From a virus (Duplodnaviria > Caudoviricetes): a stretch of 64,000 nucleotides of DNA. Below are positions 1-64,000 of the stretch, piece after piece; the stretch's first letter is position 1, and the number at the start of each line of letters is the position of its first letter. The position numbers were made by a program, and so were the translations under genes. The notes beneath the pieces were generated by a model. The model made no database searches. It saw only the letters and a program-made list of their open reading frames with translations, and was not told the DNA's origin. The stretch lies in IMG/VR virus record IMGVR_UViG_3300025575_000011, positions 20,151 through 84,150 of that record; one strand, written 5' to 3'.

Positions 1-90
1 TTAAATTAATACTATAAAGCGATTATTTTATTCTACAAATAGAAAGGAAATGAATTATGAAATTAAATTTCACAGTAGATATAGACAGAA

Positions 91-423
91 GTGATGACAT
101 ATGATTTACAAGAGGAACTATTAAATAAAGCGTCAGAAAAATTTATAGAGGGTATTTTAGGGAACAAGTGGGATGATGATACCTTGTATGAAAAACTAGA
201 AAAAAGAGTCATATCAAAACTAGAGATAATTATGGACGCAGACTTTAAAAATTCAGTATCTACAAAAGTCACTGATAATCTAGTTAAGAAATTTGAAAGG
301 ACTAAACAATACAAAATATTACAATCCAATGGAGAAGTGGTTGCAGATGGTATAATCAAAAGTGGATTAAAGGATTTAATTGCTGAGATTGTCAGAAGTG
401 AAATGAAAAAAGTATTTAAATAG
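91..423 (+). CDS. hypothetical phage protein
   Basis: 110 aa ORF in operon-like arrangement with the next gene; no recognised motif. Confidence 0.6.
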   Translation: MMTYDLQEELLNKASEKFIEGILGNKWDDDTLYEKLEKRVISKLEIIMDADFKNSVSTKVTDNLVKKFERTKQYKILQSNGEVVADGIIKSGLKDLIAEIVRSEMKKVFK

Positions 424-439
424 AAAGGAGGAAGATAAT

Positions 440-937
440 ATGATTATTCAAAAAACACAAGATTACCTAAATTATGTAAAAGAGCATAAACAAAATGTAA
501 AACTTGCATGGAAGGAACTTCAGGAAAAATGTGAGGGCAAAGGATTTTCATTTATTTATGATGACTGGAAGTACCATATCTTATGTTCATTAATTGAAAA
601 GCATGATGATAGTAAATTATCTAATGAAGAATTTATTCCATACAGACAGAAATTTTATCCATGTGAAGGAGAAAACATTGACAAATCTTTGTTTGGTGTA
701 GCGTGGGAGCATCACAAAAATAACAATCCTCATCATTGGGAACATTGGTTAAATCATGAACCTTCAACCCCTTATGATAAAAGTATGTACGCTGTTGAAA
801 TGGTTTGTGATTGGATGGCAATGGGTTATAAGTTTGGTGATACAGCAGAATCGTTTTATTTAAATAATAAAAATAAGATTATTTTACCTGTATCTGAAGA
901 CTATATTTTTGAAATATTTAATGCGATAAAGCAATAA
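440..937 (+). CDS. HD-like metal-dependent hydrolase (DUF5662-like phage family)
   Basis: HKQNV, HDDSK, AWEHHKNNNPHHWE, EMVCDWMAM motifs; AGGAGG RBS. Confidence 0.7.
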   Translation: MIIQKTQDYLNYVKEHKQNVKLAWKELQEKCEGKGFSFIYDDWKYHILCSLIEKHDDSKLSNEEFIPYRQKFYPCEGENIDKSLFGVAWEHHKNNNPHHWEHWLNHEPSTPYDKSMYAVEMVCDWMAMGYKFGDTAESFYLNNKNKIILPVSEDYIFEIFNAIKQ

Positions 938-988
938 TTCGAAATTAAGATTTTAAAGGATTATAATTAATATTGGGAGGGATTAACA

Positions 989-1768
989 ATGAATAGCCCT
1001 ATATCTTGGGTGGGTGGCAAAAGTAGACTTAGAAATAAAATAATTGAACTTATACCCGAACATATTTGTTACGTTGAGGTTTTTGGTGGAAGTGGTGCTG
1101 TATTATTTGGAAAGACTCCAAGTAAAGTTGAGGCGTATAATGATAGGTTAGATTACTTAGTAAATATGTTCAAAGTATTTAAAACTATGCCAGAAGAATT
1201 CTTAAAAGAAATGGACTTAATACCTGTATCAAGAACAATATTCAATGAATTTAAAAGTGATTATTACCATTTAGAAGATTTCACAGATGTAGAAAAAGCT
1301 GTTAGATTTTATTACTTAATTAAGGCAGGATTTGGATCTAGTTTACCCGGAGGCGGAGGAGGTTGTGGATTCGGAATAAGAACTGAAAGTCCATCAAGAT
1401 TGAATTTAGATAAGGTAGAAGTAAATATTCGTCAAACATTTGAAAGACTGAAAAAAGTATTTATTGAGAATTTAGATTTTGAGGATTTAATAAATAGGTA
1501 TGACAAAGAACATACTGTATTTTATTGCGATCCTCCATACATAGCCAGTAGAGAATACATAATTAAATTTACATTAGAAGATCATAAAAGACTTGCTAAT
1601 AAATTACATAATATAAAAGGCAAATTTATTTTAAGCATAAATAATCACGAATTAAGTCATGAATTATACAAGGATATGAACATTAAAGAAATAGAGCATA
1701 ATTATTCTATGAGGAAAGATAGTCACAATACCGAGTGCAAAGAGTTAATTATCACTAATTTTACTTAA
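989..1768 (+). CDS. dam: Dam-like N6-adenine DNA methyltransferase (D12 class)
   Basis: WVGGKS, YVEVFGGSGAVL (SAM binding), FYCDPPY (catalytic). Confidence 0.92.
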   Translation: MNSPISWVGGKSRLRNKIIELIPEHICYVEVFGGSGAVLFGKTPSKVEAYNDRLDYLVNMFKVFKTMPEEFLKEMDLIPVSRTIFNEFKSDYYHLEDFTDVEKAVRFYYLIKAGFGSSLPGGGGGCGFGIRTESPSRLNLDKVEVNIRQTFERLKKVFIENLDFEDLINRYDKEHTVFYCDPPYIASREYIIKFTLEDHKRLANKLHNIKGKFILSINNHELSHELYKDMNIKEIEHNYSMRKDSHNTECKELIITNFT

Positions 1769-1806
1769 TATCCAACTAATATATAATAACATTATTATCA
1801 TAAATA

Positions 1807-2007
1807 GTGATTGTAGTTCATTCACAGTATAAGGAGGATAACGAAATAGATAATGATAAACTAATTAGTGTTCTGAACTCAATTGAGTTTACATTGGTAA
1901 AACTAGATAATAGAATTACTTCACTAGAGATAAATGCGAATAAAGACTCTAATCGTCCTAAACCTATGCAGATGATTGATCAAGATGGAAATATTGTATA
2001 TTATTAA
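1807..2007 (+). CDS. small hypothetical protein
   Basis: 66 aa ORF directly after the methylase. Confidence 0.4.
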   Translation: MIVVHSQYKEDNEIDNDKLISVLNSIEFTLVKLDNRITSLEINANKDSNRPKPMQMIDQDGNIVYY

Positions 2008-2207
2008 ACCACCAAGAAATTTTGGTTTTATGGGAATATGCCTAAAATACATAAATAAGTAGTTTTTCATAAATCTAAGCAATAAACCCCTGTAACCATT
2101 GGTATGACTACGTTTGAGACACTTCAAGGCATATAAATAATTAGTCCATAAAACTTTCCCCATAAAAAAGAAGTTTTAAAGGATAAAAAAAATTAGGAGA
2201 GTGTAAG

Positions 2208-2474
2208 ATGAATAAAGTTAAGTTTGACAGAAAGTTTTTAAGAGATGATTTAGAATTGCCATACAGTGCAACAGAGAATAATATTATTGACTCAAGTAGA
2301 TGGAGTATTCAGCACAAAATTGTCTTTGCATACGAGGATAAGTTTTATCAAGCATATTACTCAAAAGGTGCTACTGAAATGCAAGATGAAAGTCCTTGGG
2401 AATATGAAGAAGAAGTTGAATGTATTGAGGTAGAACTAAAAGAAGTTAAAGTTATGCAGTGGGTGACCGTATAA
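2208..2474 (+). CDS. hypothetical phage protein (acidic)
   Basis: 88 aa ORF, AGGAG RBS. Confidence 0.7.
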   Translation: MNKVKFDRKFLRDDLELPYSATENNIIDSSRWSIQHKIVFAYEDKFYQAYYSKGATEMQDESPWEYEEEVECIEVELKEVKVMQWVTV

Positions 2475-2475
2475 T

Positions 2476-2715
2476 ATGAAGATTAAAGACATTGTGGGTA
2501 TAAATACAAAATGTGATTGCGGTTGTGATATCCCATATTTTAAAATTGTGTTTTTTCATAAGATTGGCATTTGTTATTTTAAAGAATGTACTGGTGACTG
2601 GTGGTTAAGGTTTATGTGGAGAGGTAAAAAATTTAAAGGGTGGAGACAATATTCAACGGTCAGTGGTTGGAGAAATTATAACATGTCATATGGATATGAG
2701 GAGTATTTTTTCTAG
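2476..2715 (+). CDS. hypothetical protein
   Basis: 79 aa ORF abutting the previous gene. Confidence 0.55.
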   Translation: MKIKDIVGINTKCDCGCDIPYFKIVFFHKIGICYFKECTGDWWLRFMWRGKKFKGWRQYSTVSGWRNYNMSYGYEEYFF

Positions 2716-2775
2716 AAAATAAGGTAGATTAAAAGTTCATTTTCATGGGATTAATAAGAAAGAAGGAAGATTAAA

Positions 2776-2964
2776 ATGAATATCAGTGATTTAACTGTTG
2801 GTGACATTGTGGATGCTTACATAAATGGTGAAGAAACACATAGGGTAATGATCATAGAAATTGGTGAAACATTGGTTTTTGGTATTGATTCAGATAATGA
2901 AGAGTATTCCATTGAGCCAAGAAGTGAGATTGAACGAGTTATTGCTAACATTAATGAACTGTAA
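2776..2964 (+). CDS. small hypothetical protein
   Basis: 62 aa ORF, GAAGGA RBS. Confidence 0.6.
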   Translation: MNISDLTVGDIVDAYINGEETHRVMIIEIGETLVFGIDSDNEEYSIEPRSEIERVIANINEL

Positions 2965-2981
2965 ATTAGATATAATATTAT

Positions 2982-3010
2982 TTGCATTATGCCCATGAAT
3001 ATGTTATACT
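2982..3010 (+). promoter_or_regulatory. sigma-A-type promoter of the replication operon
   Basis: TTGCAT-17 nt-TATACT. Confidence 0.7.
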
Positions 3011-3173
3011 ATACATACGAGGTTAAACAATAAATATTTAAAGAAAGGATTGATTGGTTGAAGAACTCAGGTAACTGCTGGAAGCCCATCAAACGTGGGA
3101 ATTCCCCTCCTATTCAATTTATCGTTTAAATACATAATATAAATAATATAATTGAAAGAAGGAATTATTAAAA

Positions 3174-4148
3174 ATGGCAAAGAAAACATTTAAACTAGAG
3201 CAAACTAAGGGTAACTTCAAATTTGAGGGAATTGTTGTTGGTATTTCTAAAGATACGGCTTTTATTGAAAGCGAAACCAAAGACCATAAGCCATACCGTA
3301 GCATAAGATTTATGGTTAAAACAAGTGCAACAAACATTGAGAATGTAGAACTGTTTGGGGCAGAACAAGATTTTGTGTATGCTTACTCAAGAAATGATCA
3401 AAAAACACTAAAAGTACCATTTGCCGAAAGAAACAATGAGTTTCCTGATGGTTATCACTTAATTGGAGTAAACGTAACTGTTGGAGAAGAAGAACGAGCA
3501 ACATTCGCAGATTTTGACGCAGCAGAAGCAATTTACCAAGGCTTTAGTGATGGAGATAGTGTCCATGTTGCAGGAGAAATTAAACCTAATTCATACATAA
3601 GCTCTACAAGTGGCTTACTGGTTAGTAATTTCAAGTATATCATTAAAACAATTTATACAAAAAAGAAACCTGTTGACTTTGAAGAAGCATCATTTAAAGA
3701 AACAGCATCTTTTGACCACGAATTAGTCATTACTGACGCAAATCTTGATAAAGATACAGATAAGGTTATTGTGAATGGTTATGCAATTGGGTATGCTGAT
3801 TCCGTAAAGCAAATTCAATTTGTAATTCATAATGACAAAAATCCAAAGTTAGGTAAAAACTTCTTGAAACTAAAATTTGGTGATTTCATTAAGGTACTTG
3901 GAATTTGTACAAATGCTCCTCAACAACAAGCTGTAGAAGAAGACGAATGGGGTTCTGAAGTTCCACAAGGATACAATACTGGTGGAAAGTATATTTCAGA
4001 ATTACGAATTACAGCAGTTGATAAGGACAAAGATGGTGCTTCAGTCTTCAAAAAAGGTAAGTATAATGAAGAAAGTTTTGCTGAAGATGATGAACAAGAA
4101 GAAAAACCAGAGTCAAAAGAATTAGAAGATGATGACTTGCCGTTTTAG
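3174..4148 (+). CDS. single-stranded DNA-binding protein (phage type)
   Basis: very acidic tail ending DDDLPF, typical of SSB; first gene of the replication operon. Confidence 0.7.
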   Translation: MAKKTFKLEQTKGNFKFEGIVVGISKDTAFIESETKDHKPYRSIRFMVKTSATNIENVELFGAEQDFVYAYSRNDQKTLKVPFAERNNEFPDGYHLIGVNVTVGEEERATFADFDAAEAIYQGFSDGDSVHVAGEIKPNSYISSTSGLLVSNFKYIIKTIYTKKKPVDFEEASFKETASFDHELVITDANLDKDTDKVIVNGYAIGYADSVKQIQFVIHNDKNPKLGKNFLKLKFGDFIKVLGICTNAPQQQAVEEDEWGSEVPQGYNTGGKYISELRITAVDKDKDGASVFKKGKYNEESFAEDDEQEEKPESKELEDDDLPF

Positions 4149-4229
4149 AAATTACTAGGGGCTTAGTAGCGAGCTAAGATTAATCTCTTAGCTCAACAAA
4201 TAAATAAAATAAATGGAGGAATTTAAATA

Positions 4230-5219
4230 ATGGCAGGATTTAAAAAAGCGTCAAGAGAAAAATTGTGGGTAAAAGTATTAATGGCAGGTTCGTCAGGTGC
4301 AGGAAAATCTTACACAGCATTAAGAGTAGCAAAAGGCATGGCAAAAAAGACAGGCGGTAAAGTGGCAGCCATTGATACAGAGAATGGTCGTATTAGATAC
4401 TATGCAAATGAATTTGACTTTGATGATATGCAATTAGAGTCTCCTTACAGCCCTGAGAAATACATAGAAGCAATTGAAGAAGCCGTGGATGGTGGATATA
4501 CAGTATTGATCCTTGATAGTATTTCTCATGAGTGGGAATTCTGCTTAGACGTTCACTCTAAAATGCCGGGGAATTCATACACAAACTGGTCAAAAGTTAC
4601 CCCACGACATGACAAATTCATGGAAAAGATTCTTCAAGCTCCAATTCATGTAATTGCAACTGCAAGAGGAAAAGATGAGTATGTACTTGAAGAAAAGAAT
4701 GGCAAGCAAGTTCCTAAGAAAGTAGGTTTGGGATATAAACAAAGGGATGGTGTTGAGTATAATTACACTGTAACTTTTAATATTGACCAACAATCTCATG
4801 TTGCGACTGCTACAAAGGATAACACACATATTTTTGAAGAGCGATATGACGTTCTTACTGAAAAAGATGGTGTTGCATTGTATGAGTGGGCAAATAGTGG
4901 AGATGCACCTATTGCACCAGTAAAGAATGAAGTAGTAGAAGAAAAACCTGAAAAGAAGGTAGTAGTTGAGGAAAAGAAAGTAACTAAAGTGAAGGAAGAA
5001 GAAGTTCCAGTCGAAGATGACGAACCAGACTTTGACGATGAAGTTTCTGCTTTAGACGTACAGAAGAAAATCACAACTCTAGCAAAAACATTTGAACCAA
5101 GTGTGAAGAAAGAATTTGGTGCAAAGGTTAAGAAATTATTAGTAACAACTGCTAATTATAATAAATGTGAAGATATTGAGCAATTACAAGCAATCCTGAC
5201 TATTGCGGAAGGTATGTAA
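4230..5219 (+). CDS. Sak4-like AAA recombination ATPase
   Basis: Walker A GSSGAGKS, IDTENG, LILDSISHEW; follows SSB. Confidence 0.8.
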   Translation: MAGFKKASREKLWVKVLMAGSSGAGKSYTALRVAKGMAKKTGGKVAAIDTENGRIRYYANEFDFDDMQLESPYSPEKYIEAIEEAVDGGYTVLILDSISHEWEFCLDVHSKMPGNSYTNWSKVTPRHDKFMEKILQAPIHVIATARGKDEYVLEEKNGKQVPKKVGLGYKQRDGVEYNYTVTFNIDQQSHVATATKDNTHIFEERYDVLTEKDGVALYEWANSGDAPIAPVKNEVVEEKPEKKVVVEEKKVTKVKEEEVPVEDDEPDFDDEVSALDVQKKITTLAKTFEPSVKKEFGAKVKKLLVTTANYNKCEDIEQLQAILTIAEGM

Positions 5220-5271
5220 TTAAAGTAGGAGGGGATTAATTTCCCCTCTATCCTAATCTAAGGAGAGTAAA

Positions 5272-5832
5272 ATGCCTAAATGTAATTATTGTAAAAATGA
5301 TACAGAGAAGAAAGACGTAATTAAATATCTAGATGAGTATATTAAAACACCTAAGAGAGTAAACATGTGCTCACAAACTTGTATTGAAAATTATAAAAGG
5401 GAACAAGATTCTAAGATAAAAGAAAGAGATGGATACCTTTTACTTTGTGATTATGTAATGAAAGTGCATAATTATACATTTTTACCAAATGGCTTTTATA
5501 CCGTCTTAAAAGATTTAAGAGATGGGACTATAAGGCAAAGAGAAATTCTTATTAAAAAAGATAAACAAGGAGTGCCTTGGAAGGATTTATTAGTTTCATA
5601 TAAATTTTCTGAAGCAAGTATAAAAAGATCAGCTTTAACAAAATCGTTTAATACTTTAACAAATGAATTATTATATGGTCTAGCAATAGTAAAAAATAAT
5701 TTAGTTAAGGCTAAACAATTACAGAAACAAAAAGAAATGAATGAAAAGATTGTTAATAAGGTTAATTTAGATGACGAAACTCATTATACTAAAAAAGTGT
5801 TTAAAGATGATATTAGCAATATGTTAGATTGA
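5272..5832 (+). CDS. Zn-binding replication accessory protein (possible helicase loader)
   Basis: CNYC...CSQTC; directly upstream of the helicase. Confidence 0.45.
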   Translation: MPKCNYCKNDTEKKDVIKYLDEYIKTPKRVNMCSQTCIENYKREQDSKIKERDGYLLLCDYVMKVHNYTFLPNGFYTVLKDLRDGTIRQREILIKKDKQGVPWKDLLVSYKFSEASIKRSALTKSFNTLTNELLYGLAIVKNNLVKAKQLQKQKEMNEKIVNKVNLDDETHYTKKVFKDDISNMLD

Positions 5833-5843
5833 GGAGAGTTTAA

Positions 5844-7379
5844 ATGGCAGAAGTAAAAAAAGAACAAGAGTTATATGACAATATTTACCTAAGTGAAAGT
5901 TACTTAGTAGGACTCTTTTGGGTTAACCCTGAACTCTATCTTACATATACAGAGGATAAAATTAATCACAAAACTTTTGCAAATAGAATTTGGCAGTTGT
6001 ATTTTTACTTAGGAAAAGAACTTACCGACACTGGTAAGAGAATTTTTGATGATATTACAGTTGAAGAATATGTTTCTAAGACAACTAAAATACAAAAGAG
6101 TTATCGCGAGTATGGAGAATACCAAACCATGCAGGAAATCATTAATGAGGTAAGGGACAAGGAAGAAAACTTTGAAGGCTATTATGACGAAGTAAAGAAA
6201 TTTAATATGTTAAGATCCTTATTTGAATTATTTGGAGAACAAGTTATCACTGTAAAAGGTAAATATAATTATAAAAACATGTCTTCAGAGCAAATCGGAA
6301 CATACTGGCAGGACAATGTAAACAAAAGGTTAGTGCTTTGTGATAGTAAAATTGAGGAACACAACTTACTAGAAGGTCTAGAAAGTTTTATTGAAGAAAT
6401 TGATGATAAACCTGATATTGGTCTTCCTTTTGACAATAGTAGAGATTTCACTAATATTTGTAATGGGTGGGATTTTGGTCACATTTACATATTTTCAAGT
6501 TTCTCAGGCAAAGGAAAAACATCTTTTGCTATGGCTAAAGTCATAATGTCTTGTGTAAAGCATAAGGAAAAATTACTTATCATAGCAAATGAAATGGGAG
6601 TAAAGGAGTATAAGAAACTACTACTCATTACAATTATGGGAAATGAAATGTACGAGTGGTTACAAACAAAAGGATATAAGGGATTCCATCGGCAGAATAT
6701 TGACAAAGGAAATTTCTCAGAAGAGGACAAGGAAAAATTAAGAGAAGCTACTAAAATAATTAAAGCTGTTACTGATGGACAACATGATTACATAAAATTT
6801 GTACCTTTGGACATTTATACAATCGCTAATGTAGAAAAAACCATTAGATATTATGCCAATAGAGGATACAAAAGATTGATAGTTGATACTGCAAAACCAA
6901 GTGATGGTAATAAAGAAAGATGGGTACAGTTTACAGAGGATTTCGAGAAGATATATAAATTAGCTAGACCAAATGGTGGTGGACTAAATTTAGCAGTATA
7001 CACTACAGTTCAATTGGCTGATGCTAATGTAAAACAAAGGTATTTAGATGAAACTTGTTTGGGCGATGCTAAGAAGATCAAAAATGTTGCAAGTGTCGTG
7101 TGGCACATGAGGGGTGTTTGGGATGATGAATTCAAAGACTGTAAAAGAGAAATTAAAGTTTATCAATATCGTAAACAAGCAGGAACTCCAAAGGGATATG
7201 AAACTGTTGAATTTACTCTAGAAAAAAGTAGTGATTATACATATATGCTAATGTTTACTTCAAAAAATAGGCGTGGAATGTCAAATGACACGGGGTTAGA
7301 TGTTCTAGTGTTTAAGGTTTCGTTTAATCGTAATAGTTGGCAAGAAATAGGGTGGACAAAAATATATAAAGACTATTAG
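5844..7379 (+). CDS. dnaB: DnaB-like replicative helicase
   Basis: Walker A SFSGKGKT, LIVDT, VQLAD and SKNRRG motifs. Confidence 0.85.
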   Translation: MAEVKKEQELYDNIYLSESYLVGLFWVNPELYLTYTEDKINHKTFANRIWQLYFYLGKELTDTGKRIFDDITVEEYVSKTTKIQKSYREYGEYQTMQEIINEVRDKEENFEGYYDEVKKFNMLRSLFELFGEQVITVKGKYNYKNMSSEQIGTYWQDNVNKRLVLCDSKIEEHNLLEGLESFIEEIDDKPDIGLPFDNSRDFTNICNGWDFGHIYIFSSFSGKGKTSFAMAKVIMSCVKHKEKLLIIANEMGVKEYKKLLLITIMGNEMYEWLQTKGYKGFHRQNIDKGNFSEEDKEKLREATKIIKAVTDGQHDYIKFVPLDIYTIANVEKTIRYYANRGYKRLIVDTAKPSDGNKERWVQFTEDFEKIYKLARPNGGGLNLAVYTTVQLADANVKQRYLDETCLGDAKKIKNVASVVWHMRGVWDDEFKDCKREIKVYQYRKQAGTPKGYETVEFTLEKSSDYTYMLMFTSKNRRGMSNDTGLDVLVFKVSFNRNSWQEIGWTKIYKDY

Positions 7380-7396
7380 AAAAGAAGGTATCTCTA

Positions 7397-8419
7397 TTGA
7401 CTGATTTACAAATTATTAAAAAGAAAATATTTGATGAAGAGAAAATAGAATACCTTCTGGAGCAACTTGGTTGTGAAAATATTAAGTCAGAGCAACAAGG
7501 GCAACTAATTACAGCAAAACTTCCAGATAGTATTGAGTCTTCTAATAACAGAAGTGTTCAGGTTAAAGTCAGAGAGAGTTTATCATCATACATAAGAAGT
7601 AAAAATGTCCAAGGAGATATATTTAATCTAGTAGAGTTCATTCAAGAGTGTGATCTTTGTCAAGCTAAGTATTGGGTGTGTAATGTTTTAAATTATGATA
7701 TAACTTTTAACGATTACAAGCCCAAGAAAGATTGGAATGAAAGATTACACAACATACTAAAAAAAAGACAAAAGGAGTATGCACCATCTGTAAACATCCT
7801 CTTATCAGAAGATTCATTATTACAATATGCCAAAATACCATCTCATGAATGGTGGAAAGAAGGGTTATTATGTAAAACACAAATTGAATTTGAGGTTGGA
7901 TTAGATGGTAGTGGTGGAGCAGATAAAATAGTGTTCCCAATACGTGATGAAAACACAGGGTTATTGACTATCAAAGAAAGATTTACTCATGAGTTTGAAG
8001 AATTCCATAAGGACATGAAATATTTTTACGCCTATCCTTATAATAGACAATTGAATGTTTTCAACTTACATAGAGCAAAGGAACATACTCAAGATATAAT
8101 TTATGTATTTGAGGGAGAAAAATCGTGCATGTTCGCATGGCAATGGAACGTGAAAAACACAGTGTCCACACAGGGTAAGGAAATTTCGCCTTTACAAATT
8201 CTTAAATTATTAAGGTTAGACTGTAAAATAATATTTGTATTTGATAAAGATGTACCACTTGATTTCTTTAGTAAGTACAAAAATCAACTCATGACAAGAT
8301 TATCTTATTGTATTTTGGATGTAGATAACTTGTTTGAAGGTAAAGAATCTCCTGTGGATAGGGGGAAAGAGAGTTTTTTAAAATTAATTAATGAACCAAA
8401 AAATAGATTTAAAATTTAG
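7397..8419 (+). CDS. DNA primase (TOPRIM)
   Basis: IVFPIRD, YVFEGEKS, FVFDKD; TTG start. Confidence 0.85.
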   Translation: MTDLQIIKKKIFDEEKIEYLLEQLGCENIKSEQQGQLITAKLPDSIESSNNRSVQVKVRESLSSYIRSKNVQGDIFNLVEFIQECDLCQAKYWVCNVLNYDITFNDYKPKKDWNERLHNILKKRQKEYAPSVNILLSEDSLLQYAKIPSHEWWKEGLLCKTQIEFEVGLDGSGGADKIVFPIRDENTGLLTIKERFTHEFEEFHKDMKYFYAYPYNRQLNVFNLHRAKEHTQDIIYVFEGEKSCMFAWQWNVKNTVSTQGKEISPLQILKLLRLDCKIIFVFDKDVPLDFFSKYKNQLMTRLSYCILDVDNLFEGKESPVDRGKESFLKLINEPKNRFKI

Positions 8420-8422
8420 GAG

Positions 8423-9172
8423 ATGAAATTATTGGTAAATGTAAAGGAAATGGTATGGAGCTTTAGTAGACTTAATAGTTTTCACGGGTGTAAACATGCT
8501 TGGTATAATTCATATGTTTTAAAAGATAGGGGAGAGAGTAATTCTTTTGCTATTTATGGGACTTTAGTCCATCAATTATTTGAGGATTATACTAGTGGCA
8601 AATTAGAAGTTTATGAACTAGTAGAGGAATTTGAAAAGCAATACGATTCTAATGTTTGGGACTTCCCTCCTAACAAATATGTTAATCTTAGTGATTCATA
8701 TAGGAGTCAGGGGGTAGAATATTTTACAAGTTTTGACGGTTTTGACGAATACAAAATATTAGGGACAGAGAAAAAGATTAATTTTGAAATAGATGGTTAT
8801 AAATTTGTTGGATATATAGATAGTTTGTTGGAAGATGAGTATGGAAAAATGATTGTACAAGATTATAAATCAAAGGCAGCATTCAAAAGTAAGAAAGAGA
8901 AAAAAGAATATGCTAGGCAACTTTATCTGTACTCCGTCCCATTAATTGAGGAATACGGAAAATGTCCAGATAAATTAGTTTTTAATATGTTCAGAAAACA
9001 AAAGATGGAAGAGATAAAGTTTGATGTAAAAGATTTGGAAGAAGCAAAAAAATGGGCGTTAGATACAATTGAAGCTGTCAGTAAGGAAGAAGAATTCCCT
9101 GCTACAATAAATGATTTCTTTTGCAATCAATTGTGTAATATGAGAGCAAAATGTGAAGAAAGGTTGAAGTAA
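8423..9172 (+). CDS. PD-(D/E)XK Cas4/AddB-like exonuclease
   Basis: GTLVHQ, GYIDSL, QDYKS, QLYLY; N-terminal Cys plus C-terminal CxxCxxxxxC Fe-S pattern. Confidence 0.85.
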   Translation: MKLLVNVKEMVWSFSRLNSFHGCKHAWYNSYVLKDRGESNSFAIYGTLVHQLFEDYTSGKLEVYELVEEFEKQYDSNVWDFPPNKYVNLSDSYRSQGVEYFTSFDGFDEYKILGTEKKINFEIDGYKFVGYIDSLLEDEYGKMIVQDYKSKAAFKSKKEKKEYARQLYLYSVPLIEEYGKCPDKLVFNMFRKQKMEEIKFDVKDLEEAKKWALDTIEAVSKEEEFPATINDFFCNQLCNMRAKCEERLK

Positions 9173-12100
9173 ATGGATAAAAACTATGTAATGTACCACT
9201 GCCATAGCACCATGAGCAACGGTACTATGATGGATAGTTCTACAAATTTTCAGAAATATATTGATTTAGCAGTTGCTAACGGGATGAGTAGCATAGCATT
9301 CAGTGAGCACGGGAATATTTTCAACTGGATTCAAAAGAAAATGTCTTGCGATAAAGCTGGTATCAAGTATATACATGGAGAAGAGTTTTATTCTACAACT
9401 ACAATTGATGAAAAAATCAGAGAAACATTCCATATAGGTTTATATGCTAAGAATTGGGATGGAGTAAAGGAAATTAATAAATTATCTTCAAAATCTTTTA
9501 ATAAAGAAGATAACCATTTTTACTATAGGCCAAGACTCTCATTAGAAGAAATAATGAATACTTCTGACTCGATTATCGTTACAACAGCGTGTATGGCTTC
9601 AATTTTATGGCAAAGAAAAGGAGAACCAGCAGCGGAAGAATTTTTAGAGTGGATGAGTGAAAATAAACACAGATGCTTTCTAGAAGTTCAATATCATAAC
9701 AACTCTGAAGAACAAAAAGAATATAATTTATTGTTGTTAGAACACAGCAAGAAGTATGGCATTCCATTGATCTCAGGCACAGACACACATGCAGGAGATG
9801 ATGAAGATGCAGAATTAAGAAAGGTACTTCAATTATCTAAAGGAATAAAGTTTCCAGAGGAAGAAGAGTTTGACTTAACTTTTAAAACATATGGTGAATT
9901 AGTGAAGGAATTTAAAAATCAAAAGTGCTTACCAGAGAAAGTTTACCTAGAGGCAATTAATAATACTAATGTTTTTGCTGATATGGTAGAAAGTTTTGAA
10001 CTGGATTTTTCTTATAAGTACCCTAAAATATATGAAACTCCTGAGTCAGAATTAAAAAAGAGAGTCAATACTGGTGTTCTTGGCAGAAAATTAAATTCAT
10101 GGGAAGATAAAGATAAGAAAAAACAATATTATGCTAGAATTAAAGAAGAATTTGCTGTTTTTGACCAACTTAAAATGTTGGATTATATTCTATTATTAGA
10201 CGATATTATTAACTTTTGTAAGGAAAACAATATCAGTGTTTCTCCAAGAGGGTCATGCAATGGAAGCTTAATCTTATGGGCATTAGGAATTACAGATATT
10301 GATAGTATTAGATTTGATCTTCCATTTTTTAGATTCTGCAACCCTGAACGTGTATCATTGGGCGATGTTGATATAGACATGGCAAGTATTAAGAGGCCAC
10401 TAGTAAAAGACTTCCTTTATACATATCCAAAGATCCAAGGGAGTGCAATCATTACATTCCAAACATACGCACTCAGAGGGGCTATTAAGGGCATAGGAAG
10501 AGGATTGAATATTCCACTGTCAGAAGTAGAATCTATCTCAGCAGACATTGACGAGATAGATGAGGAAGATGATAAAGGAGAAAGCAAAAAGATTACAACT
10601 TTCCACAATAAAGAGAAATGGGAAGCTAAGTACCCTAAATTATTAACTATGGCTTACAGATGCCTTGGTGTAATTGAGAATGTATCTACTCATGCTTGTG
10701 GCTTTGTTGCTACAGACAGGAATATTGATGAGGAAATTGGCACATTTAAGTCAGATAAGTGTCCTTGGGTTATTTCGCAAAACAATATGAAATGCATTGA
10801 CGCTGTAAACTTTGTAAAAATGGACTTACTTGTTGTTGATAATGTTCAAATTGTTGAGGACACTTGCAGATTGGCAGAAGTACCAATTCTAGATAATAAT
10901 GAAATTGATTTTGAGGATATTGATGTTTGGAATGAGATGTTAATATCAGGTCTTGGAATATTCCAGTTTGAGAAGACAGGATTTAGACATTTAAAACATA
11001 CATTAGAAAACTTTGGAGAGTTTCAGAAACAAGTCAAAGGCATAACTAGATTAGATGTAATGACTGCACTAAATGGTATTATCAGACCAGCCGGGGATTC
11101 TATTCGTGATGATTTTATTCTAGGTAAGCCTTTTAGAAGTGGAATGAAAGAAATTGATGATTCTTTAGGAGAAACCCTATCATATTGTATTTATCAAGAG
11201 CAGATCATGATGTGGCTTTATAATTTCTGTGGATATACTATGGCCCAAAGCGATACGGTTAGGCGTGGTATTGCTAAGAAATATGGTACAGAGAAATTAA
11301 TACCTGAGATTGAAAAGGGGTTTATGGACTTTTGTACTAAAACATATCCACAATATGATGAAGAATATTTAAAAATTGTGCTTGCAAAATTTATTCAGGT
11401 TATTCTCGATGCCAGTTTTTATGGATTCTCGAAAAATCACTCAAATCCATATTCAATTTTAGGGTTTAAGTGTGCATATTTAAGGCATTACTATCCATTG
11501 GAGTTTTTAACAGTTCAATTTAATATTAATGATGGAAGGATAGAAAAAACATCTAAGATTAATGATTATATGAATAAATTTACTGACATAAAAGTAAAAT
11601 CAATTAAATTTAGAAAATCTAAATCAGAATATGCTTGCGATAAAAGTACAAATATTATTTACAAAGGTATTAAGTCAGTAAAATATCTGAGTGAACAGGT
11701 AGCTTTAGAATTACACGAACTAGGTAAAAAGGAGTATGATTCGTTTCTTGACTTAATAATGGAGATTACAGAAAATAGTTGTGTCAATTCAAGACAAATG
11801 GCAATTCTCATTAAACTTAATTTCTTTGAAGAATTTGGTGGCAATAAATATTTGATGAATGTTTACGAAGCGTTTTCTTCCAAATACAAAAAGACTTATG
11901 TTGATAAAACAAAAGTAAAAAGAATTGAGGAAATAAAAACATTGATATCTGATATGGAAGATGTGGCTTTTAATATTAAAGAGCAACTTGAGTATGAGAA
12001 GGAATTTCTAGGATTTTTACAGTCTACATTTGATATGGACGAAACATTTGTTTATATATCTGATCTTGACTTAAAATATTCACCAAAAGTAATGTGTTAT

Positions 12101-12295
12101 TATTTAAAAGGTGGGTATGAAGAGTGCCTTAAGATATACAAGAAGGAATATAAACAAGATATTTTCAATGTAGGAGATATTATTAAATTAGGTGGAGTTG
12201 CCAACAGACCAAAATCTAAGAAAATTGATGGTGAGTGGACTAAATCTACAACTGAAACAGAAAAGTGGATATCAAGATATAATATAGTAAAGTGA
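9173..12295 (+). CDS. dnaE: DNA polymerase III alpha subunit (family C, with PHP domain)
   Basis: YHCHS/FSEHG PHP motifs, PRGSCNGS, DVDID catalytic motif, THACG. Confidence 0.95.
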   Translation: MDKNYVMYHCHSTMSNGTMMDSSTNFQKYIDLAVANGMSSIAFSEHGNIFNWIQKKMSCDKAGIKYIHGEEFYSTTTIDEKIRETFHIGLYAKNWDGVKEINKLSSKSFNKEDNHFYYRPRLSLEEIMNTSDSIIVTTACMASILWQRKGEPAAEEFLEWMSENKHRCFLEVQYHNNSEEQKEYNLLLLEHSKKYGIPLISGTDTHAGDDEDAELRKVLQLSKGIKFPEEEEFDLTFKTYGELVKEFKNQKCLPEKVYLEAINNTNVFADMVESFELDFSYKYPKIYETPESELKKRVNTGVLGRKLNSWEDKDKKKQYYARIKEEFAVFDQLKMLDYILLLDDIINFCKENNISVSPRGSCNGSLILWALGITDIDSIRFDLPFFRFCNPERVSLGDVDIDMASIKRPLVKDFLYTYPKIQGSAIITFQTYALRGAIKGIGRGLNIPLSEVESISADIDEIDEEDDKGESKKITTFHNKEKWEAKYPKLLTMAYRCLGVIENVSTHACGFVATDRNIDEEIGTFKSDKCPWVISQNNMKCIDAVNFVKMDLLVVDNVQIVEDTCRLAEVPILDNNEIDFEDIDVWNEMLISGLGIFQFEKTGFRHLKHTLENFGEFQKQVKGITRLDVMTALNGIIRPAGDSIRDDFILGKPFRSGMKEIDDSLGETLSYCIYQEQIMMWLYNFCGYTMAQSDTVRRGIAKKYGTEKLIPEIEKGFMDFCTKTYPQYDEEYLKIVLAKFIQVILDASFYGFSKNHSNPYSILGFKCAYLRHYYPLEFLTVQFNINDGRIEKTSKINDYMNKFTDIKVKSIKFRKSKSEYACDKSTNIIYKGIKSVKYLSEQVALELHELGKKEYDSFLDLIMEITENSCVNSRQMAILIKLNFFEEFGGNKYLMNVYEAFSSKYKKTYVDKTKVKRIEEIKTLISDMEDVAFNIKEQLEYEKEFLGFLQSTFDMDETFVYISDLDLKYSPKVMCYYLKGGYEECLKIYKKEYKQDIFNVGDIIKLGGVANRPKSKKIDGEWTKSTTETEKWISRYNIVK

Positions 12296-12304
12296 GGGTG
12301 ATTT

Positions 12305-12838
12305 ATAATTTTAAGTTTTTATAAGTACACAGACAAACAAAAGACAGAATTATTGAAGTCAATTGTAATATTAGTAGACACTCGTGAGCAGAAAAATGAA
12401 TGGATTATAAATTACTTTGATGAGAAAAAGATTCCATATAAGATTAAGAAACTTGATCATGGAGACTATTCATATTTTATTCCTAAAAATGATGAACTTA
12501 ATATCCCTCGTGAATTATATATGGATCAAATTGTAGCAGTCGAAAGAAAAGCTAACTTAGAAGAGTTGTCAGGAAATATGACAACTGATAGGGAGAGGTT
12601 AGAAAAGGAGTTTAGTTTATACAAAGGAAAGATGCATTTGCTGATTGAGAATGCATCTTATGATGATATTTACAACAATAATTATAAGACCCAATACAAT
12701 AAAAAATCATACATGGGAAGTTTGCATAGTTTTGCTTTGAGATATGATTTATCAATTATGTTTATGCCTAAGAAAGAATGTAGTGGCGTTTTTATCTTCT
12801 GTACTTTCTATTATCACATGAAAAGTTTACTCCATTAA
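12305..12838 (+). CDS. ERCC4-domain nuclease (Holliday junction resolvase-like)
   Basis: VDTREQ, GDYS, VERKA; frame is open back to ATA/ATT at 12305/12308 behind SD GAGGGTGAT. Confidence 0.85.
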   Translation: MILSFYKYTDKQKTELLKSIVILVDTREQKNEWIINYFDEKKIPYKIKKLDHGDYSYFIPKNDELNIPRELYMDQIVAVERKANLEELSGNMTTDRERLEKEFSLYKGKMHLLIENASYDDIYNNNYKTQYNKKSYMGSLHSFALRYDLSIMFMPKKECSGVFIFCTFYYHMKSLLH

Positions 12839-12867
12839 TAGTTTAACAAATAATAAATAATATTTTA

Positions 12868-12896
12868 TTGACTTAATATAACCCATATGCTATACT
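12868..12896 (+). promoter_or_regulatory. sigma-A-type promoter
   Basis: TTGACT-17 nt-TATACT. Confidence 0.8.
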
Positions 12897-13078
12897 AATA
12901 TACATAGGGAGTGGTTAACCGACAAAACAAAATTCTGAACGAAAAGAGGGTGCATTATCATGTGAATTACATTATTCCAATATCTCCCACCTCTGGAACA
13001 TAGGCGTAGCAAGGGTTTCAAAAACCCAAAATAGCTTAAAATCTGGCTTTTATGGGATTGCATAAAAAGGAGAGCATA

Positions 13079-13168
13079 ATGGATGAAAGTGGGACAACAG
13101 GAGTTTGGTTAGTTATGATTTCACTTGGAATAATCGGTATAGTTTTTCAATTGGTCAACCTTACATAA
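13079..13168 (+). CDS. 29 aa single-TM peptide
   Basis: own translation MDESGTTGVWLVMISLGIIGIVFQLVNLT; AAGGAG RBS. Confidence 0.45.
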   Translation: MDESGTTGVWLVMISLGIIGIVFQLVNLT

Positions 13169-13200
13169 ATAATAAATATAAATGAAAGAAGGAATTATTA

Positions 13201-13347
13201 ATGGGATTTTCTACACATAAACAACGTTTTACAGCTTTGGAGTCTAAGAAGTTGAATAGTGGATTGACTGAGGATGAACTTGTTGAATTTAATGTACTAG
13301 AAGATTCATTAATCATGGATGAAGTAATTAAATATTGCGGTAAATAA
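13201..13347 (+). CDS. 48 aa hypothetical protein
   Basis: own translation MGFSTHKQRF...YCGK; GAAGGA RBS. Confidence 0.5.
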   Translation: MGFSTHKQRFTALESKKLNSGLTEDELVEFNVLEDSLIMDEVIKYCGK

Positions 13348-13358
13348 ATGGAGGTGAA

Positions 13359-13616
13359 ATGATGGAACAAAAATATAATGATTGGATTGAGTGCGATAAA
13401 TTAGACTACGACTATCGAGATCGAATTAATTTCAAATACATCGTTTCGGAATCTGACGATACTGTTACATATTATAAACAGAGAGTTATGAAAATCTATG
13501 ATGCAGAATGGTTTAGAAATAAGCCTGTTATTTGGACAGATAGCCCAGATTTAGAAGTTGATCATAGTCTTTATTGGTCAAATTCAAGAAAAGTCAAAGA
13601 GGAAGGTGATAAATAG
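13359..13616 (+). CDS. hypothetical protein
   Basis: 85 aa ORF, GGAGGTG RBS. Confidence 0.6.
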   Translation: MMEQKYNDWIECDKLDYDYRDRINFKYIVSESDDTVTYYKQRVMKIYDAEWFRNKPVIWTDSPDLEVDHSLYWSNSRKVKEEGDK

Positions 13617-13844
13617 TTGGCTGATTTGTCCATGTGCAAGTGGGAAAGATGTATCCAAAAAGAAGTATGCCAAAGATTTATTGCTCCTCCAGAAACAGAG
13701 ACAGAACAAATTTATATGCATTTTGAGAATAAGTGTAGTAAAAACAATGATTGGTTTTGGTTTTATGGAGATAGAAGTAATATGGTTGTAGAAGAAGAAA
13801 CTGTGCTGATAGAAGAAATAGTTAAGGAAGAGGATGTTACATAA
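13617..13844 (+). CDS. small Cys-rich phage protein
   Basis: DLSMC...C..KEVC.RF pattern; TTG start abutting the previous stop. Confidence 0.6.
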   Translation: MADLSMCKWERCIQKEVCQRFIAPPETETEQIYMHFENKCSKNNDWFWFYGDRSNMVVEEETVLIEEIVKEEDVT

Positions 13845-14038
13845 TTAAGATTCAACTCGAATGTATCAAGGAATGCGAAGGTTATATTATAGGAGAAAAA
13901 TACACAATGGTAAGTTGTTCAGGAAAGTATGTTGAGATGGTAAATTCAAATGGGTTTAGAGAGATTATGCTTGATGTTTATTTTAGTGGATTTGCCAAGA
14001 GATTAAAGAACAATAAATAATAATATAGGAGGAAATAA

Positions 14039-16264
14039 ATGAACAAAGTTACAAAAAGAGATGGCAGAATTATCACATTTGACAAGGACAAAATCACTAA
14101 TGCAATTAAATTAGCAATGATTCGTACAGAAAAGGGTATTGATGAGGCATTAGCTGTTGATATATCAGATAAAGTAAGTAAAATGGACAAAAAAGACATG
14201 AATGTTGAAGAAATTCAAGATTTAGTAGAACTTAAACTAATGGCAAGTGCAAGAAAAGATGTTGCTAAAGAATTTATTACATATAGAAATAAAAGAAGTG
14301 AAGTAAGACAAAAAAATACAGAGTTAAATAAGAAAATTGAGAAAATCCTTCTATGCAGTAACATCCAAAATTCAAATGCCAATGTAGATGAATATTCTTT
14401 TGGTGGAAGAAAGTTTGAAAGTGCAGGATTATTACATAAAGATTTTGCAATGAAGAACTTACTTCGTAGTGGGGTAGCAGAAGCGTTCATTGAAAATAGG
14501 ATTTATATCCATGACTTTGATTCTTATGATATTGGAATGCATAACTGTCTTTTCTCAGATGTTGGTAAACTCTTAGACGAAGGATTTACAACTAGAAATG
14601 GTGATGTTAGAGGAGCAAATTCAATCGGTAGTGCTATGCAATTAGTAGCAGTAATCTTTCAATGTCAGAGTCAGGTACAATTTGGAGGAGTAGGAAGTAT
14701 CCATTTAGATGTTGATCTTGCACCTTCAGTTTCTAAATCATTCTTGAAACTTTTCTGCAAAGGATTATTCTACTTTGATGATATTAAAACTCCAAAAAAG
14801 TTTGTCATTGATGAAGCATTAGATGTAACTTTAGACAATATAAAGTACTTAGAATACAAATATCCAAAAGCAACAAACTACGCTTTATTAGAATTAGATA
14901 AAGAAGGATTGCAAGCAGCACAAGCATTATTCCACAATCTAAACACTCTAGAATCCCGTCCGGGGTCTCAACTACCATTTACCTCAGTTAACTATGGCAG
15001 AGACATTACAACAGAAGGAAGGAAGGTTTCTGAATGGCTGTTACGAGCTAGTGTTGATGGGATTGGTAAGTATCACACAACAAGTATTTTCCCTATTAGC
15101 ATCTTCCAATATAAGAAGGGAATTAATGATGTTGAAGGCACTCCAAATTATAGTTTAAAGAAATTAGCAATCAAATCAATGTGTAAAAGAATTTATCCTA
15201 ATTGGGTTAATGGTGATTTTAGTAACAATATTGAAGATGAAAATGATCCAAATACTTATATGGCTACAATGGGCTGTAGAACAATGATTGGTTCAGATGT
15301 ACATGGGCTAGGATATTCTAAACTTGGAAGGGGAAACATTTCCCCTGTTACAATTAATCTACCAAAACTAGGTATCAAACATGGTATTTGTTTAGGGAAA
15401 ACCGCACCAGACTTAATGGGATTTTGGAAAGAACTTGATGATGTTCTAGAATTAACTACACAAGCACTGGTTGATAGGTTTTATCATATTTGTAATCAAT
15501 CAGTTAAATCTGCACCATTTATGTATAAGAATGGAACAGTTGTAGACTCAGAAAGTGCATTGAAAAATGGCGTATATGAAGCAATGAGACATGGCACTAA
15601 TGCAATTGGATACATTGGAGTTGCAGAAATGTGTCAAGCATTGTTTGGGAATAATCATGCTGAATCAGAAATAGTTAAAGCATTTGCATTAGAAGTAATT
15701 GTACATATGTCAGATCATGCAAAGAAAGCTAGTTCTGAATATAATCTAAACTTTAGTCTTTACGCAACTCCAGCAGAAAACTTATGTAAAACGATGATGT
15801 CAGGACTTAAAAAAGAGTTTGGAGTTATTCCAAATGTCACAGAAAAAGATTATCTTACTAATTCACATCATGTTCCAGTATGGCAGGAGATTTCAATCTT
15901 TGATAAGTTAAAAGTAGAAGCTCCATTCTGTAAATATCCTACTGGTGGTTGTATTACATATGTTGAATTAGACAGTTCAATTATTCATAATGAAGAAGCA
16001 GTTGAGAAGATTATTGATTTTGCAATGACATTAGACATTCCTTACATGGCATTTAACTTTCCTATTGATTCTTGCTTGGATTGTGGTTATCAAAGTGAAT
16101 TTAATGATGCTTGCCCTGTATGCGGAAGTGAAAATATCCAACAACTACGAAGGGTTACAGGATATTTAAGCACAGACTTTAGAAACTTCAATGAAGGGAA
16201 GAAACAAGAAATAAATGATAGGGTAAAGCATTCATTATTTACAGACTTTACAAAGGGTGAATAA
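14039..16264 (+). CDS. nrdD: anaerobic (class III) ribonucleotide reductase with ATP cone
   Basis: VTKRDG ATP cone, MGCRT, CLDC/CPVC Zn site, RRVTGYL glycyl-radical loop. Confidence 0.97.
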   Translation: MNKVTKRDGRIITFDKDKITNAIKLAMIRTEKGIDEALAVDISDKVSKMDKKDMNVEEIQDLVELKLMASARKDVAKEFITYRNKRSEVRQKNTELNKKIEKILLCSNIQNSNANVDEYSFGGRKFESAGLLHKDFAMKNLLRSGVAEAFIENRIYIHDFDSYDIGMHNCLFSDVGKLLDEGFTTRNGDVRGANSIGSAMQLVAVIFQCQSQVQFGGVGSIHLDVDLAPSVSKSFLKLFCKGLFYFDDIKTPKKFVIDEALDVTLDNIKYLEYKYPKATNYALLELDKEGLQAAQALFHNLNTLESRPGSQLPFTSVNYGRDITTEGRKVSEWLLRASVDGIGKYHTTSIFPISIFQYKKGINDVEGTPNYSLKKLAIKSMCKRIYPNWVNGDFSNNIEDENDPNTYMATMGCRTMIGSDVHGLGYSKLGRGNISPVTINLPKLGIKHGICLGKTAPDLMGFWKELDDVLELTTQALVDRFYHICNQSVKSAPFMYKNGTVVDSESALKNGVYEAMRHGTNAIGYIGVAEMCQALFGNNHAESEIVKAFALEVIVHMSDHAKKASSEYNLNFSLYATPAENLCKTMMSGLKKEFGVIPNVTEKDYLTNSHHVPVWQEISIFDKLKVEAPFCKYPTGGCITYVELDSSIIHNEEAVEKIIDFAMTLDIPYMAFNFPIDSCLDCGYQSEFNDACPVCGSENIQQLRRVTGYLSTDFRNFNEGKKQEINDRVKHSLFTDFTKGE

Positions 16265-16777
16265 ATGCATATAAGTGGACTTGTAAATGAAAGTTTAGTA
16301 GATGGAATAGGAATCAGGACAACCATTTTTATTAGTGGTTGTCGCCACTTCTGTAAAGGGTGTCAAAATCCAGAGACACATAATTTTAAGAGAGGAGTTG
16401 AATTTGACGAAGAATTACAATGGAAAGTAATTGATGATATAAGAAACAATCCTCTTATTCAAGGAATTACATTAAGTGGTGGAGATCCTATGTTCTCTGC
16501 AAAAGAATTAGTAGAATTTATTGAGTTTGCTAAGAGTGAACTTAGTGATATTAATTTTGATGTATGGTGTTACACTGGATTTACATATGAAATGATTAGA
16601 AATAGTAATGATCCTGATACAATTGACTTACTTAAATTATGTGATGTTTTGGTTGATGGGAAGTTTATATTGGAACAAAAAGATATTACATTATCATTTA
16701 GAGGTAGTGCCAATCAGAGGATTATTGATGTTAAGAAAAGTTTAAGACAAGGTACTGTAATTAAGTTAATGGAATAA
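16265..16777 (+). CDS. nrdG: class III RNR activating radical-SAM enzyme
   Basis: CRHFCKGC, GITLSGGDP, FRGSANQRII. Confidence 0.96.
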   Translation: MHISGLVNESLVDGIGIRTTIFISGCRHFCKGCQNPETHNFKRGVEFDEELQWKVIDDIRNNPLIQGITLSGGDPMFSAKELVEFIEFAKSELSDINFDVWCYTGFTYEMIRNSNDPDTIDLLKLCDVLVDGKFILEQKDITLSFRGSANQRIIDVKKSLRQGTVIKLME

Positions 16778-16802
16778 ATATAATATAAAGGAGATTAAAT
16801 AT

Positions 16803-17270
16803 ATGGCATATGCAGTAGGACTTAGAGGATTTGAATTAGTATCAAAGGATAAGAAAAAGAATGTAGTTGATGCAATTAAACCAAAAAGAGGAACAAAAAC
16901 TTCAGCAGGGTATGATTTTTCAACTCCTGTAAAGTTTTCCATTCCTTCTCATGGCAAAGCAACAATCTGGACAGATATTAAATCGTATATGCAACATGAA
17001 GAAGTCTTAACTTTACATATTAGAAGTTCAATTGCTAATAAAAAAGGATTAAGACTTGCAAACTGCACAGGTATTGTGGATTCAGACTATTTTAACAATC
17101 AAGACAATGAAGGAAATATTGGTCTTTGTTTTTATAATGATAGTAATGATACTGTAACAATTGAAGCAGGAGAGAGAGTAGCACAAGGTATTTTTCTTCA
17201 ATTTCTTGAAGCATTTGAGGGGAATACAGAAAATACAAGAGTTAGTGGTTTTGGAAGTACAGGAGAATAA
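16803..17270 (+). CDS. dut: trimeric dUTPase
   Basis: SAGYDF, IRSS, GIVDSDY, R.SGFGSTG. Confidence 0.95.
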   Translation: MAYAVGLRGFELVSKDKKKNVVDAIKPKRGTKTSAGYDFSTPVKFSIPSHGKATIWTDIKSYMQHEEVLTLHIRSSIANKKGLRLANCTGIVDSDYFNNQDNEGNIGLCFYNDSNDTVTIEAGERVAQGIFLQFLEAFEGNTENTRVSGFGSTGE

Positions 17271-17286
17271 AGGAGTTGTAATTATC

Positions 17287-17511
17287 ATGTTACAAGTTGG
17301 GAAAGTATACACACATTATAAAAAGGGAGATAGATACACAGTTCTAGACTTTGCTAAACACTCTGAAACACAAGAGGATATGATCATTTATCAGGCTGAA
17401 TATGGTAATCGTGCTATTTGGGTAAGACCATTAAATATGTGGAACGATGAGATTGCAGAAAATAAGGTAACTGATTTTGGTCAAAGTGTTAGATTTAAAG
17501 AAGAATCATAA
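17287..17511 (+). CDS. DUF1653-like small protein
   Basis: YTHYKKGDRY, HSETQEDMIIYQAEYG, WVRPLNMW; probable start ATG 17287. Confidence 0.75.
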   Translation: MLQVGKVYTHYKKGDRYTVLDFAKHSETQEDMIIYQAEYGNRAIWVRPLNMWNDEIAENKVTDFGQSVRFKEES

Positions 17512-17629
17512 ACAATATAATAAGTAAAGACACTATATATAGTTACAAAATACATAAATAATACTACATATAGTGTCTAAAACTCAATAGAATAAAACGA
17601 AAATTTCAAAGGAATAAAGGAGAGATGAT

Positions 17630-18730
17630 ATGAAAAATACAATATTTTTGCCTAAGACTATCAAAGTAGGATATCAATCACGTACCGATACATATACAGG
17701 ACAGTTAGCTTATGTCATTTATATTGACCAGAAAGGAGTTCTAAGAAAAGAAACATCTTGGAATAGTTGGCGAGATAATAAAATTGAACCACAAGATTTT
17801 TCAAATGAACCAACTTCGGGATTTGTTCTAAATAAAAAGGTTGGTGATTATGTTTCAGATTGGAATCATAGGCAAGCATATGTAAGAGTTTATGATCCTA
17901 GAAACTTTGAGTTTGAGATTACCATTGAAAATTTACTCTATATCCTTGAGAATGCTAGTTCAATTAAAGGTAAAGGACTTGAAGGTAATTTTGTCTATGG
18001 TTGGGATGGTAAGGATTTGTTATTGATTCCAACAGAATCTCCAGATTATAAGGAAATTACCGAATATAGTGAAATAATATTCCAAAAGAAATATGTTAAA
18101 GCTAAAGAATTAATATTAGGGGCTACATACAAAACTAAATCAAATGAAGAATGGATTTATATGGGTAGGTTTGATTACCATACCACTAAATATGACAAAG
18201 TTCTATCTAAGATACAAAGTAATTCTTGGTATTCCCCTTCATATGATAGCGTCATAGTAAATGTCAATAAGGGAAAGCATCATTTCTTTGCTAGAGAAAC
18301 TATAGATTATAAGGATAATAAATATTTAAGTATCTTAACTATTAAATCACTTGGAGAGAGGTTTATAGATACAGTATCATCTGATTGCGTAGAAAACTAT
18401 GCAGAGTTATTTGAAAAACTTGAATGCAAAACCGATTATTCACCATACGATGAAAACAAAGATGAATATATAAGGTATACATTGGAGGAATTTAATAGTT
18501 CTATAAATAAAAGCAGATGGATTCATTATTATGATAATCTAAAGAATAAATATGAAGTATATTTTGGACGCGATGACATATTTCATTATCGGAAAATTGA
18601 TGCAAATAATCATTATGGTGATGAGAAATCAGTTCAAGGAACATTAGAAGAAATATATAACTTAATTAAACCAATGTACAAAAACGAGTATTTAGAAAAT
18701 AATAAATTATATAGAGAGGGGAATAAATAA
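17630..18730 (+). CDS. conserved-looking hypothetical phage protein
   Basis: 366 aa ORF with strong RBS. Confidence 0.7.
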   Translation: MKNTIFLPKTIKVGYQSRTDTYTGQLAYVIYIDQKGVLRKETSWNSWRDNKIEPQDFSNEPTSGFVLNKKVGDYVSDWNHRQAYVRVYDPRNFEFEITIENLLYILENASSIKGKGLEGNFVYGWDGKDLLLIPTESPDYKEITEYSEIIFQKKYVKAKELILGATYKTKSNEEWIYMGRFDYHTTKYDKVLSKIQSNSWYSPSYDSVIVNVNKGKHHFFARETIDYKDNKYLSILTIKSLGERFIDTVSSDCVENYAELFEKLECKTDYSPYDENKDEYIRYTLEEFNSSINKSRWIHYYDNLKNKYEVYFGRDDIFHYRKIDANNHYGDEKSVQGTLEEIYNLIKPMYKNEYLENNKLYREGNK

Positions 18731-18731
18731 T

Positions 18732-19139
18732 ATGAAAACTGAAACAAACGATCAAAAGATTATGGAACTGAAAAAACAAATCGAGGTAAAGAAAAACAAA
18801 GTAGGAAAATCCCAAAAGTTTAGCCCAATTACTAATTGTTCAATTGAGGTTGATGGAGAGCGTTCTAATATTCAAGTATTGACAAAAGAAAAGTTAATCT
18901 CATTAATGGTAAAACTAAATTCATATTCAATTTCTGCCAAAGACTTAGAAGTAGAATATATTATCAGTGGTTACAATGTAGTGGATTGGATTCAAGATAT
19001 TAAGTCAAAACTTGATTTTGTCAGTCGAAAGGAAGAAGAAAATAAACTAAAATTCATGGAATCCAAGTTACATGAATTGCTTTCTAATGAAAAGAAGGTA
19101 GAACTTGAAATTGATGAAATTGCATCGTTTTTAAAGTAA
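18732..19139 (+). CDS. hypothetical coiled-coil protein
   Basis: 135 aa ORF coupled to the previous gene. Confidence 0.7.
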   Translation: MKTETNDQKIMELKKQIEVKKNKVGKSQKFSPITNCSIEVDGERSNIQVLTKEKLISLMVKLNSYSISAKDLEVEYIISGYNVVDWIQDIKSKLDFVSRKEEENKLKFMESKLHELLSNEKKVELEIDEIASFLK

Positions 19140-19141
19140 AT

Positions 19142-19335
19142 CCCCATGAAATTGATGTTTTAACCTAGTGTAAAATTTAAGAAATTGTAAATATCAGAAA
19201 ATTAGATGTTAAACCTCTGAAAGCGTTGGTGTGTAAGGGTTTCAGAGGTTAGGTTGTTACATTTGCCAAAAGAGAAGGAATACAGTTATTTAGGGTAAAT
19301 CATCAATAATACCATGAAATCAATCTTTTATCCTA
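19142..19335. repeat. composite element: site-hairpin-site, left of the methylase
   Basis: 10-6-10 sites at both ends; AACCTCTGAAA/TTTCAGAGGTT stem. Confidence 0.75.
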
Positions 19336-19366
19336 TTGGAATAAATAATAAAAAGGTGGAATATTA

Positions 19367-20332
19367 TTGTTAGAATTAAATAATATATATAATGAAGATT
19401 GTATATATGGAATGAAGAGAATTGATGCCGAATCTATTGATTTAATTATTACAGATCCTCCATACTTAATTAATTATCAGAGTGCAATGAGGACTGATAG
19501 ATTTGATAAGATTGAAGGAGATAAAGGTACTAAATCGGATTATAATTTAATTACTAATTCGTTAAATGAACTGCATAGAGTATTAAAGGAAGGTTCGCAT
19601 ATTTATATGTTTTGCAGTTGGCATAATATTGATTTCTTCAAGCAAGAATTTCAAAAACATTTTGAATTAAAGAATATATTAATATGGAAGAAGAAGGGTG
19701 GGTTTATAGGCGATTTAGAAACACAATATGGTGTTGATTATGAGTTTATATTATTTGGATTTAAAAAATGGGAATATTATGATGTAGATAAAGATTGTAA
19801 TTCATACCCCTTAGTAAGAGGCTATTTTAAAAAATTACAAAAGCATATAGGTTTAAAATTAAAAGAAATAAACACACATTTAGGGCATAGAAAAGCGGAA
19901 CATTGTTTTTACTGGAAAACAACGCAATGGGATATGCCGACTAAAGAAACATATAATGAATTAATAAGAACCTTCAACATTGATAACTGGAATGAATTCA
20001 AAGAATTTAATAGCTTGAAGGTCGAATATGATAAATTAAAATATATTTATAATAAAAGAAAACCTTTAAATGGGAAAAGAATATCTGGCATAATTGAAAC
20101 ATCTAAAGTGCCCAATAAGGAATATATTCACCCTACTCAAAAACCAGAAGAGATAATTAACATACTTATAGAAAAATCAAGCATAGAAAACGACATAATT
20201 CTTGATCCCTTTATAGGTTCTGGTACGACTGCAATAGCATCAATGAACACTAATCGTCAATACATAGGTTTTGAATTAGATAATACATATTATGATTTAG
20301 CACAAAAAAGAATAGAAGAACATATCAATTAA
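19367..20332 (+). CDS. beta-class N4/N6 DNA methyltransferase with internal insertion
   Basis: ITDPPY, HPTQKP, LDPFIGSGTT; about 100 aa helical insert. Confidence 0.92.
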   Translation: MLELNNIYNEDCIYGMKRIDAESIDLIITDPPYLINYQSAMRTDRFDKIEGDKGTKSDYNLITNSLNELHRVLKEGSHIYMFCSWHNIDFFKQEFQKHFELKNILIWKKKGGFIGDLETQYGVDYEFILFGFKKWEYYDVDKDCNSYPLVRGYFKKLQKHIGLKLKEINTHLGHRKAEHCFYWKTTQWDMPTKETYNELIRTFNIDNWNEFKEFNSLKVEYDKLKYIYNKRKPLNGKRISGIIETSKVPNKEYIHPTQKPEEIINILIEKSSIENDIILDPFIGSGTTAIASMNTNRQYIGFELDNTYYDLAQKRIEEHIN

Positions 20333-20359
20333 GGTAATTACATAAAATATATAAAATAT

Positions 20360-20551
20360 TACCATAAAATCGAATTTTCATCGTCCTCAATAATTAAGAA
20401 TCTAAAATATTAGAAAATCAGGTATTAAACATCTGAAACCCTTACACACCAACGGTTACAGAGGTTGGTTTCACCATTTATCCAAAAACACAGTAAAACA
20501 GCCATTTTTCCCTAAAATACCCTAATAGGATAAAAAACACATTTCGAAGGG
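20360..20551. repeat. composite element: site-hairpin-site, right of the methylase
   Basis: direct-repeat flanks similar to the left copy; loop inverted. Confidence 0.75.
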
Positions 20552-20569
20552 TTATAAAGGAGAACTAAA

Positions 20570-20737
20570 ATGTTTATACTAACATGCTCTAAGTGTAATA
20601 ATAAAATAGAAATTGATGAAGATAAATATAGAGTTAAACCCACTGACAATTTTAGTATTTTTATTAACTATAGCGATTATGGAGATGCAATATTTATTGA
20701 GTGTAATAATTGTTGTCAAGAAACTATAATAAAATAA
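20570..20737 (+). CDS. 55 aa Zn-ribbon protein
   Basis: own translation MFILTCSKC...ECNNCCQETIIK; AAGGAG RBS. Confidence 0.5.
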   Translation: MFILTCSKCNNKIEIDEDKYRVKPTDNFSIFINYSDYGDAIFIECNNCCQETIIK

Positions 20738-20750
20738 AGGAGTGGAATAA

Positions 20751-20909
20751 ATGGATACTAAAATAAACATATGTGATACTTGCATCCACCATCCCTACGA
20801 TTGTTCAGCAAAAGAAACAGATGTTAGATATGGTGATGGAATTGGTTTAGATAATGTTTATGATTGTGCTGTTTATACTAAAGGAACTGTGGGATTTGCT
20901 CAATATTAA
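20751..20909 (+). CDS. 52 aa Cys/His-rich protein
   Basis: own translation MDTKINICDTCIHHPYDC...; GGAGTGG RBS. Confidence 0.5.
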   Translation: MDTKINICDTCIHHPYDCSAKETDVRYGDGIGLDNVYDCAVYTKGTVGFAQY

Positions 20910-20911
20910 CA

Positions 20912-20940
20912 TTGACTTTATAAGTGTAATATAATATAAT
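20912..20940 (+). promoter_or_regulatory. sigma-A-type promoter
   Basis: TTGACT-17 nt-TATAAT. Confidence 0.8.
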
Positions 20941-20983
20941 TATGGTATACATAAGAAGTAATTTGGGAAGGAGGATGAGTTTT

Positions 20984-21418
20984 ATGGCTAAGAGTTTATT
21001 ATCTAAGACATCAAAACCTAAAACAAGATCAACAAGTAGAAAAACATCTAAAGAGGATTATCAATTTTTAGTTGGTGCTAGTGTCGTATATTGTGGTTCT
21101 CTAGGAGGATATGAAAAGGCTGAATGTGTTGTTGTATCTAGAAACCGAAAATACCTTCAAGAATATTATCATATTAGATTCAGTAATAATGACGAAGTTG
21201 AAACTATCGGTGGGATTTTAAAGTCAAAAGAAGATTATGAATTAGAAAATCAAGATGATAAGACTAAACAATTTACTGATATTGAAGATTCTTATCAGAA
21301 CCCACAAAACTGCTTAAATCCAATTACATTTTATGAGATGAGATGTATGGAGTGTGGTTATGAAACAAAATGCGTTTATCGTAATAAGCATGATTATAAG
21401 AAGATTAAGTTTAATTAG
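20984..21418 (+). CDS. hypothetical protein with C-terminal Cys cluster
   Basis: AAGGAGG RBS; likely start ATG 20984. Confidence 0.65.
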   Translation: MAKSLLSKTSKPKTRSTSRKTSKEDYQFLVGASVVYCGSLGGYEKAECVVVSRNRKYLQEYYHIRFSNNDEVETIGGILKSKEDYELENQDDKTKQFTDIEDSYQNPQNCLNPITFYEMRCMECGYETKCVYRNKHDYKKIKFN

Positions 21419-21435
21419 AAAGGAGAAAATACCAC

Positions 21436-22002
21436 TTGAATATAGAAAATGTTAAAGTTTATGATTTAGAAGAGTCCATTAAGGCTTCTAAATATCCAAT
21501 GGCAACTAATACTTCAGAAGCTAATTCTGATGTCACAGGAACAGTCCTTGCGTTAGGTAATAGCAAAAAAGGCGAAGGACATGATCAATTTCTCACTGGA
21601 ATCAGAGTTAATTTTGATTTAACATTTTCAAACAAAGCATGGGTGGAATTAGAAAGATATAGGTTCATTGAGTTTGTTTCTAGTCAATCTACAATGCATA
21701 GGCTATCAAAATTTGATTTAAAACAACAATATAATAAATATGTTGACCCAAGAATGATTTTTATTATGGAACAATTAAAAGATACATATAATAAGACAAA
21801 TGATAAAGAAGATTATTTAAAATTGCTATATTCTAATCCATCAGGTTTTGAATTAACTGCAAGATTAACAACAAATTATAGAGCATTAAAAACAGTTTAT
21901 AGTCAACGAAAAAATCATCGCCTTCCAGAATGGAGAGCATTTTGTACTTGGGTTTTGACACTACCACATTTTGTTGAGTTGTGTTTAGGAGGAGAGATTT
22001 AA
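21436..22002 (+). CDS. ThyX-like flavin-dependent thymidylate synthase (short phage variant)
   Basis: ERYRF...SSQSTMHR and NYRALKTVYSQRKNHRLPEW resemble the ThyX motif; nucleotide-metabolism context. Confidence 0.6.
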   Translation: MNIENVKVYDLEESIKASKYPMATNTSEANSDVTGTVLALGNSKKGEGHDQFLTGIRVNFDLTFSNKAWVELERYRFIEFVSSQSTMHRLSKFDLKQQYNKYVDPRMIFIMEQLKDTYNKTNDKEDYLKLLYSNPSGFELTARLTTNYRALKTVYSQRKNHRLPEWRAFCTWVLTLPHFVELCLGGEI

Positions 22003-22565
22003 TGCCAATTATTATTCCAATCTCAGGTAAAGCAGAATCAGGTAAGGATTTTACAGCAAAATTACTTAAAGAAGAATTAGAAAGACAAGATCAAAGAGTC
22101 TTAATCATAAATTATGCGGATCAGTTAAAATTTATATGTTCTAAATACTTCGGTTGGAATGGTGAAAAAGATAATATTGGACGCTCATTATTGCAGCAGA
22201 TTGGAACTGAAAAAGTAAGATCAAAGAATAATAACTTTTGGGTAGATAATGTCATTGAATTTGTCAAAGTATTTCAAGATGATTATGATTATGTTATTAT
22301 TCCAGATTGTAGATTTGCCAATGAAATAGAGAGATGGAACAATAATTTTGAGTTTGTATCATTGCGTGTAGAGAGATTTAATTATGAGAACCATCTTACC
22401 CCAGAACAGAGATTACATTCTTCTGAAACAGCATTAGACGATTACAACTTTGATTATTACATAAAGTCCGAAAGTGGAGTAGATATTTTAAAAGAAAAGG
22501 TAATTAAATTTATTGAACGGATGAATGAGTGGGATAATCATTTAAAGGAGTGGAATAATGTTTAA
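22002..22565 (+). CDS. deoxynucleotide monophosphate kinase-like P-loop kinase
   Basis: ISGKAESGKD, YADQLK, IIPDCRFANE, HSSETALD. Confidence 0.8.
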   Translation: MPIIIPISGKAESGKDFTAKLLKEELERQDQRVLIINYADQLKFICSKYFGWNGEKDNIGRSLLQQIGTEKVRSKNNNFWVDNVIEFVKVFQDDYDYVIIPDCRFANEIERWNNNFEFVSLRVERFNYENHLTPEQRLHSSETALDDYNFDYYIKSESGVDILKEKVIKFIERMNEWDNHLKEWNNV

Positions 22566-23133
22566 ACCAAAACTTTTTTGTGATATAGACAACACGCTCA
22601 CACAAACTACTGAAGCATTCGTAAAGACATACTCCTCAATTTATAAAGATCATCCTGATTATGTTAAACCAAATTGGGAATTAGTGAATATGTGGAATTT
22701 TGAAGATCAATGTAAATTATTAAAAGGAGTAGAAGAAGTAGAAAAGATATTCGGTACAATTGAATTATTCAAAAACCTTGAATTTATTAACCATAATACA
22801 TATGAAGTCATTGAAAAACTTAGTGAAAAGTATGAAATTGTTCTTGTGTCGATTGGTTCATATAATAATATTAGTTTCAAAAGTCAGTATGTTAAAAAGA
22901 ATTTACCATTCATTACAGAAGCAATATTCCTTGTTAATAATGGGTGTGCAATGCGAAAAGAACTTGTAAATATGCTAGGCGAAGGCAATGTCTTTTTGGA
23001 GGATGTTGAAAGTAATCTGAGAAGTGTTCAAGTAGAGCGTAAGATATGTTTTGGAATTACTAAGAGTTGGAATGAGATGTGGAAAGGCGAGAGAGCATTA
23101 GATTGGACAGAGGTTGCTAGTAAATTATTGTAA
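22558..23133 (+). CDS. HAD-family 5'(3')-deoxyribonucleotidase
   Basis: CDIDNTL motif I; LEDVESNL. Confidence 0.75.
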   Translation: MFKPKLFCDIDNTLTQTTEAFVKTYSSIYKDHPDYVKPNWELVNMWNFEDQCKLLKGVEEVEKIFGTIELFKNLEFINHNTYEVIEKLSEKYEIVLVSIGSYNNISFKSQYVKKNLPFITEAIFLVNNGCAMRKELVNMLGEGNVFLEDVESNLRSVQVERKICFGITKSWNEMWKGERALDWTEVASKLL

Positions 23134-23157
23134 ATAATATATATAAAATGAAGGGAA

Positions 23158-23442
23158 ATGATGTATATTATGAAAGAAGTTATTGATATTGAAGATTTTC
23201 TTGAATACTCACCACAAGATATTGAGTGGTTTCAGATTCTAAATGGTAAAAGACCATTCCACCAATTAATAGACAAAGACGCTTTATTAGAAATGATGCA
23301 AATAGAGCATGAGAAATATTGTAATGATAATGGTTTGTGTTCTGAATGTATGGGTTATATGGAAAGACAAGATCAGAAAGAAGAGATTTGTGGTTCGATT
23401 AGGACTAGCGAAGTGCTTTGGGTTTGTAGTAGAGGATGTTAG
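23158..23442 (+). CDS. hypothetical Zn-binding protein
   Basis: CSEC...CSRGC. Confidence 0.55.
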   Translation: MMYIMKEVIDIEDFLEYSPQDIEWFQILNGKRPFHQLIDKDALLEMMQIEHEKYCNDNGLCSECMGYMERQDQKEEICGSIRTSEVLWVCSRGC

Positions 23443-23503
23443 ATTAAGGTTTTACTAATGGTATTCACGCTTTCCTATCGAGCGTTTATATAAATATAGG
23501 GTA

Positions 23504-23956
23504 GTGACCGAACCACTAAGGAGGAAATTAATAATGGAAGTTAAAGATTTTGAAAGATACTTAAAGTTGATTGAACTTAAGAAGACATGTCAAGATATAT
23601 ATTCAAAAAATACCAGTGAAGAAAATCTTAATAATATAATAAAGATTGATGATGAATTTAGAGATTTACAAAAGGGACTGGCAAACTTTCTCTTCAGCAA
23701 TCAAAGTAGTGTTGAAACTGTTTTAGATAAACTTAAAATCAGGCTTAATCGTTTTAGCGAATATGCTGGATCTAATGAAACCAAAAACTTCAATGAAATC
23801 AAAATGGTTAAAGAAATATTGAATTTAATTGATACATATGATTGGAAGAATATGAATGCTACTTATCATACTGGAGAGGTTAAACAAATTTCTATTTGGG
23901 AGCAAAATGGGAATGGACAAATAAGAAATCATAAAGTTTGGAATGTAGTAGAATAA
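23504..23956 (+). CDS. hypothetical protein
   Basis: 150 aa ORF. Confidence 0.55.
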   Translation: MTEPLRRKLIMEVKDFERYLKLIELKKTCQDIYSKNTSEENLNNIIKIDDEFRDLQKGLANFLFSNQSSVETVLDKLKIRLNRFSEYAGSNETKNFNEIKMVKEILNLIDTYDWKNMNATYHTGEVKQISIWEQNGNGQIRNHKVWNVVE

Positions 23957-24243
23957 AATAATATAATGTAGTAATATTGATAACTTACTGAGATAGGCGG
24001 TAGGTTATCAATATTTAATATGAAAGATAAGGAGAAACTTAAAATGAATGAAGATTTAAAATATGGCATGGTTCTAATTGATGAAGATGAGGTAGAACAT
24101 GAATTAATTTTTACTAAAGATGCTTGGAAGAAAATATTTGATGCTGTGAAGATTGTTATTCCTGATATTAAGGGTTAAAAGCAATTATAGACTTTATGCT
24201 CAATATAGAGTGTGAAGTCTATTAAACTATATATAATATTAAC

Positions 24244-24272
24244 TTGACTTTGCTATGGATTAGTAGTATAAT
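24244..24272 (+). promoter_or_regulatory. sigma-A-type promoter
   Basis: TTGACT-17 nt-TATAAT upstream of the endonuclease gene. Confidence 0.8.
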
Positions 24273-24318
24273 ATAGGTAGTGGTAAGTATGATTATTTTG
24301 AGAGGAGGGTTAGAATTT

Positions 24319-25776
24319 ATGTTGGTTACTAAAGAAGTTGAAGTGGGATTATCCTCAATAAATACTAAATACTATGAAAAATTAGGATATAAGATACCAA
24401 GGAGAATAGATAAATATGGAATAAATTGTGTTAAAAGAGGAACAAAAATTAGAGTAAAAACGCAAGATTTACAAGATAGGTGTAATTCGTTAGTTGATGT
24501 TATATGTGATGGATGTGAAAAAACATTAAATATAAAATGGAGTGACTATAAAAGAAGTGTAAAAGAAAATGGAGAATGTTATTGCTTTAAGTGTGGTAAT
24601 GCAGGGCATAAGAAATGGGTTAGTTTCTATGAGTGGTGTTACCTTAATTTATCTAAAGAAGATGCTGATAGGATATTATCTCGTTGGGACTATGATTTAA
24701 ATGGAATAAACCCTATTGATGTTACCTATAGTTCTAAAGGGCTAAATGGAAAAGGATATTGGTTTAAATGTTTGACATATCATGAGCATGGATCAGAGTT
24801 AAGAGACATTAGTAATTTTACAAGTGGTGAAGTGGGGAGTATTTGTTGCACCAAATGTAACAAAATTGCAGTCACCAATCCTGATTTGGTAGATTTTTTT
24901 GTTGATAAGGAAGATGTATTAAAATATTCAAGTGGCTCCGAAAAATCCACTTTGATTAGATGCCCTGAATGTGAATTTCAAAATAAAAGAATTATTAAAA
25001 ATTTTATACGATATGGAATTAATTGTCCTAAATGTTCCGACGGAGTACCATATCCTGAAAAATTTATGTTTAGCGTTCTATGTCAACTAGATATAATATT
25101 TAAAACTCAGTTATCTAAATCTACTTTTGAATGGTGTGGTAAATACCAGTATGATAACTTTATTTCAGAAATAAATTGCATAATCGAGACTCATGGGTTA
25201 CAGCATTATGAAGAGAATGCTAATTGGAAAATGTCATTAGATAAAACGCAAGAGAATGATAAATTAAAGGAACAAAATGCTAAAGATAATAACATAGGGA
25301 ATTATATAGTTTTAGATTGCAGGTATTCTCAACTAGAATGGATTAAAAATAGTATAATGCACAGCGAGATTCCACGGTTATTAAACTTCAAAGAAGAAGA
25401 TATTAATTGGCTACAATGCTCTGAATATGCTTGCAAAAACATGGTCAAGGAGGCATGTAATTTGTGGAATTCTGGAATCAATAAAACAATAATAATAGCA
25501 GATAAATTAAGGATTAGTAGAGCAACTGTATTAAGATACTTAAAACAAGGTGCAGAACTAAAGTGGTGCAAATATATTAATCACAGTAAAGTAATATGCC
25601 TAACTACAAATGAAATTTTCAATACACAAACAGAAGCGTCTAGAAAATATAATATGTATAGTAGCAGTGATATTGCTCAATGTTGCAGACACAATAGACC
25701 ATTTTCAGGTAAACATCCAGACACGGGAGAGAAACTTGTGTGGATGTATTATGGAGAGTATCTATCTATAACTTAA
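24319..25776 (+). CDS. free-standing Zn-ribbon / Vsr-like PD-(D/E)XK endonuclease with C-terminal NUMOD-like HTH
   Basis: multiple CxxC, YDNFI..CIIETHGLQHY, VICLTTNEIF...CC...WMY; paralog of 52263..53744. Confidence 0.7.
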   Translation: MLVTKEVEVGLSSINTKYYEKLGYKIPRRIDKYGINCVKRGTKIRVKTQDLQDRCNSLVDVICDGCEKTLNIKWSDYKRSVKENGECYCFKCGNAGHKKWVSFYEWCYLNLSKEDADRILSRWDYDLNGINPIDVTYSSKGLNGKGYWFKCLTYHEHGSELRDISNFTSGEVGSICCTKCNKIAVTNPDLVDFFVDKEDVLKYSSGSEKSTLIRCPECEFQNKRIIKNFIRYGINCPKCSDGVPYPEKFMFSVLCQLDIIFKTQLSKSTFEWCGKYQYDNFISEINCIIETHGLQHYEENANWKMSLDKTQENDKLKEQNAKDNNIGNYIVLDCRYSQLEWIKNSIMHSEIPRLLNFKEEDINWLQCSEYACKNMVKEACNLWNSGINKTIIIADKLRISRATVLRYLKQGAELKWCKYINHSKVICLTTNEIFNTQTEASRKYNMYSSSDIAQCCRHNRPFSGKHPDTGEKLVWMYYGEYLSIT

Positions 25777-25838
25777 TAATCTAATTTTATTGAGTCTCAT
25801 AATTAATATTACTAAAAACAGATGATTAAGAATACTCA

Positions 25839-26735
25839 TTAAGCGTAGAATTTATCATAAACGTCTCTCCTATTTTGGCATCTCTTTGGTCTCTTTTGAT
25901 CTTGAGAGATGCTTATGTTTTTTGATGGATACAAGATTACTAAACCACTTTTCTGTTGTCTAATTGACGATACTACTAATCCAAATTCACTCTTCTTGAT
26001 TTTATTATGTAATATTTTTTCATTAACCATCTTCAGTGCAAAGTCTAATTGACTTGGGGTTGCCTGTTCTTGCTTCATAATATTTTGATACTGTTTACCT
26101 CTGTTACTATCAATGTCAATCCCATTGCTCCCCAATATAAAAATTGTGGATAAAGTTTCATCATCGTCTCTAATATTTTCAGTTTTACATACAGAGTTTA
26201 ATATTAAAGGGATGGTTTCTTCTTTGTGCGTCACCGTTGGCATGTCTCTTTTTAAAGAAATACTAAACTTCTTATCCCCTTCTATCTCCCCTGCCCTCTT
26301 AATAGGAAGGAGAGAGTATAAATTGCTTGTAGTATACCTCTGTAAAGACACTAAACACGATGCCCTTACCAATTCCCCTATAAATCTCTGAATGCTTCTT
26401 ACAGAGCATCGTAGTGCCTTTGATAAGTACAACTGACTAGGAAAAATTGATTTCTTCCTACCATACATCATGCTTTTAACTTTCATATAAAGCACTATGG
26501 CCCCATTGGATAAGTCAAACTCCTCTGCAATTTCCCATATCTCATTATTGAAAATAGTAAAGTTACCTTCATATTGATCTAAACTTGCCACAATATTTTC
26601 CTCATCTCTAGCATTTGGGTATATTGAACTAGACATTAAGAAAATACATGTTATACTAAAAGAACAGAGAAACCCCCTTGTATTAGTAAACAAATATTTT
26701 TCATGTCCAGCCCATGATTTGTGATCGGCAGCCAA
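25839..26735 (-). CDS. HTH replication-initiator-like protein (start uncertain)
   Basis: NFTIF..LSNGAIVLY..FPSQLYLSKALRCSVRSIQRFIGEL; adjacent to the repeat array and par genes. Confidence 0.65.
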   Translation of the reverse strand: MAADHKSWAGHEKYLFTNTRGFLCSFSITCIFLMSSSIYPNARDEENIVASLDQYEGNFTIFNNEIWEIAEEFDLSNGAIVLYMKVKSMMYGRKKSIFPSQLYLSKALRCSVRSIQRFIGELVRASCLVSLQRYTTSNLYSLLPIKRAGEIEGDKKFSISLKRDMPTVTHKEETIPLILNSVCKTENIRDDDETLSTIFILGSNGIDIDSNRGKQYQNIMKQEQATPSQLDFALKMVNEKILHNKIKKSEFGLVVSSIRQQKSGLVILYPSKNISISQDQKRPKRCQNRRDVYDKFYA

Positions 26736-26895
26736 ACTGATTCACAATCATGGGTTTTGCTATTTCTAAAATGAATTTCTACACAATGTTTCATATCTAT
26801 CCACCTGTTGATATGTTTCTACAATGTTATTCCTTTGTGGACAAAATACTTACCATTAGTGTACTATATCCCCCAATATTTGCAATCAAAATAAT

Positions 26896-27335
26896 ATAGA
26901 CTCATATCCTCATATGCGTACAAGAGTATGTGTACATGAATGGATATGGGTCTATATGTTTATGTTCATATGCGTTTATAATTATATGAGTATAAACATT
27001 TATGTACTTGAAGCCATAAGAGTATGAGCGCATATGTACTTGTACATTTAAAATCATATACACCTAAACATATATACTCATATGAATCTAAACTCATAAG
27101 TACATGTGCGTATAAACATCTAAACCCATAGACGGATAAACATATATGTACTTATGCAATTATGTTTATATACTCATATGGGTTTATGATTACATACATC
27201 TATGGGTTTATGAATATATAATCATATGTGTTTGAATGTATAAGCACATAGACATATATGCGTATAAATACATATGAGCATAAAAATATAGATGTTCAAG
27301 TACATAAATACATAAACATCTATGGGTATATGTGT
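26896..27335. repeat. array of 55 in-register degenerate octamers (centromere- or iteron-like)
   Basis: 8-bp register kept throughout, e.g. ATATGCGT, ATAAACAT, CTATGGGT, ATATGTAC. Confidence 0.9.
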
Positions 27336-27461
27336 GGCATAAATTACTTAGAAGGCATACAAGAGCGTTTAAGGAGTTTTAGATATTTTAAGCATAAAGA
27401 AGACATTAACAAAACTAAATGCCCTTAGATAGCGTTAAATTCTATCTGAGAGCATTTATCT

Positions 27462-27962
27462 CTAGTCATCATCTACAATATCATACTCTTTACGAAATTC
27501 ACGAAAAACGAATTCTGATACTTGATCTCCACTGGTTATTGTCTCTGAGAGTTTATGTTTGTACTTTTCATAGAGATACTGACCAATTCTTAGAAATTCT
27601 TCAGCAATAATGCCTTGGTGATAGTTCTGAATTTCTGCATATTTTAATTCTCTTGAGATATTATCAATGTAATTTACAATCTTTTTATCAATAATATAAC
27701 TTGTTCTTGTTTTACCTTTTTCTTTAGTTAGAATTGTTCTCTTAATATCAGGTGTGATTTCAGGTTCTACAGTTAATTCTACAGGAGGAATTATGATTTC
27801 TTTAACAGGTGGTTTAATAACCTTGATCTTTTTAGGGATTATTTTCTTTGGTATTTCATCTACTTTAGTCTTTACAGCCTCATGCATATTACTGTTTTTT
27901 GATTGTTTAACCTTACTAGGCATTGAAAGAACCATAGCAGGATTAAATAATTGATCAGACAA
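27462..27962 (-). CDS. ParA partner / centromere-binding protein (RHH-like C-terminus)
   Basis: overlaps the parA stop; Pro/Lys-rich N-terminus, KTRTSYIIDKKIVNYID C-terminus. Confidence 0.6.
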   Translation of the reverse strand: MSDQLFNPAMVLSMPSKVKQSKNSNMHEAVKTKVDEIPKKIIPKKIKVIKPPVKEIIIPPVELTVEPEITPDIKRTILTKEKGKTRTSYIIDKKIVNYIDNISRELKYAEIQNYHQGIIAEEFLRIGQYLYEKYKHKLSETITSGDQVSEFVFREFRKEYDIVDDD

Positions 27963-28830
27963 GGCTTAATACCTCCTCTGCTAAAAGGTCAAAATCTTCT
28001 GAGCCACTAGAATGAGGTGCTAATTCTCCAATGAGCAAGTGTTTTTCAGGACAATCCATTAAAGAACTACATACACGAATTGGCGTAGTAGATAACTTGG
28101 TAGGGTAAACCTCCTTTATTACGTCTAATGCTTTATCGACACGATTTTTCATTCTTCTATCTAACATGTTGGGTATGATCATCCCAATATCCATGTAGTT
28201 ATAAACACCGTCTGTATCATACTCTTTCAAAAGGTCTATGTTCTGGTTTACTTCATCAATAGTTTGCTTTATTTGTGCTACTCCATTGACAGAAAAGAAG
28301 TCACATATCAAAGGAACAAATGTTGTCTGTGCAGCAAGCAAAGCATTTAAGTGTAATATCGAATGGGAGGGACTTGAATCGAAAAAAATGTAGTCATATT
28401 GGGCAAAGAATGGTTTATTGTCTTCCATGACGTTTTTTAATATAAGACCCGAACCTGCTTCTAATCCACGCTCAAGAACGAATTTAGCAAGCATTCTGTT
28501 GCCTTGAATCAAATCTAAGTTGTCTCTTACTCTAATTATTGCCTTATCTGGAGTTGCTGATTGATATAAGATGTCCGACATAGTTGGAATTTTTCCTATA
28601 TAATCTTGTACTCCAAAGAATAAACCAGTATTGTTTTGACTATCAAGATCCATTACTAAAACCTTTTTGCCCTTTTTAGCAAGTGAGGCCGAGAGGTTTA
28701 AGGTAATGGTTGTCTTTCCGACACCTCCCTTATGAGCTACGATTGCGATTATACGAGGATTAGCATTATGAAAAATAGATTGCTTCTTAGAAGTAGAAGG
28801 TTTCTTTTTTAACTTGTCCAATACTTTCAT
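27955..28830 (-). CDS. parA: ParA/Soj partition ATPase
   Basis: HKGGVGKTT deviant Walker A, DLDSQNN, YDYIFFDSSPS. Confidence 0.93.
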   Translation of the reverse strand: MKVLDKLKKKPSTSKKQSIFHNANPRIIAIVAHKGGVGKTTITLNLSASLAKKGKKVLVMDLDSQNNTGLFFGVQDYIGKIPTMSDILYQSATPDKAIIRVRDNLDLIQGNRMLAKFVLERGLEAGSGLILKNVMEDNKPFFAQYDYIFFDSSPSHSILHLNALLAAQTTFVPLICDFFSVNGVAQIKQTIDEVNQNIDLLKEYDTDGVYNYMDIGMIIPNMLDRRMKNRVDKALDVIKEVYPTKLSTTPIRVCSSLMDCPEKHLLIGELAPHSSGSEDFDLLAEEVLSLV

Positions 28831-28846
28831 ACAAAATCACTTCCTT

Positions 28847-29041
28847 TTACTCATATTTCTCAAAGAACTCTTCTAATGCTTTGTTTGCAAGTCCTGATTC
28901 AGATGTTCTATATTTATCTTTAAAGTTTGCTAATTTATGAAGGTTGTCCAGAGTAATATACAGTCCCTTTAGCTTTTTCAAGACAGATGATGGTTTAGAT
29001 GGCATATCCAAATATTTTTTACTCATGATATCTGCATCCAT
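28847..29041 (-). CDS. small ribbon-helix-helix regulator
   Basis: GLYIT..LHKL....SGLANKALEEFFEKY; GGAGG RBS. Confidence 0.6.
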   Translation of the reverse strand: MDADIMSKKYLDMPSKPSSVLKKLKGLYITLDNLHKLANFKDKYRTSESGLANKALEEFFEKYE

Positions 29042-29191
29042 AATGTCCTCCTAAATGTTAATGTTAATGTTAACATTCTACATTAGATTCTAAAATCCTT
29101 TATTCGACAGAAAAGAAATTTTGTAGTAGGAATATTGCAATGTCCACTCCCATAAGATTGTAATACAATTGTAATACAAATTAAGGAGGGA

Positions 29192-30094
29192 TTGTCCATG
29201 TTGTTCTGGGATTGCGGAAACAGCTATGGAAAAGCACGAGACTCTAAAGGAAGAGAATTAAAAATCCTATCAGTAATAGGCAAAGCACAAGAAACTTTTA
29301 CAGAAAAACAACTATGGCAAATTGATGGAAATTATATCGGTGAAGATGCAATTTTACATGGTTATGCTCAAGATTATTCCCTTGATGAAATCAAAACAGA
29401 ACAATCTACATTTAAAACATTAACAAAATATGCTTTATGTAATTACAAAGGTGAGAATAAAATCGTTTTCTTGTTTCCATTTGAATCTTATTTCAGTGAA
29501 AAGAAACAAATTGTAGAAATGTTTTCAAGAAATATGGATATTGCTTATAAAATAGGAAATACTACTTACAATTATAATTTTAAACCTGAACTTATACGCT
29601 CACTTCCGCAAGGATACTGTGCAGGAATGGATTATTTTCTTGATGATGAAGGTAAAATAAAAGAAGAAATCCCAAATACAGTTTTAATAATTGATGTAGG
29701 AATGGGAACTGTAAACTATATTTATTTACTCAGAGGAGAAATTGTTAGGGAAATGTCTCATACAACTAATAATGGAATGCATCAGATTTATAAAAGAGGA
29801 CTTCAAGGCAAAAAAATATATGAAGTTGATTTATTCAATGGTTTTAATTCAGTAGCTCATTTATATCCAGATCAAGCAACATTAATTAAGAGTGATATTT
29901 CAACTTATTACGAGTTAAAAAAATTAGATCAAATAGTTGTTGTAGGTGGAGGAGGGGAAGCAATATATCATTTCTTGCCTTGGACAAATAAGGTTTTGCA
30001 CAAAGGACAATTTTCTAATGTTAGAGGTGCAAGTAAGGTGGTGCAAAATTTATCATGGGGGAAATCAGAACATTTAGAGATGATGATGTCTTAA
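29192..30094 (+). CDS. ParM/StbA-like actin-family ATPase
   Basis: DCGNSYGK, IIDVGMGTVN, VVVGGGG actin-fold motifs. Confidence 0.85.
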   Translation: MSMLFWDCGNSYGKARDSKGRELKILSVIGKAQETFTEKQLWQIDGNYIGEDAILHGYAQDYSLDEIKTEQSTFKTLTKYALCNYKGENKIVFLFPFESYFSEKKQIVEMFSRNMDIAYKIGNTTYNYNFKPELIRSLPQGYCAGMDYFLDDEGKIKEEIPNTVLIIDVGMGTVNYIYLLRGEIVREMSHTTNNGMHQIYKRGLQGKKIYEVDLFNGFNSVAHLYPDQATLIKSDISTYYELKKLDQIVVVGGGGEAIYHFLPWTNKVLHKGQFSNVRGASKVVQNLSWGKSEHLEMMMS

Positions 30095-30285
30095 AACCTT
30101 TGTTAGATACAATTCCTAGAAGAAAGATGGGTAAGATAATTAGGAGAGCGTTGTATGATTATTTTTTCAAGGGAAAAGATATAGTAATGGCAGAGGATGA
30201 GGATTGTTATATAGAAGTGGTTGAGGTTGAAGAGGTTAAAATTAAACCAGTAAAAGAAATTAAATTTGATATGTTTGAAGATTAG
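30055..30285 (+). CDS. ParR-like RHH adaptor
   Basis: overlaps the ParM 3' end; TFRDDD.L...KIIRRALYDYF with acidic tail. Confidence 0.6.
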   Translation: MGEIRTFRDDDVLKPLLDTIPRRKMGKIIRRALYDYFFKGKDIVMAEDEDCYIEVVEVEEVKIKPVKEIKFDMFED

Positions 30286-30311
30286 TCCTGAGAAATCAGG
30301 GCTTTTCTTTT
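30284..30311 (+). terminator. intrinsic terminator
   Basis: AGTCCTGA-GAAA-TCAGGGCT followed by a T run. Confidence 0.75.
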
Positions 30312-30317
30312 ACCTTT

Positions 30318-30419
30318 TTACATATATCCCATATTGTGAGCCATCACAATTGCTGTAAACCCATATGCAATTGCTAGAACTATAATTATTGATAGTTTAT
30401 TTTTAGTATTTGCTGTCAT
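30318..30419 (-). CDS. 33 aa hydrophobic peptide
   Basis: own translation MTANTKNKLSIIIVLAIAYGFTAIVMAHNMGYM; GGAGGG RBS. Confidence 0.55.
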   Translation of the reverse strand: MTANTKNKLSIIIVLAIAYGFTAIVMAHNMGYM

Positions 30420-30569
30420 GTATTTTCCCTCCTTTTTGATTTTGTACTATTATTATGTCCTTTATTTTAGTGTTTATTGAGCGAAATATATCCATAAAAT
30501 CCCATGAATATAGACAATCAGCACTAGACTATATATGGGTATAAGGTAAAGTGAGGTGAGCTAATAAAG

Positions 30570-30812
30570 ATGTTAAGCAAAGTAGAAATTGATATTCTAA
30601 TGCATCTGAAAAGTGAGGGATTAGTTGATGCTATGAACAGCAGAACCATTAAAAACGTCAGTATTTCAATTGATCTCAATCTCTTTCGTACACGCAATAA
30701 TTTGTATCACTTGCAATTGTTAGGAATGGTTGGACTTGGATTTAAGGAGATTCGGTCAAACACTTATTATTTGACACAGAAAGGGATTGATGAAATTGAG
30801 AAAATTGGGTGA
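30570..30812 (+). CDS. winged-helix DNA-binding protein
   Basis: helix-helix-wing pattern ending YYLTQKG. Confidence 0.6.
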   Translation: MLSKVEIDILMHLKSEGLVDAMNSRTIKNVSISIDLNLFRTRNNLYHLQLLGMVGLGFKEIRSNTYYLTQKGIDEIEKIG

Positions 30813-31050
30813 TGTTTTAAAGATCAGAAGTAAAAGTAGTATTAGAGAATCTAAAGAAGTTAAGAAGATCATTCCGAAACGATGCATCAAATGTAACAGT
30901 GAAAATATCATCGGTCATGGATTAGTAATTGGAATGGCTAAAATTAATTTAGATACTTTAGAAGTTGATGAATGCGGTGATGAATTTGAGATTTATGACG
31001 AAGAGAATTTAGAGTATCGGTGTGGCGATTGTGATTTTAGTTGGGAGTAA
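30787..31050 (+). CDS. Zn-ribbon hypothetical protein
   Basis: CIKC...CGDC. Confidence 0.5.
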   Translation: MMKLRKLGDVLKIRSKSSIRESKEVKKIIPKRCIKCNSENIIGHGLVIGMAKINLDTLEVDECGDEFEIYDEENLEYRCGDCDFSWE

Positions 31051-31063
31051 GGAGGGATTATCA

Positions 31064-31360
31064 ATGACCAATTACACTGTTTTAAAACCTGAAAATGTTA
31101 TCTTTAGTAGAGTAGAAAAACGTCTTAGAGGTAGAACTTATAATTGTGGAATATGCGAAACCACAAGTCTTATTCTCACTGATAAATCCATTATCACAAA
31201 GGAAAATGATTCACAAATTATTCACGCTTTAAATTATTGTCCAATATGCGATCAGAGATTTTCTATCAGAGTAGATTTAGAGGATAGTAGTGTATTTTTG
31301 ATTAAGTTTCCTGATTGGGAAGATGACGATAATATTTATCCTAAGAGGAGAGTTGACTGA
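31064..31360 (+). CDS. Zn-ribbon hypothetical protein
   Basis: CGIC...CPIC; AGGAGG RBS. Confidence 0.55.
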   Translation: MTNYTVLKPENVIFSRVEKRLRGRTYNCGICETTSLILTDKSIITKENDSQIIHALNYCPICDQRFSIRVDLEDSSVFLIKFPDWEDDDNIYPKRRVD

Positions 31361-31383
31361 TTAAATTTAAGGAGGATGAAATT

Positions 31384-31563
31384 ATGACTACGAAAGAATT
31401 AAATGAACTAGATGGTGCTGAACTATTGAATGATTTTTATGCAAGAATTGACAGACTTGCGATGATTAATCATTATTATGAGGATAATGGGATTGAAGTT
31501 CCTGAATGGATTGTTGATAAGAATATTGAGATGGTTGAAGTTTTTAAGAAATTGGGAGTGTAA
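31384..31563 (+). CDS. 59 aa hypothetical protein
   Basis: own translation MTTKELNELD...KKLGV; AAGGAGG RBS. Confidence 0.55.
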   Translation: MTTKELNELDGAELLNDFYARIDRLAMINHYYEDNGIEVPEWIVDKNIEMVEVFKKLGV

Positions 31564-31578
31564 AGGAGAGGAAAAAAC

Positions 31579-31860
31579 ATGGAAGCAGAGTTTACAGACT
31601 TTAGAGAGAATACTAATTGGGTTAATGGAATAGTCGGAGACAACATTAGTTTCAGTGCTAAATTATACAATGAACCTTCAAAATATTGCTTAAATGGAGG
31701 AAGAGTCAGTAATATGTTTATGTACAAAGGTCATGTTTGTATCTTTAATTACAATTATGATGATCATAGTGATGGTATTGAGATTAATGAAGAGAATGTG
31801 GAGTATTTTGAATGTGTTATGGAATTGTTAGAAAATAGTCCAGAAAGAGATTTTGATTAG
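31579..31860 (+). CDS. hypothetical protein, paralog 1
   Basis: MEA.FT...NWV.G....F.AKL....SKY...GGR.S shared with the next ORF. Confidence 0.7.
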   Translation: MEAEFTDFRENTNWVNGIVGDNISFSAKLYNEPSKYCLNGGRVSNMFMYKGHVCIFNYNYDDHSDGIEINEENVEYFECVMELLENSPERDFD

Positions 31861-31871
31861 GAGGAATTGAT

Positions 31872-32141
31872 ATGGAAGCAATTTTCACAAGATTTGATAA
31901 CGAAGACAATTGGGTTCAGGGTGAATGTGGCGGATTTAGTTTTGACGCTAAACTGTTCAATACTGGTTCAAAGTATGGAATTGATGGTGGAAGAATATCA
32001 AAATTATGCATTCAAAATCAATATGGAATGATGGCAAATTTTGATCGAGGATGGGATATTGAACCTCCAGAGGAGCATATGGATTACTATTTAGCTATTG
32101 TTGATTTGTTGGAGAATAGTGATGTTAGGAATTTTGGGTAA
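31872..32141 (+). CDS. hypothetical protein, paralog 2
   Basis: tandem paralog of 31579..31860. Confidence 0.7.
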   Translation: MEAIFTRFDNEDNWVQGECGGFSFDAKLFNTGSKYGIDGGRISKLCIQNQYGMMANFDRGWDIEPPEEHMDYYLAIVDLLENSDVRNFG

Positions 32142-32179
32142 GGGTTAAGTTAGGATTAAAATTTGAGGAGGATGAGATT

Positions 32180-32284
32180 ATGAATGTTTCACTATTGTTT
32201 CTTCTTAAAGTAGTTTTATATTCAGGTGCAATTATCATTGTTACCAAAGCAGTACGATATGTATATAAAGAGGAGGAAAGTTAA
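32180..32284 (+). CDS. 34 aa single-TM protein
   Basis: own translation MNVSLLFLLKVVLYSGAIIIVTKAVRYVYKEEES; GAGGAGG RBS. Confidence 0.55.
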   Translation: MNVSLLFLLKVVLYSGAIIIVTKAVRYVYKEEES

Positions 32285-32538
32285 TGAAAATCATTGGATT
32301 TTATCACAATCCTAAATTAATCAATAGTTGTAAGGTTGTAATTCCACAAGTTCTTAAAGGTTTAATGGTTATGGGATTCACTTTTACCTTTACAGATGAC
32401 GCTGTATCACTATTAGCCCCTTATATTGATATTAATGGAATTTACCAATGTACTAATCATGGTGTGATTGATGGAAATTTAGTTAAACATCTATACCAAG
32501 CAGTAAATGATTCAATGTCGCATAATTTAATTAAGTAG
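32284..32538 (+). CDS. hypothetical protein
   Basis: 84 aa, TAATG-coupled to the previous ORF. Confidence 0.6.
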   Translation: MKIIGFYHNPKLINSCKVVIPQVLKGLMVMGFTFTFTDDAVSLLAPYIDINGIYQCTNHGVIDGNLVKHLYQAVNDSMSHNLIK

Positions 32539-32550
32539 AAGGGAGAAATT

Positions 32551-32697
32551 ATGCAAAATTTATTATTAGTTCTTAATATCACTTCATATGTAGTTTTGAT
32601 CTTCTGTGGCATTCAAGCAATGAAATTTGTGTATGGGGTTCAAGCAATCAAAATTGTATATTCAATTTTCAAAAGTCAAAAATTATCTGTTAAATAA
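32551..32697 (+). CDS. 48 aa membrane protein
   Basis: own translation MQNLLLVLNITSYVVLIFCGIQAMK...; AAGGGAG RBS. Confidence 0.55.
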   Translation: MQNLLLVLNITSYVVLIFCGIQAMKFVYGVQAIKIVYSIFKSQKLSVK

Positions 32698-32711
32698 GAG
32701 GAGGAATTAGC

Positions 32712-32924
32712 GTGAGAAGGCTAATCAACAAAAAATTAGTAGTAAGTGCAACATGTTTAGTTGGTGGATATTTAATAATGCAAATAAACGAGGGTGCTTA
32801 TGTTGAATCATGGTTGTTTTACAAAATGGTTGCAGAGTTATTAGGGTTTGCAGTTTTTAGTATTGGACTAATTGGTGTCTTGGGGATTGGAGTTAAATCA
32901 GGGATTAAAGGATTGAAAGGTTAA
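32712..32924 (+). CDS. two-TM membrane protein
   Basis: two hydrophobic stretches; GAGGAGG RBS, GTG start. Confidence 0.6.
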   Translation: MRRLINKKLVVSATCLVGGYLIMQINEGAYVESWLFYKMVAELLGFAVFSIGLIGVLGIGVKSGIKGLKG

Positions 32925-32949
32925 TTAAATTAAGAGGAGTGTGTAAATT

Positions 32950-33123
32950 ATGTATCAAGAAATTGCTCAGATTCTAGCCATAATTGCCATAACTATTGTA
33001 GGTATATATCCTCTATTATCAAAGAGAACTAAGCCTCCAATGTGGTATATAAAAGGTACTTTAGGGATATCCGCAGTTTATACAATCGGAATAGTTGCCA
33101 TTGTAAAACTAGGTTTAAACTAA
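32950..33123 (+). CDS. 57 aa two-TM membrane protein
   Basis: own translation MYQEIAQILAIIAITIVGIYPLL...KLGLN; GAGGAG RBS. Confidence 0.55.
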   Translation: MYQEIAQILAIIAITIVGIYPLLSKRTKPPMWYIKGTLGISAVYTIGIVAIVKLGLN

Positions 33124-33257
33124 AGAAAACCAAAAAAATACCCCTCAAATGAGGGGATTGGGAAAAGGGTATAATCATTCTTAGATTTTCTTCACATACA
33201 TGCGTATGCAAATAAATATGCGTGGGGTATCTAAATTATGCCAGTACGTTTAGTACT

Positions 33258-33353
33258 TTATTTCAAAAGACTTGATGCAATATTTGCCAATTGGATTACG
33301 CTATACCCTGTAATTCCTAAACCAGTTAAGATCATTCCAATTCCTAAAAACAT
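33258..33353 (-). CDS. 31 aa hydrophobic peptide
   Basis: own translation MFLGIGMILTGLGITGYSVIQLANIASSLLK; GAAAGAAGG RBS. Confidence 0.45.
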   Translation of the reverse strand: MFLGIGMILTGLGITGYSVIQLANIASSLLK

Positions 33354-33474
33354 ATTAAAACCTTCTTTCAATTTTTATTTTATTTCTCTTTAGTCGGTTT
33401 TGAATTTCTTGCTTACGACCATAATTGTAGTATCACCCATTTCAAAAATTATATACATGAAAGGAGAAAAAATT

Positions 33475-33597
33475 ATGATGAAAACTTTAGAAACAATTTT
33501 AAACATTATTTCTTATGGGTTTTTAGTGACAATTGGGATTGTTATTATCAGAATTGGGATGAAGGTTACTGGATTTAAAATCTTCGGCAAGAGATAA
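33475..33597 (+). CDS. 40 aa single-TM protein
   Basis: MMKTLETILNIISYGFLVTIGIVIIRIG...; AAGGAG RBS. Confidence 0.55.
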   Translation: MMKTLETILNIISYGFLVTIGIVIIRIGMKVTGFKIFGKR

Positions 33598-33617
33598 AGT
33601 TTAAAGGAGGAATATAC

Positions 33618-33848
33618 ATGTTAGTTGAACCATTTCACACCAGTGTATATCCCATATTAGTTCAAATAGCAATGGTGATGGTTTTGTACTCTGTGTGTGT
33701 TCTCGGCTACACGCAAATACGAAGACCAGACGTTGCTCAGATGGTAGAAAAATTAAGAGGGTTATTGTTCGGTTTTCTATTAGTTAAGTGTTCTTACCTT
33801 ATTGTAATGTTTATTAATAACACTATTGATAAAATTGTAATTAAATGA
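33618..33848 (+). CDS. two-TM protein (pilin/VirB2-like topology)
   Basis: 76 aa, two TM segments separated by a short basic loop. Confidence 0.55.
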   Translation: MLVEPFHTSVYPILVQIAMVMVLYSVCVLGYTQIRRPDVAQMVEKLRGLLFGFLLVKCSYLIVMFINNTIDKIVIK

Positions 33849-33859
33849 GGTGACATTTT

Positions 33860-34213
33860 ATGGCTGGATTCTTTAGTGACATAACTGTAAATCCTTTTAT
33901 TCCGAATCCCGCTTTTGCTAAACCAGAGGAAGCTAATTTTATAGAGAAAGGAATTTCTAATGGAATAGAAAAGGGGTTGGGGAACGTTGGTGACAAGGTT
34001 CTCCAAGCAGGAAAAGTTAAGACAGAATCAATGATGCACAATCTACCTGAAATTGCGACTCTAGCATTGGTTATGTATCTCATATATTTAGGGTATATGT
34101 CTTTCATTAGGAAGGATGGACGCAAAAGAGAAATTGATTTCTCAAGAATGTATGTAGTTTTTATGGTCTATATTGTCTTCAAGTTATTCTGGAAGGTAGT
34201 ATTAAAAATCTAG
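33860..34213 (+). CDS. membrane protein with two C-terminal TMs
   Basis: 117 aa; GAGGTG RBS. Confidence 0.6.
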   Translation: MAGFFSDITVNPFIPNPAFAKPEEANFIEKGISNGIEKGLGNVGDKVLQAGKVKTESMMHNLPEIATLALVMYLIYLGYMSFIRKDGRKREIDFSRMYVVFMVYIVFKLFWKVVLKI

Positions 34214-34242
34214 TTCATTAAATTAAGAGGAGAGTGTTAATT

Positions 34243-34347
34243 ATGATTAAAAATTTATTAAAAGGTTTAGGTTTATTGGCAATATTTTATGTAGGAATCT
34301 TAACCATAAATGGATTCTTAGAAAAGGTAATCACAAATATCAAATAA
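34243..34347 (+). CDS. 34 aa single-TM protein
   Basis: own translation MIKNLLKGLGLLAIFYVGILTINGFLEKVITNIK. Confidence 0.5.
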   Translation: MIKNLLKGLGLLAIFYVGILTINGFLEKVITNIK

Positions 34348-34359
34348 GGAGGATTTAAA

Positions 34360-36756
34360 ATGCAACAAAAAGCATTAATCAACTTTAGAAAAAGAGAGAT
34401 CCTTCCAACAAAACTTAAAAGAGAAACCTTTGGATACAAAGCATACTCTATTACGCCCTCTCGTTTTATCGAGAGTGGCGAGGCACTTAAACAAATCTTA
34501 GATACTGCAAGTGCAATTCATGAAGGAATGTTTAAATATGATTACCTTAATAAATCATTTGTAATAAACCAATCAAGTCCTATTTATTATGAAGTTTTAT
34601 ATGAAGGCAAAAATATTTCATTCAATTATATCATACCCGATAAATATACAGAGGTATTAGTAAATAAAATTGATCGTGTATTTCGTGTGGCTGCGGTAAA
34701 GGAACTAGAAGAAGATTATTTCCATAATTTTGTAAATAAATATTATTGTACTTTTGCACAGAAAAAACATTTTATGTTTTCATTAAATACTAATGCAGAT
34801 GATAGTTTATTAGAAAATTTATTGTCAGTTATAAATTCAGTCCAACCTGACGATAAAGTTTTACTTCAAGTTGCATTAAATCCCCTTAATGAAAAATGGA
34901 AAGAAGATTGGGCTAAAGCAAACATTAAACGTAAAAATGGGGAAGAACTGGCAGTTCATCCTAGTAAAGCAATTTCTGTTATTGAAAGCATAATGGGTAC
35001 TGTTGAAAATGCTCTAGATTTAGTAGACATAATTGTTGGAGTAGATAAGAAAGAAAAAGAAGCATATTCAAAAAAGGAAAAGCAAATTGATAGTTGGGGA
35101 GGGAATATGTATCGCAATGCCAATCTGACAAAACAAAAGATAAATGGAAATGGATTTGAATGTCAGATTAGACTTTATTGCACTAGTGAAGAAAGGACAA
35201 GATACTATCAAAAGATATTCTCAGGAGTTTTTAAGGTGTTGGATGCAGAGCAAGAGTTGGAATTTACTACAATAGGAAAACATAAGAGCAAGGATAGAGA
35301 ATTTGAAGGGCATTTAACTAGTAAGAATGTATTTTCTACGAAAGAGATCATGCCATTCTTGAGATTACCCAATCGCAAAATGCAGGGAGACTTCAAGGAG
35401 AGTATGAAAGCAATTCAAATTACTGAGGTTCCTATACCAGAGGAATTATTAAATGGAGAAATTCCTATAGGAGAAGCATCATATAAGGAAAATAAATTTA
35501 TAGCTTATTGGAACACGAGAAACAAAGATATTGCTGCAATGCACAAAATATTAGCTGGTATGCAAAGAGCAGGTAAAACAAACTACCTAATACACTTTGC
35601 AATAAAATCTATGAAAGCAGGTCAATCAGTTTTTGTAATTGACAGCATTAAAAATTGTGAACTAGCCGATGCAATAAGAGATCACCTGCCACCAGAATTC
35701 CATCATAAAATTATTGTATTGGATTATAGTAATCTAGACTATCTACTTTCATTAGCATGGAGTGAACTCAGAAAACATCAAGGAGAAACAGACAAGAAGC
35801 ACAGAATGATGTTAGCAAGTCAAATTGCAGGAAATCTTGAATCATTTATTGAGAGCGTTGGAGCAGGATCAGTTCAAGAGAAATTTAGTGCACGAATGAA
35901 ACGATTCTTAGCATGTGCAGCAAAGCTAGTTTTATCACAAGAAGGAACGAATATTAAAGATGTTTTAGATGTGCTTCAAGAGAGGGATATTAGAGATGAA
36001 TTTATTGAAAGATCAGGTTTGCCTGAATCAAATATTATTGTTCAAGAATTAAGAAGATTAGACGACCCTAAAACTGAAGGGACAAGATATGATTTAATAG
36101 GAGGAATTATAGACAGAGCATCAATAATGACAAATGATTACCTTATGGAATTGTTGCTTAGTGTAAAACCCAATGATGAGATTGACTTTAGATATTGGGC
36201 TGATAATGGATACTGTGTGTTAATTAAAGTTTCCGAACTTAAAGTAAGCAGAACTGCTCTAAGACCTTTGGTTTCATTTATCTATTCAAAATTATGGTTG
36301 AGTATGTTTTCTAGAGGAGAACAAAAAAGTCCTAGAATCACAAATGTAATACTTGATGAGATCCACAACTTCCCAGAGGTATGTAATATGATCAAGGGAA
36401 ATTGTCGTGAATCGGCTAAATACGGATTAAGTTATGTTTTTACTAGCCATATGCTCACAGACCTTAAAGGATTGTTACCAATTATTAAAGGGTCTGGTGC
36501 TAGTTTTATGTTATTTAAAACCACTAAAGAGAATTTGAGGTTATTGGAAGAAGAATTAATGCAAGGTGGAATTACGATAGAAGAAGCTCTGGAACTTAAA
36601 AAATTCCACACTATTAACATCGTCAATTATGATAGGGAATATGCAGTATTTACAACGAAAGCACCTGATTTAATAGACAAGTGTTATAAACTCATTGATA
36701 GAAGTCATATAGATTTAGAATGTAGTATGAAATATGGGAGTCCTTTTGAAGATTAG
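34360..36756 (+). CDS. large FtsK/HerA/VirB4-superfamily P-loop ATPase
   Basis: Walker A AGMQRAGKT, VFVIDS, Walker B VILDEIHNF, RESAKYGLSYVFTSH. Confidence 0.75.
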   Translation: MQQKALINFRKREILPTKLKRETFGYKAYSITPSRFIESGEALKQILDTASAIHEGMFKYDYLNKSFVINQSSPIYYEVLYEGKNISFNYIIPDKYTEVLVNKIDRVFRVAAVKELEEDYFHNFVNKYYCTFAQKKHFMFSLNTNADDSLLENLLSVINSVQPDDKVLLQVALNPLNEKWKEDWAKANIKRKNGEELAVHPSKAISVIESIMGTVENALDLVDIIVGVDKKEKEAYSKKEKQIDSWGGNMYRNANLTKQKINGNGFECQIRLYCTSEERTRYYQKIFSGVFKVLDAEQELEFTTIGKHKSKDREFEGHLTSKNVFSTKEIMPFLRLPNRKMQGDFKESMKAIQITEVPIPEELLNGEIPIGEASYKENKFIAYWNTRNKDIAAMHKILAGMQRAGKTNYLIHFAIKSMKAGQSVFVIDSIKNCELADAIRDHLPPEFHHKIIVLDYSNLDYLLSLAWSELRKHQGETDKKHRMMLASQIAGNLESFIESVGAGSVQEKFSARMKRFLACAAKLVLSQEGTNIKDVLDVLQERDIRDEFIERSGLPESNIIVQELRRLDDPKTEGTRYDLIGGIIDRASIMTNDYLMELLLSVKPNDEIDFRYWADNGYCVLIKVSELKVSRTALRPLVSFIYSKLWLSMFSRGEQKSPRITNVILDEIHNFPEVCNMIKGNCRESAKYGLSYVFTSHMLTDLKGLLPIIKGSGASFMLFKTTKENLRLLEEELMQGGITIEEALELKKFHTINIVNYDREYAVFTTKAPDLIDKCYKLIDRSHIDLECSMKYGSPFED

Positions 36757-36767
36757 GAGGGAGTTAA

Positions 36768-37307
36768 ATGAAAAGTATTACGGATTTTCGTATTACTACA
36801 AATTGGCATGAGGTTGATAACTTTCATGCCTCTCCCCATTCAGGTTTAGATTTGGCCTGTGTTACTGGGACAAAAATTTATTCCCAAGATTCAGGGACAA
36901 TCTCTCTTACAATTGATCAATGGTTGGGTAATACTGTACGTTTAAAGCTCGATGATGGTAGGATTATAGTATATGGACACTTGAGTAAGATAAACGTCAC
37001 ACAAGGGCAACGTGTGGGTGTCAATGAACTTTTAGCTGAAACAGGAGGTGCTGTGGGCAGTCCAAACAGCGGAAGAACAACTGCTGAACATTTGCATGTG
37101 AGCGAGTACAGTTTTGATGGCACTACTTTAATTGACCCAACTAATTATCTATTCCATCATGAGTTGGTTGCCCAAAGTAATTCAAGTCCATTTTTAGTCC
37201 CTACCATGCTTATTCTATTATTTATTATCTTTTTTAAGTTCCGAAAGTTTTTTATATATGGATTTGGAATATGTGCTATTCTAGGAATTATTTTTATCGC
37301 TTCATAA
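36768..37307 (+). CDS. M23 peptidase with C-terminal TM anchor
   Basis: HSGLD, YGHL, HLH zinc motifs; two hydrophobic C-terminal segments. Confidence 0.88.
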   Translation: MKSITDFRITTNWHEVDNFHASPHSGLDLACVTGTKIYSQDSGTISLTIDQWLGNTVRLKLDDGRIIVYGHLSKINVTQGQRVGVNELLAETGGAVGSPNSGRTTAEHLHVSEYSFDGTTLIDPTNYLFHHELVAQSNSSPFLVPTMLILLFIIFFKFRKFFIYGFGICAILGIIFIAS

Positions 37308-37333
37308 AATAAAATAAGGAGAGCGAATTAATT

Positions 37334-37573
37334 ATGTGGAAATTAGGACAAGATTATGATTGGAAAGGTAAATATGTTATCACAAAGAATGAATTTGGAT
37401 TTAATGTTTATGATATTGAAAGTGATATGAATGTTTATGAAGATGGATTATCTTATGTGGTAGCATTATATAGACAACAGAAATTGAATTGGATTGAAAC
37501 ATTATCTCTAGAAGAATGGCATAAGATATTTCATTTTATGAGTGGTGATTTATATAGGATTGCGACTGAATAA
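37334..37573 (+). CDS. hypothetical protein
   Basis: 79 aa ORF, AGGAG RBS. Confidence 0.5.
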   Translation: MWKLGQDYDWKGKYVITKNEFGFNVYDIESDMNVYEDGLSYVVALYRQQKLNWIETLSLEEWHKIFHFMSGDLYRIATE

Positions 37574-37878
37574 ATATAGAGGAGTAAAGTATTATTTATT
37601 AGTTATATGAGCATAATGAAATAAGGAGTGATTAGTTTGCTTCTTATTTCATTTTAGGCGACAATTTGAAAGGTAGTGATATGGGTGGGATATATGAGTA
37701 ATATATTTAAAGGAGTTAGGAGATTGACTGTAAGTAGAAGCCAAATGATTGATTATATAGGTGAACGGATGGAACATGTTGATGAAGAAATTATTGATCA
37801 GGTTTTGAGTGAGGAAAAGAATTTTCTTAGAGAGAAAAACATTATGTATTGAATTTTAACGTTTTAGGTCTATTTTAT

Positions 37879-37907
37879 TTGATTTATGGATATTATTAAT
37901 ATATACT
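37879..37907 (+). promoter_or_regulatory. sigma-A-type promoter
   Basis: TTGATT-17 nt-TATACT. Confidence 0.7.
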
Positions 37908-37920
37908 CAAAAGAAGGGAC

Positions 37921-39288
37921 TTGATTTATATGGAATTAGTGCCAAAAATAGAATTTTTAATGGAGGGTATGAACATGAGTAGAAAGAATAAAGCACAAGA
38001 AGAAACTGCATCTAGTTCTGAAATGGAGAATGACAGTATTTGGGATAAAGGTACTAGGGATGGTTCAGAAGAACACGAGAACACTGAAGAAAATGCAATG
38101 CCTAAGTTAATGAGTTTGAGCGAAAAGACAAAAATGGAAGAGCAAGAAACTGAATCAGATAGTCAAGAGAAAAATGAAAAACAATTAAAAGCAGAAGCAA
38201 AGTTAAAACGAGAAGAGAATAAAATGTTTAAGGAATTAACTAAACAAGACAATAAAGAATGGGAATTTGAGAATGTTTATCCAGTTTATCGTAATGGAAA
38301 AATTCATAAATGGATGACTACTTTAACTTCTGAGAGGATTAATGATCTTTTCAAATCCGGGGTAATTTACTATGATTACGAGATCCAAAGAGGCTACCGT
38401 AAAAATATACAAGGAGAAAAGAGACCCCTTATAACAAACCGTCACGTAGACGATATCTTAAAACCTATGCAATCTGGGAAAATTGCAGGAGGTGCTTTGA
38501 CTTTCTGTTACTTTAAAGAGTATGAAGAAGAGTTGGAGTATAATGAGGAAGAAAATACTTTAAAAGTAAACAACAGATTAGCTGTGGTAGATGGTGGTCA
38601 CAGGGTTTTCAGTTGCATCAAGATGGTCAAATTAAATAAAAAGGACAAATCTAATCCAAATCCTGCATTATTTGAATATCCCGTGTTTTTAGAATTTTTG
38701 TCAAGGGAAGAAGCTATGGCATTGTTCAGTGAATACGCAAACGCAGGAAAGAAAATTGGGAAAAATAAAGCAGAAGCATTAAATGTTTTCGACCCTTCGC
38801 ATGATATGGCAAAAGAAATTATTATTAATTCAGAACTACACAATAAGATAGAAACAATAAGTTCTAATCCTAAAGAAAACAATATCATGCTTTTTAGCAC
38901 ACTTATGAACGGTATTAGAATTTTTAAACCACAGACCCAAAAGGATTCAGACCAAATTGTCGAATTCCTATCAAAGTTCTGGTCTGAATTGATTTATCTA
39001 TTTAAAGATCAAATGGGTAATATGGAATTCAAACAGCGGAGGGAAATTCGGAAACAGACATTTTTGCTTGAACCGATGTTTCTTAATGGATTCTTCCATG
39101 TAGCTAAATATCTAATGGATAATCCTGAAAATTGGGTTGAGAAACTAAGTAAATTAAAAGATGATAAAATTTTCTTCTCAAGAGACAATAAACTTTGGCT
39201 AAATATTCTCAGAGAAGGTGGGAAGACAATCCACACAAGTCTTACGCAAACCTTCGTAATTGATGAAATGGTCAATAAAGTAAAGTAA
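37921..39288 (+). CDS. DGQHR/DndB-like (ParB/Srx-fold) protein with acidic N-terminus
   Basis: YDYEIQRG, LAVVDGGHR, LFSEYAN; true start probably 37969. Confidence 0.65.
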   Translation: MIYMELVPKIEFLMEGMNMSRKNKAQEETASSSEMENDSIWDKGTRDGSEEHENTEENAMPKLMSLSEKTKMEEQETESDSQEKNEKQLKAEAKLKREENKMFKELTKQDNKEWEFENVYPVYRNGKIHKWMTTLTSERINDLFKSGVIYYDYEIQRGYRKNIQGEKRPLITNRHVDDILKPMQSGKIAGGALTFCYFKEYEEELEYNEEENTLKVNNRLAVVDGGHRVFSCIKMVKLNKKDKSNPNPALFEYPVFLEFLSREEAMALFSEYANAGKKIGKNKAEALNVFDPSHDMAKEIIINSELHNKIETISSNPKENNIMLFSTLMNGIRIFKPQTQKDSDQIVEFLSKFWSELIYLFKDQMGNMEFKQRREIRKQTFLLEPMFLNGFFHVAKYLMDNPENWVEKLSKLKDDKIFFSRDNKLWLNILREGGKTIHTSLTQTFVIDEMVNKVK

Positions 39289-39301
39289 AAGGGATAAAAA
39301 A

Positions 39302-39340
39302 AAGAGTTATGCAGTCCATTTTAAGGATTGCATAACTCTT
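39302..39340. terminator. bidirectional terminator between convergent genes
   Basis: AAGAGTTATGCAGTCC...GGATTGCATAACTCTT. Confidence 0.8.
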
Positions 39341-39379
39341 TAGTATTCACCTCGTATAGACGTTTAATTTACTATTTTA

Positions 39380-40462
39380 TCAAATTAGACATATCCATCC
39401 TTGAGCCCTTTTATATGTTACAATATTTTTAATAATAGCTTGTTTAACGGAATACATTATTGACAACTCTTCTAATGTGCAATTTTCATTCTCGTATTTA
39501 TATCTTATTTCTGCAAGTTGTTCAGAAGTATATTTAACCCTTGTATCAACAGGTTTTGATTTAATAGGTTTTGGCTTAATTATCTTTGGTTTATGTTTTA
39601 CGACGACAACAATATCTTCGAACTCTCCATTATTATATCTTACTTTAAATTCATCAAATTGATCAGGTGTATTATCATCTCCATAAATCTTGTGATACAT
39701 ACTATGTATGCTCTTTGATAAACAAACCCCTAAAGGATATTTGGCATGTATCCTAATACTAACTTGTTTTAATAAATCTAATTCCTCATTTGTATATTCA
39801 CCAATTATTGTATGGATAGGAAGGTTACATTCTTCAATTATTTCCTTTAACATTTTATTAAATGAGTATAGATGGTGTATAGCGTGAAATCCATTGCCTG
39901 TAACTACACATTTATAATTACAGTCTGCCATTGAATCTTTCTTCCATTTACCAATATATTCCCTTAGATAAGTATTTAAAAAAGATGTTCCTCCCTTCCA
40001 AGACGGAGCACCTTCACCAACTCTGTAATCCAAATAGCAATATAAACATCCTTCACCTTTCTTATTGTTTCCAAATATGAGGTTGTTTACTGATTTATGT
40101 TGAATAACATCTGGATGCTTTGGACAAATGTAGTCCATAAGGACTGAACAATTAACATATACTTGCGGTAGCAAAGTTAGTCCTCTCTTTGCAAATTCCT
40201 CAAATGCTATTTCATATGTATATTTTCTATATTTTCTAAATAATTCACATCCTATATATACAAGAAATTCATTATATGTTGTTACATCTAAACTAGAACA
40301 ATTATTTATGAACCAGTGAACTTGAGGCAATCCAAAATCGTGTCTATTCAACTCGGTAGATGTTAAAGTTTTCCCTAATTCCTTACATGCCTTTTTAAAA
40401 TCTACTACATATTCTTCATATGGTTTTATAGGTTTGAATTGTTGTGATCTAGACATTAACAA
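39380..40462 (-). CDS. free-standing HNH homing endonuclease
   Basis: WKGG, CVVTG...AIHHL, GVCLSKSIHSMYHKIYG; C-terminal HTH. Confidence 0.8.
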   Translation of the reverse strand: MLMSRSQQFKPIKPYEEYVVDFKKACKELGKTLTSTELNRHDFGLPQVHWFINNCSSLDVTTYNEFLVYIGCELFRKYRKYTYEIAFEEFAKRGLTLLPQVYVNCSVLMDYICPKHPDVIQHKSVNNLIFGNNKKGEGCLYCYLDYRVGEGAPSWKGGTSFLNTYLREYIGKWKKDSMADCNYKCVVTGNGFHAIHHLYSFNKMLKEIIEECNLPIHTIIGEYTNEELDLLKQVSIRIHAKYPLGVCLSKSIHSMYHKIYGDDNTPDQFDEFKVRYNNGEFEDIVVVVKHKPKIIKPKPIKSKPVDTRVKYTSEQLAEIRYKYENENCTLEELSIMYSVKQAIIKNIVTYKRAQGWICLI

Positions 40463-40500
40463 ACATCTCGCTTTCTTTTACTCGCCTAAAATATAAAAAA

Positions 40501-40563
40501 TCAACAGAAACGAGACGCGAGTTGTCTCTAATAATGGAGGATCAATCCATTACCTTCTGTTGA
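40501..40563 (-). ncRNA. candidate three-way-junction leader RNA, copy 1
   Basis: P1 TCAACAGAA/TTCTGTTGA, P2 TAATGGA/TCCATTA, P3 GAGAC/GTCTC. Confidence 0.65.
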
Positions 40564-40634
40564 TAAAAATTACATAATAAAAAGAAGGGTAAAATACCCT
40601 CCTTAAAACTAAACTATATGTATAATATTATATA

Positions 40635-41408
40635 TTAGTTGTTACTATCTTCACTAACTTTACTTAAATGCTCTCTGATTCTTTCATTCGCTAGATTGTA
40701 ATATGTATTGTCTAGTTCAAATCCTATGTAATTACGATTAGTATTTATGCAAGCTATAGCTGTAGTCCCTGAACCCATACAATTGTCTAATATTAAATCT
40801 TCCTCATTAGTATATGTATTGATTAACCATTCAAATAGATTGACTAATTTCTGAGTTGGGTGTAAAAGTTTTTTAGTTCTATCTGCCGTAGAAAATGTCA
40901 CTATACTTTTAGGGTTTTTCAAATTTGAAGTATCATTATGTCTCTTACCGACTGCTATATTTTCTCCCTCATGTATTTGTTTTGTTTTTGTATTTCCTCC
41001 TCTACTCCACATTTTACCCTCTTCCATTTGTGGATTATAGGTAGGTTGTTTCTTGTAAAAAATCTCAATATTTTCATGTTTCTGGAGTGGCTGTTTCTTA
41101 GCTAACATAGGATTTGAAGCACATACCTTATCCCAAATCAATTCATATCTAAATAATTTTGGGTTACTCATTATTAGAGAACTAGTAAAGGGCTGTTTAC
41201 CAAATAAGACTATTGCTCCATTATCCTTAATAACTCTTGTATATTGTTCCCATAATTTATCGAACGGAATAATTGTATCCCATTTACAAGCAGTTGTGCC
41301 ATAAGGTAAGTCACAAAGGATCATGTCAATAGATTTATCTGGAATCAAGCACATTCCCTTTTCTCCAATGCAGTCTTCATTATATATTTTATTTACATTT
41401 AAAATTAT
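40635..41408 (-). CDS. beta-class N4/N6 DNA methyltransferase
   Basis: LCDLPYG, HPTQK, LDNCMGSGTT; N-terminus extends to ATA/ATT at 41408/41405. Confidence 0.9.
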   Translation of the reverse strand: MILNVNKIYNEDCIGEKGMCLIPDKSIDMILCDLPYGTTACKWDTIIPFDKLWEQYTRVIKDNGAIVLFGKQPFTSSLIMSNPKLFRYELIWDKVCASNPMLAKKQPLQKHENIEIFYKKQPTYNPQMEEGKMWSRGGNTKTKQIHEGENIAVGKRHNDTSNLKNPKSIVTFSTADRTKKLLHPTQKLVNLFEWLINTYTNEEDLILDNCMGSGTTAIACINTNRNYIGFELDNTYYNLANERIREHLSKVSEDSNN

Positions 41409-41435
41409 ATATCATCCTTTCATTACCCCAGTTTT

Positions 41436-41750
41436 TTACATGACAACATTAGTTTTTAATAAATCATTTTCTTGGAGAACGCCTTCTAATTCATTATTTA
41501 ATTCACATATTTTATATAATAACTCTTGATTATTAATTAATGATTTATAATATTTATCTTTTATGTCATCCAGTTCAATATTTTTTAATTCCTTACCACA
41601 CCAAGGACAAAATTTGATTTCTACTTTAATACGTTCCCCTGCATAATGCTCTGCTACAAAATAATATTTATCTTTTTTATTGTCGTGCATAATACCCTCA
41701 TCACCAGAGCACGAACTTGTTTCTTGATATTCAATACAATATTCACACAT
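41436..41750 (-). CDS. hypothetical protein (MCEYC...FCPWCG)
   Basis: Zn-ribbon pattern; AAGGAG RBS. Confidence 0.6.
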   Translation of the reverse strand: MCEYCIEYQETSSCSGDEGIMHDNKKDKYYFVAEHYAGERIKVEIKFCPWCGKELKNIELDDIKDKYYKSLINNQELLYKICELNNELEGVLQENDLLKTNVVM

Positions 41751-41827
41751 TTTAAATGAAACACTCCTTATTATATATTATTTATTACTAGACGAATAGA
41801 CAAACCTATCCCTTGTGCATTATGCAT

Positions 41828-42067
41828 TTAGGAATTAATGATAATCTCGGAGTTTACAATTCTTGATCCTTTATGAGATTTAAGTATGTCTTGGACACTA
41901 GTATAAGTATCCCAATGTGATACTCCAGTTGCTAAATTAATTAGATTAACATTATCTGAATTAGATGATTTCCCAACCATATAAAAATCATTACCATATA
42001 ATTGAACGACTATCGGTAATTGTATTTCTTGTTTACTAATATCTTGGATAGTAAGTTTAGTTTTCAT
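41828..42067 (-). CDS. hypothetical protein
   Basis: 79 aa ORF, AAGAGG RBS. Confidence 0.55.
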   Translation of the reverse strand: MKTKLTIQDISKQEIQLPIVVQLYGNDFYMVGKSSNSDNVNLINLATGVSHWDTYTSVQDILKSHKGSRIVNSEIIINS

Positions 42068-42399
42068 TTTGTTTAACCTCTTTCATTTATTTTGTTCCAC
42101 AATATTTAAATATGAATTAAACCCAATTTTTATAGTTCCATATTTCACCCATATATAACAACAATATCAGTACTTATCAACCTCAAATAATCCACAGATA
42201 CAAGGGAATCCAGTTTCTTCATTATATAATTCAGGATTATTTTCTTCTGGATGTCCACAATCAATATCCATAATAGTACATAACCCATTGTCATTATTTT
42301 TACAACTCATATATTATCACCTCACTTCATGATAATTATACTACATATATATAATATACTCAAGATGAATATTATATATATGTAGTAGGTGAGTATTCT

Positions 42400-44238
42400 T
42401 TAATCTTCTTTTCTAATAATAATCTTAGGATAACTCCTAGCAGGACAATCAATATTAAATTTATTCTTAATTTCCTTATTAGCAGTCACCTTAACCAATC
42501 CATAACTATCCAATATCTCCTGAATACTACGTTTCCATTGACTTTCAGTAGTATAATTAACTCTTAAATCCTTCTCTAATACATAACCTTGAGCATCAAT
42601 TCCATCTAAGATATATCGAGCAATTACCAAACTATTATCATTGGATTTTTCTGTAGTCCCTAAATCATTTTCATAAGCATATTGGGGGAATACTCTATTG
42701 GTGAAATCAACTCCAAAGGTTCTTAATAGATACTCTCTAGATAACCCCTTTAAAGACATATTATTTTCTTTTAATACGATTGCAATCTTATTACTTTCCT
42801 CTAATGAATTTACACCATAAGAATCAATACTATAAAAGTTAGTCAATTTCTTATGTTTATATTTCGCTGCAATATGTTTTGCTTTCTTCAAAGTTTCTTC
42901 TGGCAATCTTTCATGTGGGATCTTATTAAGTAAACTCAGTAAAGTAAATAATGTAACACTTTGAGAAACCCTAGTTTTATCCTTTGAGCCGAATATGTCC
43001 ATCAAATTATTCAACGATACAAAGAATAAAGGATTATCATCTAAACTAAAACCCTCATCCTTAACATTCATTTTTGCAAAGTTATTCAATGCTATAAGAT
43101 TAGATTTTCTAGTCCTTATGAGCGAGTGTAGTTGTGGATATATTTCTTTAAATTCATCAGACAATAGCAATTCAATATTCGTATCAAGTATTTCTAATTG
43201 CTCTTTTTGCCATTCAGTTTGTTGTAATTCAATATTGTAAACCTTTTTGATAAATTCAATGGCTTTAACCCTTTTACATTTAGCTAATTTTTCTACTAAT
43301 GATATTATTGTATACTTTGCTTTACATCCAAAACACTTATATATTTGAGTACCATTATCAGTTTCATAGATATGAGCAGAAGGAGTGTCATCCTCATGCA
43401 AAGGAAGAATACAATTCACAGTTCCATATATATTTGTAAACTCTTTTAAGTCAATGCTATTCATATAATTATATACTTCTTGTTTATTAATGCATAAAAC
43501 ATTACTATCTTTATCAATATTGAGTAAAGACTTCATTGTATTTACATCAAGGGATTTAATGGCATCAATATGCGACAAATGCCCCGAAACCGTTGGTACG
43601 AGTGGAGTCTGAGCTTTGGCAATACTGATAGAAGAAGAATTTAGTATATTAGTATTGAGAAAGCTCACAACACCCATAGGAACTGTATTTGAGAGACTTT
43701 TAATACCATTTAATATTTCTTCATATTTATTCATAATATCTTTAACATTTATTCTATTTTCACAATCACATTCTATTAAACCCTTACCACCAAAGAATAA
43801 TCTAGTAGCATCAAAAGTAACTCCATCACTATTAGAGAATAATTCAATTAATAGTTTTTGAAAGTCATTCCTTACATTAATATCAGTGATTATTTCATCA
43901 TTACAAAATACTAATCTAAACTTTTCTTTGTATTCTTTATAGGAAAAAGTCTTATATCCGAATACTGGTTTAATACCTAATTCAATACAATTTTCTAGTT
44001 CACTTTTAATTGTAGTTCCATCATCAAAATCCAAAGCAAATATTTGTTGACTTGACCAATCTGTGTTTTTAGTCCCATTAAGATATGCAGGTTTAAATGT
44101 TGCTCCATTACTTAATAAATTTGCTAATTCCTCAATTTCAATTTCTGTTTGAGATAATCTGTTTTGTATTCCACCTGATTCTTTCCCATTCGGTTTCGTT
44201 GTAAAAGTCTTTTTGTCGAACATGCATTTAATTTTCAT
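42400..44238 (-). CDS. primase-polymerase-like replication protein with CHC2 zinc finger
   Basis: IFALDFDDG, KFRLVF, RLFFGG; CILPLHEDDTPS...YKCFGC. Confidence 0.7.
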   Translation of the reverse strand: MKIKCMFDKKTFTTKPNGKESGGIQNRLSQTEIEIEELANLLSNGATFKPAYLNGTKNTDWSSQQIFALDFDDGTTIKSELENCIELGIKPVFGYKTFSYKEYKEKFRLVFCNDEIITDINVRNDFQKLLIELFSNSDGVTFDATRLFFGGKGLIECDCENRINVKDIMNKYEEILNGIKSLSNTVPMGVVSFLNTNILNSSSISIAKAQTPLVPTVSGHLSHIDAIKSLDVNTMKSLLNIDKDSNVLCINKQEVYNYMNSIDLKEFTNIYGTVNCILPLHEDDTPSAHIYETDNGTQIYKCFGCKAKYTIISLVEKLAKCKRVKAIEFIKKVYNIELQQTEWQKEQLEILDTNIELLLSDEFKEIYPQLHSLIRTRKSNLIALNNFAKMNVKDEGFSLDDNPLFFVSLNNLMDIFGSKDKTRVSQSVTLFTLLSLLNKIPHERLPEETLKKAKHIAAKYKHKKLTNFYSIDSYGVNSLEESNKIAIVLKENNMSLKGLSREYLLRTFGVDFTNRVFPQYAYENDLGTTEKSNDNSLVIARYILDGIDAQGYVLEKDLRVNYTTESQWKRSIQEILDSYGLVKVTANKEIKNKFNIDCPARSYPKIIIRKED

Positions 44239-44281
44239 TATTAATCCATCTCACTTTCTTTTACTCACCTATGTTTATTAG

Positions 44282-44347
44282 GACTAGCAAGACTGTGTGT
44301 GAGTTACACATAATAATGGATGATCAAGTCCATTATCCTTGCTAGTC
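44282..44347 (-). ncRNA. candidate three-way-junction leader RNA, copy 2
   Basis: P1 GACTAGCAAG/CTTGCTAGTC, P2 ATAATGGA/TCCATTAT, P3 TGTGT/ACACA. Confidence 0.65.
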
Positions 44348-44619
44348 ATTTGTGCCAAATTAAGACACACAAAAAACACCTCATTAAGAAGTGCTTTTAA
44401 TCTGCCGTAATTTAATTAATTAGAAAGAGAGGACTATAAAATCCTCTCCAAAACACTAAATTTATGAAATTTTATTACTCATTCCTAAAAAGTACAACTC
44501 CCTATTCATGCACCTTTCAGGGTTTCAATTTAGAACCATTCTAATTAATAATCCATTAAACTTTCAATTTTAAATGGTAATATATTACCTATATTCCAAA
44601 ATTCATGTTTAGTTGAGAA

Positions 44620-44919
44620 TTACATCTTAACTAAAGCTTCCCCGTAGATGGTTTCCACAGATTTTGATGGATCAACATTATTATCAGGTAATAGTGGTGC
44701 AATTTCCATTTTAAAAACCACTTTGGAATAGCAATCTGGCTCTAAAAACACCCACACCTGTCCAGTCGTGCTATCACTTAAAGCGTCACCAGAAGCAATT
44801 ATGCTTTTATCTGCATACTTTATATGTTCATATGTAGCACTAACAAATTCAAACTTACTACCACTAACTGATTTTACGATTATGCCACAATCTTTCTTTT
44901 CGCCTAATGTAAAATTCAT
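44620..44919 (-). CDS. small beta-rich structural/accessory protein
   Basis: 99 aa, last gene of the appendage module. Confidence 0.55.
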   Translation of the reverse strand: MNFTLGEKKDCGIIVKSVSGSKFEFVSATYEHIKYADKSIIASGDALSDSTTGQVWVFLEPDCYSKVVFKMEIAPLLPDNNVDPSKSVETIYGEALVKM

Positions 44920-44924
44920 TTCAA

Positions 44925-47393
44925 TTAATCATCCTCCTTGACAATATACTTATTAATCATCTCCATAAAATTATATTTATCAAGTATCTCTGTAATTATA
45001 TATTTACTACTCCTATGTGTTATTATCAATTGTGAGCGATTTAATATCTTCAATCCAACATAAGTACGAATGTTAATAGGTAAATTTGCGGATATTTCAA
45101 TAAAACCATACTCATTAACCGTTAGATTAATACTTGTTTGTATATTAATTGGTAAACTTGTAGAAATCTCAATAAAACCTTTTTCGTTAACTGTTAGGTT
45201 AACTGACGTTTGTATACTAATAGGAGCATTCGCAGATAATTCTAATACTGTTACTGCATTAATACTTATTCCAACAATTACAGGTATACTTATAGCAGAT
45301 ATCGCAGAAAGTTGAATAGCACCTCCTGTATTAATTGCTAAACTGATGGAGACTGGCATATTTAAGGTAGAATTTGTACTCATTTGCAATGGAGTTACAA
45401 TTGCTTCATTAATTGTTAAACCAATACTTATATCTGGAGAAATTGGTGCAAATGTGTCCAATTCTTTTAGATATCCAACCATATCAAAATTAATTTGTGT
45501 AATATCCGTGGGGACTATATGAGGAACTAATTCTATAGACGTTTCAATTATGTTGAATACGTGAATATCAACGTACATATTAGATGTTGATATAATATTC
45601 ATAGCCCCGCCCCATGGGACGTACATTGAAAAACTAACAGAACTTGTTGTAGTTGACTTGGTGGCTGTCCCTGCTATCTCCATAGGAAGCCTTGCAAGTG
45701 ATAGTCCATGGTAATCCATATACTGATAGGCTTTTTGACCCCCACCAGTACCTAAAGCCTTATTTCCATACTGGAAGGTAGATGTTAGCATTCCAGCAGG
45801 AGGATCTGTTGGTAGATCCGCTCTACGAGTTCTCACTATGATTCCATACTTATTACAAAATGCAACATAGTCTTCCCACGTTGCGGTAAATACAGCAGAA
45901 CCACTATCTCCGGAATCTCCCATTGGCATACCTACACCCTCAAAGTTCAACGTCGGAGTCGTTATCCAGTCTTGGAACTCTGGATCTTCATACGTATATG
46001 GATTAATAAACTCGTTGGCATAAAAGTACAAAGTATCTGTTGTATATATCATATTAGTAGTGACTTTGTAGTTACTGTCATTTACACTATAAGCTGTAAG
46101 ATATGATGCGTCTTGAACTATGCCGAAAGTAGTGCCTGTTGTTCGACCGGTCTTCATTAGAACCATACCTTCATAAAAAGGCCCATCATATAACCCTTGG
46201 TTCCTATACTGCCGCCCTACTTGAAAACCCCCTGCAAAGGTTGTGAAACGTGAAGGACTTTCTAAATTAATATCAGAGTTACAGTATGCACCCTCACCTA
46301 GGCCTAAACCATTAATAGCTGATGCATATATATATTCTAACTTTAAAGGTACGTCTGGATAGAATGTCACTAAAGCAGAGTCTAAACTTGGTGCACTTGT
46401 ATTCGTAATAGGGTACCAATCCGCAACATTACCCGTTATACACGCCTGGTCATAACCTGGGCCATCCTTCGCGGGCATTTCAACTGTCTCGCCTTCAATA
46501 TGGGCAATAATTTGAACTACCCCAGCTGGAATATCTGGAACATAGGCTTCTACTACAGCAATTAATTCAAACATATCCGCAAACGTAGTGGGATTAACTG
46601 GCTGTGTAGGGTCATGAGTATAAGTCCATGACTTAATTTTAGCCTTTACACCGTTAAACAGAATGTCACTGTCTCCACGATGATTTCCACCTACATGAAT
46701 CTTGACAAGAACTATTTCACCAGCTTTTGCAGACGTTGGACTTATAGAGTCAATATGAACTGTACCATTTGGTTGTCCATAGTCAGCGTGAGCATAGTAA
46801 TCTGTTCTCCACAGGCGATCCATTATAGGAGTGAAAGAGGATTCTAAGTGATACCTTCTCCACCTAAAATATAGGTGAGGATCATCTAGCATCCTGTCGT
46901 CAAAATCTATACCATCAAAAGGTACTCCTCCTGGTACTACTGTGAAGTCCACAGAGTTATTAGAGTTCTGACTCTTAAAGGTCTGATTAAAATAACCTAA
47001 AACGTGGTGATTAGAGTGGCCTACGTTCCTTTGTAAAGTGTTAGACCAAAAGAAAGCTCCTAATGTTCCTCCCCCACCCCAATAAGTACGGCACAGACTT
47101 CTTCCAGGAACTATTGGTCTCTGGTAAGTTAGTGAGATATTATAGTCAGGAGAGTTAGCTACTGCTGATTGGTTTGAATCGCTGCCAACGCACTCAACTC
47201 CGAATCCTTCTAGTTCCGTAGGTATAAGGAGTAGTGTCTCAGGAGTAATGTCATGTGCATACACAACTATGGTCTGATCGAATACTCTAATACCGATACT
47301 ATTAACGCCTTCGATAGTCATAATTCCAGCGGCGTACTTATCCTTGACGGCTACAATTTTGCCGTACAGTTCTTGAACTTCTTCGTTGGTCAT
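44925..47393 (-). CDS. large Nal1-like trypsin-family serine protease with IPT-like insert and C-terminal 24-aa repeats
   Basis: GGGTLG..SNHHVL (His), LDSALV (Asp), KTGRTTGTT, GDSGDSGSAV (Ser). Confidence 0.75.
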   Translation of the reverse strand: MTNEEVQELYGKIVAVKDKYAAGIMTIEGVNSIGIRVFDQTIVVYAHDITPETLLLIPTELEGFGVECVGSDSNQSAVANSPDYNISLTYQRPIVPGRSLCRTYWGGGGTLGAFFWSNTLQRNVGHSNHHVLGYFNQTFKSQNSNNSVDFTVVPGGVPFDGIDFDDRMLDDPHLYFRWRRYHLESSFTPIMDRLWRTDYYAHADYGQPNGTVHIDSISPTSAKAGEIVLVKIHVGGNHRGDSDILFNGVKAKIKSWTYTHDPTQPVNPTTFADMFELIAVVEAYVPDIPAGVVQIIAHIEGETVEMPAKDGPGYDQACITGNVADWYPITNTSAPSLDSALVTFYPDVPLKLEYIYASAINGLGLGEGAYCNSDINLESPSRFTTFAGGFQVGRQYRNQGLYDGPFYEGMVLMKTGRTTGTTFGIVQDASYLTAYSVNDSNYKVTTNMIYTTDTLYFYANEFINPYTYEDPEFQDWITTPTLNFEGVGMPMGDSGDSGSAVFTATWEDYVAFCNKYGIIVRTRRADLPTDPPAGMLTSTFQYGNKALGTGGGQKAYQYMDYHGLSLARLPMEIAGTATKSTTTSSVSFSMYVPWGGAMNIISTSNMYVDIHVFNIIETSIELVPHIVPTDITQINFDMVGYLKELDTFAPISPDISIGLTINEAIVTPLQMSTNSTLNMPVSISLAINTGGAIQLSAISAISIPVIVGISINAVTVLELSANAPISIQTSVNLTVNEKGFIEISTSLPINIQTSINLTVNEYGFIEISANLPINIRTYVGLKILNRSQLIITHRSSKYIITEILDKYNFMEMINKYIVKEDD

Positions 47394-47406
47394 TTAGATA
47401 ATCACC

Positions 47407-47625
47407 TCACCTCGCTTCTATGTCCACTTCCATATCCCCAACCACATCTACAGCTTTTGATTCAAAGTGATAACCCTTTGCAAGTCCTCTGATAATATAT
47501 ACACCAGGCTCGACATCGAAGGTAGCTTTACCATCTCGGGTAGTTTTCGTTTGGTTGCCGACTTGAACAACCCCTACAATACAGTTAATGGCGTGTGTTC
47601 TTTTCAGCTCTACTGTAACTATCAT
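47407..47625 (-). CDS. small Ig/carboxypeptidase-regulatory-like beta-sandwich protein
   Basis: TTRDGKATFDVEPGVYIIR..AKGY. Confidence 0.55.
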   Translation of the reverse strand: MIVTVELKRTHAINCIVGVVQVGNQTKTTRDGKATFDVEPGVYIIRGLAKGYHFESKAVDVVGDMEVDIEAR

Positions 47626-48731
47626 GAAGCTACCACATTAATAAAGGGCTGGCAAACAGAAGAATATATGCTACTGTCAACGTCTTTTTTATAACACATT
47701 AGATGATATATTCCTGAAGTATTTACTTGCACTTCATAATTACCTGAACTATCCGTAGTTGTTGTAAATACTTGTGTTCCATCATTAGATACCACTCGTA
47801 CAGTAGCACCAGTTACAGATACACCTCCAATCGCAACATTCCCCCTAAGTAAGAAATAGGATGGCAAGACTACCGATATTGTCAGTTGTAGGTTTGACGT
47901 TGAGTTCATAGGACTATTGCTAAATAGCACTGCTGTAAGATTAAATATAGTTACCAAAAATTGTGACGTTGACTGAGCAGTAGGTAAGCTAATACTCAAG
48001 GCTGAAATAAATCCTGCAAAAACTACATCTTTCACCGTACAATTAGACAAGATTATTACGTTAGTTAAGATCAGCCTTGGAGGTATTACATTAAAGCTAG
48101 CAGATACTGTAGAAATTGAAGCCATAGTTGCAGTTATGCTAACAGTTGATACGCCCGCATCAATCACTAATTTTGGGCCATCTGTTCCTGCTGCTGGGAG
48201 CCAGTAGTTCTGCCAACCATTAGCTTCTGTTGTAGTGTCTGAATACGCAACATATAGAGAATCAGAACTTATGCGAAATCCATTATTAACTAATGTCCCC
48301 GCAACCATTCTTGAGACAATATTCGTGATATCGAAACTTTCTATGCCACTTGTAGCCGTTCCAGTAGTATGGCTGGAGTAAGCAGTTGCTTCATTCGTAG
48401 GAAGGAGCGTACTTTTAATCGTTGTTTTATCCCACGCAGAGGTAACAGCTTTCACATTGAATTCTTTAGCCGTACCTGCATACCTTCTCTTAAAGCTCAA
48501 TATCGCGGAGTTCACAGTTCCAGTAATCCCCGCTAAGTTAAATTGAATATATAAAGCGTAGTCACAATGGCCTGGTATGAGGTCTCCAAATTCTGCATCT
48601 ATTGACGATTGGTTTTGCATGCCTATTACCATACCAGCACTTACTAAATTTGCAACCGCTCCACGAGTTTTCTCCACGACATTTATCTTATCTGTGCTTA
48701 TATTTACCATTTGCAAGGTTGTTACGCCCAT
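47622..48731 (-). CDS. DNRLRE/CBM96-like domain protein with C-terminal carboxypeptidase-regulatory-like domain
   Basis: YIQFNL..VNSAIL..VTSAWD..FDITNIV..NNGFRI; VSGATVRV..TTTDSSGNY. Confidence 0.65.
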   Translation of the reverse strand: MGVTTLQMVNISTDKINVVEKTRGAVANLVSAGMVIGMQNQSSIDAEFGDLIPGHCDYALYIQFNLAGITGTVNSAILSFKRRYAGTAKEFNVKAVTSAWDKTTIKSTLLPTNEATAYSSHTTGTATSGIESFDITNIVSRMVAGTLVNNGFRISSDSLYVAYSDTTTEANGWQNYWLPAAGTDGPKLVIDAGVSTVSITATMASISTVSASFNVIPPRLILTNVIILSNCTVKDVVFAGFISALSISLPTAQSTSQFLVTIFNLTAVLFSNSPMNSTSNLQLTISVVLPSYFLLRGNVAIGGVSVTGATVRVVSNDGTQVFTTTTDSSGNYEVQVNTSGIYHLMCYKKDVDSSIYSSVCQPFINVVAS

Positions 48732-48793
48732 TAAGATTTACCTCCCTTCTTAAAGGAATAAGGGCAAGATATCCACGGCTTGCCCTTAAATGA

Positions 48794-49228
48794 TTAGTCG
48801 AGTGAGATACTTAATCCACCAATAGGGATTCTTACTGGTTGTCCTGCCACTGGTTGAAGTTCTCCCCCTGCTGTGATGACAAACCACGCAAGCACTTTCC
48901 CTGTTGTCCCGCTCACGGCATCGACAATAGCGATCTGCGAAATCTTATTAGTACCTTGATCAATTACCCAGTTTCCAAAGTCAATAATTACAGAGTTTGA
49001 AACTGTTCCTGCTCCTGCAACTACAGTAGGCGTAGTCCATGCAATAGGTTTTCTAATATATCCTGTTCCTGCTGGAACTTCTACTGCCGCTGCCGCCGCT
49101 AGAGTCGTAGTGTCATCAATAGCAAATGCACCCGAAACTGGAGAGAGTAACATTACATAAGTACCTGTTGCTGGAAATACTGCTGTCAAAGCTAAAAGTT
49201 CACCTGCGTTTGAAATTTGTCCTGCCAT
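48794..49228 (-). CDS. tail fibre/appendage-associated structural protein
   Basis: EV..GTGYIRKPI..TVSNSVIIDF..IAIVDA..GKVLAW. Confidence 0.55.
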   Translation of the reverse strand: MAGQISNAGELLALTAVFPATGTYVMLLSPVSGAFAIDDTTTLAAAAAVEVPAGTGYIRKPIAWTTPTVVAGAGTVSNSVIIDFGNWVIDQGTNKISQIAIVDAVSGTTGKVLAWFVITAGGELQPVAGQPVRIPIGGLSISLD

Positions 49229-49275
49229 TTAAAAACACGCTCCTTTAAATTTAAATATTATTTATAATTAATTAT

Positions 49276-49626
49276 TTAACCGAATACTATTTGTCCTATT
49301 GCAATATTTGCATATTCTGTGACATCGCCAATTGGCATAGTTCCGGACGTAACAACAATAGGAAATAATCCCCATATATTATTAGATACATCTGTAAATT
49401 TTAAATGAGTAGGCGTTCCCCAACTTACTGTAGTGTCTGCCCATTTTTGTGGATTAGTGTTGTAGCGTTTCGCATTCCCATCTGCTACTCCAAGGGTTAT
49501 ACTTCCTTGTATGTACCCAGTTCCAATGATAACTGTTCCGTTAATATCACATAAATCGACTTTTAAAGAACTGGGGATTGCATTAACTTGTTGAGTTTTA
49601 GCATATATAGTCCAACCTTCAGCCAT
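49276..49626 (-). CDS. structural protein, distant relative of 48794..49228
   Basis: GTGY, WGTPTH, strong RBS. Confidence 0.45.
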   Translation of the reverse strand: MAEGWTIYAKTQQVNAIPSSLKVDLCDINGTVIIGTGYIQGSITLGVADGNAKRYNTNPQKWADTTVSWGTPTHLKFTDVSNNIWGLFPIVVTSGTMPIGDVTEYANIAIGQIVFG

Positions 49627-49955
49627 TTTATATAAACCTCCTTTATTATTTATTGTTTAATTAAATGAGAATTAATTTTTACATTGGCAACACCACCTTT
49701 GCCGATTAATTAAATTTAGGTATTGCAAAAGGAGTTATATTCCTATAACTCCTAAATATTACCTTCCATTTACTCACGCATACTTCCATATCCTCCGTTT
49801 CTCTAGCTCATAAATAGCATGAAATTTATATTTTAAAGGGATTGGATTATTTTATTTGATTTTGAAATCTAGGACACTAAAACCAGATACTTTTAATAAT
49901 TCAAAATACAAATCTATGCACAAATTTTGACATTATTATTTCCCCTTTGATATTG

Positions 49956-50627
49956 TTATTTGACTACTGATTCCACACTTTGTTTAATAATATCTGCGAC
50001 AGCATTTACAGCAGTCGCTTGTGCAATATCTGTGATTTGTAAAGCAATTTGTTGTTTAATATTCTCTTGGATTGCAGGGATGTTTAAAGTTTGCATAATT
50101 AGGGGGTCAGGTAAAATTTCTACTGAATTTTGATTTTCTTGGGTGATTTCTGTAAGTGGTTCGATTGTAGGTGTAGCAACGGTTTCAGGGTTTGATAAAA
50201 TTTCTGTGAATACAGGAAATTCATCATTTGACACTTCTAAGGCTGGTAAAACACTTTCATGTGTGATTGTTGAGGTATCAACATTTGCGTTGCTTACAGG
50301 GATGATTTGAGACACTTTTTGTACAATTAAATATGATTTTGCTTTGTTGTATAAGCTTGTTGCAAGTTCATCAAATGTTGATTCGGATATAAACATTCTC
50401 ACTCCTGCTGGAAGCAATTGATATCCTTTATCAAGCATAAATTGTAATTTTGCATCTCCCGTTTCAAGAGCTAACGATTCTGCCTCTTTTTCTAATCTAA
50501 GCATTAATGAAAGAATAATCTTTTTTGCATTTTCCCTTTGAAATAAACCATAAACTACAAATCCTAAAACTACTGTGATCAAACCCCAATAAGGGATCAG
50601 TAACGCGATAAAAAATTGGAAATCCAT
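49956..50627 (-). CDS. holin-like membrane protein with acidic tail
   Basis: N-terminal TM, MLRLEKEAE..GDAKL; downstream of the amidase. Confidence 0.5.
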   Translation of the reverse strand: MDFQFFIALLIPYWGLITVVLGFVVYGLFQRENAKKIILSLMLRLEKEAESLALETGDAKLQFMLDKGYQLLPAGVRMFISESTFDELATSLYNKAKSYLIVQKVSQIIPVSNANVDTSTITHESVLPALEVSNDEFPVFTEILSNPETVATPTIEPLTEITQENQNSVEILPDPLIMQTLNIPAIQENIKQQIALQITDIAQATAVNAVADIIKQSVESVVK

Positions 50628-50660
50628 TTTAAAACAACTCCTATATATTTTATTTATTAG

Positions 50661-51083
50661 TTATAAAGTAATAGTTAAGCCAAATTTTGAAGCTAAGAAA
50701 CCTACCAAACAAGCTCCTGCAATTCCAAGCACTTTGATAATGATATCTCTTTTATTATTGCTGTTATTTTTATTAACATCTGCATTTTGATTATTAGTAT
50801 TAATTACTAATGTGCTTAGTGTCCCAGCCATTGACGCTGTTGTTTGAAGATAGCTAGTTCTAAATTCTGTAACTATTTCTTTTACGTCAGTCATTTGTGT
50901 TTTAATGCTATTTAATTGTTCTTTAATAATGGCGTTATCAATTTGTAAGATCTGAATTTTCTCAGAATGTCCATCTAAAATTTTTGTGTGAAAGTCTAAA
51001 GCCTCCCTAATTTCTTCTTCGCTCATTCCCATGATCAATATTCCGCCACCTTCCATCTCCATAAACTTGACAGCCCCCTTCAA
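50661..51083 (-). CDS. XhlA/holin-like coiled-coil protein with C-terminal TM
   Basis: coiled coil followed by a hydrophobic C-terminus; lysis context. Confidence 0.55.
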   Translation of the reverse strand: MKGAVKFMEMEGGGILIMGMSEEEIREALDFHTKILDGHSEKIQILQIDNAIIKEQLNSIKTQMTDVKEIVTEFRTSYLQTTASMAGTLSTLVINTNNQNADVNKNNSNNKRDIIIKVLGIAGACLVGFLASKFGLTITL

Positions 51084-51137
51084 TTATGATATACTTTCTA
51101 TAGTAGTCTATCTTGTTTTAGAAGATGGACTAGGTTC

Positions 51138-51168
51138 AGAAGAAACAGAGGGCAAATCTGTTTCTTCT
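51138..51168. terminator. hairpin after the endolysin
   Basis: AGAAGAAACAGA/TCTGTTTCTTCT. Confidence 0.65.
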
Positions 51169-51191
51169 ATTTTGATTGATTATCTTTTTTC

Positions 51192-52262
51192 TTAGATTCC
51201 CGCCATGTACTTTGAATAACCACTTTTAGAATTTAATCCCTTGTCAGTGTTGTAAACTAAATGAACCATTCCATTTTTCTTATATAATGGGGTGGCTTTT
51301 TCATAAGGAGAGAGAGAACCTAATTTCCCACCATTCTCATCATAAATAACCTCAAGAGTCGATCCATTATGCCATGCATTTTGATTAAAATAGACAATAT
51401 TATTTGATACTGGGATATAGCCACTTCGAGTACCATTTGAAGTGGCGTATTCAACTAAACAAAGACCACGCGAATAACTTACATCCAAAACCGTGATAAT
51501 GTCATTTGCGGATACATATCTATTAGGGATAACTGAACCGTTCGCATCTCGAATAAGCATTTGAGAAATGCATTTGGCATTATTAGGATATGAGAAATTT
51601 AAAGGTTGAGAAACTGGTACAGGAGTTACAATAGGAATAGTTCCTCCACGAGAAGGTTCAACAATTGGAGCAGGAAAAACAACAGGAGTAACCACGCCAT
51701 TAAATACTACCCCAAAATAAGTACAAACAGATTTGGCAATGATTACAGCTATTTGTTGTCTTACATTTGGGTCTGCTAATTTAGCATTATCTCCTTGATT
51801 ATCTAAGAATGCAGTTTCTAATAATACTGCTGGCATATTGGTTTCCCTGATAACTTGGAAATTTGACACCTTAATCCCACGATTATAAAATAATTGACCC
51901 ATCTGAGAATTTAAAATTTTAGCAAACGTCTCTGCTTTTCCTCCTAATCCATAAACATGCGCAGATGTTCCATATGCAGAACCATTGAATGCGTCTGCGT
52001 GTACAGATAAGAATAAGTCAGCATTTGCATTATTAGCTATATTGCATCTAGTATTTAATGAAGCATTTAAAGAAGACCCATCTCCATTAACTTTTGCACC
52101 ATCACGAGTCATAATAACTCTTATACTATTTGATTCAATTAATGGTTTTGCACGTTTGCAAATATCTAATACAATATCTTCTTCATGCGAACCAAAACCT
52201 GAGCATCCTGTATCTGCATATGGATAATTTTGATGTCCTGGGTCTAAAACTAGAATTTTCAT
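51192..52262 (-). CDS. endolysin, N-acetylmuramoyl-L-alanine amidase (Amidase_3) with cell-wall-binding C-terminus
   Basis: LDPGH, SVHADA, PAVLLETAFLDN; C-terminus WHNGST..GSLSPYEKATPLY resembles clostridial lysins. Confidence 0.93.
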   Translation of the reverse strand: MKILVLDPGHQNYPYADTGCSGFGSHEEDIVLDICKRAKPLIESNSIRVIMTRDGAKVNGDGSSLNASLNTRCNIANNANADLFLSVHADAFNGSAYGTSAHVYGLGGKAETFAKILNSQMGQLFYNRGIKVSNFQVIRETNMPAVLLETAFLDNQGDNAKLADPNVRQQIAVIIAKSVCTYFGVVFNGVVTPVVFPAPIVEPSRGGTIPIVTPVPVSQPLNFSYPNNAKCISQMLIRDANGSVIPNRYVSANDIITVLDVSYSRGLCLVEYATSNGTRSGYIPVSNNIVYFNQNAWHNGSTLEVIYDENGGKLGSLSPYEKATPLYKKNGMVHLVYNTDKGLNSKSGYSKYMAGI

Positions 52263-53744
52263 TTATTTAACCTCCGTATTGTTTATTATATATTCGTCAT
52301 AATACATCCAAGTTAACTTCTCGCTAGTCTCGGGATGTTTCCCAGCATATTTTTTTACATTCGTACAACAAGCAGATATACTACTAGCACTTTTTAAATT
52401 ATATTGTTTTGTTGCATTAATTATGGAATTAAATATTTCCCCTGTAGTTAAACAAATTATTTTTTTATTATTTTTAATATTACTTTCTTTTTTGGAGTCG
52501 TAATCACACCAATCCAATTTAGCACCTTGTTTCAAATATTTTACAGCCGTAGTTCTATCTATTTTTAATTCCAATGCTATTTTATTTGTGTTATTAATTC
52601 CATTTTTCCATAAATTACATGCAACATTAACTAGACTAGAACAAGAAATTTCATGACATTTTAGCCAGTCTATATCTGATTCTTTAAAGTTTAAAAGAGT
52701 AGGTAGCTCGCTTTTCATTATGCTAGTTTTAATCCACTCTAAATTAGAAATTCTACAATCTATAACTATATAATTTTTAATACCATTCTCTTTAGCAAGC
52801 TGTTCTTTATTTTTGTCATTCTCTTGGGTTTTCTTTAATGAATCCCAATTCCCATTAGGTTCTATGTAATGCTGTTCCCCGTGAGTTTCAATGACACAAT
52901 ATATATTATTTATGTAGAAATCATATTTATAGTTACTACACCAATCAAAGCTAGTTTTAGTTAATTGTGTTTTGAAATTTGATTTTAGTTGCTCTAAAAA
53001 ATTAAATGTAAATTTCTCTGGGTAGCTTATTCCATCTCCACATCTAGAACAATTAAAATGACTTAATACAAAATCGTAAATTGATTTTTCTTTTTCATAA
53101 CCACATTCAGGACATTTAGTAAGAATTTTTTTATTTGACCCTTTTGAAAATTTGTATGCATCATCTTTATTAGCTAAATATTTTACTATTTCAGGGTGCG
53201 TTATTGATAATGAATTACATTGGTTGCAGTCAATACTTCTATTATAACCTTTTGTAAAACTTGCAATGTTCTTTTGCTCTGATTCATGTTCTGGATGTTC
53301 TAAACATTTAAACCAATAACCTTTTCTATTAAACCCCTCCGAGCCAAGTCCTATGTTTTTAGGGTTTATAACTTCGCCATTTTTATCAATATTTAAATTA
53401 AAATCCCAACGAAGCATTATTATATCTGCTATTTCTTTGGGAAGATTGGCATAGCACCATTCATAAAATGATACCCATTTTTTATAACCATTACGAGCAC
53501 ATTTTTGGCAATAGTATTCTCCGTTTTCCTGCGCACATCTTTTATAATCATTCCATATAATGTTTTTTAATTCTTTTCTGCAACCATCACATTGAATATT
53601 TACCAGTATATTAGAACCATCGGATAGATCTTTTACATTTACCTCAAATTCGTTACCTATCTTAGTAAACAGATACCCCTTATTTATATACCATGTTTTG
53701 TTTCTTATTTGCCATTTTATAATTATACTTTTGGTTTCCAACAT
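52263..53744 (-). CDS. free-standing Zn-ribbon / Vsr-like endonuclease (paralog of 24319..25776)
   Basis: YDFYI..VIETHGEQHY, CxxC ribbons, IICLTTGEIF; likely start 53744. Confidence 0.7.
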   Translation of the reverse strand: MLETKSIIIKWQIRNKTWYINKGYLFTKIGNEFEVNVKDLSDGSNILVNIQCDGCRKELKNIIWNDYKRCAQENGEYYCQKCARNGYKKWVSFYEWCYANLPKEIADIIMLRWDFNLNIDKNGEVINPKNIGLGSEGFNRKGYWFKCLEHPEHESEQKNIASFTKGYNRSIDCNQCNSLSITHPEIVKYLANKDDAYKFSKGSNKKILTKCPECGYEKEKSIYDFVLSHFNCSRCGDGISYPEKFTFNFLEQLKSNFKTQLTKTSFDWCSNYKYDFYINNIYCVIETHGEQHYIEPNGNWDSLKKTQENDKNKEQLAKENGIKNYIVIDCRISNLEWIKTSIMKSELPTLLNFKESDIDWLKCHEISCSSLVNVACNLWKNGINNTNKIALELKIDRTTAVKYLKQGAKLDWCDYDSKKESNIKNNKKIICLTTGEIFNSIINATKQYNLKSASSISACCTNVKKYAGKHPETSEKLTWMYYDEYIINNTEVK

Positions 53745-53780
53745 ATTTAAACAACTCCTCATTAAATAACCGTTTGTATT

Positions 53781-53996
53781 TCACTCAGTAATTAATTTAC
53801 CTGCCATATAGTTCATAATTTTTTCTTGCAGTTCCTTACTGTCATTAAAAATAAACACTTTTCTTCGAGACTTTGTATCTGATTTAAGATGACGTAAGAC
53901 AAAACCGTTCATCATTAGAAATCCTGCCATCCTTAAAGAATAACAATTGTAATCTGGGTTCATTAAAACCATTCCTTTTTTCCTTAAATTGGGCAA
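53781..53996 (-). CDS. DUF5659-like small phage protein
   Basis: YSLRMAGFLMMNGF...KVFIFNDS.EL. Confidence 0.6.
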   Translation of the reverse strand: MPNLRKKGMVLMNPDYNCYSLRMAGFLMMNGFVLRHLKSDTKSRRKVFIFNDSKELQEKIMNYMAGKLITE

Positions 53997-54041
53997 ATAA
54001 AAAAGAGGTATAAGAACCTCTTTTTTAACAAGAATGTTATA

Positions 54042-54767
54042 TTATCTCAACGTCCAAGCATCAGAGCTATATTTTGTGAAGTAATTGTACGGAAGCAAAA
54101 AATAGCCCTCGATTCCCCAGTCTTTTGACCAAGAATTCCTACAAATTAACATCTTTATCGAATCATCATACCCTACACAGCAGACAGCGTGACCTCCAAG
54201 ATTCTTTTCCGCACGTTTTGGTAAAGGGATAATCCCAGTCTTAGAAACCGTGTCACTCTCAAAACTCTCGAAAACACTAATGCCCAATACAACCAAATAA
54301 TTTTCAGCAATACTCCTCTTTAAATCCTTTAAACTAGTTATTCTCTGATAAGAAACAGAACGATAACTACCTGCATCAATATTAGCTTGAGCAGAAGGTG
54401 CTTCTGTAAATTTACTAATATCATAAACACAATCTGATTCAGGACATACACCATTTTTCACAGCTATTTTTATTCCATCACGCAGACTAGCCCCTGCATC
54501 TATATTTATTGAATTCTCCAACTCGCGTTCCTTGTAATATAAATACAAACGTGAAAGAGGAATAAATTTATTAACTTTTAACAAGTTAAATTCCATCGAA
54601 CCTGAGACAATAGCATTCGCTGTGCAAGATCCTAGTTGCCCCTGATCAACAATAGGAGAACATAAACTTCTCAAATCAACCTTCGTAGGTAATTTAATAG
54701 GTGGTCTTGCAAATAAATGGTCATTGACATCAACCTTATCTTTTTTTAATAAATATTTTCTTGTCAT
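54042..54767 (-). CDS. papain-like C1 cysteine peptidase
   Basis: DQGQLGSCTANA (Cys), GGHAV (His), CRNSWSKDWG (Asn). Confidence 0.92.
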   Translation of the reverse strand: MTRKYLLKKDKVDVNDHLFARPPIKLPTKVDLRSLCSPIVDQGQLGSCTANAIVSGSMEFNLLKVNKFIPLSRLYLYYKERELENSINIDAGASLRDGIKIAVKNGVCPESDCVYDISKFTEAPSAQANIDAGSYRSVSYQRITSLKDLKRSIAENYLVVLGISVFESFESDTVSKTGIIPLPKRAEKNLGGHAVCCVGYDDSIKMLICRNSWSKDWGIEGYFLLPYNYFTKYSSDAWTLR

Positions 54768-55092
54768 GTATAAGTAACCTCCTTATGTAAATTTGTGTAA
54801 GTCAATAATAAAAGGAGATAGTATTAAATTATCTAAAATACTACCTCACTCATGCTCCTTTATGCTTCCATATGCTCCATATTCCTAGCTCAATAATCCC
54901 ATGAAAACGTAATTTCCTAGGGTAAGATTAAATCCAAGTTATGCATCAAATTAAAAACATTATATAGATTAAATTATTTTATAATTCATAGAAAATATTA
55001 AGCTTTTATACTCTCTATAAATTTATTAGTTTCTTAAAGAAGGACAAAATAAAAGAACTATATTTCAAATCCATTATTTCGTCCTATTGTAA

Positions 55093-55278
55093 TTAAACTA
55101 CTGGAATTACATCTCCATAACCTTCAATAATCAAAATTGCATTTGTATCATCTTGAAACTGTTTGTATAGTGTTATTGCGAACATTTGGTTGTAATAAGC
55201 TTGAGCCACCAATATCCCTGAATCATCATACTTAGTCTTAATTCTCATTGCGAAATATGCTGCCATTTCTTTAGTCAC
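55093..55278 (-). CDS. small tail-fibre-associated protein
   Basis: 61 aa; follows the tail fibre genes. Confidence 0.5.
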   Translation of the reverse strand: MTKEMAAYFAMRIKTKYDDSGILVAQAYYNQMFAITLYKQFQDDTNAILIIEGYGDVIPVV

Positions 55279-55315
55279 CTCCCTTCACCCCCTTACTATT
55301 ATTTTTAAATTAAAA

Positions 55316-55702
55316 TTAAAATGCAGGTATAAGATTTGCTAAAATAAAGTCTGTAGCATCTTGAGTTGATTTTATTGCTATTTTCAATGTATCATTTTCT
55401 TCTTTTAGGGAAATCAAATCTGCATTTGATTTGGTTATTTGTGATTGAAGTTGTTCTATTGGGGTTGGTTGAATAATTTCTGGAATAGGAATATCAGAAA
55501 TTGTGGAAACTATTCCGTCAATTAACTCTAAATGAAATAATGTCTCTTCTGTTTCAATATAATTATAATCTCCTACGGTTCCACCAAAATTAGGAATTAC
55601 ATTTAGTTCAATTTCTTGTTCAAATGTCATTTCCTTGATGACTGTTCCTACGCACAACAAATCTAATTTACGATAAACTACTATCATTATTGAACCTCCC
55701 AA
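55316..55702 (-). CDS. tail fibre assembly/chaperone-like protein
   Basis: PTPIEQLQ coiled-coil C-terminus. Confidence 0.55.
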   Translation of the reverse strand: MGGSIMIVVYRKLDLLCVGTVIKEMTFEQEIELNVIPNFGGTVGDYNYIETEETLFHLELIDGIVSTISDIPIPEIIQPTPIEQLQSQITKSNADLISLKEENDTLKIAIKSTQDATDFILANLIPAF

Positions 55703-56559
55703 AGAACATTTACATTAATATTTCGCGTTGAAGCATCCGAATTATGAAACACCAGTATCAAATTAGTTCCCAGTATATAAGCATTTTGTAAACTTAAAAC
55801 ATAAGTGCTAGAACAAGCAGCCCCTAAATAACCATCAGTCATGGCCACAATTGTTCCGCTTTGAGGAGTAGTTCCGATACCTCTAGCATGTGCTGCTACA
55901 GTATCGAAGTCGATCATGGAATAAGAGCCGTAAGTTGGAGTAGATAAAACTAAAGATCCAACTTTTCCGGTTAGCCCTAGTGGAATAGTTTTTGTATAGG
56001 TAACTCCAGCCAACACTGACGTAGTTGTATCAGTAAAGTACCCGGTAGCGGAAACCAAGGGCAACTGAGTGTTGCTTAATACTCCTAGTGTGTTTAGAGT
56101 TGCGACACCATTTGCTACTCCTTTTTGAGTCAAAGGAATAAGTAAATTAGTAGCGGATTTTAAGCCCAATGGGTGCACTGCTCTTGTATTATCTGTTCCT
56201 GTGGTTGTTTCTGTTGGGGTTGCTAATTTAATATGTGCTGAAACTGTCTCTGAGGAAGATAGTGAAGTATGATTATTTATACTATCATTAATCCCATTAT
56301 AGTCATCTGCTGTAATAAGATAACTTTTCAGAGCATCTTGAAGAACCATTAGCATTCCTTCTTGACCTAAATTTGTATAAATTCCTGATAAATAGTTCGT
56401 GGTGTCGTATATGATGCCAGATGTTGCAGATGTGAATGAAATATTTCCAGATGAACTTCGAGGACTTAGTTTAAATAAATAATCAAACTGAATATATTCT
56501 GAAACTAGATTATTAATACCTCCCGAATTTGCGTTTGGAAGGTTAAGTTTAACTGTCAT
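55687..56559 (-). CDS. tail fibre / receptor-binding protein
   Basis: SETVSAHIKLATPTETTTGTDNTRAVHPLGLK fibre repeat, KGVANGVATL. Confidence 0.7.
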   Translation of the reverse strand: MTVKLNLPNANSGGINNLVSEYIQFDYLFKLSPRSSSGNISFTSATSGIIYDTTNYLSGIYTNLGQEGMLMVLQDALKSYLITADDYNGINDSINNHTSLSSSETVSAHIKLATPTETTTGTDNTRAVHPLGLKSATNLLIPLTQKGVANGVATLNTLGVLSNTQLPLVSATGYFTDTTTSVLAGVTYTKTIPLGLTGKVGSLVLSTPTYGSYSMIDFDTVAAHARGIGTTPQSGTIVAMTDGYLGAACSSTYVLSLQNAYILGTNLILVFHNSDASTRNINVNVLWEVQ

Positions 56560-56615
56560 ATTTTATTTGTCACCATCCTTTTGTGGTTGATTATCAATAT
56601 AATTTAAATATTCAT

Positions 56616-56915
56616 TTATGGTTTGTTTTTAGCAACAGCCACAAATGCATTTGAGAGTGAAGAAATAGAGAATAGATATACTTCGTCACCAATTACTAAA
56701 TTTGTTACTCCACTCTTATTTTTGAGATCAGGTATTACAGTAGTTTCACCAATTAAATGAACACTGATCAAATTTCCACTAAATCCTGTGATAATTGCAT
56801 CCCAAGCCGAAACATTTCCATACTCTTCCTGTTTCTCTTTTTCTCTCAACATTTTATATTTTTTTTCTGTAAAATCGTTTAGAAATTTAGCAAAATCCGT
56901 TGAGTTTATATCCAT
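56616..56915 (-). CDS. baseplate spike-like protein
   Basis: WDAIITG...ISVHL...IGDEV OB-fold-like pattern. Confidence 0.5.
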   Translation of the reverse strand: MDINSTDFAKFLNDFTEKKYKMLREKEKQEEYGNVSAWDAIITGFSGNLISVHLIGETTVIPDLKNKSGVTNLVIGDEVYLFSISSLSNAFVAVAKNKP

Positions 56916-56940
56916 TATTTTATTTTCACCTACTTAAATA

Positions 56941-58083
56941 TTATATAAATGGAATTTCTTTGGATTTTATTACATTAAGTGATAATGCTCCATTAGTACT
57001 TAAAGATAACGAATAATCGTTAATAATGAATCTTTCATCACTTAATCCTAATTTTTCATCTGTTAATGTAACAATCTCATCTGGATTTAAATGAAATAAT
57101 TTAATACTATTAATTTGAACTGAGTTTTGTACTGCTGTTTTATATTTTAGAATATAATTAGCTAAATCTGTGCATTGCAAAACCGTGGAAAGTGTATCTT
57201 TTTGATAATAAAATATTCTTTCAAATCCATTTAGATTAGGAATACTGGTTGGAGATAAAAGATTGGTGTTTGATGCCTTATATGAAACAGTTGGTCCATT
57301 TACATTTGAACCTACTACCAAACAACTATTACACATTTCTCTCCAATTATATTGATTTTTAGCACCTTGATATGAAAGATCATCTTCTGTTGTAAAATCC
57401 CATAACGATGATTTAATTCCGTCATCAACGTCTTTGCTTACAACCATTTGACCAAGTTCATTATAATAACAACTTGCTGAATATAATTGTGCAAGGTCAA
57501 CAATAATTTTACCCAATGTGTCACTTGGTTGATATGTCATAGTATAAGGATTTGTCAAACCAACTAAAGCAGAATCAATAATAGGAGCTTTAGGATCTCC
57601 ACTTAAAGTAAGAATACTTTTTATTGCTGTACTTATATCTGTCCCAACATTTATTATATATACGTAACCTAATTCTCCACCCAAATCTCCATTTATTAAT
57701 CCAAATTTATCTACTGCTTGAATACTAATTAATGATTCACTAAAATTACTTGAGACAGATGGGTCGTCTAATATAAATATTCCTTGTGGTAGAAAATAGT
57801 CTGTGCCATCTGGTAATTCTAGTCCAAGAAACAGTTGCATTTTTTGATGAATATAAAAAGAATCAATATTTGGTATATATTGATTATCTAAATTTATAAT
57901 ATCAAAATTTACAGTTCTACGAACCCCATTATTTCTTTTAACAGAAAGATTTCCAGAAGTATTAGCAATTAATGACGTTATATTTTCTATAGGGGTTTCA
58001 TCTTGGCGAAGTAACTCTAATTTAATCTTCTGTTTATGTACCCCTGATTTAAGGGCAGATATATATGAATCATAGGAGGACAT
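56941..58083 (-). CDS. baseplate hub / minor tail protein
   Basis: NGVRRTV, PQGIFI, YYNELGQMV; tail-module position. Confidence 0.65.
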   Translation of the reverse strand: MSSYDSYISALKSGVHKQKIKLELLRQDETPIENITSLIANTSGNLSVKRNNGVRRTVNFDIINLDNQYIPNIDSFYIHQKMQLFLGLELPDGTDYFLPQGIFILDDPSVSSNFSESLISIQAVDKFGLINGDLGGELGYVYIINVGTDISTAIKSILTLSGDPKAPIIDSALVGLTNPYTMTYQPSDTLGKIIVDLAQLYSASCYYNELGQMVVSKDVDDGIKSSLWDFTTEDDLSYQGAKNQYNWREMCNSCLVVGSNVNGPTVSYKASNTNLLSPTSIPNLNGFERIFYYQKDTLSTVLQCTDLANYILKYKTAVQNSVQINSIKLFHLNPDEIVTLTDEKLGLSDERFIINDYSLSLSTNGALSLNVIKSKEIPFI

Positions 58084-58129
58084 AATTTATATCACCTTCT
58101 CTTATTATTGCTCATATAATATTATAAAA

Positions 58130-58987
58130 TTAAATACTAGCCACTTCCGTTATATCGAACGATATTAGAATTATTTGCTCTTGTATTCCATCATCTAGTT
58201 GTTGCTCAGAATAATTTGAGGTATAAATTCTATAAATCTCTCCACGCCTAGTTTTAAAAATCTTCTGCTTACCATTTAAGATGAATTCGCATAAATTATC
58301 TATATAATTAATACTTTGTTGAAGTTTACCATTTATATCAACGGTTCCGCAAATACAAGTCAACTTCGTGCTAAAATATCTACTTTGACCTTGTGAAATT
58401 GTAGGATATTTTGAATAAGATTTGGAAATAGTAACATCTTCGTTGTATTGTTTTGCCGAAGACTGAATATTTAAATCAAATTTATATACCATACCTTGAT
58501 CTTCATCTACGAGATAATAACCAAAATAATCTGTTGATATTTCATCTGCCTCAAGCGGTTCTGATTGCTCAGTATTGCTATTTGCATAAACTGAATACAC
58601 ATAATTTTTGCCCTGTTGGGAGGTGTAATCAATAAATTCATTAACTCCAACATCAACATCCCCTAATGGTTCTAACGTACTACCACTAACTTCTCTGCGA
58701 TTAATTTGCCACTGTGTGATAGGATTTACTAAATTAGCAATATTTCCACCAACTAAATTATTTTCAAACTCTGCCATAAGTAACGTGTTTATATCCCACT
58801 TTAAATTATCCGTAATAACAATATTCCTAATATTTTCATTATCTAATTCAATATTTCTTATATGTAATTTATCTATTATTGCATTTCCATATATTTTTAC
58901 CTTTGAGTAAGCCCTACGTAATGGGATATTTGTTCCTTCAATACTTTGAAAGACAGAAACCCCGATAAACGATCCAGACAAAAACAA
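58130..58987 (-). CDS. tail protein (FnIII-like plus distal tail-like region)
   Basis: QINRRE..FIDYT..YVYSV; tail-module position. Confidence 0.6.
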   Translation of the reverse strand: MFLSGSFIGVSVFQSIEGTNIPLRRAYSKVKIYGNAIIDKLHIRNIELDNENIRNIVITDNLKWDINTLLMAEFENNLVGGNIANLVNPITQWQINRREVSGSTLEPLGDVDVGVNEFIDYTSQQGKNYVYSVYANSNTEQSEPLEADEISTDYFGYYLVDEDQGMVYKFDLNIQSSAKQYNEDVTISKSYSKYPTISQGQSRYFSTKLTCICGTVDINGKLQQSINYIDNLCEFILNGKQKIFKTRRGEIYRIYTSNYSEQQLDDGIQEQIILISFDITEVASI

Positions 58988-59006
58988 ATTATTTCACCAC
59001 CTCACA

Positions 59007-60074
59007 TTATGGTTTAAGATATTCATAAATTTGATTATTAACTATAATTAAAACCTCAATACTTTTTATCGCAATTAAAAATACTCCAGATGGCAATGAC
59101 TTTGGATTTCCATTAATAGTTATTAGTCCATTTTTATAATAAAAACATCCTAGATCAGAATCATAACCCATTTCATATGGAATTCCATCGTCATCCATGA
59201 ATTCAATCATTTTACCTCCTATAAACGAGTTGTCAGGAATATAATCAATTAAAGTTGTGAAATTCAATGGGATGCCTACATCAAATTCTACATAACTTGA
59301 TGAATTTGCTATTTTTAGTCCTGTATTGCCCGAAGTGAATAAGTTTGGAATATATGAAGATGTTCCTGTGATTGTTCCGTTTATCTGAATTGGAGAACTC
59401 CAATTTAATTTTACTGCTGACAATTCAGAAAGGAGTGTTGCTGTGGGAATAAAATTCAATGAAGGAGCAGAGTATGAACAAGTAAATGTATAAGTTAGAG
59501 AATGAATAATTAAATTCATCTGATTTTCCACAACCGTATAGCATTTATATTGATTTCCAGAAATAAAACCGTCATACTGATAAGAAATATTTCCACTATA
59601 GGAATATGGAGTTTGAAGGATTATGTTATTTAATGAGTCTAAAAAAACCATATACCAACGATTAATTGGAATAGACTGAGCTTGGGCATATGTGGCAGGA
59701 AATAAAAATTTCTTTGATGTTATAGTTGATGGAACGGTCATGGTTAATGTAGGAATAGCATAAGCATAAAAAGGTGTTTCTCTTGTGGTTGCAGAGAGTG
59801 CATTTGACCATATAGTCAAAGTCCATTTGTATTGGATTCCATTTGTTAATCCTGAGTTTAGAATATATGAAAAAATGTCGTTTTGATAAAGATTCGGAGA
59901 AAGCGAAAGTTTTGTAGAGTTAAAAATTATAGTATTTGCCATATTGTATATAATTAATTGATAGTGAGTTGCAATTGTTCCTTGTATTTTTGCTGTGAAA
60001 GTTATTGGGGAAGATGCTGTAACGCTTGTGTTATTCGGCGAGAGGTATGAACTCTGGTAGATCGCCAATATCAT
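59007..60074 (-). CDS. beta-rich tail protein
   Basis: Ig/FnIII-like repeats; follows tape measure and HNH. Confidence 0.6.
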   Translation of the reverse strand: MILAIYQSSYLSPNNTSVTASSPITFTAKIQGTIATHYQLIIYNMANTIIFNSTKLSLSPNLYQNDIFSYILNSGLTNGIQYKWTLTIWSNALSATTRETPFYAYAIPTLTMTVPSTITSKKFLFPATYAQAQSIPINRWYMVFLDSLNNIILQTPYSYSGNISYQYDGFISGNQYKCYTVVENQMNLIIHSLTYTFTCSYSAPSLNFIPTATLLSELSAVKLNWSSPIQINGTITGTSSYIPNLFTSGNTGLKIANSSSYVEFDVGIPLNFTTLIDYIPDNSFIGGKMIEFMDDDGIPYEMGYDSDLGCFYYKNGLITINGNPKSLPSGVFLIAIKSIEVLIIVNNQIYEYLKP

Positions 60075-60918
60075 TACCTCCTAAACTATTATTACTATTT
60101 ATATATTTAATATATTGCTCTAGTTGCTTAATGGTATTATTTTTCTTTCCAAATATATGATGGAAAGACCACTTAGCAGAAGAATGGTGTTCTTTACATA
60201 TCGTTATCCCGTTGTCTATATCAAATCTTAATTCTAAATTGTCAGAAAAGTTCTTTATATGATGAGCTTGGAGTTTTCCACCTCGTATACCACATACTTG
60301 ACAAGTATAATTATCTCTTTCAAAAACACTCTTTCTCCAATGTTTATATTCAATAGAACCTCTTAATTTATTTATTTCTGTTGTGATTCCTCCTTTCCAA
60401 TTGCCGTTATTTTCTCCGTAACGTTTTTTGGTGAATTCTTCTGTTTGCATATAATGTGTAAACCCATATCTTATCATATTTGCTTGATTGATTTTTGCTC
60501 TAATTGGTGAAGATTTTTTCAAAACACTTGAAACACCATATTTAATTAGGTTGGTATCCGATATTTTTTTCTTAATTTCAGGTAAACAAAATACATTATT
60601 AACATTATATTTAGCCAATGTTATTTCAGACGATTTTTTACTTGCACATTTTGAACAAGCATCTTTATTAACTAAATTAGAATTTTTCAAGCTTCTAATA
60701 TAATTTACATACACTACAGGAGAAATAGTTTCTATCCCTTCATCTAAACAATAATCACATTGCACACTAACTTTAATATTACTTCCTAAAGCCAGATCCT
60801 CTATTTTCACTGTCAGTTTATCTCCCTTTTTTGTAAATATATATCCTTTTGGCTCATATATATTTTTATTGCTTCCCCATGTTACCTCTACTTCTTTTGT
60901 CAATAACAATTTAATCAT
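60031..60918 (-). CDS. free-standing HNH homing endonuclease
   Basis: NWKGG, WRKSVFERDNYTCQVCG, AHHIKNF, NGITICKEHH. Confidence 0.88.
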   Translation of the reverse strand: MIKLLLTKEVEVTWGSNKNIYEPKGYIFTKKGDKLTVKIEDLALGSNIKVSVQCDYCLDEGIETISPVVYVNYIRSLKNSNLVNKDACSKCASKKSSEITLAKYNVNNVFCLPEIKKKISDTNLIKYGVSSVLKKSSPIRAKINQANMIRYGFTHYMQTEEFTKKRYGENNGNWKGGITTEINKLRGSIEYKHWRKSVFERDNYTCQVCGIRGGKLQAHHIKNFSDNLELRFDIDNGITICKEHHSSAKWSFHHIFGKKNNTIKQLEQYIKYINSNNSLGGNDIGDLPEFIPLAE

Positions 60919-60955
60919 TCCTTTCCGACATTTAATAAATTCCGACAACAAAAAA

Positions 60956-61016
60956 CAACAGAGAAGAATTGTCGGTTTCTTTTCAGATGTGTCATGACCA
61001 CATCCTATCTCTGTTG
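60956..61016 (-). ncRNA. candidate three-way-junction leader RNA, copy 3 (divergent)
   Basis: P1 CAACAGAGA/TCTCTGTTG, P2 GATGTG/CACATC, P3 AGAA/TTCT. Confidence 0.5.
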
Positions 61017-61041
61017 AAAAATTTCTATTTAATTGCACATA

Positions 61042-61068
61042 AAAGGAGAGACTATAAATCTCTCCTTT
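61042..61068 (-). terminator. intrinsic terminator after the tape measure gene
   Basis: AAAGGAGAGA/TCTCTCCTTT. Confidence 0.75.
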
Positions 61069-61082
61069 GAAATGAAATATTA

Positions 61083-64000
61083 TTATTTCGTTAGACGTAC
61101 CAAATTCTGAAGTTGACTAACCAAATCTGAAGCTGAATTACTTGTGACATTTAACGTATTTATTGTAATACCACCACCATCGGAAGCAACACCATTATTC
61201 ATATTTGGTAACTTAATGTTGCTAAAATCAATTGTAGGTATTCTGAAATTAGACATAATATCAGGAATACTAATGTTTTTAAGGATAGAAGTAATATCGG
61301 GTAATTTAGCAATTAGAGCATTAAATGAAGATGTTTGTTCTGCTGTAAGAACTCTTTCTTTTTCATGAAGAATTCCAAGTTTACCTGAATCTCCCCATGA
61401 ACCTGTTTCTCCACCAGTACCAAAACTACTAAACTTCTTCTCATAATCTGATGGAGTGCCATTTCCTGTAGTTGAAGTTCCATCAGCTTTTGTTATTGTG
61501 TAATTTCCTGTAGCTTGGTCATAACTTCCATTTTTTGTAATGTTAAAATCATTTGTATTTCCATTTGAACCTGAATATGAAGAACCACTGCTACCACCAG
61601 ATGAACCTGAATTGGTAATTGAAGATGCCAATGAATTTGCTTGACTTTGTAATCCACTCATTTGTCCAACATAAGTTGTATATGCAGAAATTATAGTATT
61701 CAAATTACTACTAATATTACTTGATATATTATTCCATGTTGCTGTATTTGAATCTTGGAGCGATGTTAAAAACCCAGTATTAGCACTCGTCATAGCATCA
61801 TTAAAAGCAGTAGTATCCGCATATTCACCATTTTGAGCATTGGTAACAACAGTTTTAATATTTGCAAGATACTCAGATTTTTGATTTAATAAATCTTGAT
61901 CTGATTTATTTTTATCGTCTTGCTGAGTTTTTGCCAAATCTTGTTGCTCTTGATAAAGTGTTCCTTGAAGTTGTAATGTTTTAGTTTGATCTGCTTGCCA
62001 AGTCCATTGATAATCTCCATTACCACTTTTATCTGTTAATACACGAATTGACTTTTGATTTTGAGAATCAGATAACTCTGCTTGAGTTTTTTGAATTTGT
62101 AATTGTTTTTCAAGCAAATCTAAGTCAGAACGTTTTATATCAGCAGATGAATTAAGAAGTGCTAATTGTTGTTGACTTAATGTTAATTGATTTTTTTGAG
62201 CATCAAGAAATCCACCATTTAGAGAAGCATTATCTTGTGCTAATTGATTTCGAATTCTTAGGATTGATGCTGCTTTTTCTTCACCTGAGATATACTCATT
62301 TTGATAATTAACTTTATCTTGAAGTGCTTGTTTGGCTTGATCTTCAGTTTGACCACCAAAAATAGATAATTCTGCTGTGTGAAGTTGTTTATTCGTTTGA
62401 TTATCAAGTTGAGATTTATAAGTAGCAGAGAGTGTGGTCATTGCTGATTGTAGAGTGGATTGATATGATGTTATTTTGTCATTAATTACTTGCCATTCTG
62501 CTGAACTTTGTTGTAATAAATCTCGTTGAGTTGTTAATGCAGTAATGGATTCTTGAATTTGAGAGAGATTAGTGGTTTGAGCAGAAATTTGGGATTGGAG
62601 AATGACATTTATCATGTCATAGTTTTTAGGTTGGACTGCTTCTTGAATTTGAAGTTGGAGAGAAAGGGATGTTTCTAGCTCGGAATTTTGCTTCTGTTGA
62701 ATTTGATATTGATTATCTAATTGTGATGTAGAAGAATCAGCCATTGCTTTTTTATTTGAAGCTGAATCAAGACTTAATTTAGACATTTGATCAATTAAAA
62801 TATTTGTCGCTTCTGCTGTTAATTTAGTATTTGTTAATTGATCTTTAACTTTAGCAATTTCTTCATCAATTGCATCTTGTTTATTTTTTAGTGATAGTGT
62901 TTGATTATTTTGCTCTTGAGTATATTCTTTTGAAGAGATATTATAGAGGTCCATTGTTGCTTTAGACTGAGCAAGATGTTTGTCTACTGAAGAAATTGTG
63001 TTATTATATTGATCAATTTCTGTTGATACTAATGTGGTTTTTAGGTTTTCAATGCTTAAAGTCATACTGTCTATGGAATTTTTGTTTTCAACCCAAGATT
63101 TACGTAGCTTTTGGAGGTTAGTAAATTCCAATTCCATATTTTTCTGTGTTTCAGCACTGGATTGATTATATTCATTGATATATGTTGATGACATTTCATT
63201 ATCTTGATTTAGCCATCTATTAATATCTCCATATGATGAACTAGCAGATGCAAGGGAGGAGTCTTTAATATTATTGATTTTTGTACGAGCTTCTGTGAGT
63301 TGAGTCATCTCTAATGTTTGTGATGAAATGAGGTCATTTGTTTTTGATACTGCTGATGAATAATCTCTTGTGCTTTTAGCGATGTCTATATCTTTTTGTA
63401 TTAATGCAGATTTTTCAGATGTAAGTTTAGACACAAGAGCAATTTCTTGAAGAATGACATCACTTGCATCTTTATATGCTGGAATTTCTGGTGTTGCTGA
63501 TGAATTATTGATTTGGTTTACTGCTGTCTCATTTGTTTTACGACTATTATAGTCCGACATGATTTTAGAGACGTAGGATTTTGTCTCCTGTGGCATGTAT
63601 TGTTGTTCTTGAGCAAAAGTTGTTGTACCATGTTTGCTCATGGAATTTTGTAAATTTCCACTACCCCAGTTATAAGCACTTAATGCAAGCTCTATACTAT
63701 TGCCGAATTTCTTCATCATTTCAGATAGGTATTTAGATCCTCCAGCAATATTCTGAGCACTATCCCATACATTAGATACACCTAAGTCCTTCGCGGTTCC
63801 CGGCATAAGTTGCATAAGACCTTTTGCACCTGTTGGACTTGTAGCAGTTGCTGGTGTATTTTTGAATCCTGATTCTTGTTTGATTACAGCGTCAACGAGG
63901 GTAGCACTAATATTATTTGCTTTAGCACTAGCACGAATTTGGTCAGCGAATGGGCCTGTTACTGCTTCTATTTTTTCTGCTGCTTTGGCAAGAGCATCTG
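61083..64000 (-). CDS. tail tape measure protein with lytic transglycosylase domain (5' end outside window)
   Basis: VDAVIKQESGF..SPTGAKGLMQLMPGTA..ALSAYNWG; long Q/K-rich coiled coil; frame open to the window edge. Confidence 0.9.
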   Translation of the reverse strand, partial: DALAKAAEKIEAVTGPFADQIRASAKANNISATLVDAVIKQESGFKNTPATATSPTGAKGLMQLMPGTAKDLGVSNVWDSAQNIAGGSKYLSEMMKKFGNSIELALSAYNWGSGNLQNSMSKHGTTTFAQEQQYMPQETKSYVSKIMSDYNSRKTNETAVNQINNSSATPEIPAYKDASDVILQEIALVSKLTSEKSALIQKDIDIAKSTRDYSSAVSKTNDLISSQTLEMTQLTEARTKINNIKDSSLASASSSYGDINRWLNQDNEMSSTYINEYNQSSAETQKNMELEFTNLQKLRKSWVENKNSIDSMTLSIENLKTTLVSTEIDQYNNTISSVDKHLAQSKATMDLYNISSKEYTQEQNNQTLSLKNKQDAIDEEIAKVKDQLTNTKLTAEATNILIDQMSKLSLDSASNKKAMADSSTSQLDNQYQIQQKQNSELETSLSLQLQIQEAVQPKNYDMINVILQSQISAQTTNLSQIQESITALTTQRDLLQQSSAEWQVINDKITSYQSTLQSAMTTLSATYKSQLDNQTNKQLHTAELSIFGGQTEDQAKQALQDKVNYQNEYISGEEKAASILRIRNQLAQDNASLNGGFLDAQKNQLTLSQQQLALLNSSADIKRSDLDLLEKQLQIQKTQAELSDSQNQKSIRVLTDKSGNGDYQWTWQADQTKTLQLQGTLYQEQQDLAKTQQDDKNKSDQDLLNQKSEYLANIKTVVTNAQNGEYADTTAFNDAMTSANTGFLTSLQDSNTATWNNISSNISSNLNTIISAYTTYVGQMSGLQSQANSLASSITNSGSSGGSSGSSYSGSNGNTNDFNITKNGSYDQATGNYTITKADGTSTTGNGTPSDYEKKFSSFGTGGETGSWGDSGKLGILHEKERVLTAEQTSSFNALIAKLPDITSILKNISIPDIMSNFRIPTIDFSNIKLPNMNNGVASDGGGITINTLNVTSNSASDLVSQLQNLVRLTK

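Follow-up and report, generated by a model that had tools for sequence, protein, structure and literature searches.

The window analysed here, a stretch of 64,000 nucleotides (record positions 20,151 to 84,150; coordinates are window positions unless stated), belongs to a large, SPbeta-like phage. Between its genes, which include a DUF5662 gene, methylase genes and a DnaE-type polymerase gene, lie sites of a junction-dyad family common to SPbeta-like phages (Table 1). Each site spans 28 bp and is made of two inverted 11-bp arms around a 6-bp centre, with conserved positions reaching 11 nt to each side. The sequence-only reading that preceded this work had listed about 13 intergenic two-armed sites with a 6-bp spacer, and all 13 were found again, with offsets of 0 to 2 nt. 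A weight matrix built from these 13 and then iterated extended the family to 31 sites in the 84-kb record, far above the mean of 3.7 in Markov control sequence. The window holds 15 of them; the other 16 lie in the 20 kb upstream of it, which is the densest part. As many as 29 of the 31 are intergenic, and both orientations occur, as had been noted before, mixed along the genome and not strictly alternating. A typical site starts at, or a few bases from, a stop codon and ends 11 to 30 nt before a start codon that bears a Shine-Dalgarno sequence. Sites thus placed are found directly upstream of nearly every small early gene.

Table 1. Positions and surroundings of the two-armed sites in the window
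Feature	Position	Observations
Junction site	9..36	Centre CGATTA, also in relative G8; overlaps the stop codon that ends the preceding + strand ORF at its 3′ side
Junction site	934..961	Separates the DUF5662 and D12 adenine methylase genes; overlaps the stop of 440-937; 27 nt before ATG 989
Junction site	2009..2036	Opens a conserved non-coding module of ~175 bp; centre of the homologous G1/G2 site differs at 1 of 6 bases
Junction site	2157..2184	Closes the ~175-bp non-coding module; 23 nt before ATG 2208; centre AAGAAG common to G8 and G9, there beside unrelated genes
Junction site	2724..2751	Top matrix score, 28.1 bits; 24 nt before ATG 2776
Weak matrix match	10255..10282	Within the DnaE-type polymerase gene; probably chance
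Junction site	13031..13058	Downstream of a conserved stem-loop-like element; G8/G9 site at the equivalent place has a different centre
Junction site	17587..17614	Centre CGAAAA, common to G8 and G9 despite two unrelated flanks; 15 nt before ATG 17630; G1 and G2 homology blocks begin at its right edge
Junction site	19141..19168	Directly after the stop of 18732-19139; site 1 of the left inverted module flanking the methylase gene
Junction site	19309..19336	Site 2 of the left module; the methylase gene starts (TTG, 19367) 30 nt further on
Junction site	20359..20386	26 nt past the methylase stop codon; site 1 of the right inverted module
Junction site	20525..20552	Site 2 of the right module; a 55-codon ORF follows after 17 nt
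Weak matrix match	44551..44578	16.1 bits; in a gap of a minus-strand gene block; uncertain member
Junction site	49814..49841	Upstream of a small minus-strand gene; left flank homologous to flanks of other-centre sites in G6, G8 and L077
Junction site	54896..54923	Upstream of a small minus-strand gene with a leader like that of the 49814 gene

The motif AAA-N6-TTTYAWRGG matched 14 times in the 84,150-bp record versus 0.56 times (maximum 4) in 100 dinucleotide shuffles. This 25-fold excess was specific to the 6-bp gap. The two arm types described earlier did not hold as two clean Xer-like classes; the arms form a single degenerate half-site, AT(C/A)(C/G)N-WTRAAA, with intermediate forms. An arm reads ATCCC or ATAGN, then WTRAAA, in the consensus, and the half-site consensus is common to nine genomes. 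The TAG-type arm was never present on both sides of one site, which is not significant. At 31% G+C the genome is rich in A and T, and so are the arms. For the + strand ORF upstream of the first site, the open frame runs to about 291 codons and the gene call used has 240 aa.

An RNA hairpin or processing site was rejected, as the arms lack covariation, the R/Y position being equal in 9 of 27, and as pairing would in many sites involve just three A-U pairs. This absence of arm-to-arm covariation points to a double-stranded protein site. A sigma-70 promoter or intrinsic terminator was rejected as well; matches did not exceed those in shuffled sequence across the regions scanned, where co-location with the sites was judged by eye. 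Moreover, a −10 box and a transcription start would not fit into the 11 to 30 nt left before the start codon. A search for tRNA and Rfam families found none.

The centres behave very differently within and between genomes. Among 116 sites from seven genomes, 34 identical centres were found between genomes, where 2.6 were expected, and matches at five of the six positions were not in excess. Within any one genome identical centres showed no excess, and every centre was unique. Seven independently fetched loci brought the comparison to 14 related genomes, in which 70 identical-centre pairs had the same orientation and none the opposite one. The map order of common centres was concordant in 75 of 75 comparisons. 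The earlier remark that every spacer differs has held up: the uniqueness, orientation and order of the centres are a real, non-random property. The arms, on the other hand, vary freely about a single consensus in the 14 genomes; those of same-centre pairs were barely closer to each other (14.2 of 22 positions alike) than those of random pairs (13.1 of 22), and the flanks of same-centre sites are mostly unrelated genes. Furthermore, homologous genes can adjoin different centres. An arm consensus specific to each genome and co-evolving with a repressor was also considered and discarded, no such consensus being seen among the genomes compared.

The sites mark the ends of accessory genes that differ among relatives by gain, loss and permutation. 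None of the 31 sites was spanned by a block of nucleotide homology, versus 10 of 57 other gaps. Methylases are among the variable modules between sites; in relatives, these modules also hold Macro, PARP, DndB-like, GmrSD-like and Gad2-like genes. Some junctions fall at a start codon or ribosome-binding site and not in the site, and a three-gene insertion between G0 and G7 has no site at its left junction. The proposal that the sites delimit shuffled cassettes is supported in part: their position at the boundaries fits it, and the occurrence of the same gene beside different centres does not. Five other assemblies of the phage were 100% identical, and near-identical assemblies from other samples contained no rearrangement or variant. 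Close relatives were not found by megablast of phage and plasmid collections, a ligase scan of metagenomes yielded only a 33% relative, and a single-protein scan with the MrpR-like protein described below found nothing.

The same pattern was present in SPbeta and phi3T. The inner dyad is enriched in SPbeta (34 versus 3.1), and identical centres of SPbeta and phi3T lie in the same orientation in 19 cases versus 1 opposite, with the order of common centres concordant by 171 to 0. Eight of the common centres have one-sided homology, and five are islands with neither flank homologous. In this close pair, the 60 nt next to such a site are identical (block identity 96.6-100%), and homology stops inside the site core. 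Whether breakpoints between relatives fall within the spacer had been put forward as a check; here 10 of 52 lay at most 25 bp from a dyad centre, against 1.0 expected. The remaining 42 of 52 lay away from dyads. The share of gaps holding a breakpoint was only about twofold higher with a dyad than without.

The sequence-only reading had postulated a tyrosine recombinase not encoded in the window. The only recombinase-fold gene in the record (L001:2305-3321, outside the window) belongs to the MrpR/YopR/SroF repressor family. Its product matches PF22822, with profile E-values of 6e-10 to MrpR (8a0a) and 2.5e-17 to 9rd5, and relatives carry PF22822 and PF22823. Aligned to the published table, the protein is without most catalytic residues (Lys, His-II, Arg-II and His/Trp-III are missing), and it looks non-catalytic. 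This gene gave the only Phage_integrase-like match in the record, below the Pfam cut-off, and there was no resolvase. It is paired with an XRE-type (Cro/C1-type helix-turn-helix) gene just upstream of the site-rich region, an arrangement conserved in relatives. A YomM-like protein, 52% identical between the more complete relative G006 and SPbeta, has the Arg, His, His and Tyr motifs in both and is likely an active tyrosine recombinase; its gene was not found in the present record, which is a 51%-complete fragment. The phage recombination genes comprise an AAA_24-domain ATPase, of a family annotated as Sak4-like in SPbeta, and nucleases.

We consider it slightly less than evenly probable that the sites are address-tagged crossover points, recognised by a protein and used for swapping gene modules, with both binding and catalysis putative. 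Recognition of the arms by a DNA-binding protein, and crossover at the centre as the selected function, are what we infer from the comparisons above. An accessory module would consist of an arm, a ribosome-binding site, an ORF, a stop codon and the next arm. The protein would recognise the two inverted 11-bp arms, and the 6-bp centre, different at every position in the genome, would serve as the address. Exchange between two related genomes, one of them possibly a co-infecting phage, a resident prophage or a phage-plasmid, would take place inside the identical AAA-centre-TTT core, and crossover would be restricted to sites with the same centre. Such a restriction would keep the gene order and avoid deletions within a genome, while flanking genes are replaced. 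The catalyst may be a tyrosine recombinase dependent on spacer homology, for example the conserved YomM-like protein; alternatively, the phage homologous-recombination genes may act on the short identical core. Against crossover addresses it can be said that compatibility with relatives is under second-order selection, which is perhaps not strong enough to fix the centres. Also to be weighed against them are the assemblies, in which no recombination product, circle or variant was seen, the 42 of 52 breakpoints away from dyads and the only twofold excess in gaps with a dyad, homologous genes beside different centres, junctions at a start codon or ribosome-binding site, and a recombinase-fold protein that looks non-catalytic.

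A parallel is found in the laboratory. Heterospecific lox and FRT variants are used for cassette exchange with Cre or Flp, where only identical centres are compatible; a molecule with several different centres is thereby protected from internal deletion but open to exchange at defined positions. There, too, inverted arms flank a short centre (6 to 8 bp), and the present centres are likewise unique within a molecule and identical between putative exchange partners. However, the lox/FRT systems are engineered uses of Cre and Flp, whereas the recombinase of the present sites is a candidate only. No description of a natural counterpart was found in the literature. The bolder proposal, that SPbeta-like phages carry a natural recombinase-mediated cassette exchange, is in our estimate rather improbable. 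It would have ordered heterospecific 11-6-11 sites, with the 6-bp centres as position addresses, at which a phage recombinase-fold protein (YomM-like or other) swaps accessory and anti-defence modules of related genomes at matching addresses and leaves the gene order unscrambled.

The main rival of crossover addresses is regulation. As operators or roadblocks, the sites would bind a dimeric phage regulator, which could be the integrase-fold repressor of MrpR/SroF type or the helix-turn-helix protein of Cro/C1 type encoded next to it, and would keep early accessory genes silent while the phage persists as a prophage or plasmid, in the manner of stoperators or SPBRE boxes. The junctions would then be a passive by-product of short conserved islands. 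We regard this as possible but the less probable reading. The two regulator genes form a pair immediately upstream of the site-rich region, small early genes almost always have a site directly before them, and a near-consensus sigma-A promoter precedes a site by about 10-20 nt in G8 and G9. The only twofold richness of dyads in breakpoints is also in keeping with it. An operator role does not, though, account for centres that are unique per genome but perfectly preserved between genomes, orientation and order included, when the arms are free to drift.

Known operator families differ from the present sites in several respects. In cluster A mycobacteriophages, stoperators are recognised by an immunity repressor that binds as a monomer; they are 13 bp long, asymmetric and aligned with the direction of transcription. 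Like them, the present sites recur tens of times in the short gaps between the genes of operons; unlike them, they have a variable centre. The SPBRE or SroF box is the target of the integrase-fold master repressor MrpR (YopR, SroF) in SPbeta and phi3T; it is asymmetric, rich in A-tracts and read by a monomer, with about ten bound sites in SPbeta (PMC10516654; bioRxiv 10.1101/2025.11.27.690993). The present sites resemble it in being dispersed over the early region beside a gene for an MrpR-family protein, and their 26-28 bp are close to the 26 bp of the SroF box. In contrast, the dyads are symmetric, three times more numerous in SPbeta and mostly apart from the ChAP-seq targets of MrpR, only 3 of 29 lying near one. 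On these grounds, the MrpR operator is not the best reading. The record also has no close match to the SroF box (none to the phi3T box with fewer than seven mismatches), although its distant MrpR homologue may have another specificity and could still bind the sites.

The earlier cassette proposal taken strictly, with an Xer-type pair of host or phage origin or an integron-like system by which single-gene cassettes are excised and inserted as circles, is very unlikely. In its favour, the geometry is 11-6-11, sites stand between small genes that share one orientation, gene order is permuted among relatives, and a methylase gene has an inverted module of two sites on either side. In pdif sites, XerC and XerD arms are distinct, and modules are bounded by oppositely oriented sites. 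The present sites share with Acinetobacter plasmid pdif and Xer/dif the layout, the variable centres and the bracketed accessory modules, but not the arms, which form one degenerate family, nor the alternation, the orientation being mixed. The centres all differ within a genome, which would keep a homology-dependent tyrosine recombinase from excising the DNA between adjacent sites. The insertion between G0 and G7 that has no site on its left speaks against such cassettes, too. Integron attC sites measure 57-141 bp and have a fixed orientation at the 3′ end of the cassette, in contrast to 28-bp sites in both orientations, and no IntI-type integrase, attI or long attC-type structure was found in the record. 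Lastly, functionless palindrome-like remnants of shared ancestry in intergenic DNA, which the AT-rich base composition might suggest, are scarcely credible and already contradicted by the 25-fold enrichment over shuffles, the strict 6-bp spacing, the one half-site consensus in nine genomes and the conservation of the inner dyad as far as SPbeta.

Another comparison is offered by the PeSL (promoter-early stem-loop) cassettes of T4-type phages, which combine a sigma-70 promoter with a terminator hairpin and of which any two copies recombine by homology, also within a genome, giving mini-circles (Arbiol et al. 2010, PMC2839356). In both cases short repeated non-coding elements border small non-essential genes in hyperplastic early regions, and insertions, deletions and replacements between relatives fall at the elements. 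The present sites, however, have no promoter or hairpin, their arms are a protein-type dyad, and each copy has a unique centre that is conserved by map position.

The origin of mosaicism in phage genomes, whose junctions very often coincide exactly with gene boundaries, is a long-standing question. It is commonly explained either by random illegitimate recombination with subsequent selection or by homologous exchange at linkers common to the partners. The present linker combines generic arms with a unique, conserved centre, and its structure looks designed for position-specific exchange. SPbeta and phi3T are genetically tractable phages of Bacillus subtilis that readily form hybrids. Since they carry the pattern, the idea is directly testable in them. 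The modules between the sites include methylases and, in relatives, the Macro, PARP, DndB-like, GmrSD-like and Gad2-like genes; therefore, the sites may organise the turnover of counter-defence genes.

The conserved, unique and ordered 6-bp centres of the junction sites, 28-bp dyads with two inverted 11-bp arms, are the main new result of our follow-up. Among 116 sites in seven genomes, 34 pairs had identical centres against 2.6 expected, while 5-of-6 matches showed no excess (47 against 41 expected). The sequence-only reading, in which every spacer differs, held within genomes: none of the 34 pairs fell within a single one. With seven loci added later through ligase homologues in other assemblies, 70 identical pairs were co-oriented with respect to the genome backbone, with no oppositely oriented pair; the new loci contributed to 28 of the 70. 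The order of common centres was concordant in 75 cases and discordant in none, counting every genome pair with at least two common centres. Arm likeness was 14.2 of 22 for same-centre pairs versus 13.1 of 22 for random pairs, and flank homology was undetectable in most same-centre pairs. Conversely, homologous genes can adjoin different centres. This phage has a centre in common with a relative at nine of its 31 sites, three of them in the window (table).

All 13 sites claimed previously were found as written, and an iterated position weight matrix recovered 31 across the record, 15 of them in the window, versus 3.7 in Markov controls. Specifically, AAA-N6-TTTYAWRGG occurred 14 times versus 0.56 in shuffles, with enrichment limited to the 6-bp gap. 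The two proposed arm types collapsed into one degenerate half-site family, AT(C/A)(C/G)N-WTRAAA; the sites do occur either way round relative to the gene, as suggested. Most begin at or adjoining a stop codon and finish 11-30 nt before an SD-equipped start codon. Promoter, terminator, tRNA and Rfam scans offered no explanation for them.

Motifs with the same half-site consensus were present in all six IMG/VR relatives fetched (G1, G2 and G6-G9; ligase identity 69-89% in G6-G9) and in the added loci. The site region is hypervariable, single small genes being gained, missing or reordered between relatives. When breakpoints between this phage and the relatives were checked, blastn blocks crossed none of the 31 sites versus 10 of 57 other gaps that were 21 nt or longer. 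Exceptions were a three-gene difference without a site at its left junction, an additional G9 gene bounded by repeated ribosome-binding sequences, and some homology that stops at the start codon. In relatives, variable slots downstream of the ligase (loci L070, L072, L073, L075 and L077) hold Macro, PARP, ADP-ribosylglycohydrolase, DndB, GmrSD_N, Gad2-like, PemK and acetyltransferase genes, which suggests counter-defence cargo.

In SPbeta, WTRAAA-N6-TTTYAW occurs 34 times versus 3.1 in controls, again beginning at stop codons, and early-region dyads number 29 in SPbeta and 26 in phi3T. Nineteen identical centres are in the same orientation in both phages and one is opposite; the common centres are ordered concordantly (171 to 0), with no repeat within either phage. 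Both flanks are homologous at six of the 19 shared-centre dyads, and five are islands with unrelated flanks on both sides. At the other eight, one flank is identical over the 60 nt compared (homology blocks of 96.6-100% identity) and the other is unrelated; therefore, homology switches inside the dyad core. Ten of 52 blastn breakpoints are no more than 25 bp from a dyad centre versus 1.0 expected, the other 42 lying away from dyads; half of the dyad-bearing gaps contain a breakpoint versus 21% of others.

A regulatory reading, in which the dyads are regulator-bound sites, accounts for their placement and arms but leaves the centres unexplained. Operators of an MrpR-family protein are a less likely reading: only 3 of 29 SPbeta dyads precede, by 250 bp or less, a gene targeted by MrpR in ChAP-seq; no close match to the phi3T box was found in this record. 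Several defining features of a strict integron or Xer model are missing. A hairpin is ruled out: the arms lack covariation, which points to a dyad probably bound as double-stranded DNA by a protein.

The earlier reading placed a recombinase outside the window. A gene of that fold family is indeed present upstream, but most catalytic residues appear to be absent from its 338-aa product: with a published table aligned by eye onto the HMMER alignment, the first Arg and Tyr seem retained, and Lys, His-II, Arg-II and His/Trp-III lost. This product matches PF22822 and, as a profile, MrpR (8a0a), YopR and 9rd5, which is presumably the structure of phi3T SroF. In SPbeta and phi3T, MrpR/SroF acts as master repressor and has an integrase fold (PMC10516654; bioRxiv 10.1101/2025.11.27.690993). 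A second candidate is a 364-aa tyrosine-recombinase-like ORF with Arg, His-x-x-Lys, His and Tyr motifs in the relative G006 (92% complete). It is far better conserved between distant G006 and SPbeta, where its counterpart is YomM, than the MrpR-like repressor; the gene is absent from this fragment. To our knowledge, SPbeta YomM has no assigned function.

Gene content of the window (bases 20151-84150 of the 84,150-bp record, which has 31% G+C and a CheckV completeness of 51%) comprises a DnaE-type polymerase, helicase, primase-like protein, PD-(D/E)XK nuclease, anaerobic ribonucleotide reductase, dUTPase, several DNA methylases and HNH endonucleases, a Rep-like protein, ParA-type and second partition genes, and lysis and tail genes. 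The preceding 20 kb carry DndB-like, MrpR-family, Cro/C1-type and DNA ligase genes and an extended series of small genes; SPbeta-type genes, e.g., YonG_N, occur in relatives. This large virus is SPbeta-like, a temperate phage or phage-plasmid whose host is a low-G+C Firmicute. Contigs 100% identical to parts of it (L063-L067) occur in at least five JGI and ENA metagenome assemblies; therefore, it is widespread and sequence-stable. Two more short Logan contigs encode the identical ligase protein.

One methylase gene is flanked on both sides by homologous, inverted non-coding modules of ~190 bp, each with a junction site at either end and, in the middle, a hairpin whose stem is 11 bp long. At 10-60 nt upstream, some sites have a recurring, conserved element that looks like a stem-loop; it contains an AAGGGTTT core, has a stem similar to CTGTAACCC pairing with GGGTTACAG, and, having no T-run, is no obvious terminator. 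Four sigma-A-type promoters, none overlapping a site, are probably real early promoters. An ORF-free stretch of dense short direct and inverted repeats, between the Rep-like gene and the ParA-type operon, resembles an array of iterons or a centromere. Two ~500-aa HNH or homing-endonuclease-like paralogues share 71% identity across 335 nt. An 822-aa ORF lacks a PHROG family; its size is close to that of YonO, the 839-aa RNA polymerase of SPbeta.

Coordinates of features in the window, upstream of it in the same record (L001) and in relatives
Feature	Location	Strand	Remarks
Sites with relative-shared centre	window 9-36, 2157-2184, 17587-17614		
Methylase gene plus modules	window 19141-20552		
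DNA methylase gene	window 19367-20332		
Module arms	window 19212-19250, 20428-20466		arms 92% complementary
Stem-loop-like element, this phage	window ~2100-2150, 12990-13030		
Stem-loop-like element, relatives	G8 2400, 26650; G9 13170, 16260, 36240; G1 68780; G2 34030		
Promoters TTGACT-17 nt-TATACT	L001 4453-4481, L001 12676-12704, window 12868-12896		near-identical; larger intergenic gaps
Promoter TTGACT-17 nt-TATAAT	L001 17800-17828		
HNH-like paralogue	window 24280-25776	plus	
HNH-like paralogue	window 52263-53762	minus	
Rep-like gene	window 25839-26735	minus	
Repeat stretch	window 26897-27330		
822-aa ORF	window 44925-47393	minus	
MrpR-family gene	L001:2305-3321		
Tyrosine-recombinase-like ORF	L042:14786-15880 = G006 114786-115880	minus	52% identity to SPbeta YomM

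Within reach of our literature searches, no paper describing these dyads was found; among published systems, PeSL cassettes come closest. A site-specific enzyme requiring centre identity and homologous recombination on a 12-18-bp identical stretch would leave the same footprints, so the two are not separable here. In either case, crossover between related genomes would fall within the identical core, and such exchange is the simplest account of the data. The centres behave like position addresses, retained while arms and neighbouring genes turn over.

Follow-up and report, generated by a model that had tools for sequence, protein, structure and literature searches.

The genes at positions 32180-37307 of the window, the whole 64,000-nucleotide stretch of viral DNA that we analysed, have in our judgement an even chance of being a phage-plasmid's version of a widespread accessory module, carried by phages and plasmids of endospore-forming Firmicutes and forming a reduced type IV secretion inner-membrane core. 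This core would consist of a soluble ATPase of full VirB4 architecture and small hairpin membrane proteins at the VirB2 and VirB3 positions. The core module is already known from the Bacillus phages SPP1 and SPO1, and orf200-207 of 0305phi8-36 are further known members. In SPP1, gp32 and gp31.1/31.2, which are early-expressed and non-essential, have been proposed to form a trans-membrane translocon (PMC6316719), and a 'DNA translocation operon' has been described for 0305phi8-36 and SPO1 (PMC3357382). A phage translocon made of an ATPase and its membrane neighbours was thus already published, and the minimal translocation channel proposed in the initial annotation of this DNA is not new; what stands of that proposal is the type-IV-secretion-type motor and its linkage to membrane proteins, and what does not is the grouping of the micro-ORFs and the M23 peptidase into one unit.

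A soluble ATPase of VirB4 architecture

The 798-aa ATPase (34360..36756, + strand) has no transmembrane (TM) segment and is soluble. It was initially described as a P-loop ATPase; residues G405 and K406 of Walker A and D666 and E667 of Walker B are invariant. It matches phrog_5156 (9.5e-111), SPO1 gp27.4 (1e-36, tblastn) and SPP1 gp32 (22% identity, 7e-23 over residues 26-798, BLASTP), and it is a member of the family of SPP1 gp32, SPO1 gp27.4 and 0305phi8-36 orf201. A library of 1.84 billion proteins contains 3936 cluster representatives related to it, and the best 150 listed are mostly full length.

Its class, which had been left between VirB4, HerA and FtsK, comes out as VirB4 for both domains by fold. 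The N-terminal domain (approximately residues 20-350, DUF8128) has the fold of the VirB4 N-terminal domain, the C-terminal domain (approximately 350-790) is a VirB4/VirD4-type motor, and the top seven Foldseek matches are all TrwK. We regard the family, the VirB4-type folds of both domains and the intact ATPase motifs as established, and a type-IV-secretion-type motor of VirB4 architecture as supported. No match was obtained with the VirB4 Pfam models, and by sequence the motor is closer to TrwB (1.7e-5) than to VirB4 (0.022), which counts against our preferred explanation.

Three small membrane-protein genes form the conserved core

All ORFs listed for the region are present on the + strand, in a compact run with Shine-Dalgarno sites. 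Between 32100 and 34400, all five GGAGG motifs sit 8-20 nt 5' of a listed start codon, as do nearly all the weaker Shine-Dalgarno-like motifs, and the intergenic gaps of the run measure 11-26 nt, the 34-aa and 84-aa ORFs sharing 1 base; the earlier observation of co-directional ORFs with strong ribosome-binding sites is confirmed. A Kyte-Doolittle scan of the nine small ORFs gave one TM segment for the 34-, 48- and 40-aa ORFs and the 34/37-aa ORF, one to two for the 70-aa ORF, two for the 57-, 76- and 117-aa ORFs (both C-terminal in the last) and none for the 84-aa ORF. Eight are hydrophobic, in line with the eight tiny TM proteins first counted, but they do not form a continuous run: a 351-nt gap carries a gene on the other strand, with its own terminator-like site, for a 31-aa hydrophobic peptide rich in glycine (33141..33353, - strand; coding 33261-33353, stop codon 33258-33260, terminator hairpin 33141-33156). 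This gene is kept at the same place in all eight loci compared and is called as a gene in L005-L008.

Of the tiny ORFs, just three recur in all 11 related loci, which contradicts the idea of eight TM proteins and an M23 peptidase as one conserved unit. They encode a 40-aa single-TM protein (33475..33597, +), a 76-aa two-helix hairpin protein (33618..33848, +) and a 117-aa protein with a C-terminal two-helix hairpin (33860..34213, +), and in the close clade they stand in this order before the ATPase gene in the 11 loci. The first had been listed as a 65-aa ORF with a TTG start; we rejected this call, as the gene most likely starts at 33475, giving 40 aa, a Shine-Dalgarno fit and agreement with the relatives. 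The 57-aa two-helix hairpin protein (32950..33123, +) has copies in three related loci, 61% identical. Four ORFs upstream (34, 84, 48 and 70 aa; 32180..32924, +), which have no family matches, and a 34-aa single-TM ORF (34243..34347, +, with a Shine-Dalgarno site before ATG 34243; 37 aa if read from GTG at 34234) have no counterpart in the 11 related loci. These five window-only ORFs are putative genes, called from Shine-Dalgarno sites and tight spacing, and the upstream 34-70-aa tiny ORFs are lineage-specific additions outside the core.

The 76-aa protein (39-88% identity across 11 loci) sits where distant relatives have their VirB2/TrbC-like propilin, but it has no leader peptide. Comparison with the pilin-like group gave no significant homology (hhalign probability 8% or less), and its embedding neighbours CedA1 (0.86), DUF3852 and T4SS_pilin all score below 0.9 and are leads only. 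The 117-aa protein, in which about 60 conserved N-terminal residues form a soluble region ahead of the hairpin, occurs in 50 clusters of the database, one of them labelled Clostridium sp.; it has no family match. In relatives it adjoins the ATPase, at the VirB3 position, its gene ending 12-20 nt 5' of the ATPase gene; in the window alone the 34/37-aa ORF is inserted between the two. Neither protein has significant sequence homology to VirB2-/VirB3-type proteins or to the distant pilin-like partners, which is a further point against our preferred explanation.

A membrane-anchored M23 peptidase in the window clade

The gene for a 179-aa M23 metallopeptidase (36768..37307, +) begins 11 nt beyond the stop codon of the ATPase gene and has a GGAGG site of its own. 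The protein matches Pfam Peptidase_M23 (2.1e-16) and the M23 structure 9gy1 in the PDB (1.6e-14). The HxxxD motif, the YGH histidine and HxH are kept in seven of seven copies, as is a C-terminal TM-KFRK-TM hairpin, so that the peptidase with C-terminal TMs of the first description is upheld. For the clade, an intact, co-oriented and tightly spaced M23 gene is established, and the presence of a wall hydrolase is in keeping with how Gram-positive secretion systems are built. No signal peptide was found in the 179 residues, and the positive-inside rule predicts a catalytic domain outside the cell; export of the 140-aa N-terminal domain is then unexplained, a point against our preferred explanation. 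The same observation, made by sequence inspection, would suit a dedicated protein exporter, in which the ATPase and the hairpin proteins export leaderless proteins, here the M23 domain, and VirB4-type systems also secrete proteins. We give this the slimmest of chances: the cargo would be missing from most of the ATPase family, and there is no sign of recognition signals.

The peptidase is clade-specific. It is present in seven of eight close relatives, missing in a 54%-identical relative (L007/L008) and absent from every distant lineage examined (SPO1, SPP1, 035JT001, TPDSL_ph2 and Clostridium plasmids). That a close relative can do without it also weighs against our preferred explanation. The ATPase thus occurs in relatives without M23, a pattern that had been named beforehand as speaking against the channel; when the conservation of the operon was surveyed, the ATPase was always accompanied by small membrane-protein genes, but not always by M23. 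Hence the locus might not be one machine: the ATPase and two or three partners would be one unit, and M23 and the upstream micro-ORFs unrelated neighbours, for example lysis accessories or holin-like or toxin-like peptides. The patchy M23, the five window-only ORFs and the opposite-strand gene and terminator that divide the run point this way. We nevertheless hold it to be quite unlikely, given the close spacing of M23 to the ATPase gene, its own strong Shine-Dalgarno site and a membrane hairpin unusually conserved among the close relatives that have it.

Distribution and neighbours of the module

Each of the 13 lineages examined has small membrane-protein genes, one to three of them, immediately 5' of the ATPase gene, and this constant linkage we regard as established. 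The usual order, VirB2/TrbC-like propilin, two-helix protein, ATPase, mirrors virB2-virB3-virB4. In distant lineages the order is a ribbon-helix-helix-like protein, a protein of about 120-140 aa that has two helices and a signal peptide, a 68-105-aa two-TM protein and finally the ATPase, where start and stop codons overlap. Three of their propilin-like proteins match TrbC/VirB2 at 4e-6 to 4e-5, just below the Pfam cut-off, and the Clostridium plasmid copies bear the RefSeq label 'TrbC/VirB2 family protein'.

Upstream of the run lies a gene for a 300-aa actin-like ParM/Alp protein (29192..30094, +), which matches Pfam ALP_N (6.4e-7) and MreB-like_C (2.9e-6), the partition protein family phrog_691 and SPO1 gp27.9 (27% identity, E 1e-9), itself an ALP_N match at 2.2e-27. 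A 76-aa small basic protein encoded at its 3' side (30055..30285, +; four related loci) has no Pfam match; from its position, and because small proteins of ribbon-helix-helix-like type precede the module in other lineages, we infer a ParR/ribbon-helix-helix-like adaptor. Downstream of the module, in the window as in all close relatives, is a DndB/DGQHR-like gene (37921..39288, +; phrog_5732 2.1e-32; TIGR03187 DGQHR 3.7e-11, under the family cut-off), whose homologues in L005, L007 and L008 match PF14072 DndB.

Three independent tblastn searches of 50,697 phage records returned 121, 146 and 107 records. Apart from one weak Microcystis match, all host genera are endospore-formers (Bacillus, Geobacillus, Lysinibacillus, Brevibacillus, Alicyclobacillus, Clostridium and Terrisporobacter), and plasmid matches came from Clostridium, Bacillus, Alicyclobacillus, Laceyella and Thermoactinomyces. 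The phage-record and plasmid searches gave no matches in Staphylococcus, Listeria, Enterococcus, Streptococcus or Lactococcus, whose phages and plasmids are well sampled. An actin-like gene precedes the module in the window clade, SPO1, L019 and L032; in L031 it is a TubZ-like gene. One or the other is adjacent in 5-6 of the 13 lineages. Both the host pattern and this adjacency would be expected if the module, with the actin-like segregation system, placed or pumped the genome into the forespore for spore survival. Such sporulation-linked delivery is in our view unlikely: the two-domain architecture of the ATPase occurs also in Saccharimonadota and Chloroflexota proteins, an early vegetative promoter drives the module genes of SPP1 (PMC6316719), and the host pattern could stem from genes moving between phages whose hosts are related.

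A conjugation-like, virion-free transfer of the phage-plasmid from cell to cell through a minimal mating channel, as Pathria et al. (2012) proposed for 0305phi8-36 (PMC3357382), would accord with the type IV secretion ancestry (the VirB4 fold and the relatives' VirB2-like neighbours) and with the wall hydrolase. The lack of a visible relaxase, coupling protein or VirB6-like protein, remarked on at first, extends to the whole 84-kb record (~51% complete), which contains no Replic_Relax match, no VirB6-/VirB8-like channel or coupling protein and no other ORF of at least 100 aa with two or more TM segments. This lack counts against the reduced core that we prefer as well as against conjugation-like transfer. 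As the module is moreover found in the strictly lytic SPO1 and SPP1, and 46 of 54 carrier plasmids are typed non-mobilizable, we consider such transfer very unlikely.

A possible mechanism

In the reduced type IV secretion core that we prefer, a hexamer of the ATPase would use its VirB4-like N-terminal domain to dock on the portion of the 117-aa protein that lies in the cytoplasm, as VirB4 docks on VirB3. ATP hydrolysis would then drive the extraction of 76-aa hairpin subunits, perhaps of the 40-aa protein too, from the membrane, and these subunits would then build up a short conduit or a fibre resembling a pilus. The membrane-anchored M23 would open the peptidoglycan locally. DNA is our favoured guess for the cargo, because other lineages have added a ribbon-helix-helix protein and a Replic_Relax relaxase and because the module often lies beside actin- or tubulin-type DNA segregation genes. 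A deletion mutant of 0305phi8-36 had no detectable growth defect (PMC3357382), and an SPP1 inversion that interrupts ORF 31.2 and deprives gene 32 of its promoter showed neither gene to be essential (PMC6316719); both results tell against the core having this role. The complex could instead block or hijack competing DNA, from superinfecting phages or conjugative plasmids, or alter the envelope early in infection. To such an exclusion or competition device we give the same low credence as to conjugation-like transfer, since described defence systems are unmatched beyond a generic P-loop match, and a VirB4-type N-terminal domain with pilin-like partners suggests assembly or translocation, not sensing.

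Comparison with known systems

The ATPase shares the two-domain architecture, both domains by fold, with VirB4 (TrwK of R388 and VirB4 of Thermoanaerobacter), and the relatives' order of small pilin-like protein, small two-TM protein and ATPase is that of virB2-virB3-virB4, but of the remaining type IV secretion components, some ten in number, none is present in the window. Unlike the type IV coupling proteins (TrwB, VirD4, DotL), the ATPase lacks an N-terminal membrane anchor and carries in its stead a large N-terminal domain of VirB4 type; the locus also has no relaxase. The archaeal Ced system, a reduced type IV secretion derivative that imports DNA in Crenarchaeota, comprises the pilin-like proteins CedA1/A2, the VirB4-like ATPase CedB and the polytopic, VirB6-like CedA. 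Small VirB2-like membrane proteins with one VirB4-like ATPase are common to Ced and the module, a likeness of composition rather than of demonstrated homology, and the polytopic CedA sets Ced apart. In 0305phi8-36 (orf200-207) and SPO1 (gp27.3-27.9), the same ATPase family occurs with an actin-like gene upstream and tiny TM proteins in between; a Replic_Relax/MobC-like relaxase downstream (gp27.3, Replic_Relax 2.9e-12) and orf203, reported as VirB6-like (PMC3357382), have no equivalent in the window, which has the M23 peptidase and the DndB-like gene instead. SPP1 gp31/gp31.1/gp31.2/gp32 (Godinho et al. 2018) differ in that gp31.1 is propilin-like with a leader, whereas the 76-aa protein is leaderless, and in having no M23, adjacent actin-like gene, extra micro-ORFs or opposite-strand peptide gene. 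Otherwise the two loci are alike: gp32 is a full-length, likewise TM-free homologue of the ATPase, small membrane proteins with coupled start codons lie directly upstream in both, and gp31.2 has the soluble N-terminus and C-terminal hairpin of the 117-aa protein.

Results

A run of small membrane-protein genes, an ATPase and a peptidase on a phage-plasmid

The IMG/VR record amounts to 84,150 bases with a G+C content of about 31% and is judged about 51% complete; the window covers its bases 20151–84150. A DnaB-like helicase, a large DNA polymerase and tail proteins are encoded on the window, together with an anaerobic ribonucleotide reductase of the NrdD type (14039–16264, + strand; phrog_487, 1.1e-189), which indicates a strictly or facultatively anaerobic host. 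Plasmid-type functions, ParA and an actin-like ParM/Alp protein, are also present. Given its phage genes, ParA/ParM, low G+C and anaerobic reductase, the element is therefore a large phage-plasmid whose host is an anaerobic Firmicute of low G+C. Among the homologues of module proteins, one carries the label 'Clostridium sp.', and no near-identical DNA was found in the phage and plasmid collections. The window also holds two paralogues of about 498 aa on opposite strands, some 27 kb apart (24280–25776, + strand; 52263–53762, − strand), both matching HNH/homing-endonuclease PHROGs (phrog_4538, 559 and 9084).

The + strand between 32180 and 37307 contains nine small ORFs, one ORF of 798 aa (34360–36756) and one of 179 aa (36768–37307). 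All GGAGG motifs within 32100–34400 are placed 8–20 nt 5' of a module start codon, and the module genes are spaced by 11–26 nt, the 34- and 84-aa ORFs sharing one base. All small products except that of the 84-aa ORF are hydrophobic (eight of nine), each being predicted to form one or two helices. A gap of 351 nt (33124–33474) breaks up the run, and in it the opposite strand encodes a glycine-rich hydrophobic peptide of 31 aa followed by its own terminator-like hairpin (33141–33353, − strand), found at the same spot in 8/8 related loci compared; by analogy with type I toxin layouts, this gene could specify a small membrane toxin or regulator. Immediately 5' of the module lie two adjacent paralogues of 93 aa (31579–31860, + strand) and 89 aa (31872–32141, + strand), with DUF7678 matches of 7.9e-10 and 1.5e-23; one copy of the pair is 85% identical in the related locus L014.

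We scored the conservation of the small ORFs in eight to eleven related loci whose ATPases are 45–70% identical. The 40-, 76- and 117-aa ORFs are conserved in 11/11 loci and the 57-aa ORF in three, while the 34-, 84-, 48- and 70-aa ORFs, as well as the 34/37-aa ORF wedged 5' of the ATPase, have a counterpart in none. Hence, the operon of eight membrane proteins described in the initial annotation is borne out in its ORFs, ribosome-binding sites and hydrophobicity, but not as a conserved unit, because conservation across related loci reduces it to a core of three small genes plus variable additions. NCBIfam returned no match for the small proteins or the ATPase, a word-based homologue search with the 76-aa protein recovered close relatives alone, and embedding searches with the small proteins gave scores that were all below 0.9 and serve as leads only.

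The ATPase has a VirB4 architecture

Firstly, we placed the 798-aa ATPase in a known family. It matches phrog_5156 over residues 21–795 (9.5e-111) and aligns over its full length with SPP1 gp32 (BLASTP, 7e-23); SPO1 gp27.4 was reached by tblastn (1e-36). Pfam detected no domain above threshold on the window ATPase, for which, as for its relatives, the precomputed assignment is PF26449 (DUF8128). It has all the traits of the gp32/gp27.4/orf201 family: about 800 aa, absence of a transmembrane segment (no hydrophobic segment was detected in the protein), an N-terminal DUF8128 and a C-terminal P-loop motor. In an alignment of 53 sequences with a mean identity of 27%, the Walker A (G405, K406) and Walker B (D666, E667) residues are invariant.

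Secondly, we compared a full-length AlphaFold model (pLDDT 78.8) with known structures. The top Foldseek matches were TrwK/VirB4 across the whole length and TrwB across the C-terminal half, and the model displays the VirB4 succession of a VirB4-type N-terminal domain and a RecA-like motor with a helical insertion. On the strength of these matches of the predicted structure, the ATPase has a complete VirB4 architecture, in which DUF8128 is the VirB4-type N-terminal domain. Of the classes VirB4, HerA and FtsK between which the initial annotation had proposed to choose, structure supports VirB4; FtsK traits are absent.

Thirdly, we examined the sequence level. No Pfam match to the VirB4 models (CagE_TrbE_VirB, AAA_10) was obtained for the window ATPase, AAA_10 was matched by one of the 53 relatives (0.0029), and phmmer against PDB sequences found nothing. 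The family profile scored TrwB at 1.7e-5 versus 0.022 for VirB4 (4ag5 sequence), and 12/53 relatives show a weak TrwB_AAD_bind match; the motor is slightly nearer TrwB by sequence, which accounts for the 'VirD4/TrwB-like' labels in public records.

A gene resembling DndB/DGQHR lies 3' of the module in all close relatives. A rival, less likely reading is that the module excludes competing DNA. The P-loop region of the ATPase matches PADLOC mad8 (5.2e-7). That match is weak, partial and generic, and the PADLOC defence models yielded nothing further for the ATPase, the M23 peptidase or the DndB-like protein.

The usual gene order of the neighbours resembles virB2-virB3-virB4

Small membrane-protein genes are found directly 5' of the ATPase gene in every lineage opened (the window clade, SPO1, SPP1, LY5, 035JT001, TPDSL_ph2, pCLJ, a C. 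tetani plasmid, the Romboutsia locus L018, the metagenome-assembled L019 and L031–L033), and stop and start codons often overlap. An ATPase devoid of such genes, the case that would have spoken against the proposed membrane complex, occurs in none of them. A less likely reading, that unrelated genes lie side by side, would sit well with the additions lacking counterparts.

The commonest order is a ribbon-helix-helix-like DNA binder of 50–95 aa (recognized by inspection only), a protein of 118–140 aa with two hydrophobic helices and a signal peptide ending in an Ala-x-Ala-like site, a two-helix protein of 68–105 aa and the ATPase. Three second-position proteins reached Pfam TrbC/VirB2 (4.4e-6, 1.5e-5 and 3.8e-5) with 24–27 bits, below the Pfam cut-off of 27.9, and RefSeq names the second-position copies of Clostridium plasmids 'TrbC/VirB2 family protein'. 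This commonest order mirrors that of virB2-virB3-virB4.

At the equivalent positions, the window clade has a 76-aa hairpin protein without a leader and the 117-aa protein, which shares with SPP1 gp31.2 a layout of soluble N-terminus and hairpin. Searches with the 76- and 117-aa proteins against VirB2/VirB3-type families gave no match, and hhalign comparisons of the 40-, 76- and 117-aa families with the distant pilin-like and VirB3-position groups gave non-significant probabilities of 0.1–8%. By position and topology, we infer that the 76- and 117-aa proteins correspond to the distant partners. Within the record itself, the T4SS_pilin and TrbC HMMs found no match, nor did SpoIIIAC/AD (PF06686) at E up to 10.

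Conjugation-like spread is another rival, less likely reading of the module. SPO1 gp27.3, encoded beside the ATPase homologue, matches Replic_Relax (2.9e-12); no such match was found at E up to 1 in the window's own record, which is about 51% complete. The 84-kb record, at that completeness, has no further ORF of at least 100 aa with two or more transmembrane segments and hence no VirB6-like candidate. Over its whole length, the Replic_Relax and transmembrane searches therefore uphold the earlier statement that neither a relaxase nor a VirB6-like protein is visible.

The M23 peptidase is an accessory of one clade

The 179-aa product is a LytM-type M23 peptidase (Pfam Peptidase_M23, 2.1e-16, above cut-off; PDB 9gy1, 1.6e-14), in which HxxxD, YGH and HxH are kept in 7/7 clade copies and the C-terminal TM-KFRK-TM hairpin is strikingly conserved. 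Judged by the positive-inside rule, the catalytic domain would lie outside and the basic loop in the cytoplasm, an unusual arrangement. The gene starts 11 nt past the ATPase stop. The peptidase has no signal peptide, as would suit the less likely reading that the module exports the leaderless M23 domain. The gene is missing from the related loci L007/L008, whose ATPase is 54% identical, and from all distant lineages. The M23 peptidase therefore is a clade-specific accessory rather than a defining part of the module, and its status as a fixed component does not stand.

In Bacillus phage vB_BceS_LY5 (OP646176.1), a product encoded next to the ATPase is labelled 'Peptidase family M23'. We considered it as an independent link and rejected it, the product being a two-TM protein of 116 aa under an apparently shifted annotation. 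At the same locus (L036, 2558–5705), the ATPase is mislabelled 'Arc/Mnt/CopG DNA-binding protein'.

Cytomotive genes accompany the module in several lineages

An actin-like Alp gene lies 5' of the module in the window clade, SPO1, L019 and L032, and likewise in 0305phi8-36 (PMC3357382). SPO1 gp27.9 (ALP_N, 2.2e-27) is 27% identical to the window actin-like protein (E 1e-9). In L031, a locus of another lineage, a TubZ-like tubulin takes the place of the actin-like gene. After parM/parR, the window encodes an 80-aa protein (30570–30812, + strand) conserved in 10 related loci, whose homologue in L005 has a winged-helix HTH_45 Pfam match, and which is 33% identical (E 7e-9) to a small gene beside the TubZ-like tubulin of L031 (3009–3245, − strand). 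From these sequence relationships, the 80-aa protein is a candidate TubR-like centromere binder within an actin-type partition locus.

The family is large and centred on endospore formers

In a library of 1.84 billion proteins clustered at 50% identity, the ATPase family accounts for 3936 cluster representatives. By tblastn, the window ATPase matched 121 phage and 54 plasmid records; phage records numbered 146 with SPO1 gp27.4 and 107 with SPP1 gp32 as queries, the three queries being divergent members of the family. Carriers include SPO1 (gp27.4), 0305phi8-36 (orf201), phage G, SP-10, D6E and large plasmids of C. botulinum, C. sporogenes and C. tetani. A search of genome contigs gave 3 loci, and a search of 401 genomes of one phylum yielded 14 matches, roughly 4 being full-length. 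Large C. botulinum/C. sporogenes plasmids (pCLJ and others) carry the pair of TrbC-like protein and ATPase, and most are non-mobilizable according to MOB-suite.

Hosts in all three tblastn searches belong to endospore-forming genera, save one weak Microcystis match; the plasmid matches fall in Clostridium, Bacillus, Alicyclobacillus, Laceyella and Thermoactinomyces. Structure-based neighbours of the same architecture, on the other hand, were found in Saccharimonadota and Chloroflexota. The host range hints at a role in sporulation without proving it; delivery to the forespore, one such role, is a less likely reading.

Discussion

Both the module and the idea of a translocon have appeared in print before. 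The term 'DNA translocation operon' was applied by Pathria et al. 2012 to orf200-207 of 0305phi8-36 and to gp27.3-27.9 of SPO1; the operon encodes a MobC-like relaxase, an MreB-like and a VirB6-like protein and a VirD4-like ATPase that has no transmembrane anchor, and its deletion left laboratory growth unaffected (PMC3357382). Godinho et al. 2018 reported that SPP1 gp32 is early, non-essential and resembles TrwB, VirB4 and FtsK (PMC6316719). With the idea in print and deletions silent in the laboratory, our finding is therefore not a new system. New here are the VirB4 N-terminal fold predicted for the previously unannotated half of the ATPase (DUF8128) and the virB2-virB3-like layout of its usual neighbours. 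With these two results, the label 'VirD4-like ATPase of unknown role' gives way to a definite hypothesis, namely that the module is a minimal VirB2/3/4 core. The family is large and present in model phages (SPP1, SPO1) and in C. botulinum, C. sporogenes and C. tetani plasmids.

That the locus belongs to the gp32/gp27.4 module, and that this module is a reduced VirB2/3/4-type core, is very probable. On function, the likeliest single reading, to which we give an about even chance, is that the module would build a conduit or fibre that is anchored in the membrane and driven by ATP, and that in the window clade the M23 peptidase would open the wall locally. DNA is the favoured cargo because of the links to relaxase, ribbon-helix-helix and segregation genes. 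A bolder proposal is that a VirB2/VirB3/VirB4-only apparatus, fed by actin- or tubulin-like segregation and aided by M23 in the window clade, moves phage or plasmid DNA virion-free into the forespore or a neighbouring cell. We consider this improbable; if true, such a virion-free mover would explain the restriction to endospore-forming hosts among sequenced phages and plasmids.

Compared with known systems, the ATPase shares with the coupling proteins VirD4/TrwB the fold of nucleotide-binding domain plus all-alpha domain. Coupling proteins nevertheless have an N-terminal transmembrane anchor, of which the window ATPase is devoid, and work with an adjacent relaxase, whereas the window record is without Replic_Relax. 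FtsK/SpoIIIE are characterized by an N-terminal membrane domain and by the FtsK alpha/beta motor as best structural match, and the window ATPase has neither. Set against a full type IV secretion system with VirB6, VirB8, a VirB1-type hydrolase and others, the 84-kb record, about 51% complete, offers a hydrolase alone, the M23 peptidase. The locus in the window stands as a natural variant of the module that carries a wall hydrolase and no relaxase.

Follow-up and report, generated by a model that had tools for sequence, protein, structure and literature searches.

The window, i.e., the whole stretch of 64,000 nucleotides analyzed here (IMGVR_UViG_3300025575_000011:20151-84150), comes from the genome of a large uncultured phage. 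It includes three copies of a compact three-way-junction element, all on the minus strand, which is the gene strand. The elements, the repeats behind them and the downstream genes are listed below; duplex energies refer to pairing of a repeat with the P3 loop.

40582..40604, minus strand: terminator-like hairpin belonging to the methylase gene upstream, 18 nt 5' of copy 1
40501..40563, minus strand: copy 1 three-way junction (fold and covariance model)
40563-40555 with 40509-40501, minus strand: copy 1 P1
40554-40546 with 40538-40530, minus strand: copy 1 P2; apex TTGATCC at 40545-40539, palindrome GATC
40528-40524 with 40516-40512, minus strand: copy 1 P3; loop AACTCGC at 40523-40517
40481..40485, minus strand: copy 1 repeat R1, GCGAG, complement of the P3 loop and candidate decoy; duplex -8.9 kcal/mol
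40467..40471, minus strand: copy 1 repeat R2, GCGAG within GCGAGATG, the Shine-Dalgarno region 10 nt 5' of ATG 40456; duplex -7.5 kcal/mol
39380..40456, minus strand: HNH-type endonuclease gene (358 aa, phrog_5104) behind copy 1
44372..44398, minus strand: terminator-like hairpin, 24 nt 5' of copy 2; second hairpin at 44449-44426
44282..44347, minus strand: copy 2 three-way junction (fold and covariance model)
44347-44338 with 44291-44282, minus strand: copy 2 P1
44337-44329 with 44320-44312, minus strand: copy 2 P2; apex CTTGATCA at 44328-44321, palindrome TGATCA
44310-44306 with 44298-44294, minus strand: copy 2 P3; loop AACTCAC at 44305-44299
44264..44268, minus strand: copy 2 repeat R1, GTGAG; duplex -7.4 kcal/mol
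44250..44254, minus strand: copy 2 repeat R2, GTGAG within GTGAGATGG, the Shine-Dalgarno region 11 nt 5' of ATG 44238; duplex -6.0 kcal/mol
42400..44238, minus strand: primase-like gene (612 aa, CHC2 zinc finger) behind copy 2
60956..61016, minus strand: copy 3 three-way junction (covariance model and descriptor scan)
61016-61008 with 60964-60956, minus strand: copy 3 P1; junction TA before P2
61005-60999 with 60991-60985, minus strand: copy 3 P2; apex GTCATGA, palindrome TCATGA; then junction GAAA
60980-60977 with 60968-60965, minus strand: copy 3 P3; loop ACCGACAA at 60976-60969
60942..60947, minus strand: copy 3 repeat R1, TGTCGG; duplex -10.0 kcal/mol
60925..60930, minus strand: copy 3 repeat R2, TGTCGG, directly adjacent to AAAGGAA, the ribosome-binding region 5' of ATG 60918; duplex -9.7 kcal/mol
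60031..60918, minus strand: HNH homing-endonuclease gene (295 aa, PF01844, DUF7487) behind copy 3

Copies 1 and 2 had been described in an earlier note, and the coordinates and minimum-free-energy folds confirm both of them on the minus strand. The P3 hairpin proposed for copy 2 has a better register, TGTGT/AACTCAC/ACACA followed by GT, which gives a 7-nt loop and a GT junction, a layout identical to that of copy 1. The intrinsic terminators that the note placed about 20-30 nt upstream correspond to the hairpins 18-24 nt 5' of the copies, and the start codons at 40456 and 44238 agree with a location just 5' of the ribosome-binding sites. The pattern TAATGGA-N5-10-TCCATTAT occurs only at the sites of copies 1 and 2 (0 expected). 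Covariance model R1 scores copy 1 at 78.2 bits, and the score of copy 2 is 82 bits. Copy 3, at 61016-60956, was detected upstream of the HNH gene by covariance model (15.1 bits), and an independent descriptor scan, with about 1-2 false matches per genome in a corrected control, agrees. A further candidate at 56992-57053 (18.5 bits) was rejected: it is AT-rich and lies inside a coding region, its P2 loop is 3 nt long and non-palindromic, and its loop matches only low-complexity sequence.

The product of the copy 1 gene aligns with the HNH motif of the copy 3 protein (E = 1e-5), thus the HNH endonuclease label given to it earlier is reasonable. No close relatives of this protein were found among the viral contigs. 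The primase-like protein carries an invariant LDFD motif at its N-terminus, which we infer to be primase-polymerase-like; its nearest cultured homolog is 23% identical. The copy 3 gene is located amid tail genes, and the upstream neighbors of the window copies are a methylase gene, a small ORF and a tail gene.

The suggested tie to selfish nuclease genes holds at the level of the phage clade. About 28 leader copies are present there, and most of them are 5' of homing-endonuclease genes (HNH, GIY-YIG, DUF4379/NUMOD); the other targets are one antirepressor-like gene and, for the remainder, the primase-like gene. Such a leader is not obligatory, as one relative has a homolog of the copy 1 HNH gene with none upstream. 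Homologs of the primase-like gene with at most 48% identity have a terminator and a plain ribosome-binding site with no junction. A blastn comparison of leaders 1 and 2 with cultured phages returned only noise. Exact-pattern scans of viral contigs found only chance palindromes for the P2 pattern and nothing for the ribosome-binding-site block or the P2-plus-loop pattern, and the search of an E. coli genome collection gave no matches.

The minimum-free-energy structures of copies 1 and 2, at -22.3 and -25.5 kcal/mol (z = -3.7 and -5.1 relative to shuffled sequences), consist of two hairpins closed by P1. P2 and the TTGATC-containing loop are common to both copies, and P1 and P3 are divergent in sequence yet paired, as noted earlier. 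This covariation persists in a larger alignment. Among eight window-type leaders 96.7% of the cells are paired, compared with 85.9 +/- 1.5% in shuffles and 28-52% in slid controls, and 14 of the 24 pairs have compensatory changes on both sides, which was achieved by none of 500 shuffles. Protein homology led to the leaders of orthologous primase genes, in which the fold is preserved despite unrelated sequence. The inference of RNA on the gene strand is also borne out: the leaders are always co-oriented with the downstream gene, there are 36 G-U pairs, and the gene-strand fold is the more stable one in 22 of 26 leaders. The junction strands vary: J12 is absent or reads TA, TAA or TTT, J23 runs from a single A up to GAAAA, and J31 is absent, GT or AT.

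Two direct repeats, both complementary to the P3 loop, lie in the conserved block that follows the junction. The loop/repeat pairs are CTCGC/GCGAG (copy 1), CTCAC/GTGAG (copy 2) and CCGACA/TGTCGG (copy 3), together with CTCTC/GAGAG, CGCCTT/AAGGC and TCCTT/AAGGA in other leaders, each repeat being present twice. A complement of the P3 loop of at least 5 nt occurs twice downstream in all 26 parsed leaders, vs 12% of shuffled downstream sequences. The helix between the loop and R2 is 96% paired, and its variable position shows three Watson-Crick types. R2 is the Shine-Dalgarno site, typically ending 9-11 nt before the start codon (median 9); in copy 3 the repeats are next to the purine-rich ribosome-binding region, just outside it. 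Loop-repeat duplexes range from -6 to -10 kcal/mol. Pairing with R1 is slightly stronger than with R2, hence a simple "always off" lock is unlikely. A single P3 loop is unable to bind R1 and R2 simultaneously. The repeats are spaced 14-21 nt apart in 20 of the 26 leaders.

The apex of P2 nearly always holds a palindrome of 4-8 nt. It is at least 4 nt long in 18 of 21 distinct hairpins and at least 6 nt long in 12 of 21 (0 of 5000 shuffles), whereas none of 25 P3 apexes is palindromic. The palindrome is off-centre relative to the stem, usually with one extra unpaired base on the 5' side (1+4+0, 1+6+0, 2+6+1). The HIV-1 SL1 dimerisation initiation site has a 6-nt apex palindrome with two unpaired bases 5' and one 3', and the 9-nt form of the P2 apex, as in the relatives' AG-TAATTA-A and AG-TTATAA-A, has the same layout. 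Unlike SL1, many P2 apexes are shorter (1+4 or 1+6) and belong to mRNA leaders of a bacterial virus; the likeness is one of layout.

The earlier note regarded the element as undescribed. This has to be corrected, since the Rfam model of the int-alpA RNA motif (RF02996) matches leaders of the same family in relatives. The motif comes from the candidate-RNA survey of Weinberg and co-authors (2017; PMC5737381). Its Rfam type is "sRNA". To our knowledge, its function is untested. The model scores 46.7 bits on a primase-gene leader (L220:1779-1849), 35.4 bits on L214:5603-5673 and 32.4 bits on the primase leader of G003; with the gathering threshold of 35.8 bits, only the first reaches it, and the other two are near-threshold. 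Two of these three are orthologous primase-gene leaders: in front of the same primase-like gene (proteins 70-80% identical), the leader is an RF02996 match in two lineages and of the window type in others. The P2 apex of the L207 and L208 leaders, GGAUAGGCCAUYC, is also that of the int-alpA-scoring type. The window copies themselves reach neither the gathering threshold nor, in small sub-windows, E <= 10. They are below every Rfam threshold, which makes it understandable that the note named no family. Run against four canonical int-alpA RNAs, the window-type model picks out the correct site in three, with scores no better than noise (7-10 bits). The case for membership is therefore built on orthologous position and a common architecture, by which the window leaders are divergent AT-rich variants of int-alpA.

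The shared architecture includes the three-way junction of P1 (about 8 bp in int-alpA), a short P2 hairpin and a P3 hairpin, the complementarity of the P3 loop to a purine-rich sequence after a U-rich tail, and the position at the head of variable cargo genes of a mobile element. The loop is complementary to the downstream box in all three window copies, with CUCGC, CUCAC and CCGACA instead of CCUU. The canonical proteobacterial int-alpA RNAs examined have two repeats as well, the second being just 5' of the start of the downstream ORF where an ORF is called (two of four), and their P2 loop holds a 4-nt palindrome. Unlike int-alpA, copies 1 and 2 lack the CUAG...CGAAAAG junction strands (no J12, J23 of 1-2 nt), which copy 3 matches in part (AUAGG...CUGAAAAG), and they have a P2 of 9 bp with an apex of 7-8 nt and CUCRC loops. 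The window copies are AT-rich rather than GC-rich. They reside in a large phage instead of an integrase island and precede homing endonucleases and a primase-like gene, whereas the canonical location is an integrative island, with an integrase gene on one side and alpA on the other, as confirmed in L318. A MAFFT alignment of int-alpA-like leaders was too poor for modelling.

We slightly favor the view that the leaders act in cis as a translational brake, in which the P3 loop is an anti-Shine-Dalgarno sequence matched to its own message. The three elements would be structured RNAs in the 5' leaders of gene-strand transcripts, a portable module ahead of accessory or selfish genes whose three-way junction displays two functional loops. 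Pairing of the P3 loop with R2 would turn translation off, and pairing with R1, an identical upstream decoy, would turn it on, so that the leader may set or switch a low rate of translation for a nuclease that could do harm. Two leaders can probably kiss through the palindromic P2 apex, which may tip the choice between R1 and R2. Several points weigh against this reading, among them the slightly stronger pairing with R1, the leaderless homolog of the copy 1 HNH gene and the lack of an RF02996 score for the window copies; moreover, the evidence does not explain why both R1 and R2 are conserved, and in copy 3 the repeats lie beside the ribosome-binding region. There are precedents for the principle. 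Structures that sequester the ribosome-binding site restrain the T4-family homing endonucleases I-TevI, I-TevII, I-TevIII, SegB and MobE (PMC2988022). As in that family, a leader RNA of a phage homing endonuclease, often near a terminator, would pair with the ribosome-binding site. The T4-family structures are plain local hairpins, and a late promoter located within them brings relief, while here a separate three-way junction would reach the site through a loop (a pseudoknot), the target is duplicated, the second loop is palindromic, and the module is common to several nuclease families. The preQ1-II and SAM-II/V riboswitches sequester the Shine-Dalgarno site in a pseudoknot, and exonuclease-resistant RNAs of flaviviruses combine a three-way junction with a loop-to-downstream pseudoknot. 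The leaders resemble both in a predicted loop-to-downstream pseudoknot at the ribosome-binding site or closing a three-way junction; unlike these riboswitches, they have no conserved ligand pocket and no Rfam match to them.

Several other readings were considered. In some 10 of the 26 leaders, and in the Rfam consensus, P1 runs straight into a U-rich tail, which also fits a terminated small RNA and thus weighs against the brake. It is possible, though doubtful, that termination at this U-run often frees the junction as a trans-acting or dimeric small RNA. Palindromic P2 loops would then join two RNAs, and the P3 loops of the dimer would clamp R1 and R2 of read-through mRNAs in a dose-dependent shut-off of translation. 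The highly significant P2 palindrome favors this, and a bivalent binder would explain the two identical targets at similar spacing. However, P1 closes a branched structure and is a poor intrinsic terminator, the U-run is present in copies 1 and 3 but absent from copy 2 and its close relatives, kissing through AAUU or UAUA would be weak, and by eye the R1-R2 spacing does not track P2 length. About as tentative is a self-counting clamp, in which the two anti-Shine-Dalgarno loops of a P2-kissing dimer bind R1 and R2 of one message, and a build-up of the selfish nuclease's own leader RNA would stop translation of that nuclease in a cooperative manner. We find it rather unlikely that the leader is an RNA stability or processing element. 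A junction locked by the P3 loop and R1 at or near the transcript 5' end would shield the mRNA from RNase J1-type 5'-to-3' decay or mark a processing site, and R1 would serve as a Shine-Dalgarno-like stabiliser. The topology of a three-way junction with a loop-to-downstream pseudoknot and the often purine-rich, Shine-Dalgarno-like R1 are in favor. The A/T-rich boxes (TAAATA/TATAAA-like) and a conserved ATTTT just 5' of P1 in nuclease-type copies, upstream of P1 and not inside it, would fit a transcription start at P1. Yet promoter-like hexamers were not enriched in a scan for sigma-70-type consensus promoters, and neither the covarying match of R2 to the loop nor the P2 palindrome is accounted for.

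It seems very unlikely that the element is a signal at the DNA level, working as a cruciform or in single-stranded form in recombination, cassette exchange, homing, or primase/replication loading. Both here and in integrase islands the element does lie at the 5' edge of variable cargo genes, its palindromic apexes resemble restriction-type sites, and a primase-like gene adjoins it. But on the opposite strand the 36 G-U pairs would turn into A-C mismatches. The element also keeps one orientation and a fixed distance from the start codon, its loop and the ribosome-binding site covary, and the palindrome at the apex is not centred on the stem; the last point also led us to drop a simple DNA palindrome for a dimeric protein. 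The ligand-binding and ribozyme-like readings of the earlier note suit a 5' leader that forms a compact, pseudoknotted three-way junction. Both are highly improbable, as the junction has not one nucleotide that is constant throughout the family; moreover, no ribozyme or riboswitch model matches, and the downstream genes have no common metabolic theme. The protein-binding and mobility-signal readings of that note are conceivable. A hammerhead core (no CUGAUGA/GAAA) and a leader peptide (no conserved small ORF) were dropped by eye.

int-alpA is an orphan Rfam motif, and the phage copies give it a concrete job, heading cassettes of homing endonucleases and accessory genes. The Rfam model misses AT-rich variants; therefore, the family is larger than catalogued. 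The leaders expose three mutable and testable features: the anti-Shine-Dalgarno loop, its duplicated target, and the self-complementary second loop. If the self-counting clamp is true, int-alpA-type RNAs would be widespread dimerising, address-coded translational repressors of mobile gene cassettes, a class spanning from Proteobacteria to phages of Gram-positive hosts. If the favored cis-acting brake is true, one portable RNA module would hold unrelated free-standing selfish nucleases at tolerable levels, and int-alpA would no longer be typed as a small RNA but as a cis-regulatory leader that possibly dimerises.

The sequence agrees with two minus-strand leaders described in the earlier note, and a third was found in the window:

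40563-40501, minus strand: copy 1, before an HNH gene with the start codon at 40456
44347-44282, minus strand: copy 2, before a 612-aa primase-like gene with the start codon at 44238
61016-60956, minus strand: copy 3, before another HNH gene (15.1 bits with the covariance model described below; the descriptor scan is concordant)

The source viral contig (IMG/VR) is 84 kb long and is estimated to be ~51% complete. As had been proposed, a three-way junction, in which the closing stem P1 encloses the hairpins P2 and P3, is the minimum-free-energy fold of copy 1 (-22.3 kcal/mol, z = -3.7) and copy 2 (-25.5 kcal/mol, z = -5.1), and a terminator-like hairpin precedes both. A pattern scan found the P2 pattern common to these copies at no other site (0 expected). 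The register proposed for P3 of copy 2 was corrected: TGTGT/AACTCAC/ACACA followed by GT gives copy 2 the 7-nt loop and the junction of copy 1.

Other features lie near the primase-like gene. The stretch that separates the upstream gene from the primase-gene leader has a conserved ATATTTCAATAGA-like box in the window (44350-44440, minus strand) and in loci L121, L122, L128, L207 and L208. The box pairs across the terminator hairpin with TGTGTTGAAATA, which can alternatively form a small hairpin (TTGTGTTGAAATAACACAA) adjoining P1; this is a second conserved structure around the terminator, possibly an alternative one. Directly 3' of the gene is a nearly perfect AT-rich palindrome of 45 nt (42341-42385), probably a bidirectional terminator; its weak matches to microRNA models, on both strands, were dismissed as noise. 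In a related phage contig three tandem tRNA genes (L119:8821-9051) are located ~1 kb 3' of the primase-like gene.

Searches using the leader sequence itself returned no matches. Homologs of the 612-aa protein with 70-84% identity occur in viral and metagenomic contigs, and all of them have the same leader architecture 5' of the gene, with largely different sequence; upstream of homologs at 48% identity or less the element is absent. A Clostridia-type host is suggested only by the taxonomy of the more distant homologs.

The covariation noted between two copies persists in an alignment of eight window-type leaders (the fold variant of copies 1 and 2 and their close relatives), where 96.7% of cells pair versus 85.9 +/- 1.5% after shuffling. 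Two-sided changes affect 14 of the 24 pairs (0/500 shuffles), and slid controls are 28-52% paired. The suggestion that the gene strand carries the RNA is likewise borne out: in every case the fold has the orientation of its gene, it includes 36 G-U pairs, and in 22/26 cases the gene strand gives the more stable structure. No junction nucleotide is conserved family-wide among the 26 parsed leaders.

The earlier note overlooked that the conserved block after the junction contains two direct repeats, R1 and R2. Their sequence is GCGAG in copy 1 and GTGAG in copy 2, perfectly complementary to the respective P3 loops, CTCGC and CTCAC. The second repeat of both copies is within the ribosome-binding region. 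The loop and both repeats co-vary: besides CTCGC/GCGAG and CTCAC/GTGAG we observed CTCTC/GAGAG, CGCCTT/AAGGC, TCCTT/AAGGA and GTCCTTT/AAAGGAC. Across ten aligned sequences 96% of the loop-R2 helix pairs, and its variable position shows three Watson-Crick types. A complement of the P3 apex of at least 5 nt occurs twice within 120 nt downstream in all 26 parsed leaders, versus 12% of shuffled downstream sequences. The median R1-R2 distance in these leaders is 17 nt, and the gap from the end of R2 to the start codon is typically 9-11 nt (median 9). For the window copies the predicted duplex energies range from -7.4 to -10.0 kcal/mol (loop-R1) and from -6.0 to -9.7 kcal/mol (loop-R2).

Of 21 distinct P2 hairpins, 18 have a palindrome of 4 nt or more in the apex and 12 one of 6 nt or more (0/5000 shuffles); such palindromes are absent from the P3 apexes. 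The palindromes are GATC, TGATCA, TCATGA, TAATTA, TTATAA, AGCT, GGCC and TTGCAA; the unpaired bases 5' of the palindrome usually outnumber those 3' of it by one (1+4+0, 1+6+0 or 2+6+1).

The earlier note regarded the RNA as undescribed. This has to be given up, as loci of relatives match the catalogued Rfam family int-alpA (RF02996):

L220:1779-1849: primase-gene leader, 46.7 bits (threshold 35.8)
L214:5603-5673: 35.4 bits
Primase-gene leader of the related genome G003: 32.4 bits

The Rfam scan of the window gave no match at the gathering threshold, nor any at E <= 10 around the copies. In the int-alpA consensus, likewise a three-way junction, CUAG and CGAAAAG are junction strands, the P3 loop contains CCUU, and AAGGG lies downstream of a U-rich tail. 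In all four members of our canonical set (proteobacterial and Thermosulfurimonas, 46.7-68.3 bits) the P3 loop is complementary to two repeats further downstream, and the P2 loop includes a palindrome of 4 nt. In both of those with a called downstream ORF (L323 and L318) the second repeat is just 5' of the start codon; one member is located 3' of a tRNA and a P4-type integrase gene and 5' of a cargo gene and alpA. The window-type model found three of the four canonical RNAs, at noise level only, and thus we treat the window copies as divergent int-alpA variants and not as scoring members. The link is based on orthologous position, on intermediates such as L207 and L208 that share the P2 apex, and on the common unusual features. 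We found no functional study of int-alpA, and the main text of a 2017 survey does not discuss the motif.

Further copies in the window and its relatives were sought with a window-type covariance model and with an independent descriptor scan, whose descriptor comprised P1 and two hairpins, the second with a loop able to pair with two sites downstream. The scan also returned a false positive at 26932-27007 (plus strand), an ORF-poor, CATAT/ATATG-rich stretch with a strong branched fold (-21 kcal/mol). Copy 3 has the P3 loop CCGACA and two TGTCGG repeats, and its gene, an HNH homing endonuclease (PF01844, DUF7487), is inserted between tail genes. Both methods revealed more copies in relatives (three genomes plus neighbouring contigs), including some in L124, L214 and L220. 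The annotated genes behind these copies are a SegE-like GIY-YIG gene, two GIY-YIG/NUMOD genes, DUF4379/phrog_559 and NUMOD1/DUF559 nucleases, an antirepressor-like gene and a 25-codon remnant ORF. The last one (MEEIKTKVCKICGKEKPVGEFESSGKK) is all that follows a well-formed leader with compensatory P2 changes (L288:692-811; 95037-95101 and downstream in the complete relative, G001:C1), and appears to be what is left of a decayed zinc-finger nuclease gene.

At the corresponding tail-gene junction, the complete 166.6-kb relative has another nuclease gene, preceded by another leader. The junction separates an SLT-domain tape-measure-like gene from the next tail gene (window 61083-63815 and 59007-60074; G001:C1 86671-90239) and looks like a recurrent insertion hotspot: it holds the HNH gene in the window versus a DUF4379-type nuclease gene in the relative, each with its own three-way-junction leader. 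In another relative the leader is missing from a homolog of the copy-1 HNH gene. The leader thus behaves as a portable module that accessory gene cassettes may carry but do not require.

Nuclease-type copies, including those of G001 and G003, have A/T-rich boxes resembling TAAATA, TATAAA or TATTAT 10-25 nt 5' of P1, then ATTTT abutting P1. These are possible phage promoters, in which case transcription would start at the junction. In the window they lie at:

40564-40585: box region before copy 1
61017-61040: box region before copy 3

A different leader, which may be another family, is shared by nuclease-like genes homologous to the N-terminal domain of the copy-3 HNH protein. It starts with GGTT(T/G)CT and continues with a hairpin and a strong terminator-like hairpin, after which comes the ribosome-binding site:

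G001:C1 ~69140-69300, minus strand
G002:C1 ~3700-3843, plus strand
G003:C1 ~63700-63857, plus strand

The best-supported reading of the sequence evidence is that the leader would be a cis-acting translational control element. The P3 loop would serve as an address-matched anti-Shine-Dalgarno sequence, able to occupy either R2, the real site, or R1, its identical counterpart upstream. Both repeats are retained from Proteobacteria to the window phage. If two leaders formed a dimer that clamps both repeats, this would explain their retention together with the self-complementarity of P2, and would also explain the U-run 3' of P1; we consider such a dimer unlikely. A role in RNA stability or processing, a signal acting at the DNA level, and a riboswitch or ribozyme are less likely. 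Homing endonucleases of the T4 family are restrained by hairpins that sequester the ribosome-binding site (PMC2988022). Translational control by the leader would be consistent with this known need for restraint of phage homing endonucleases.
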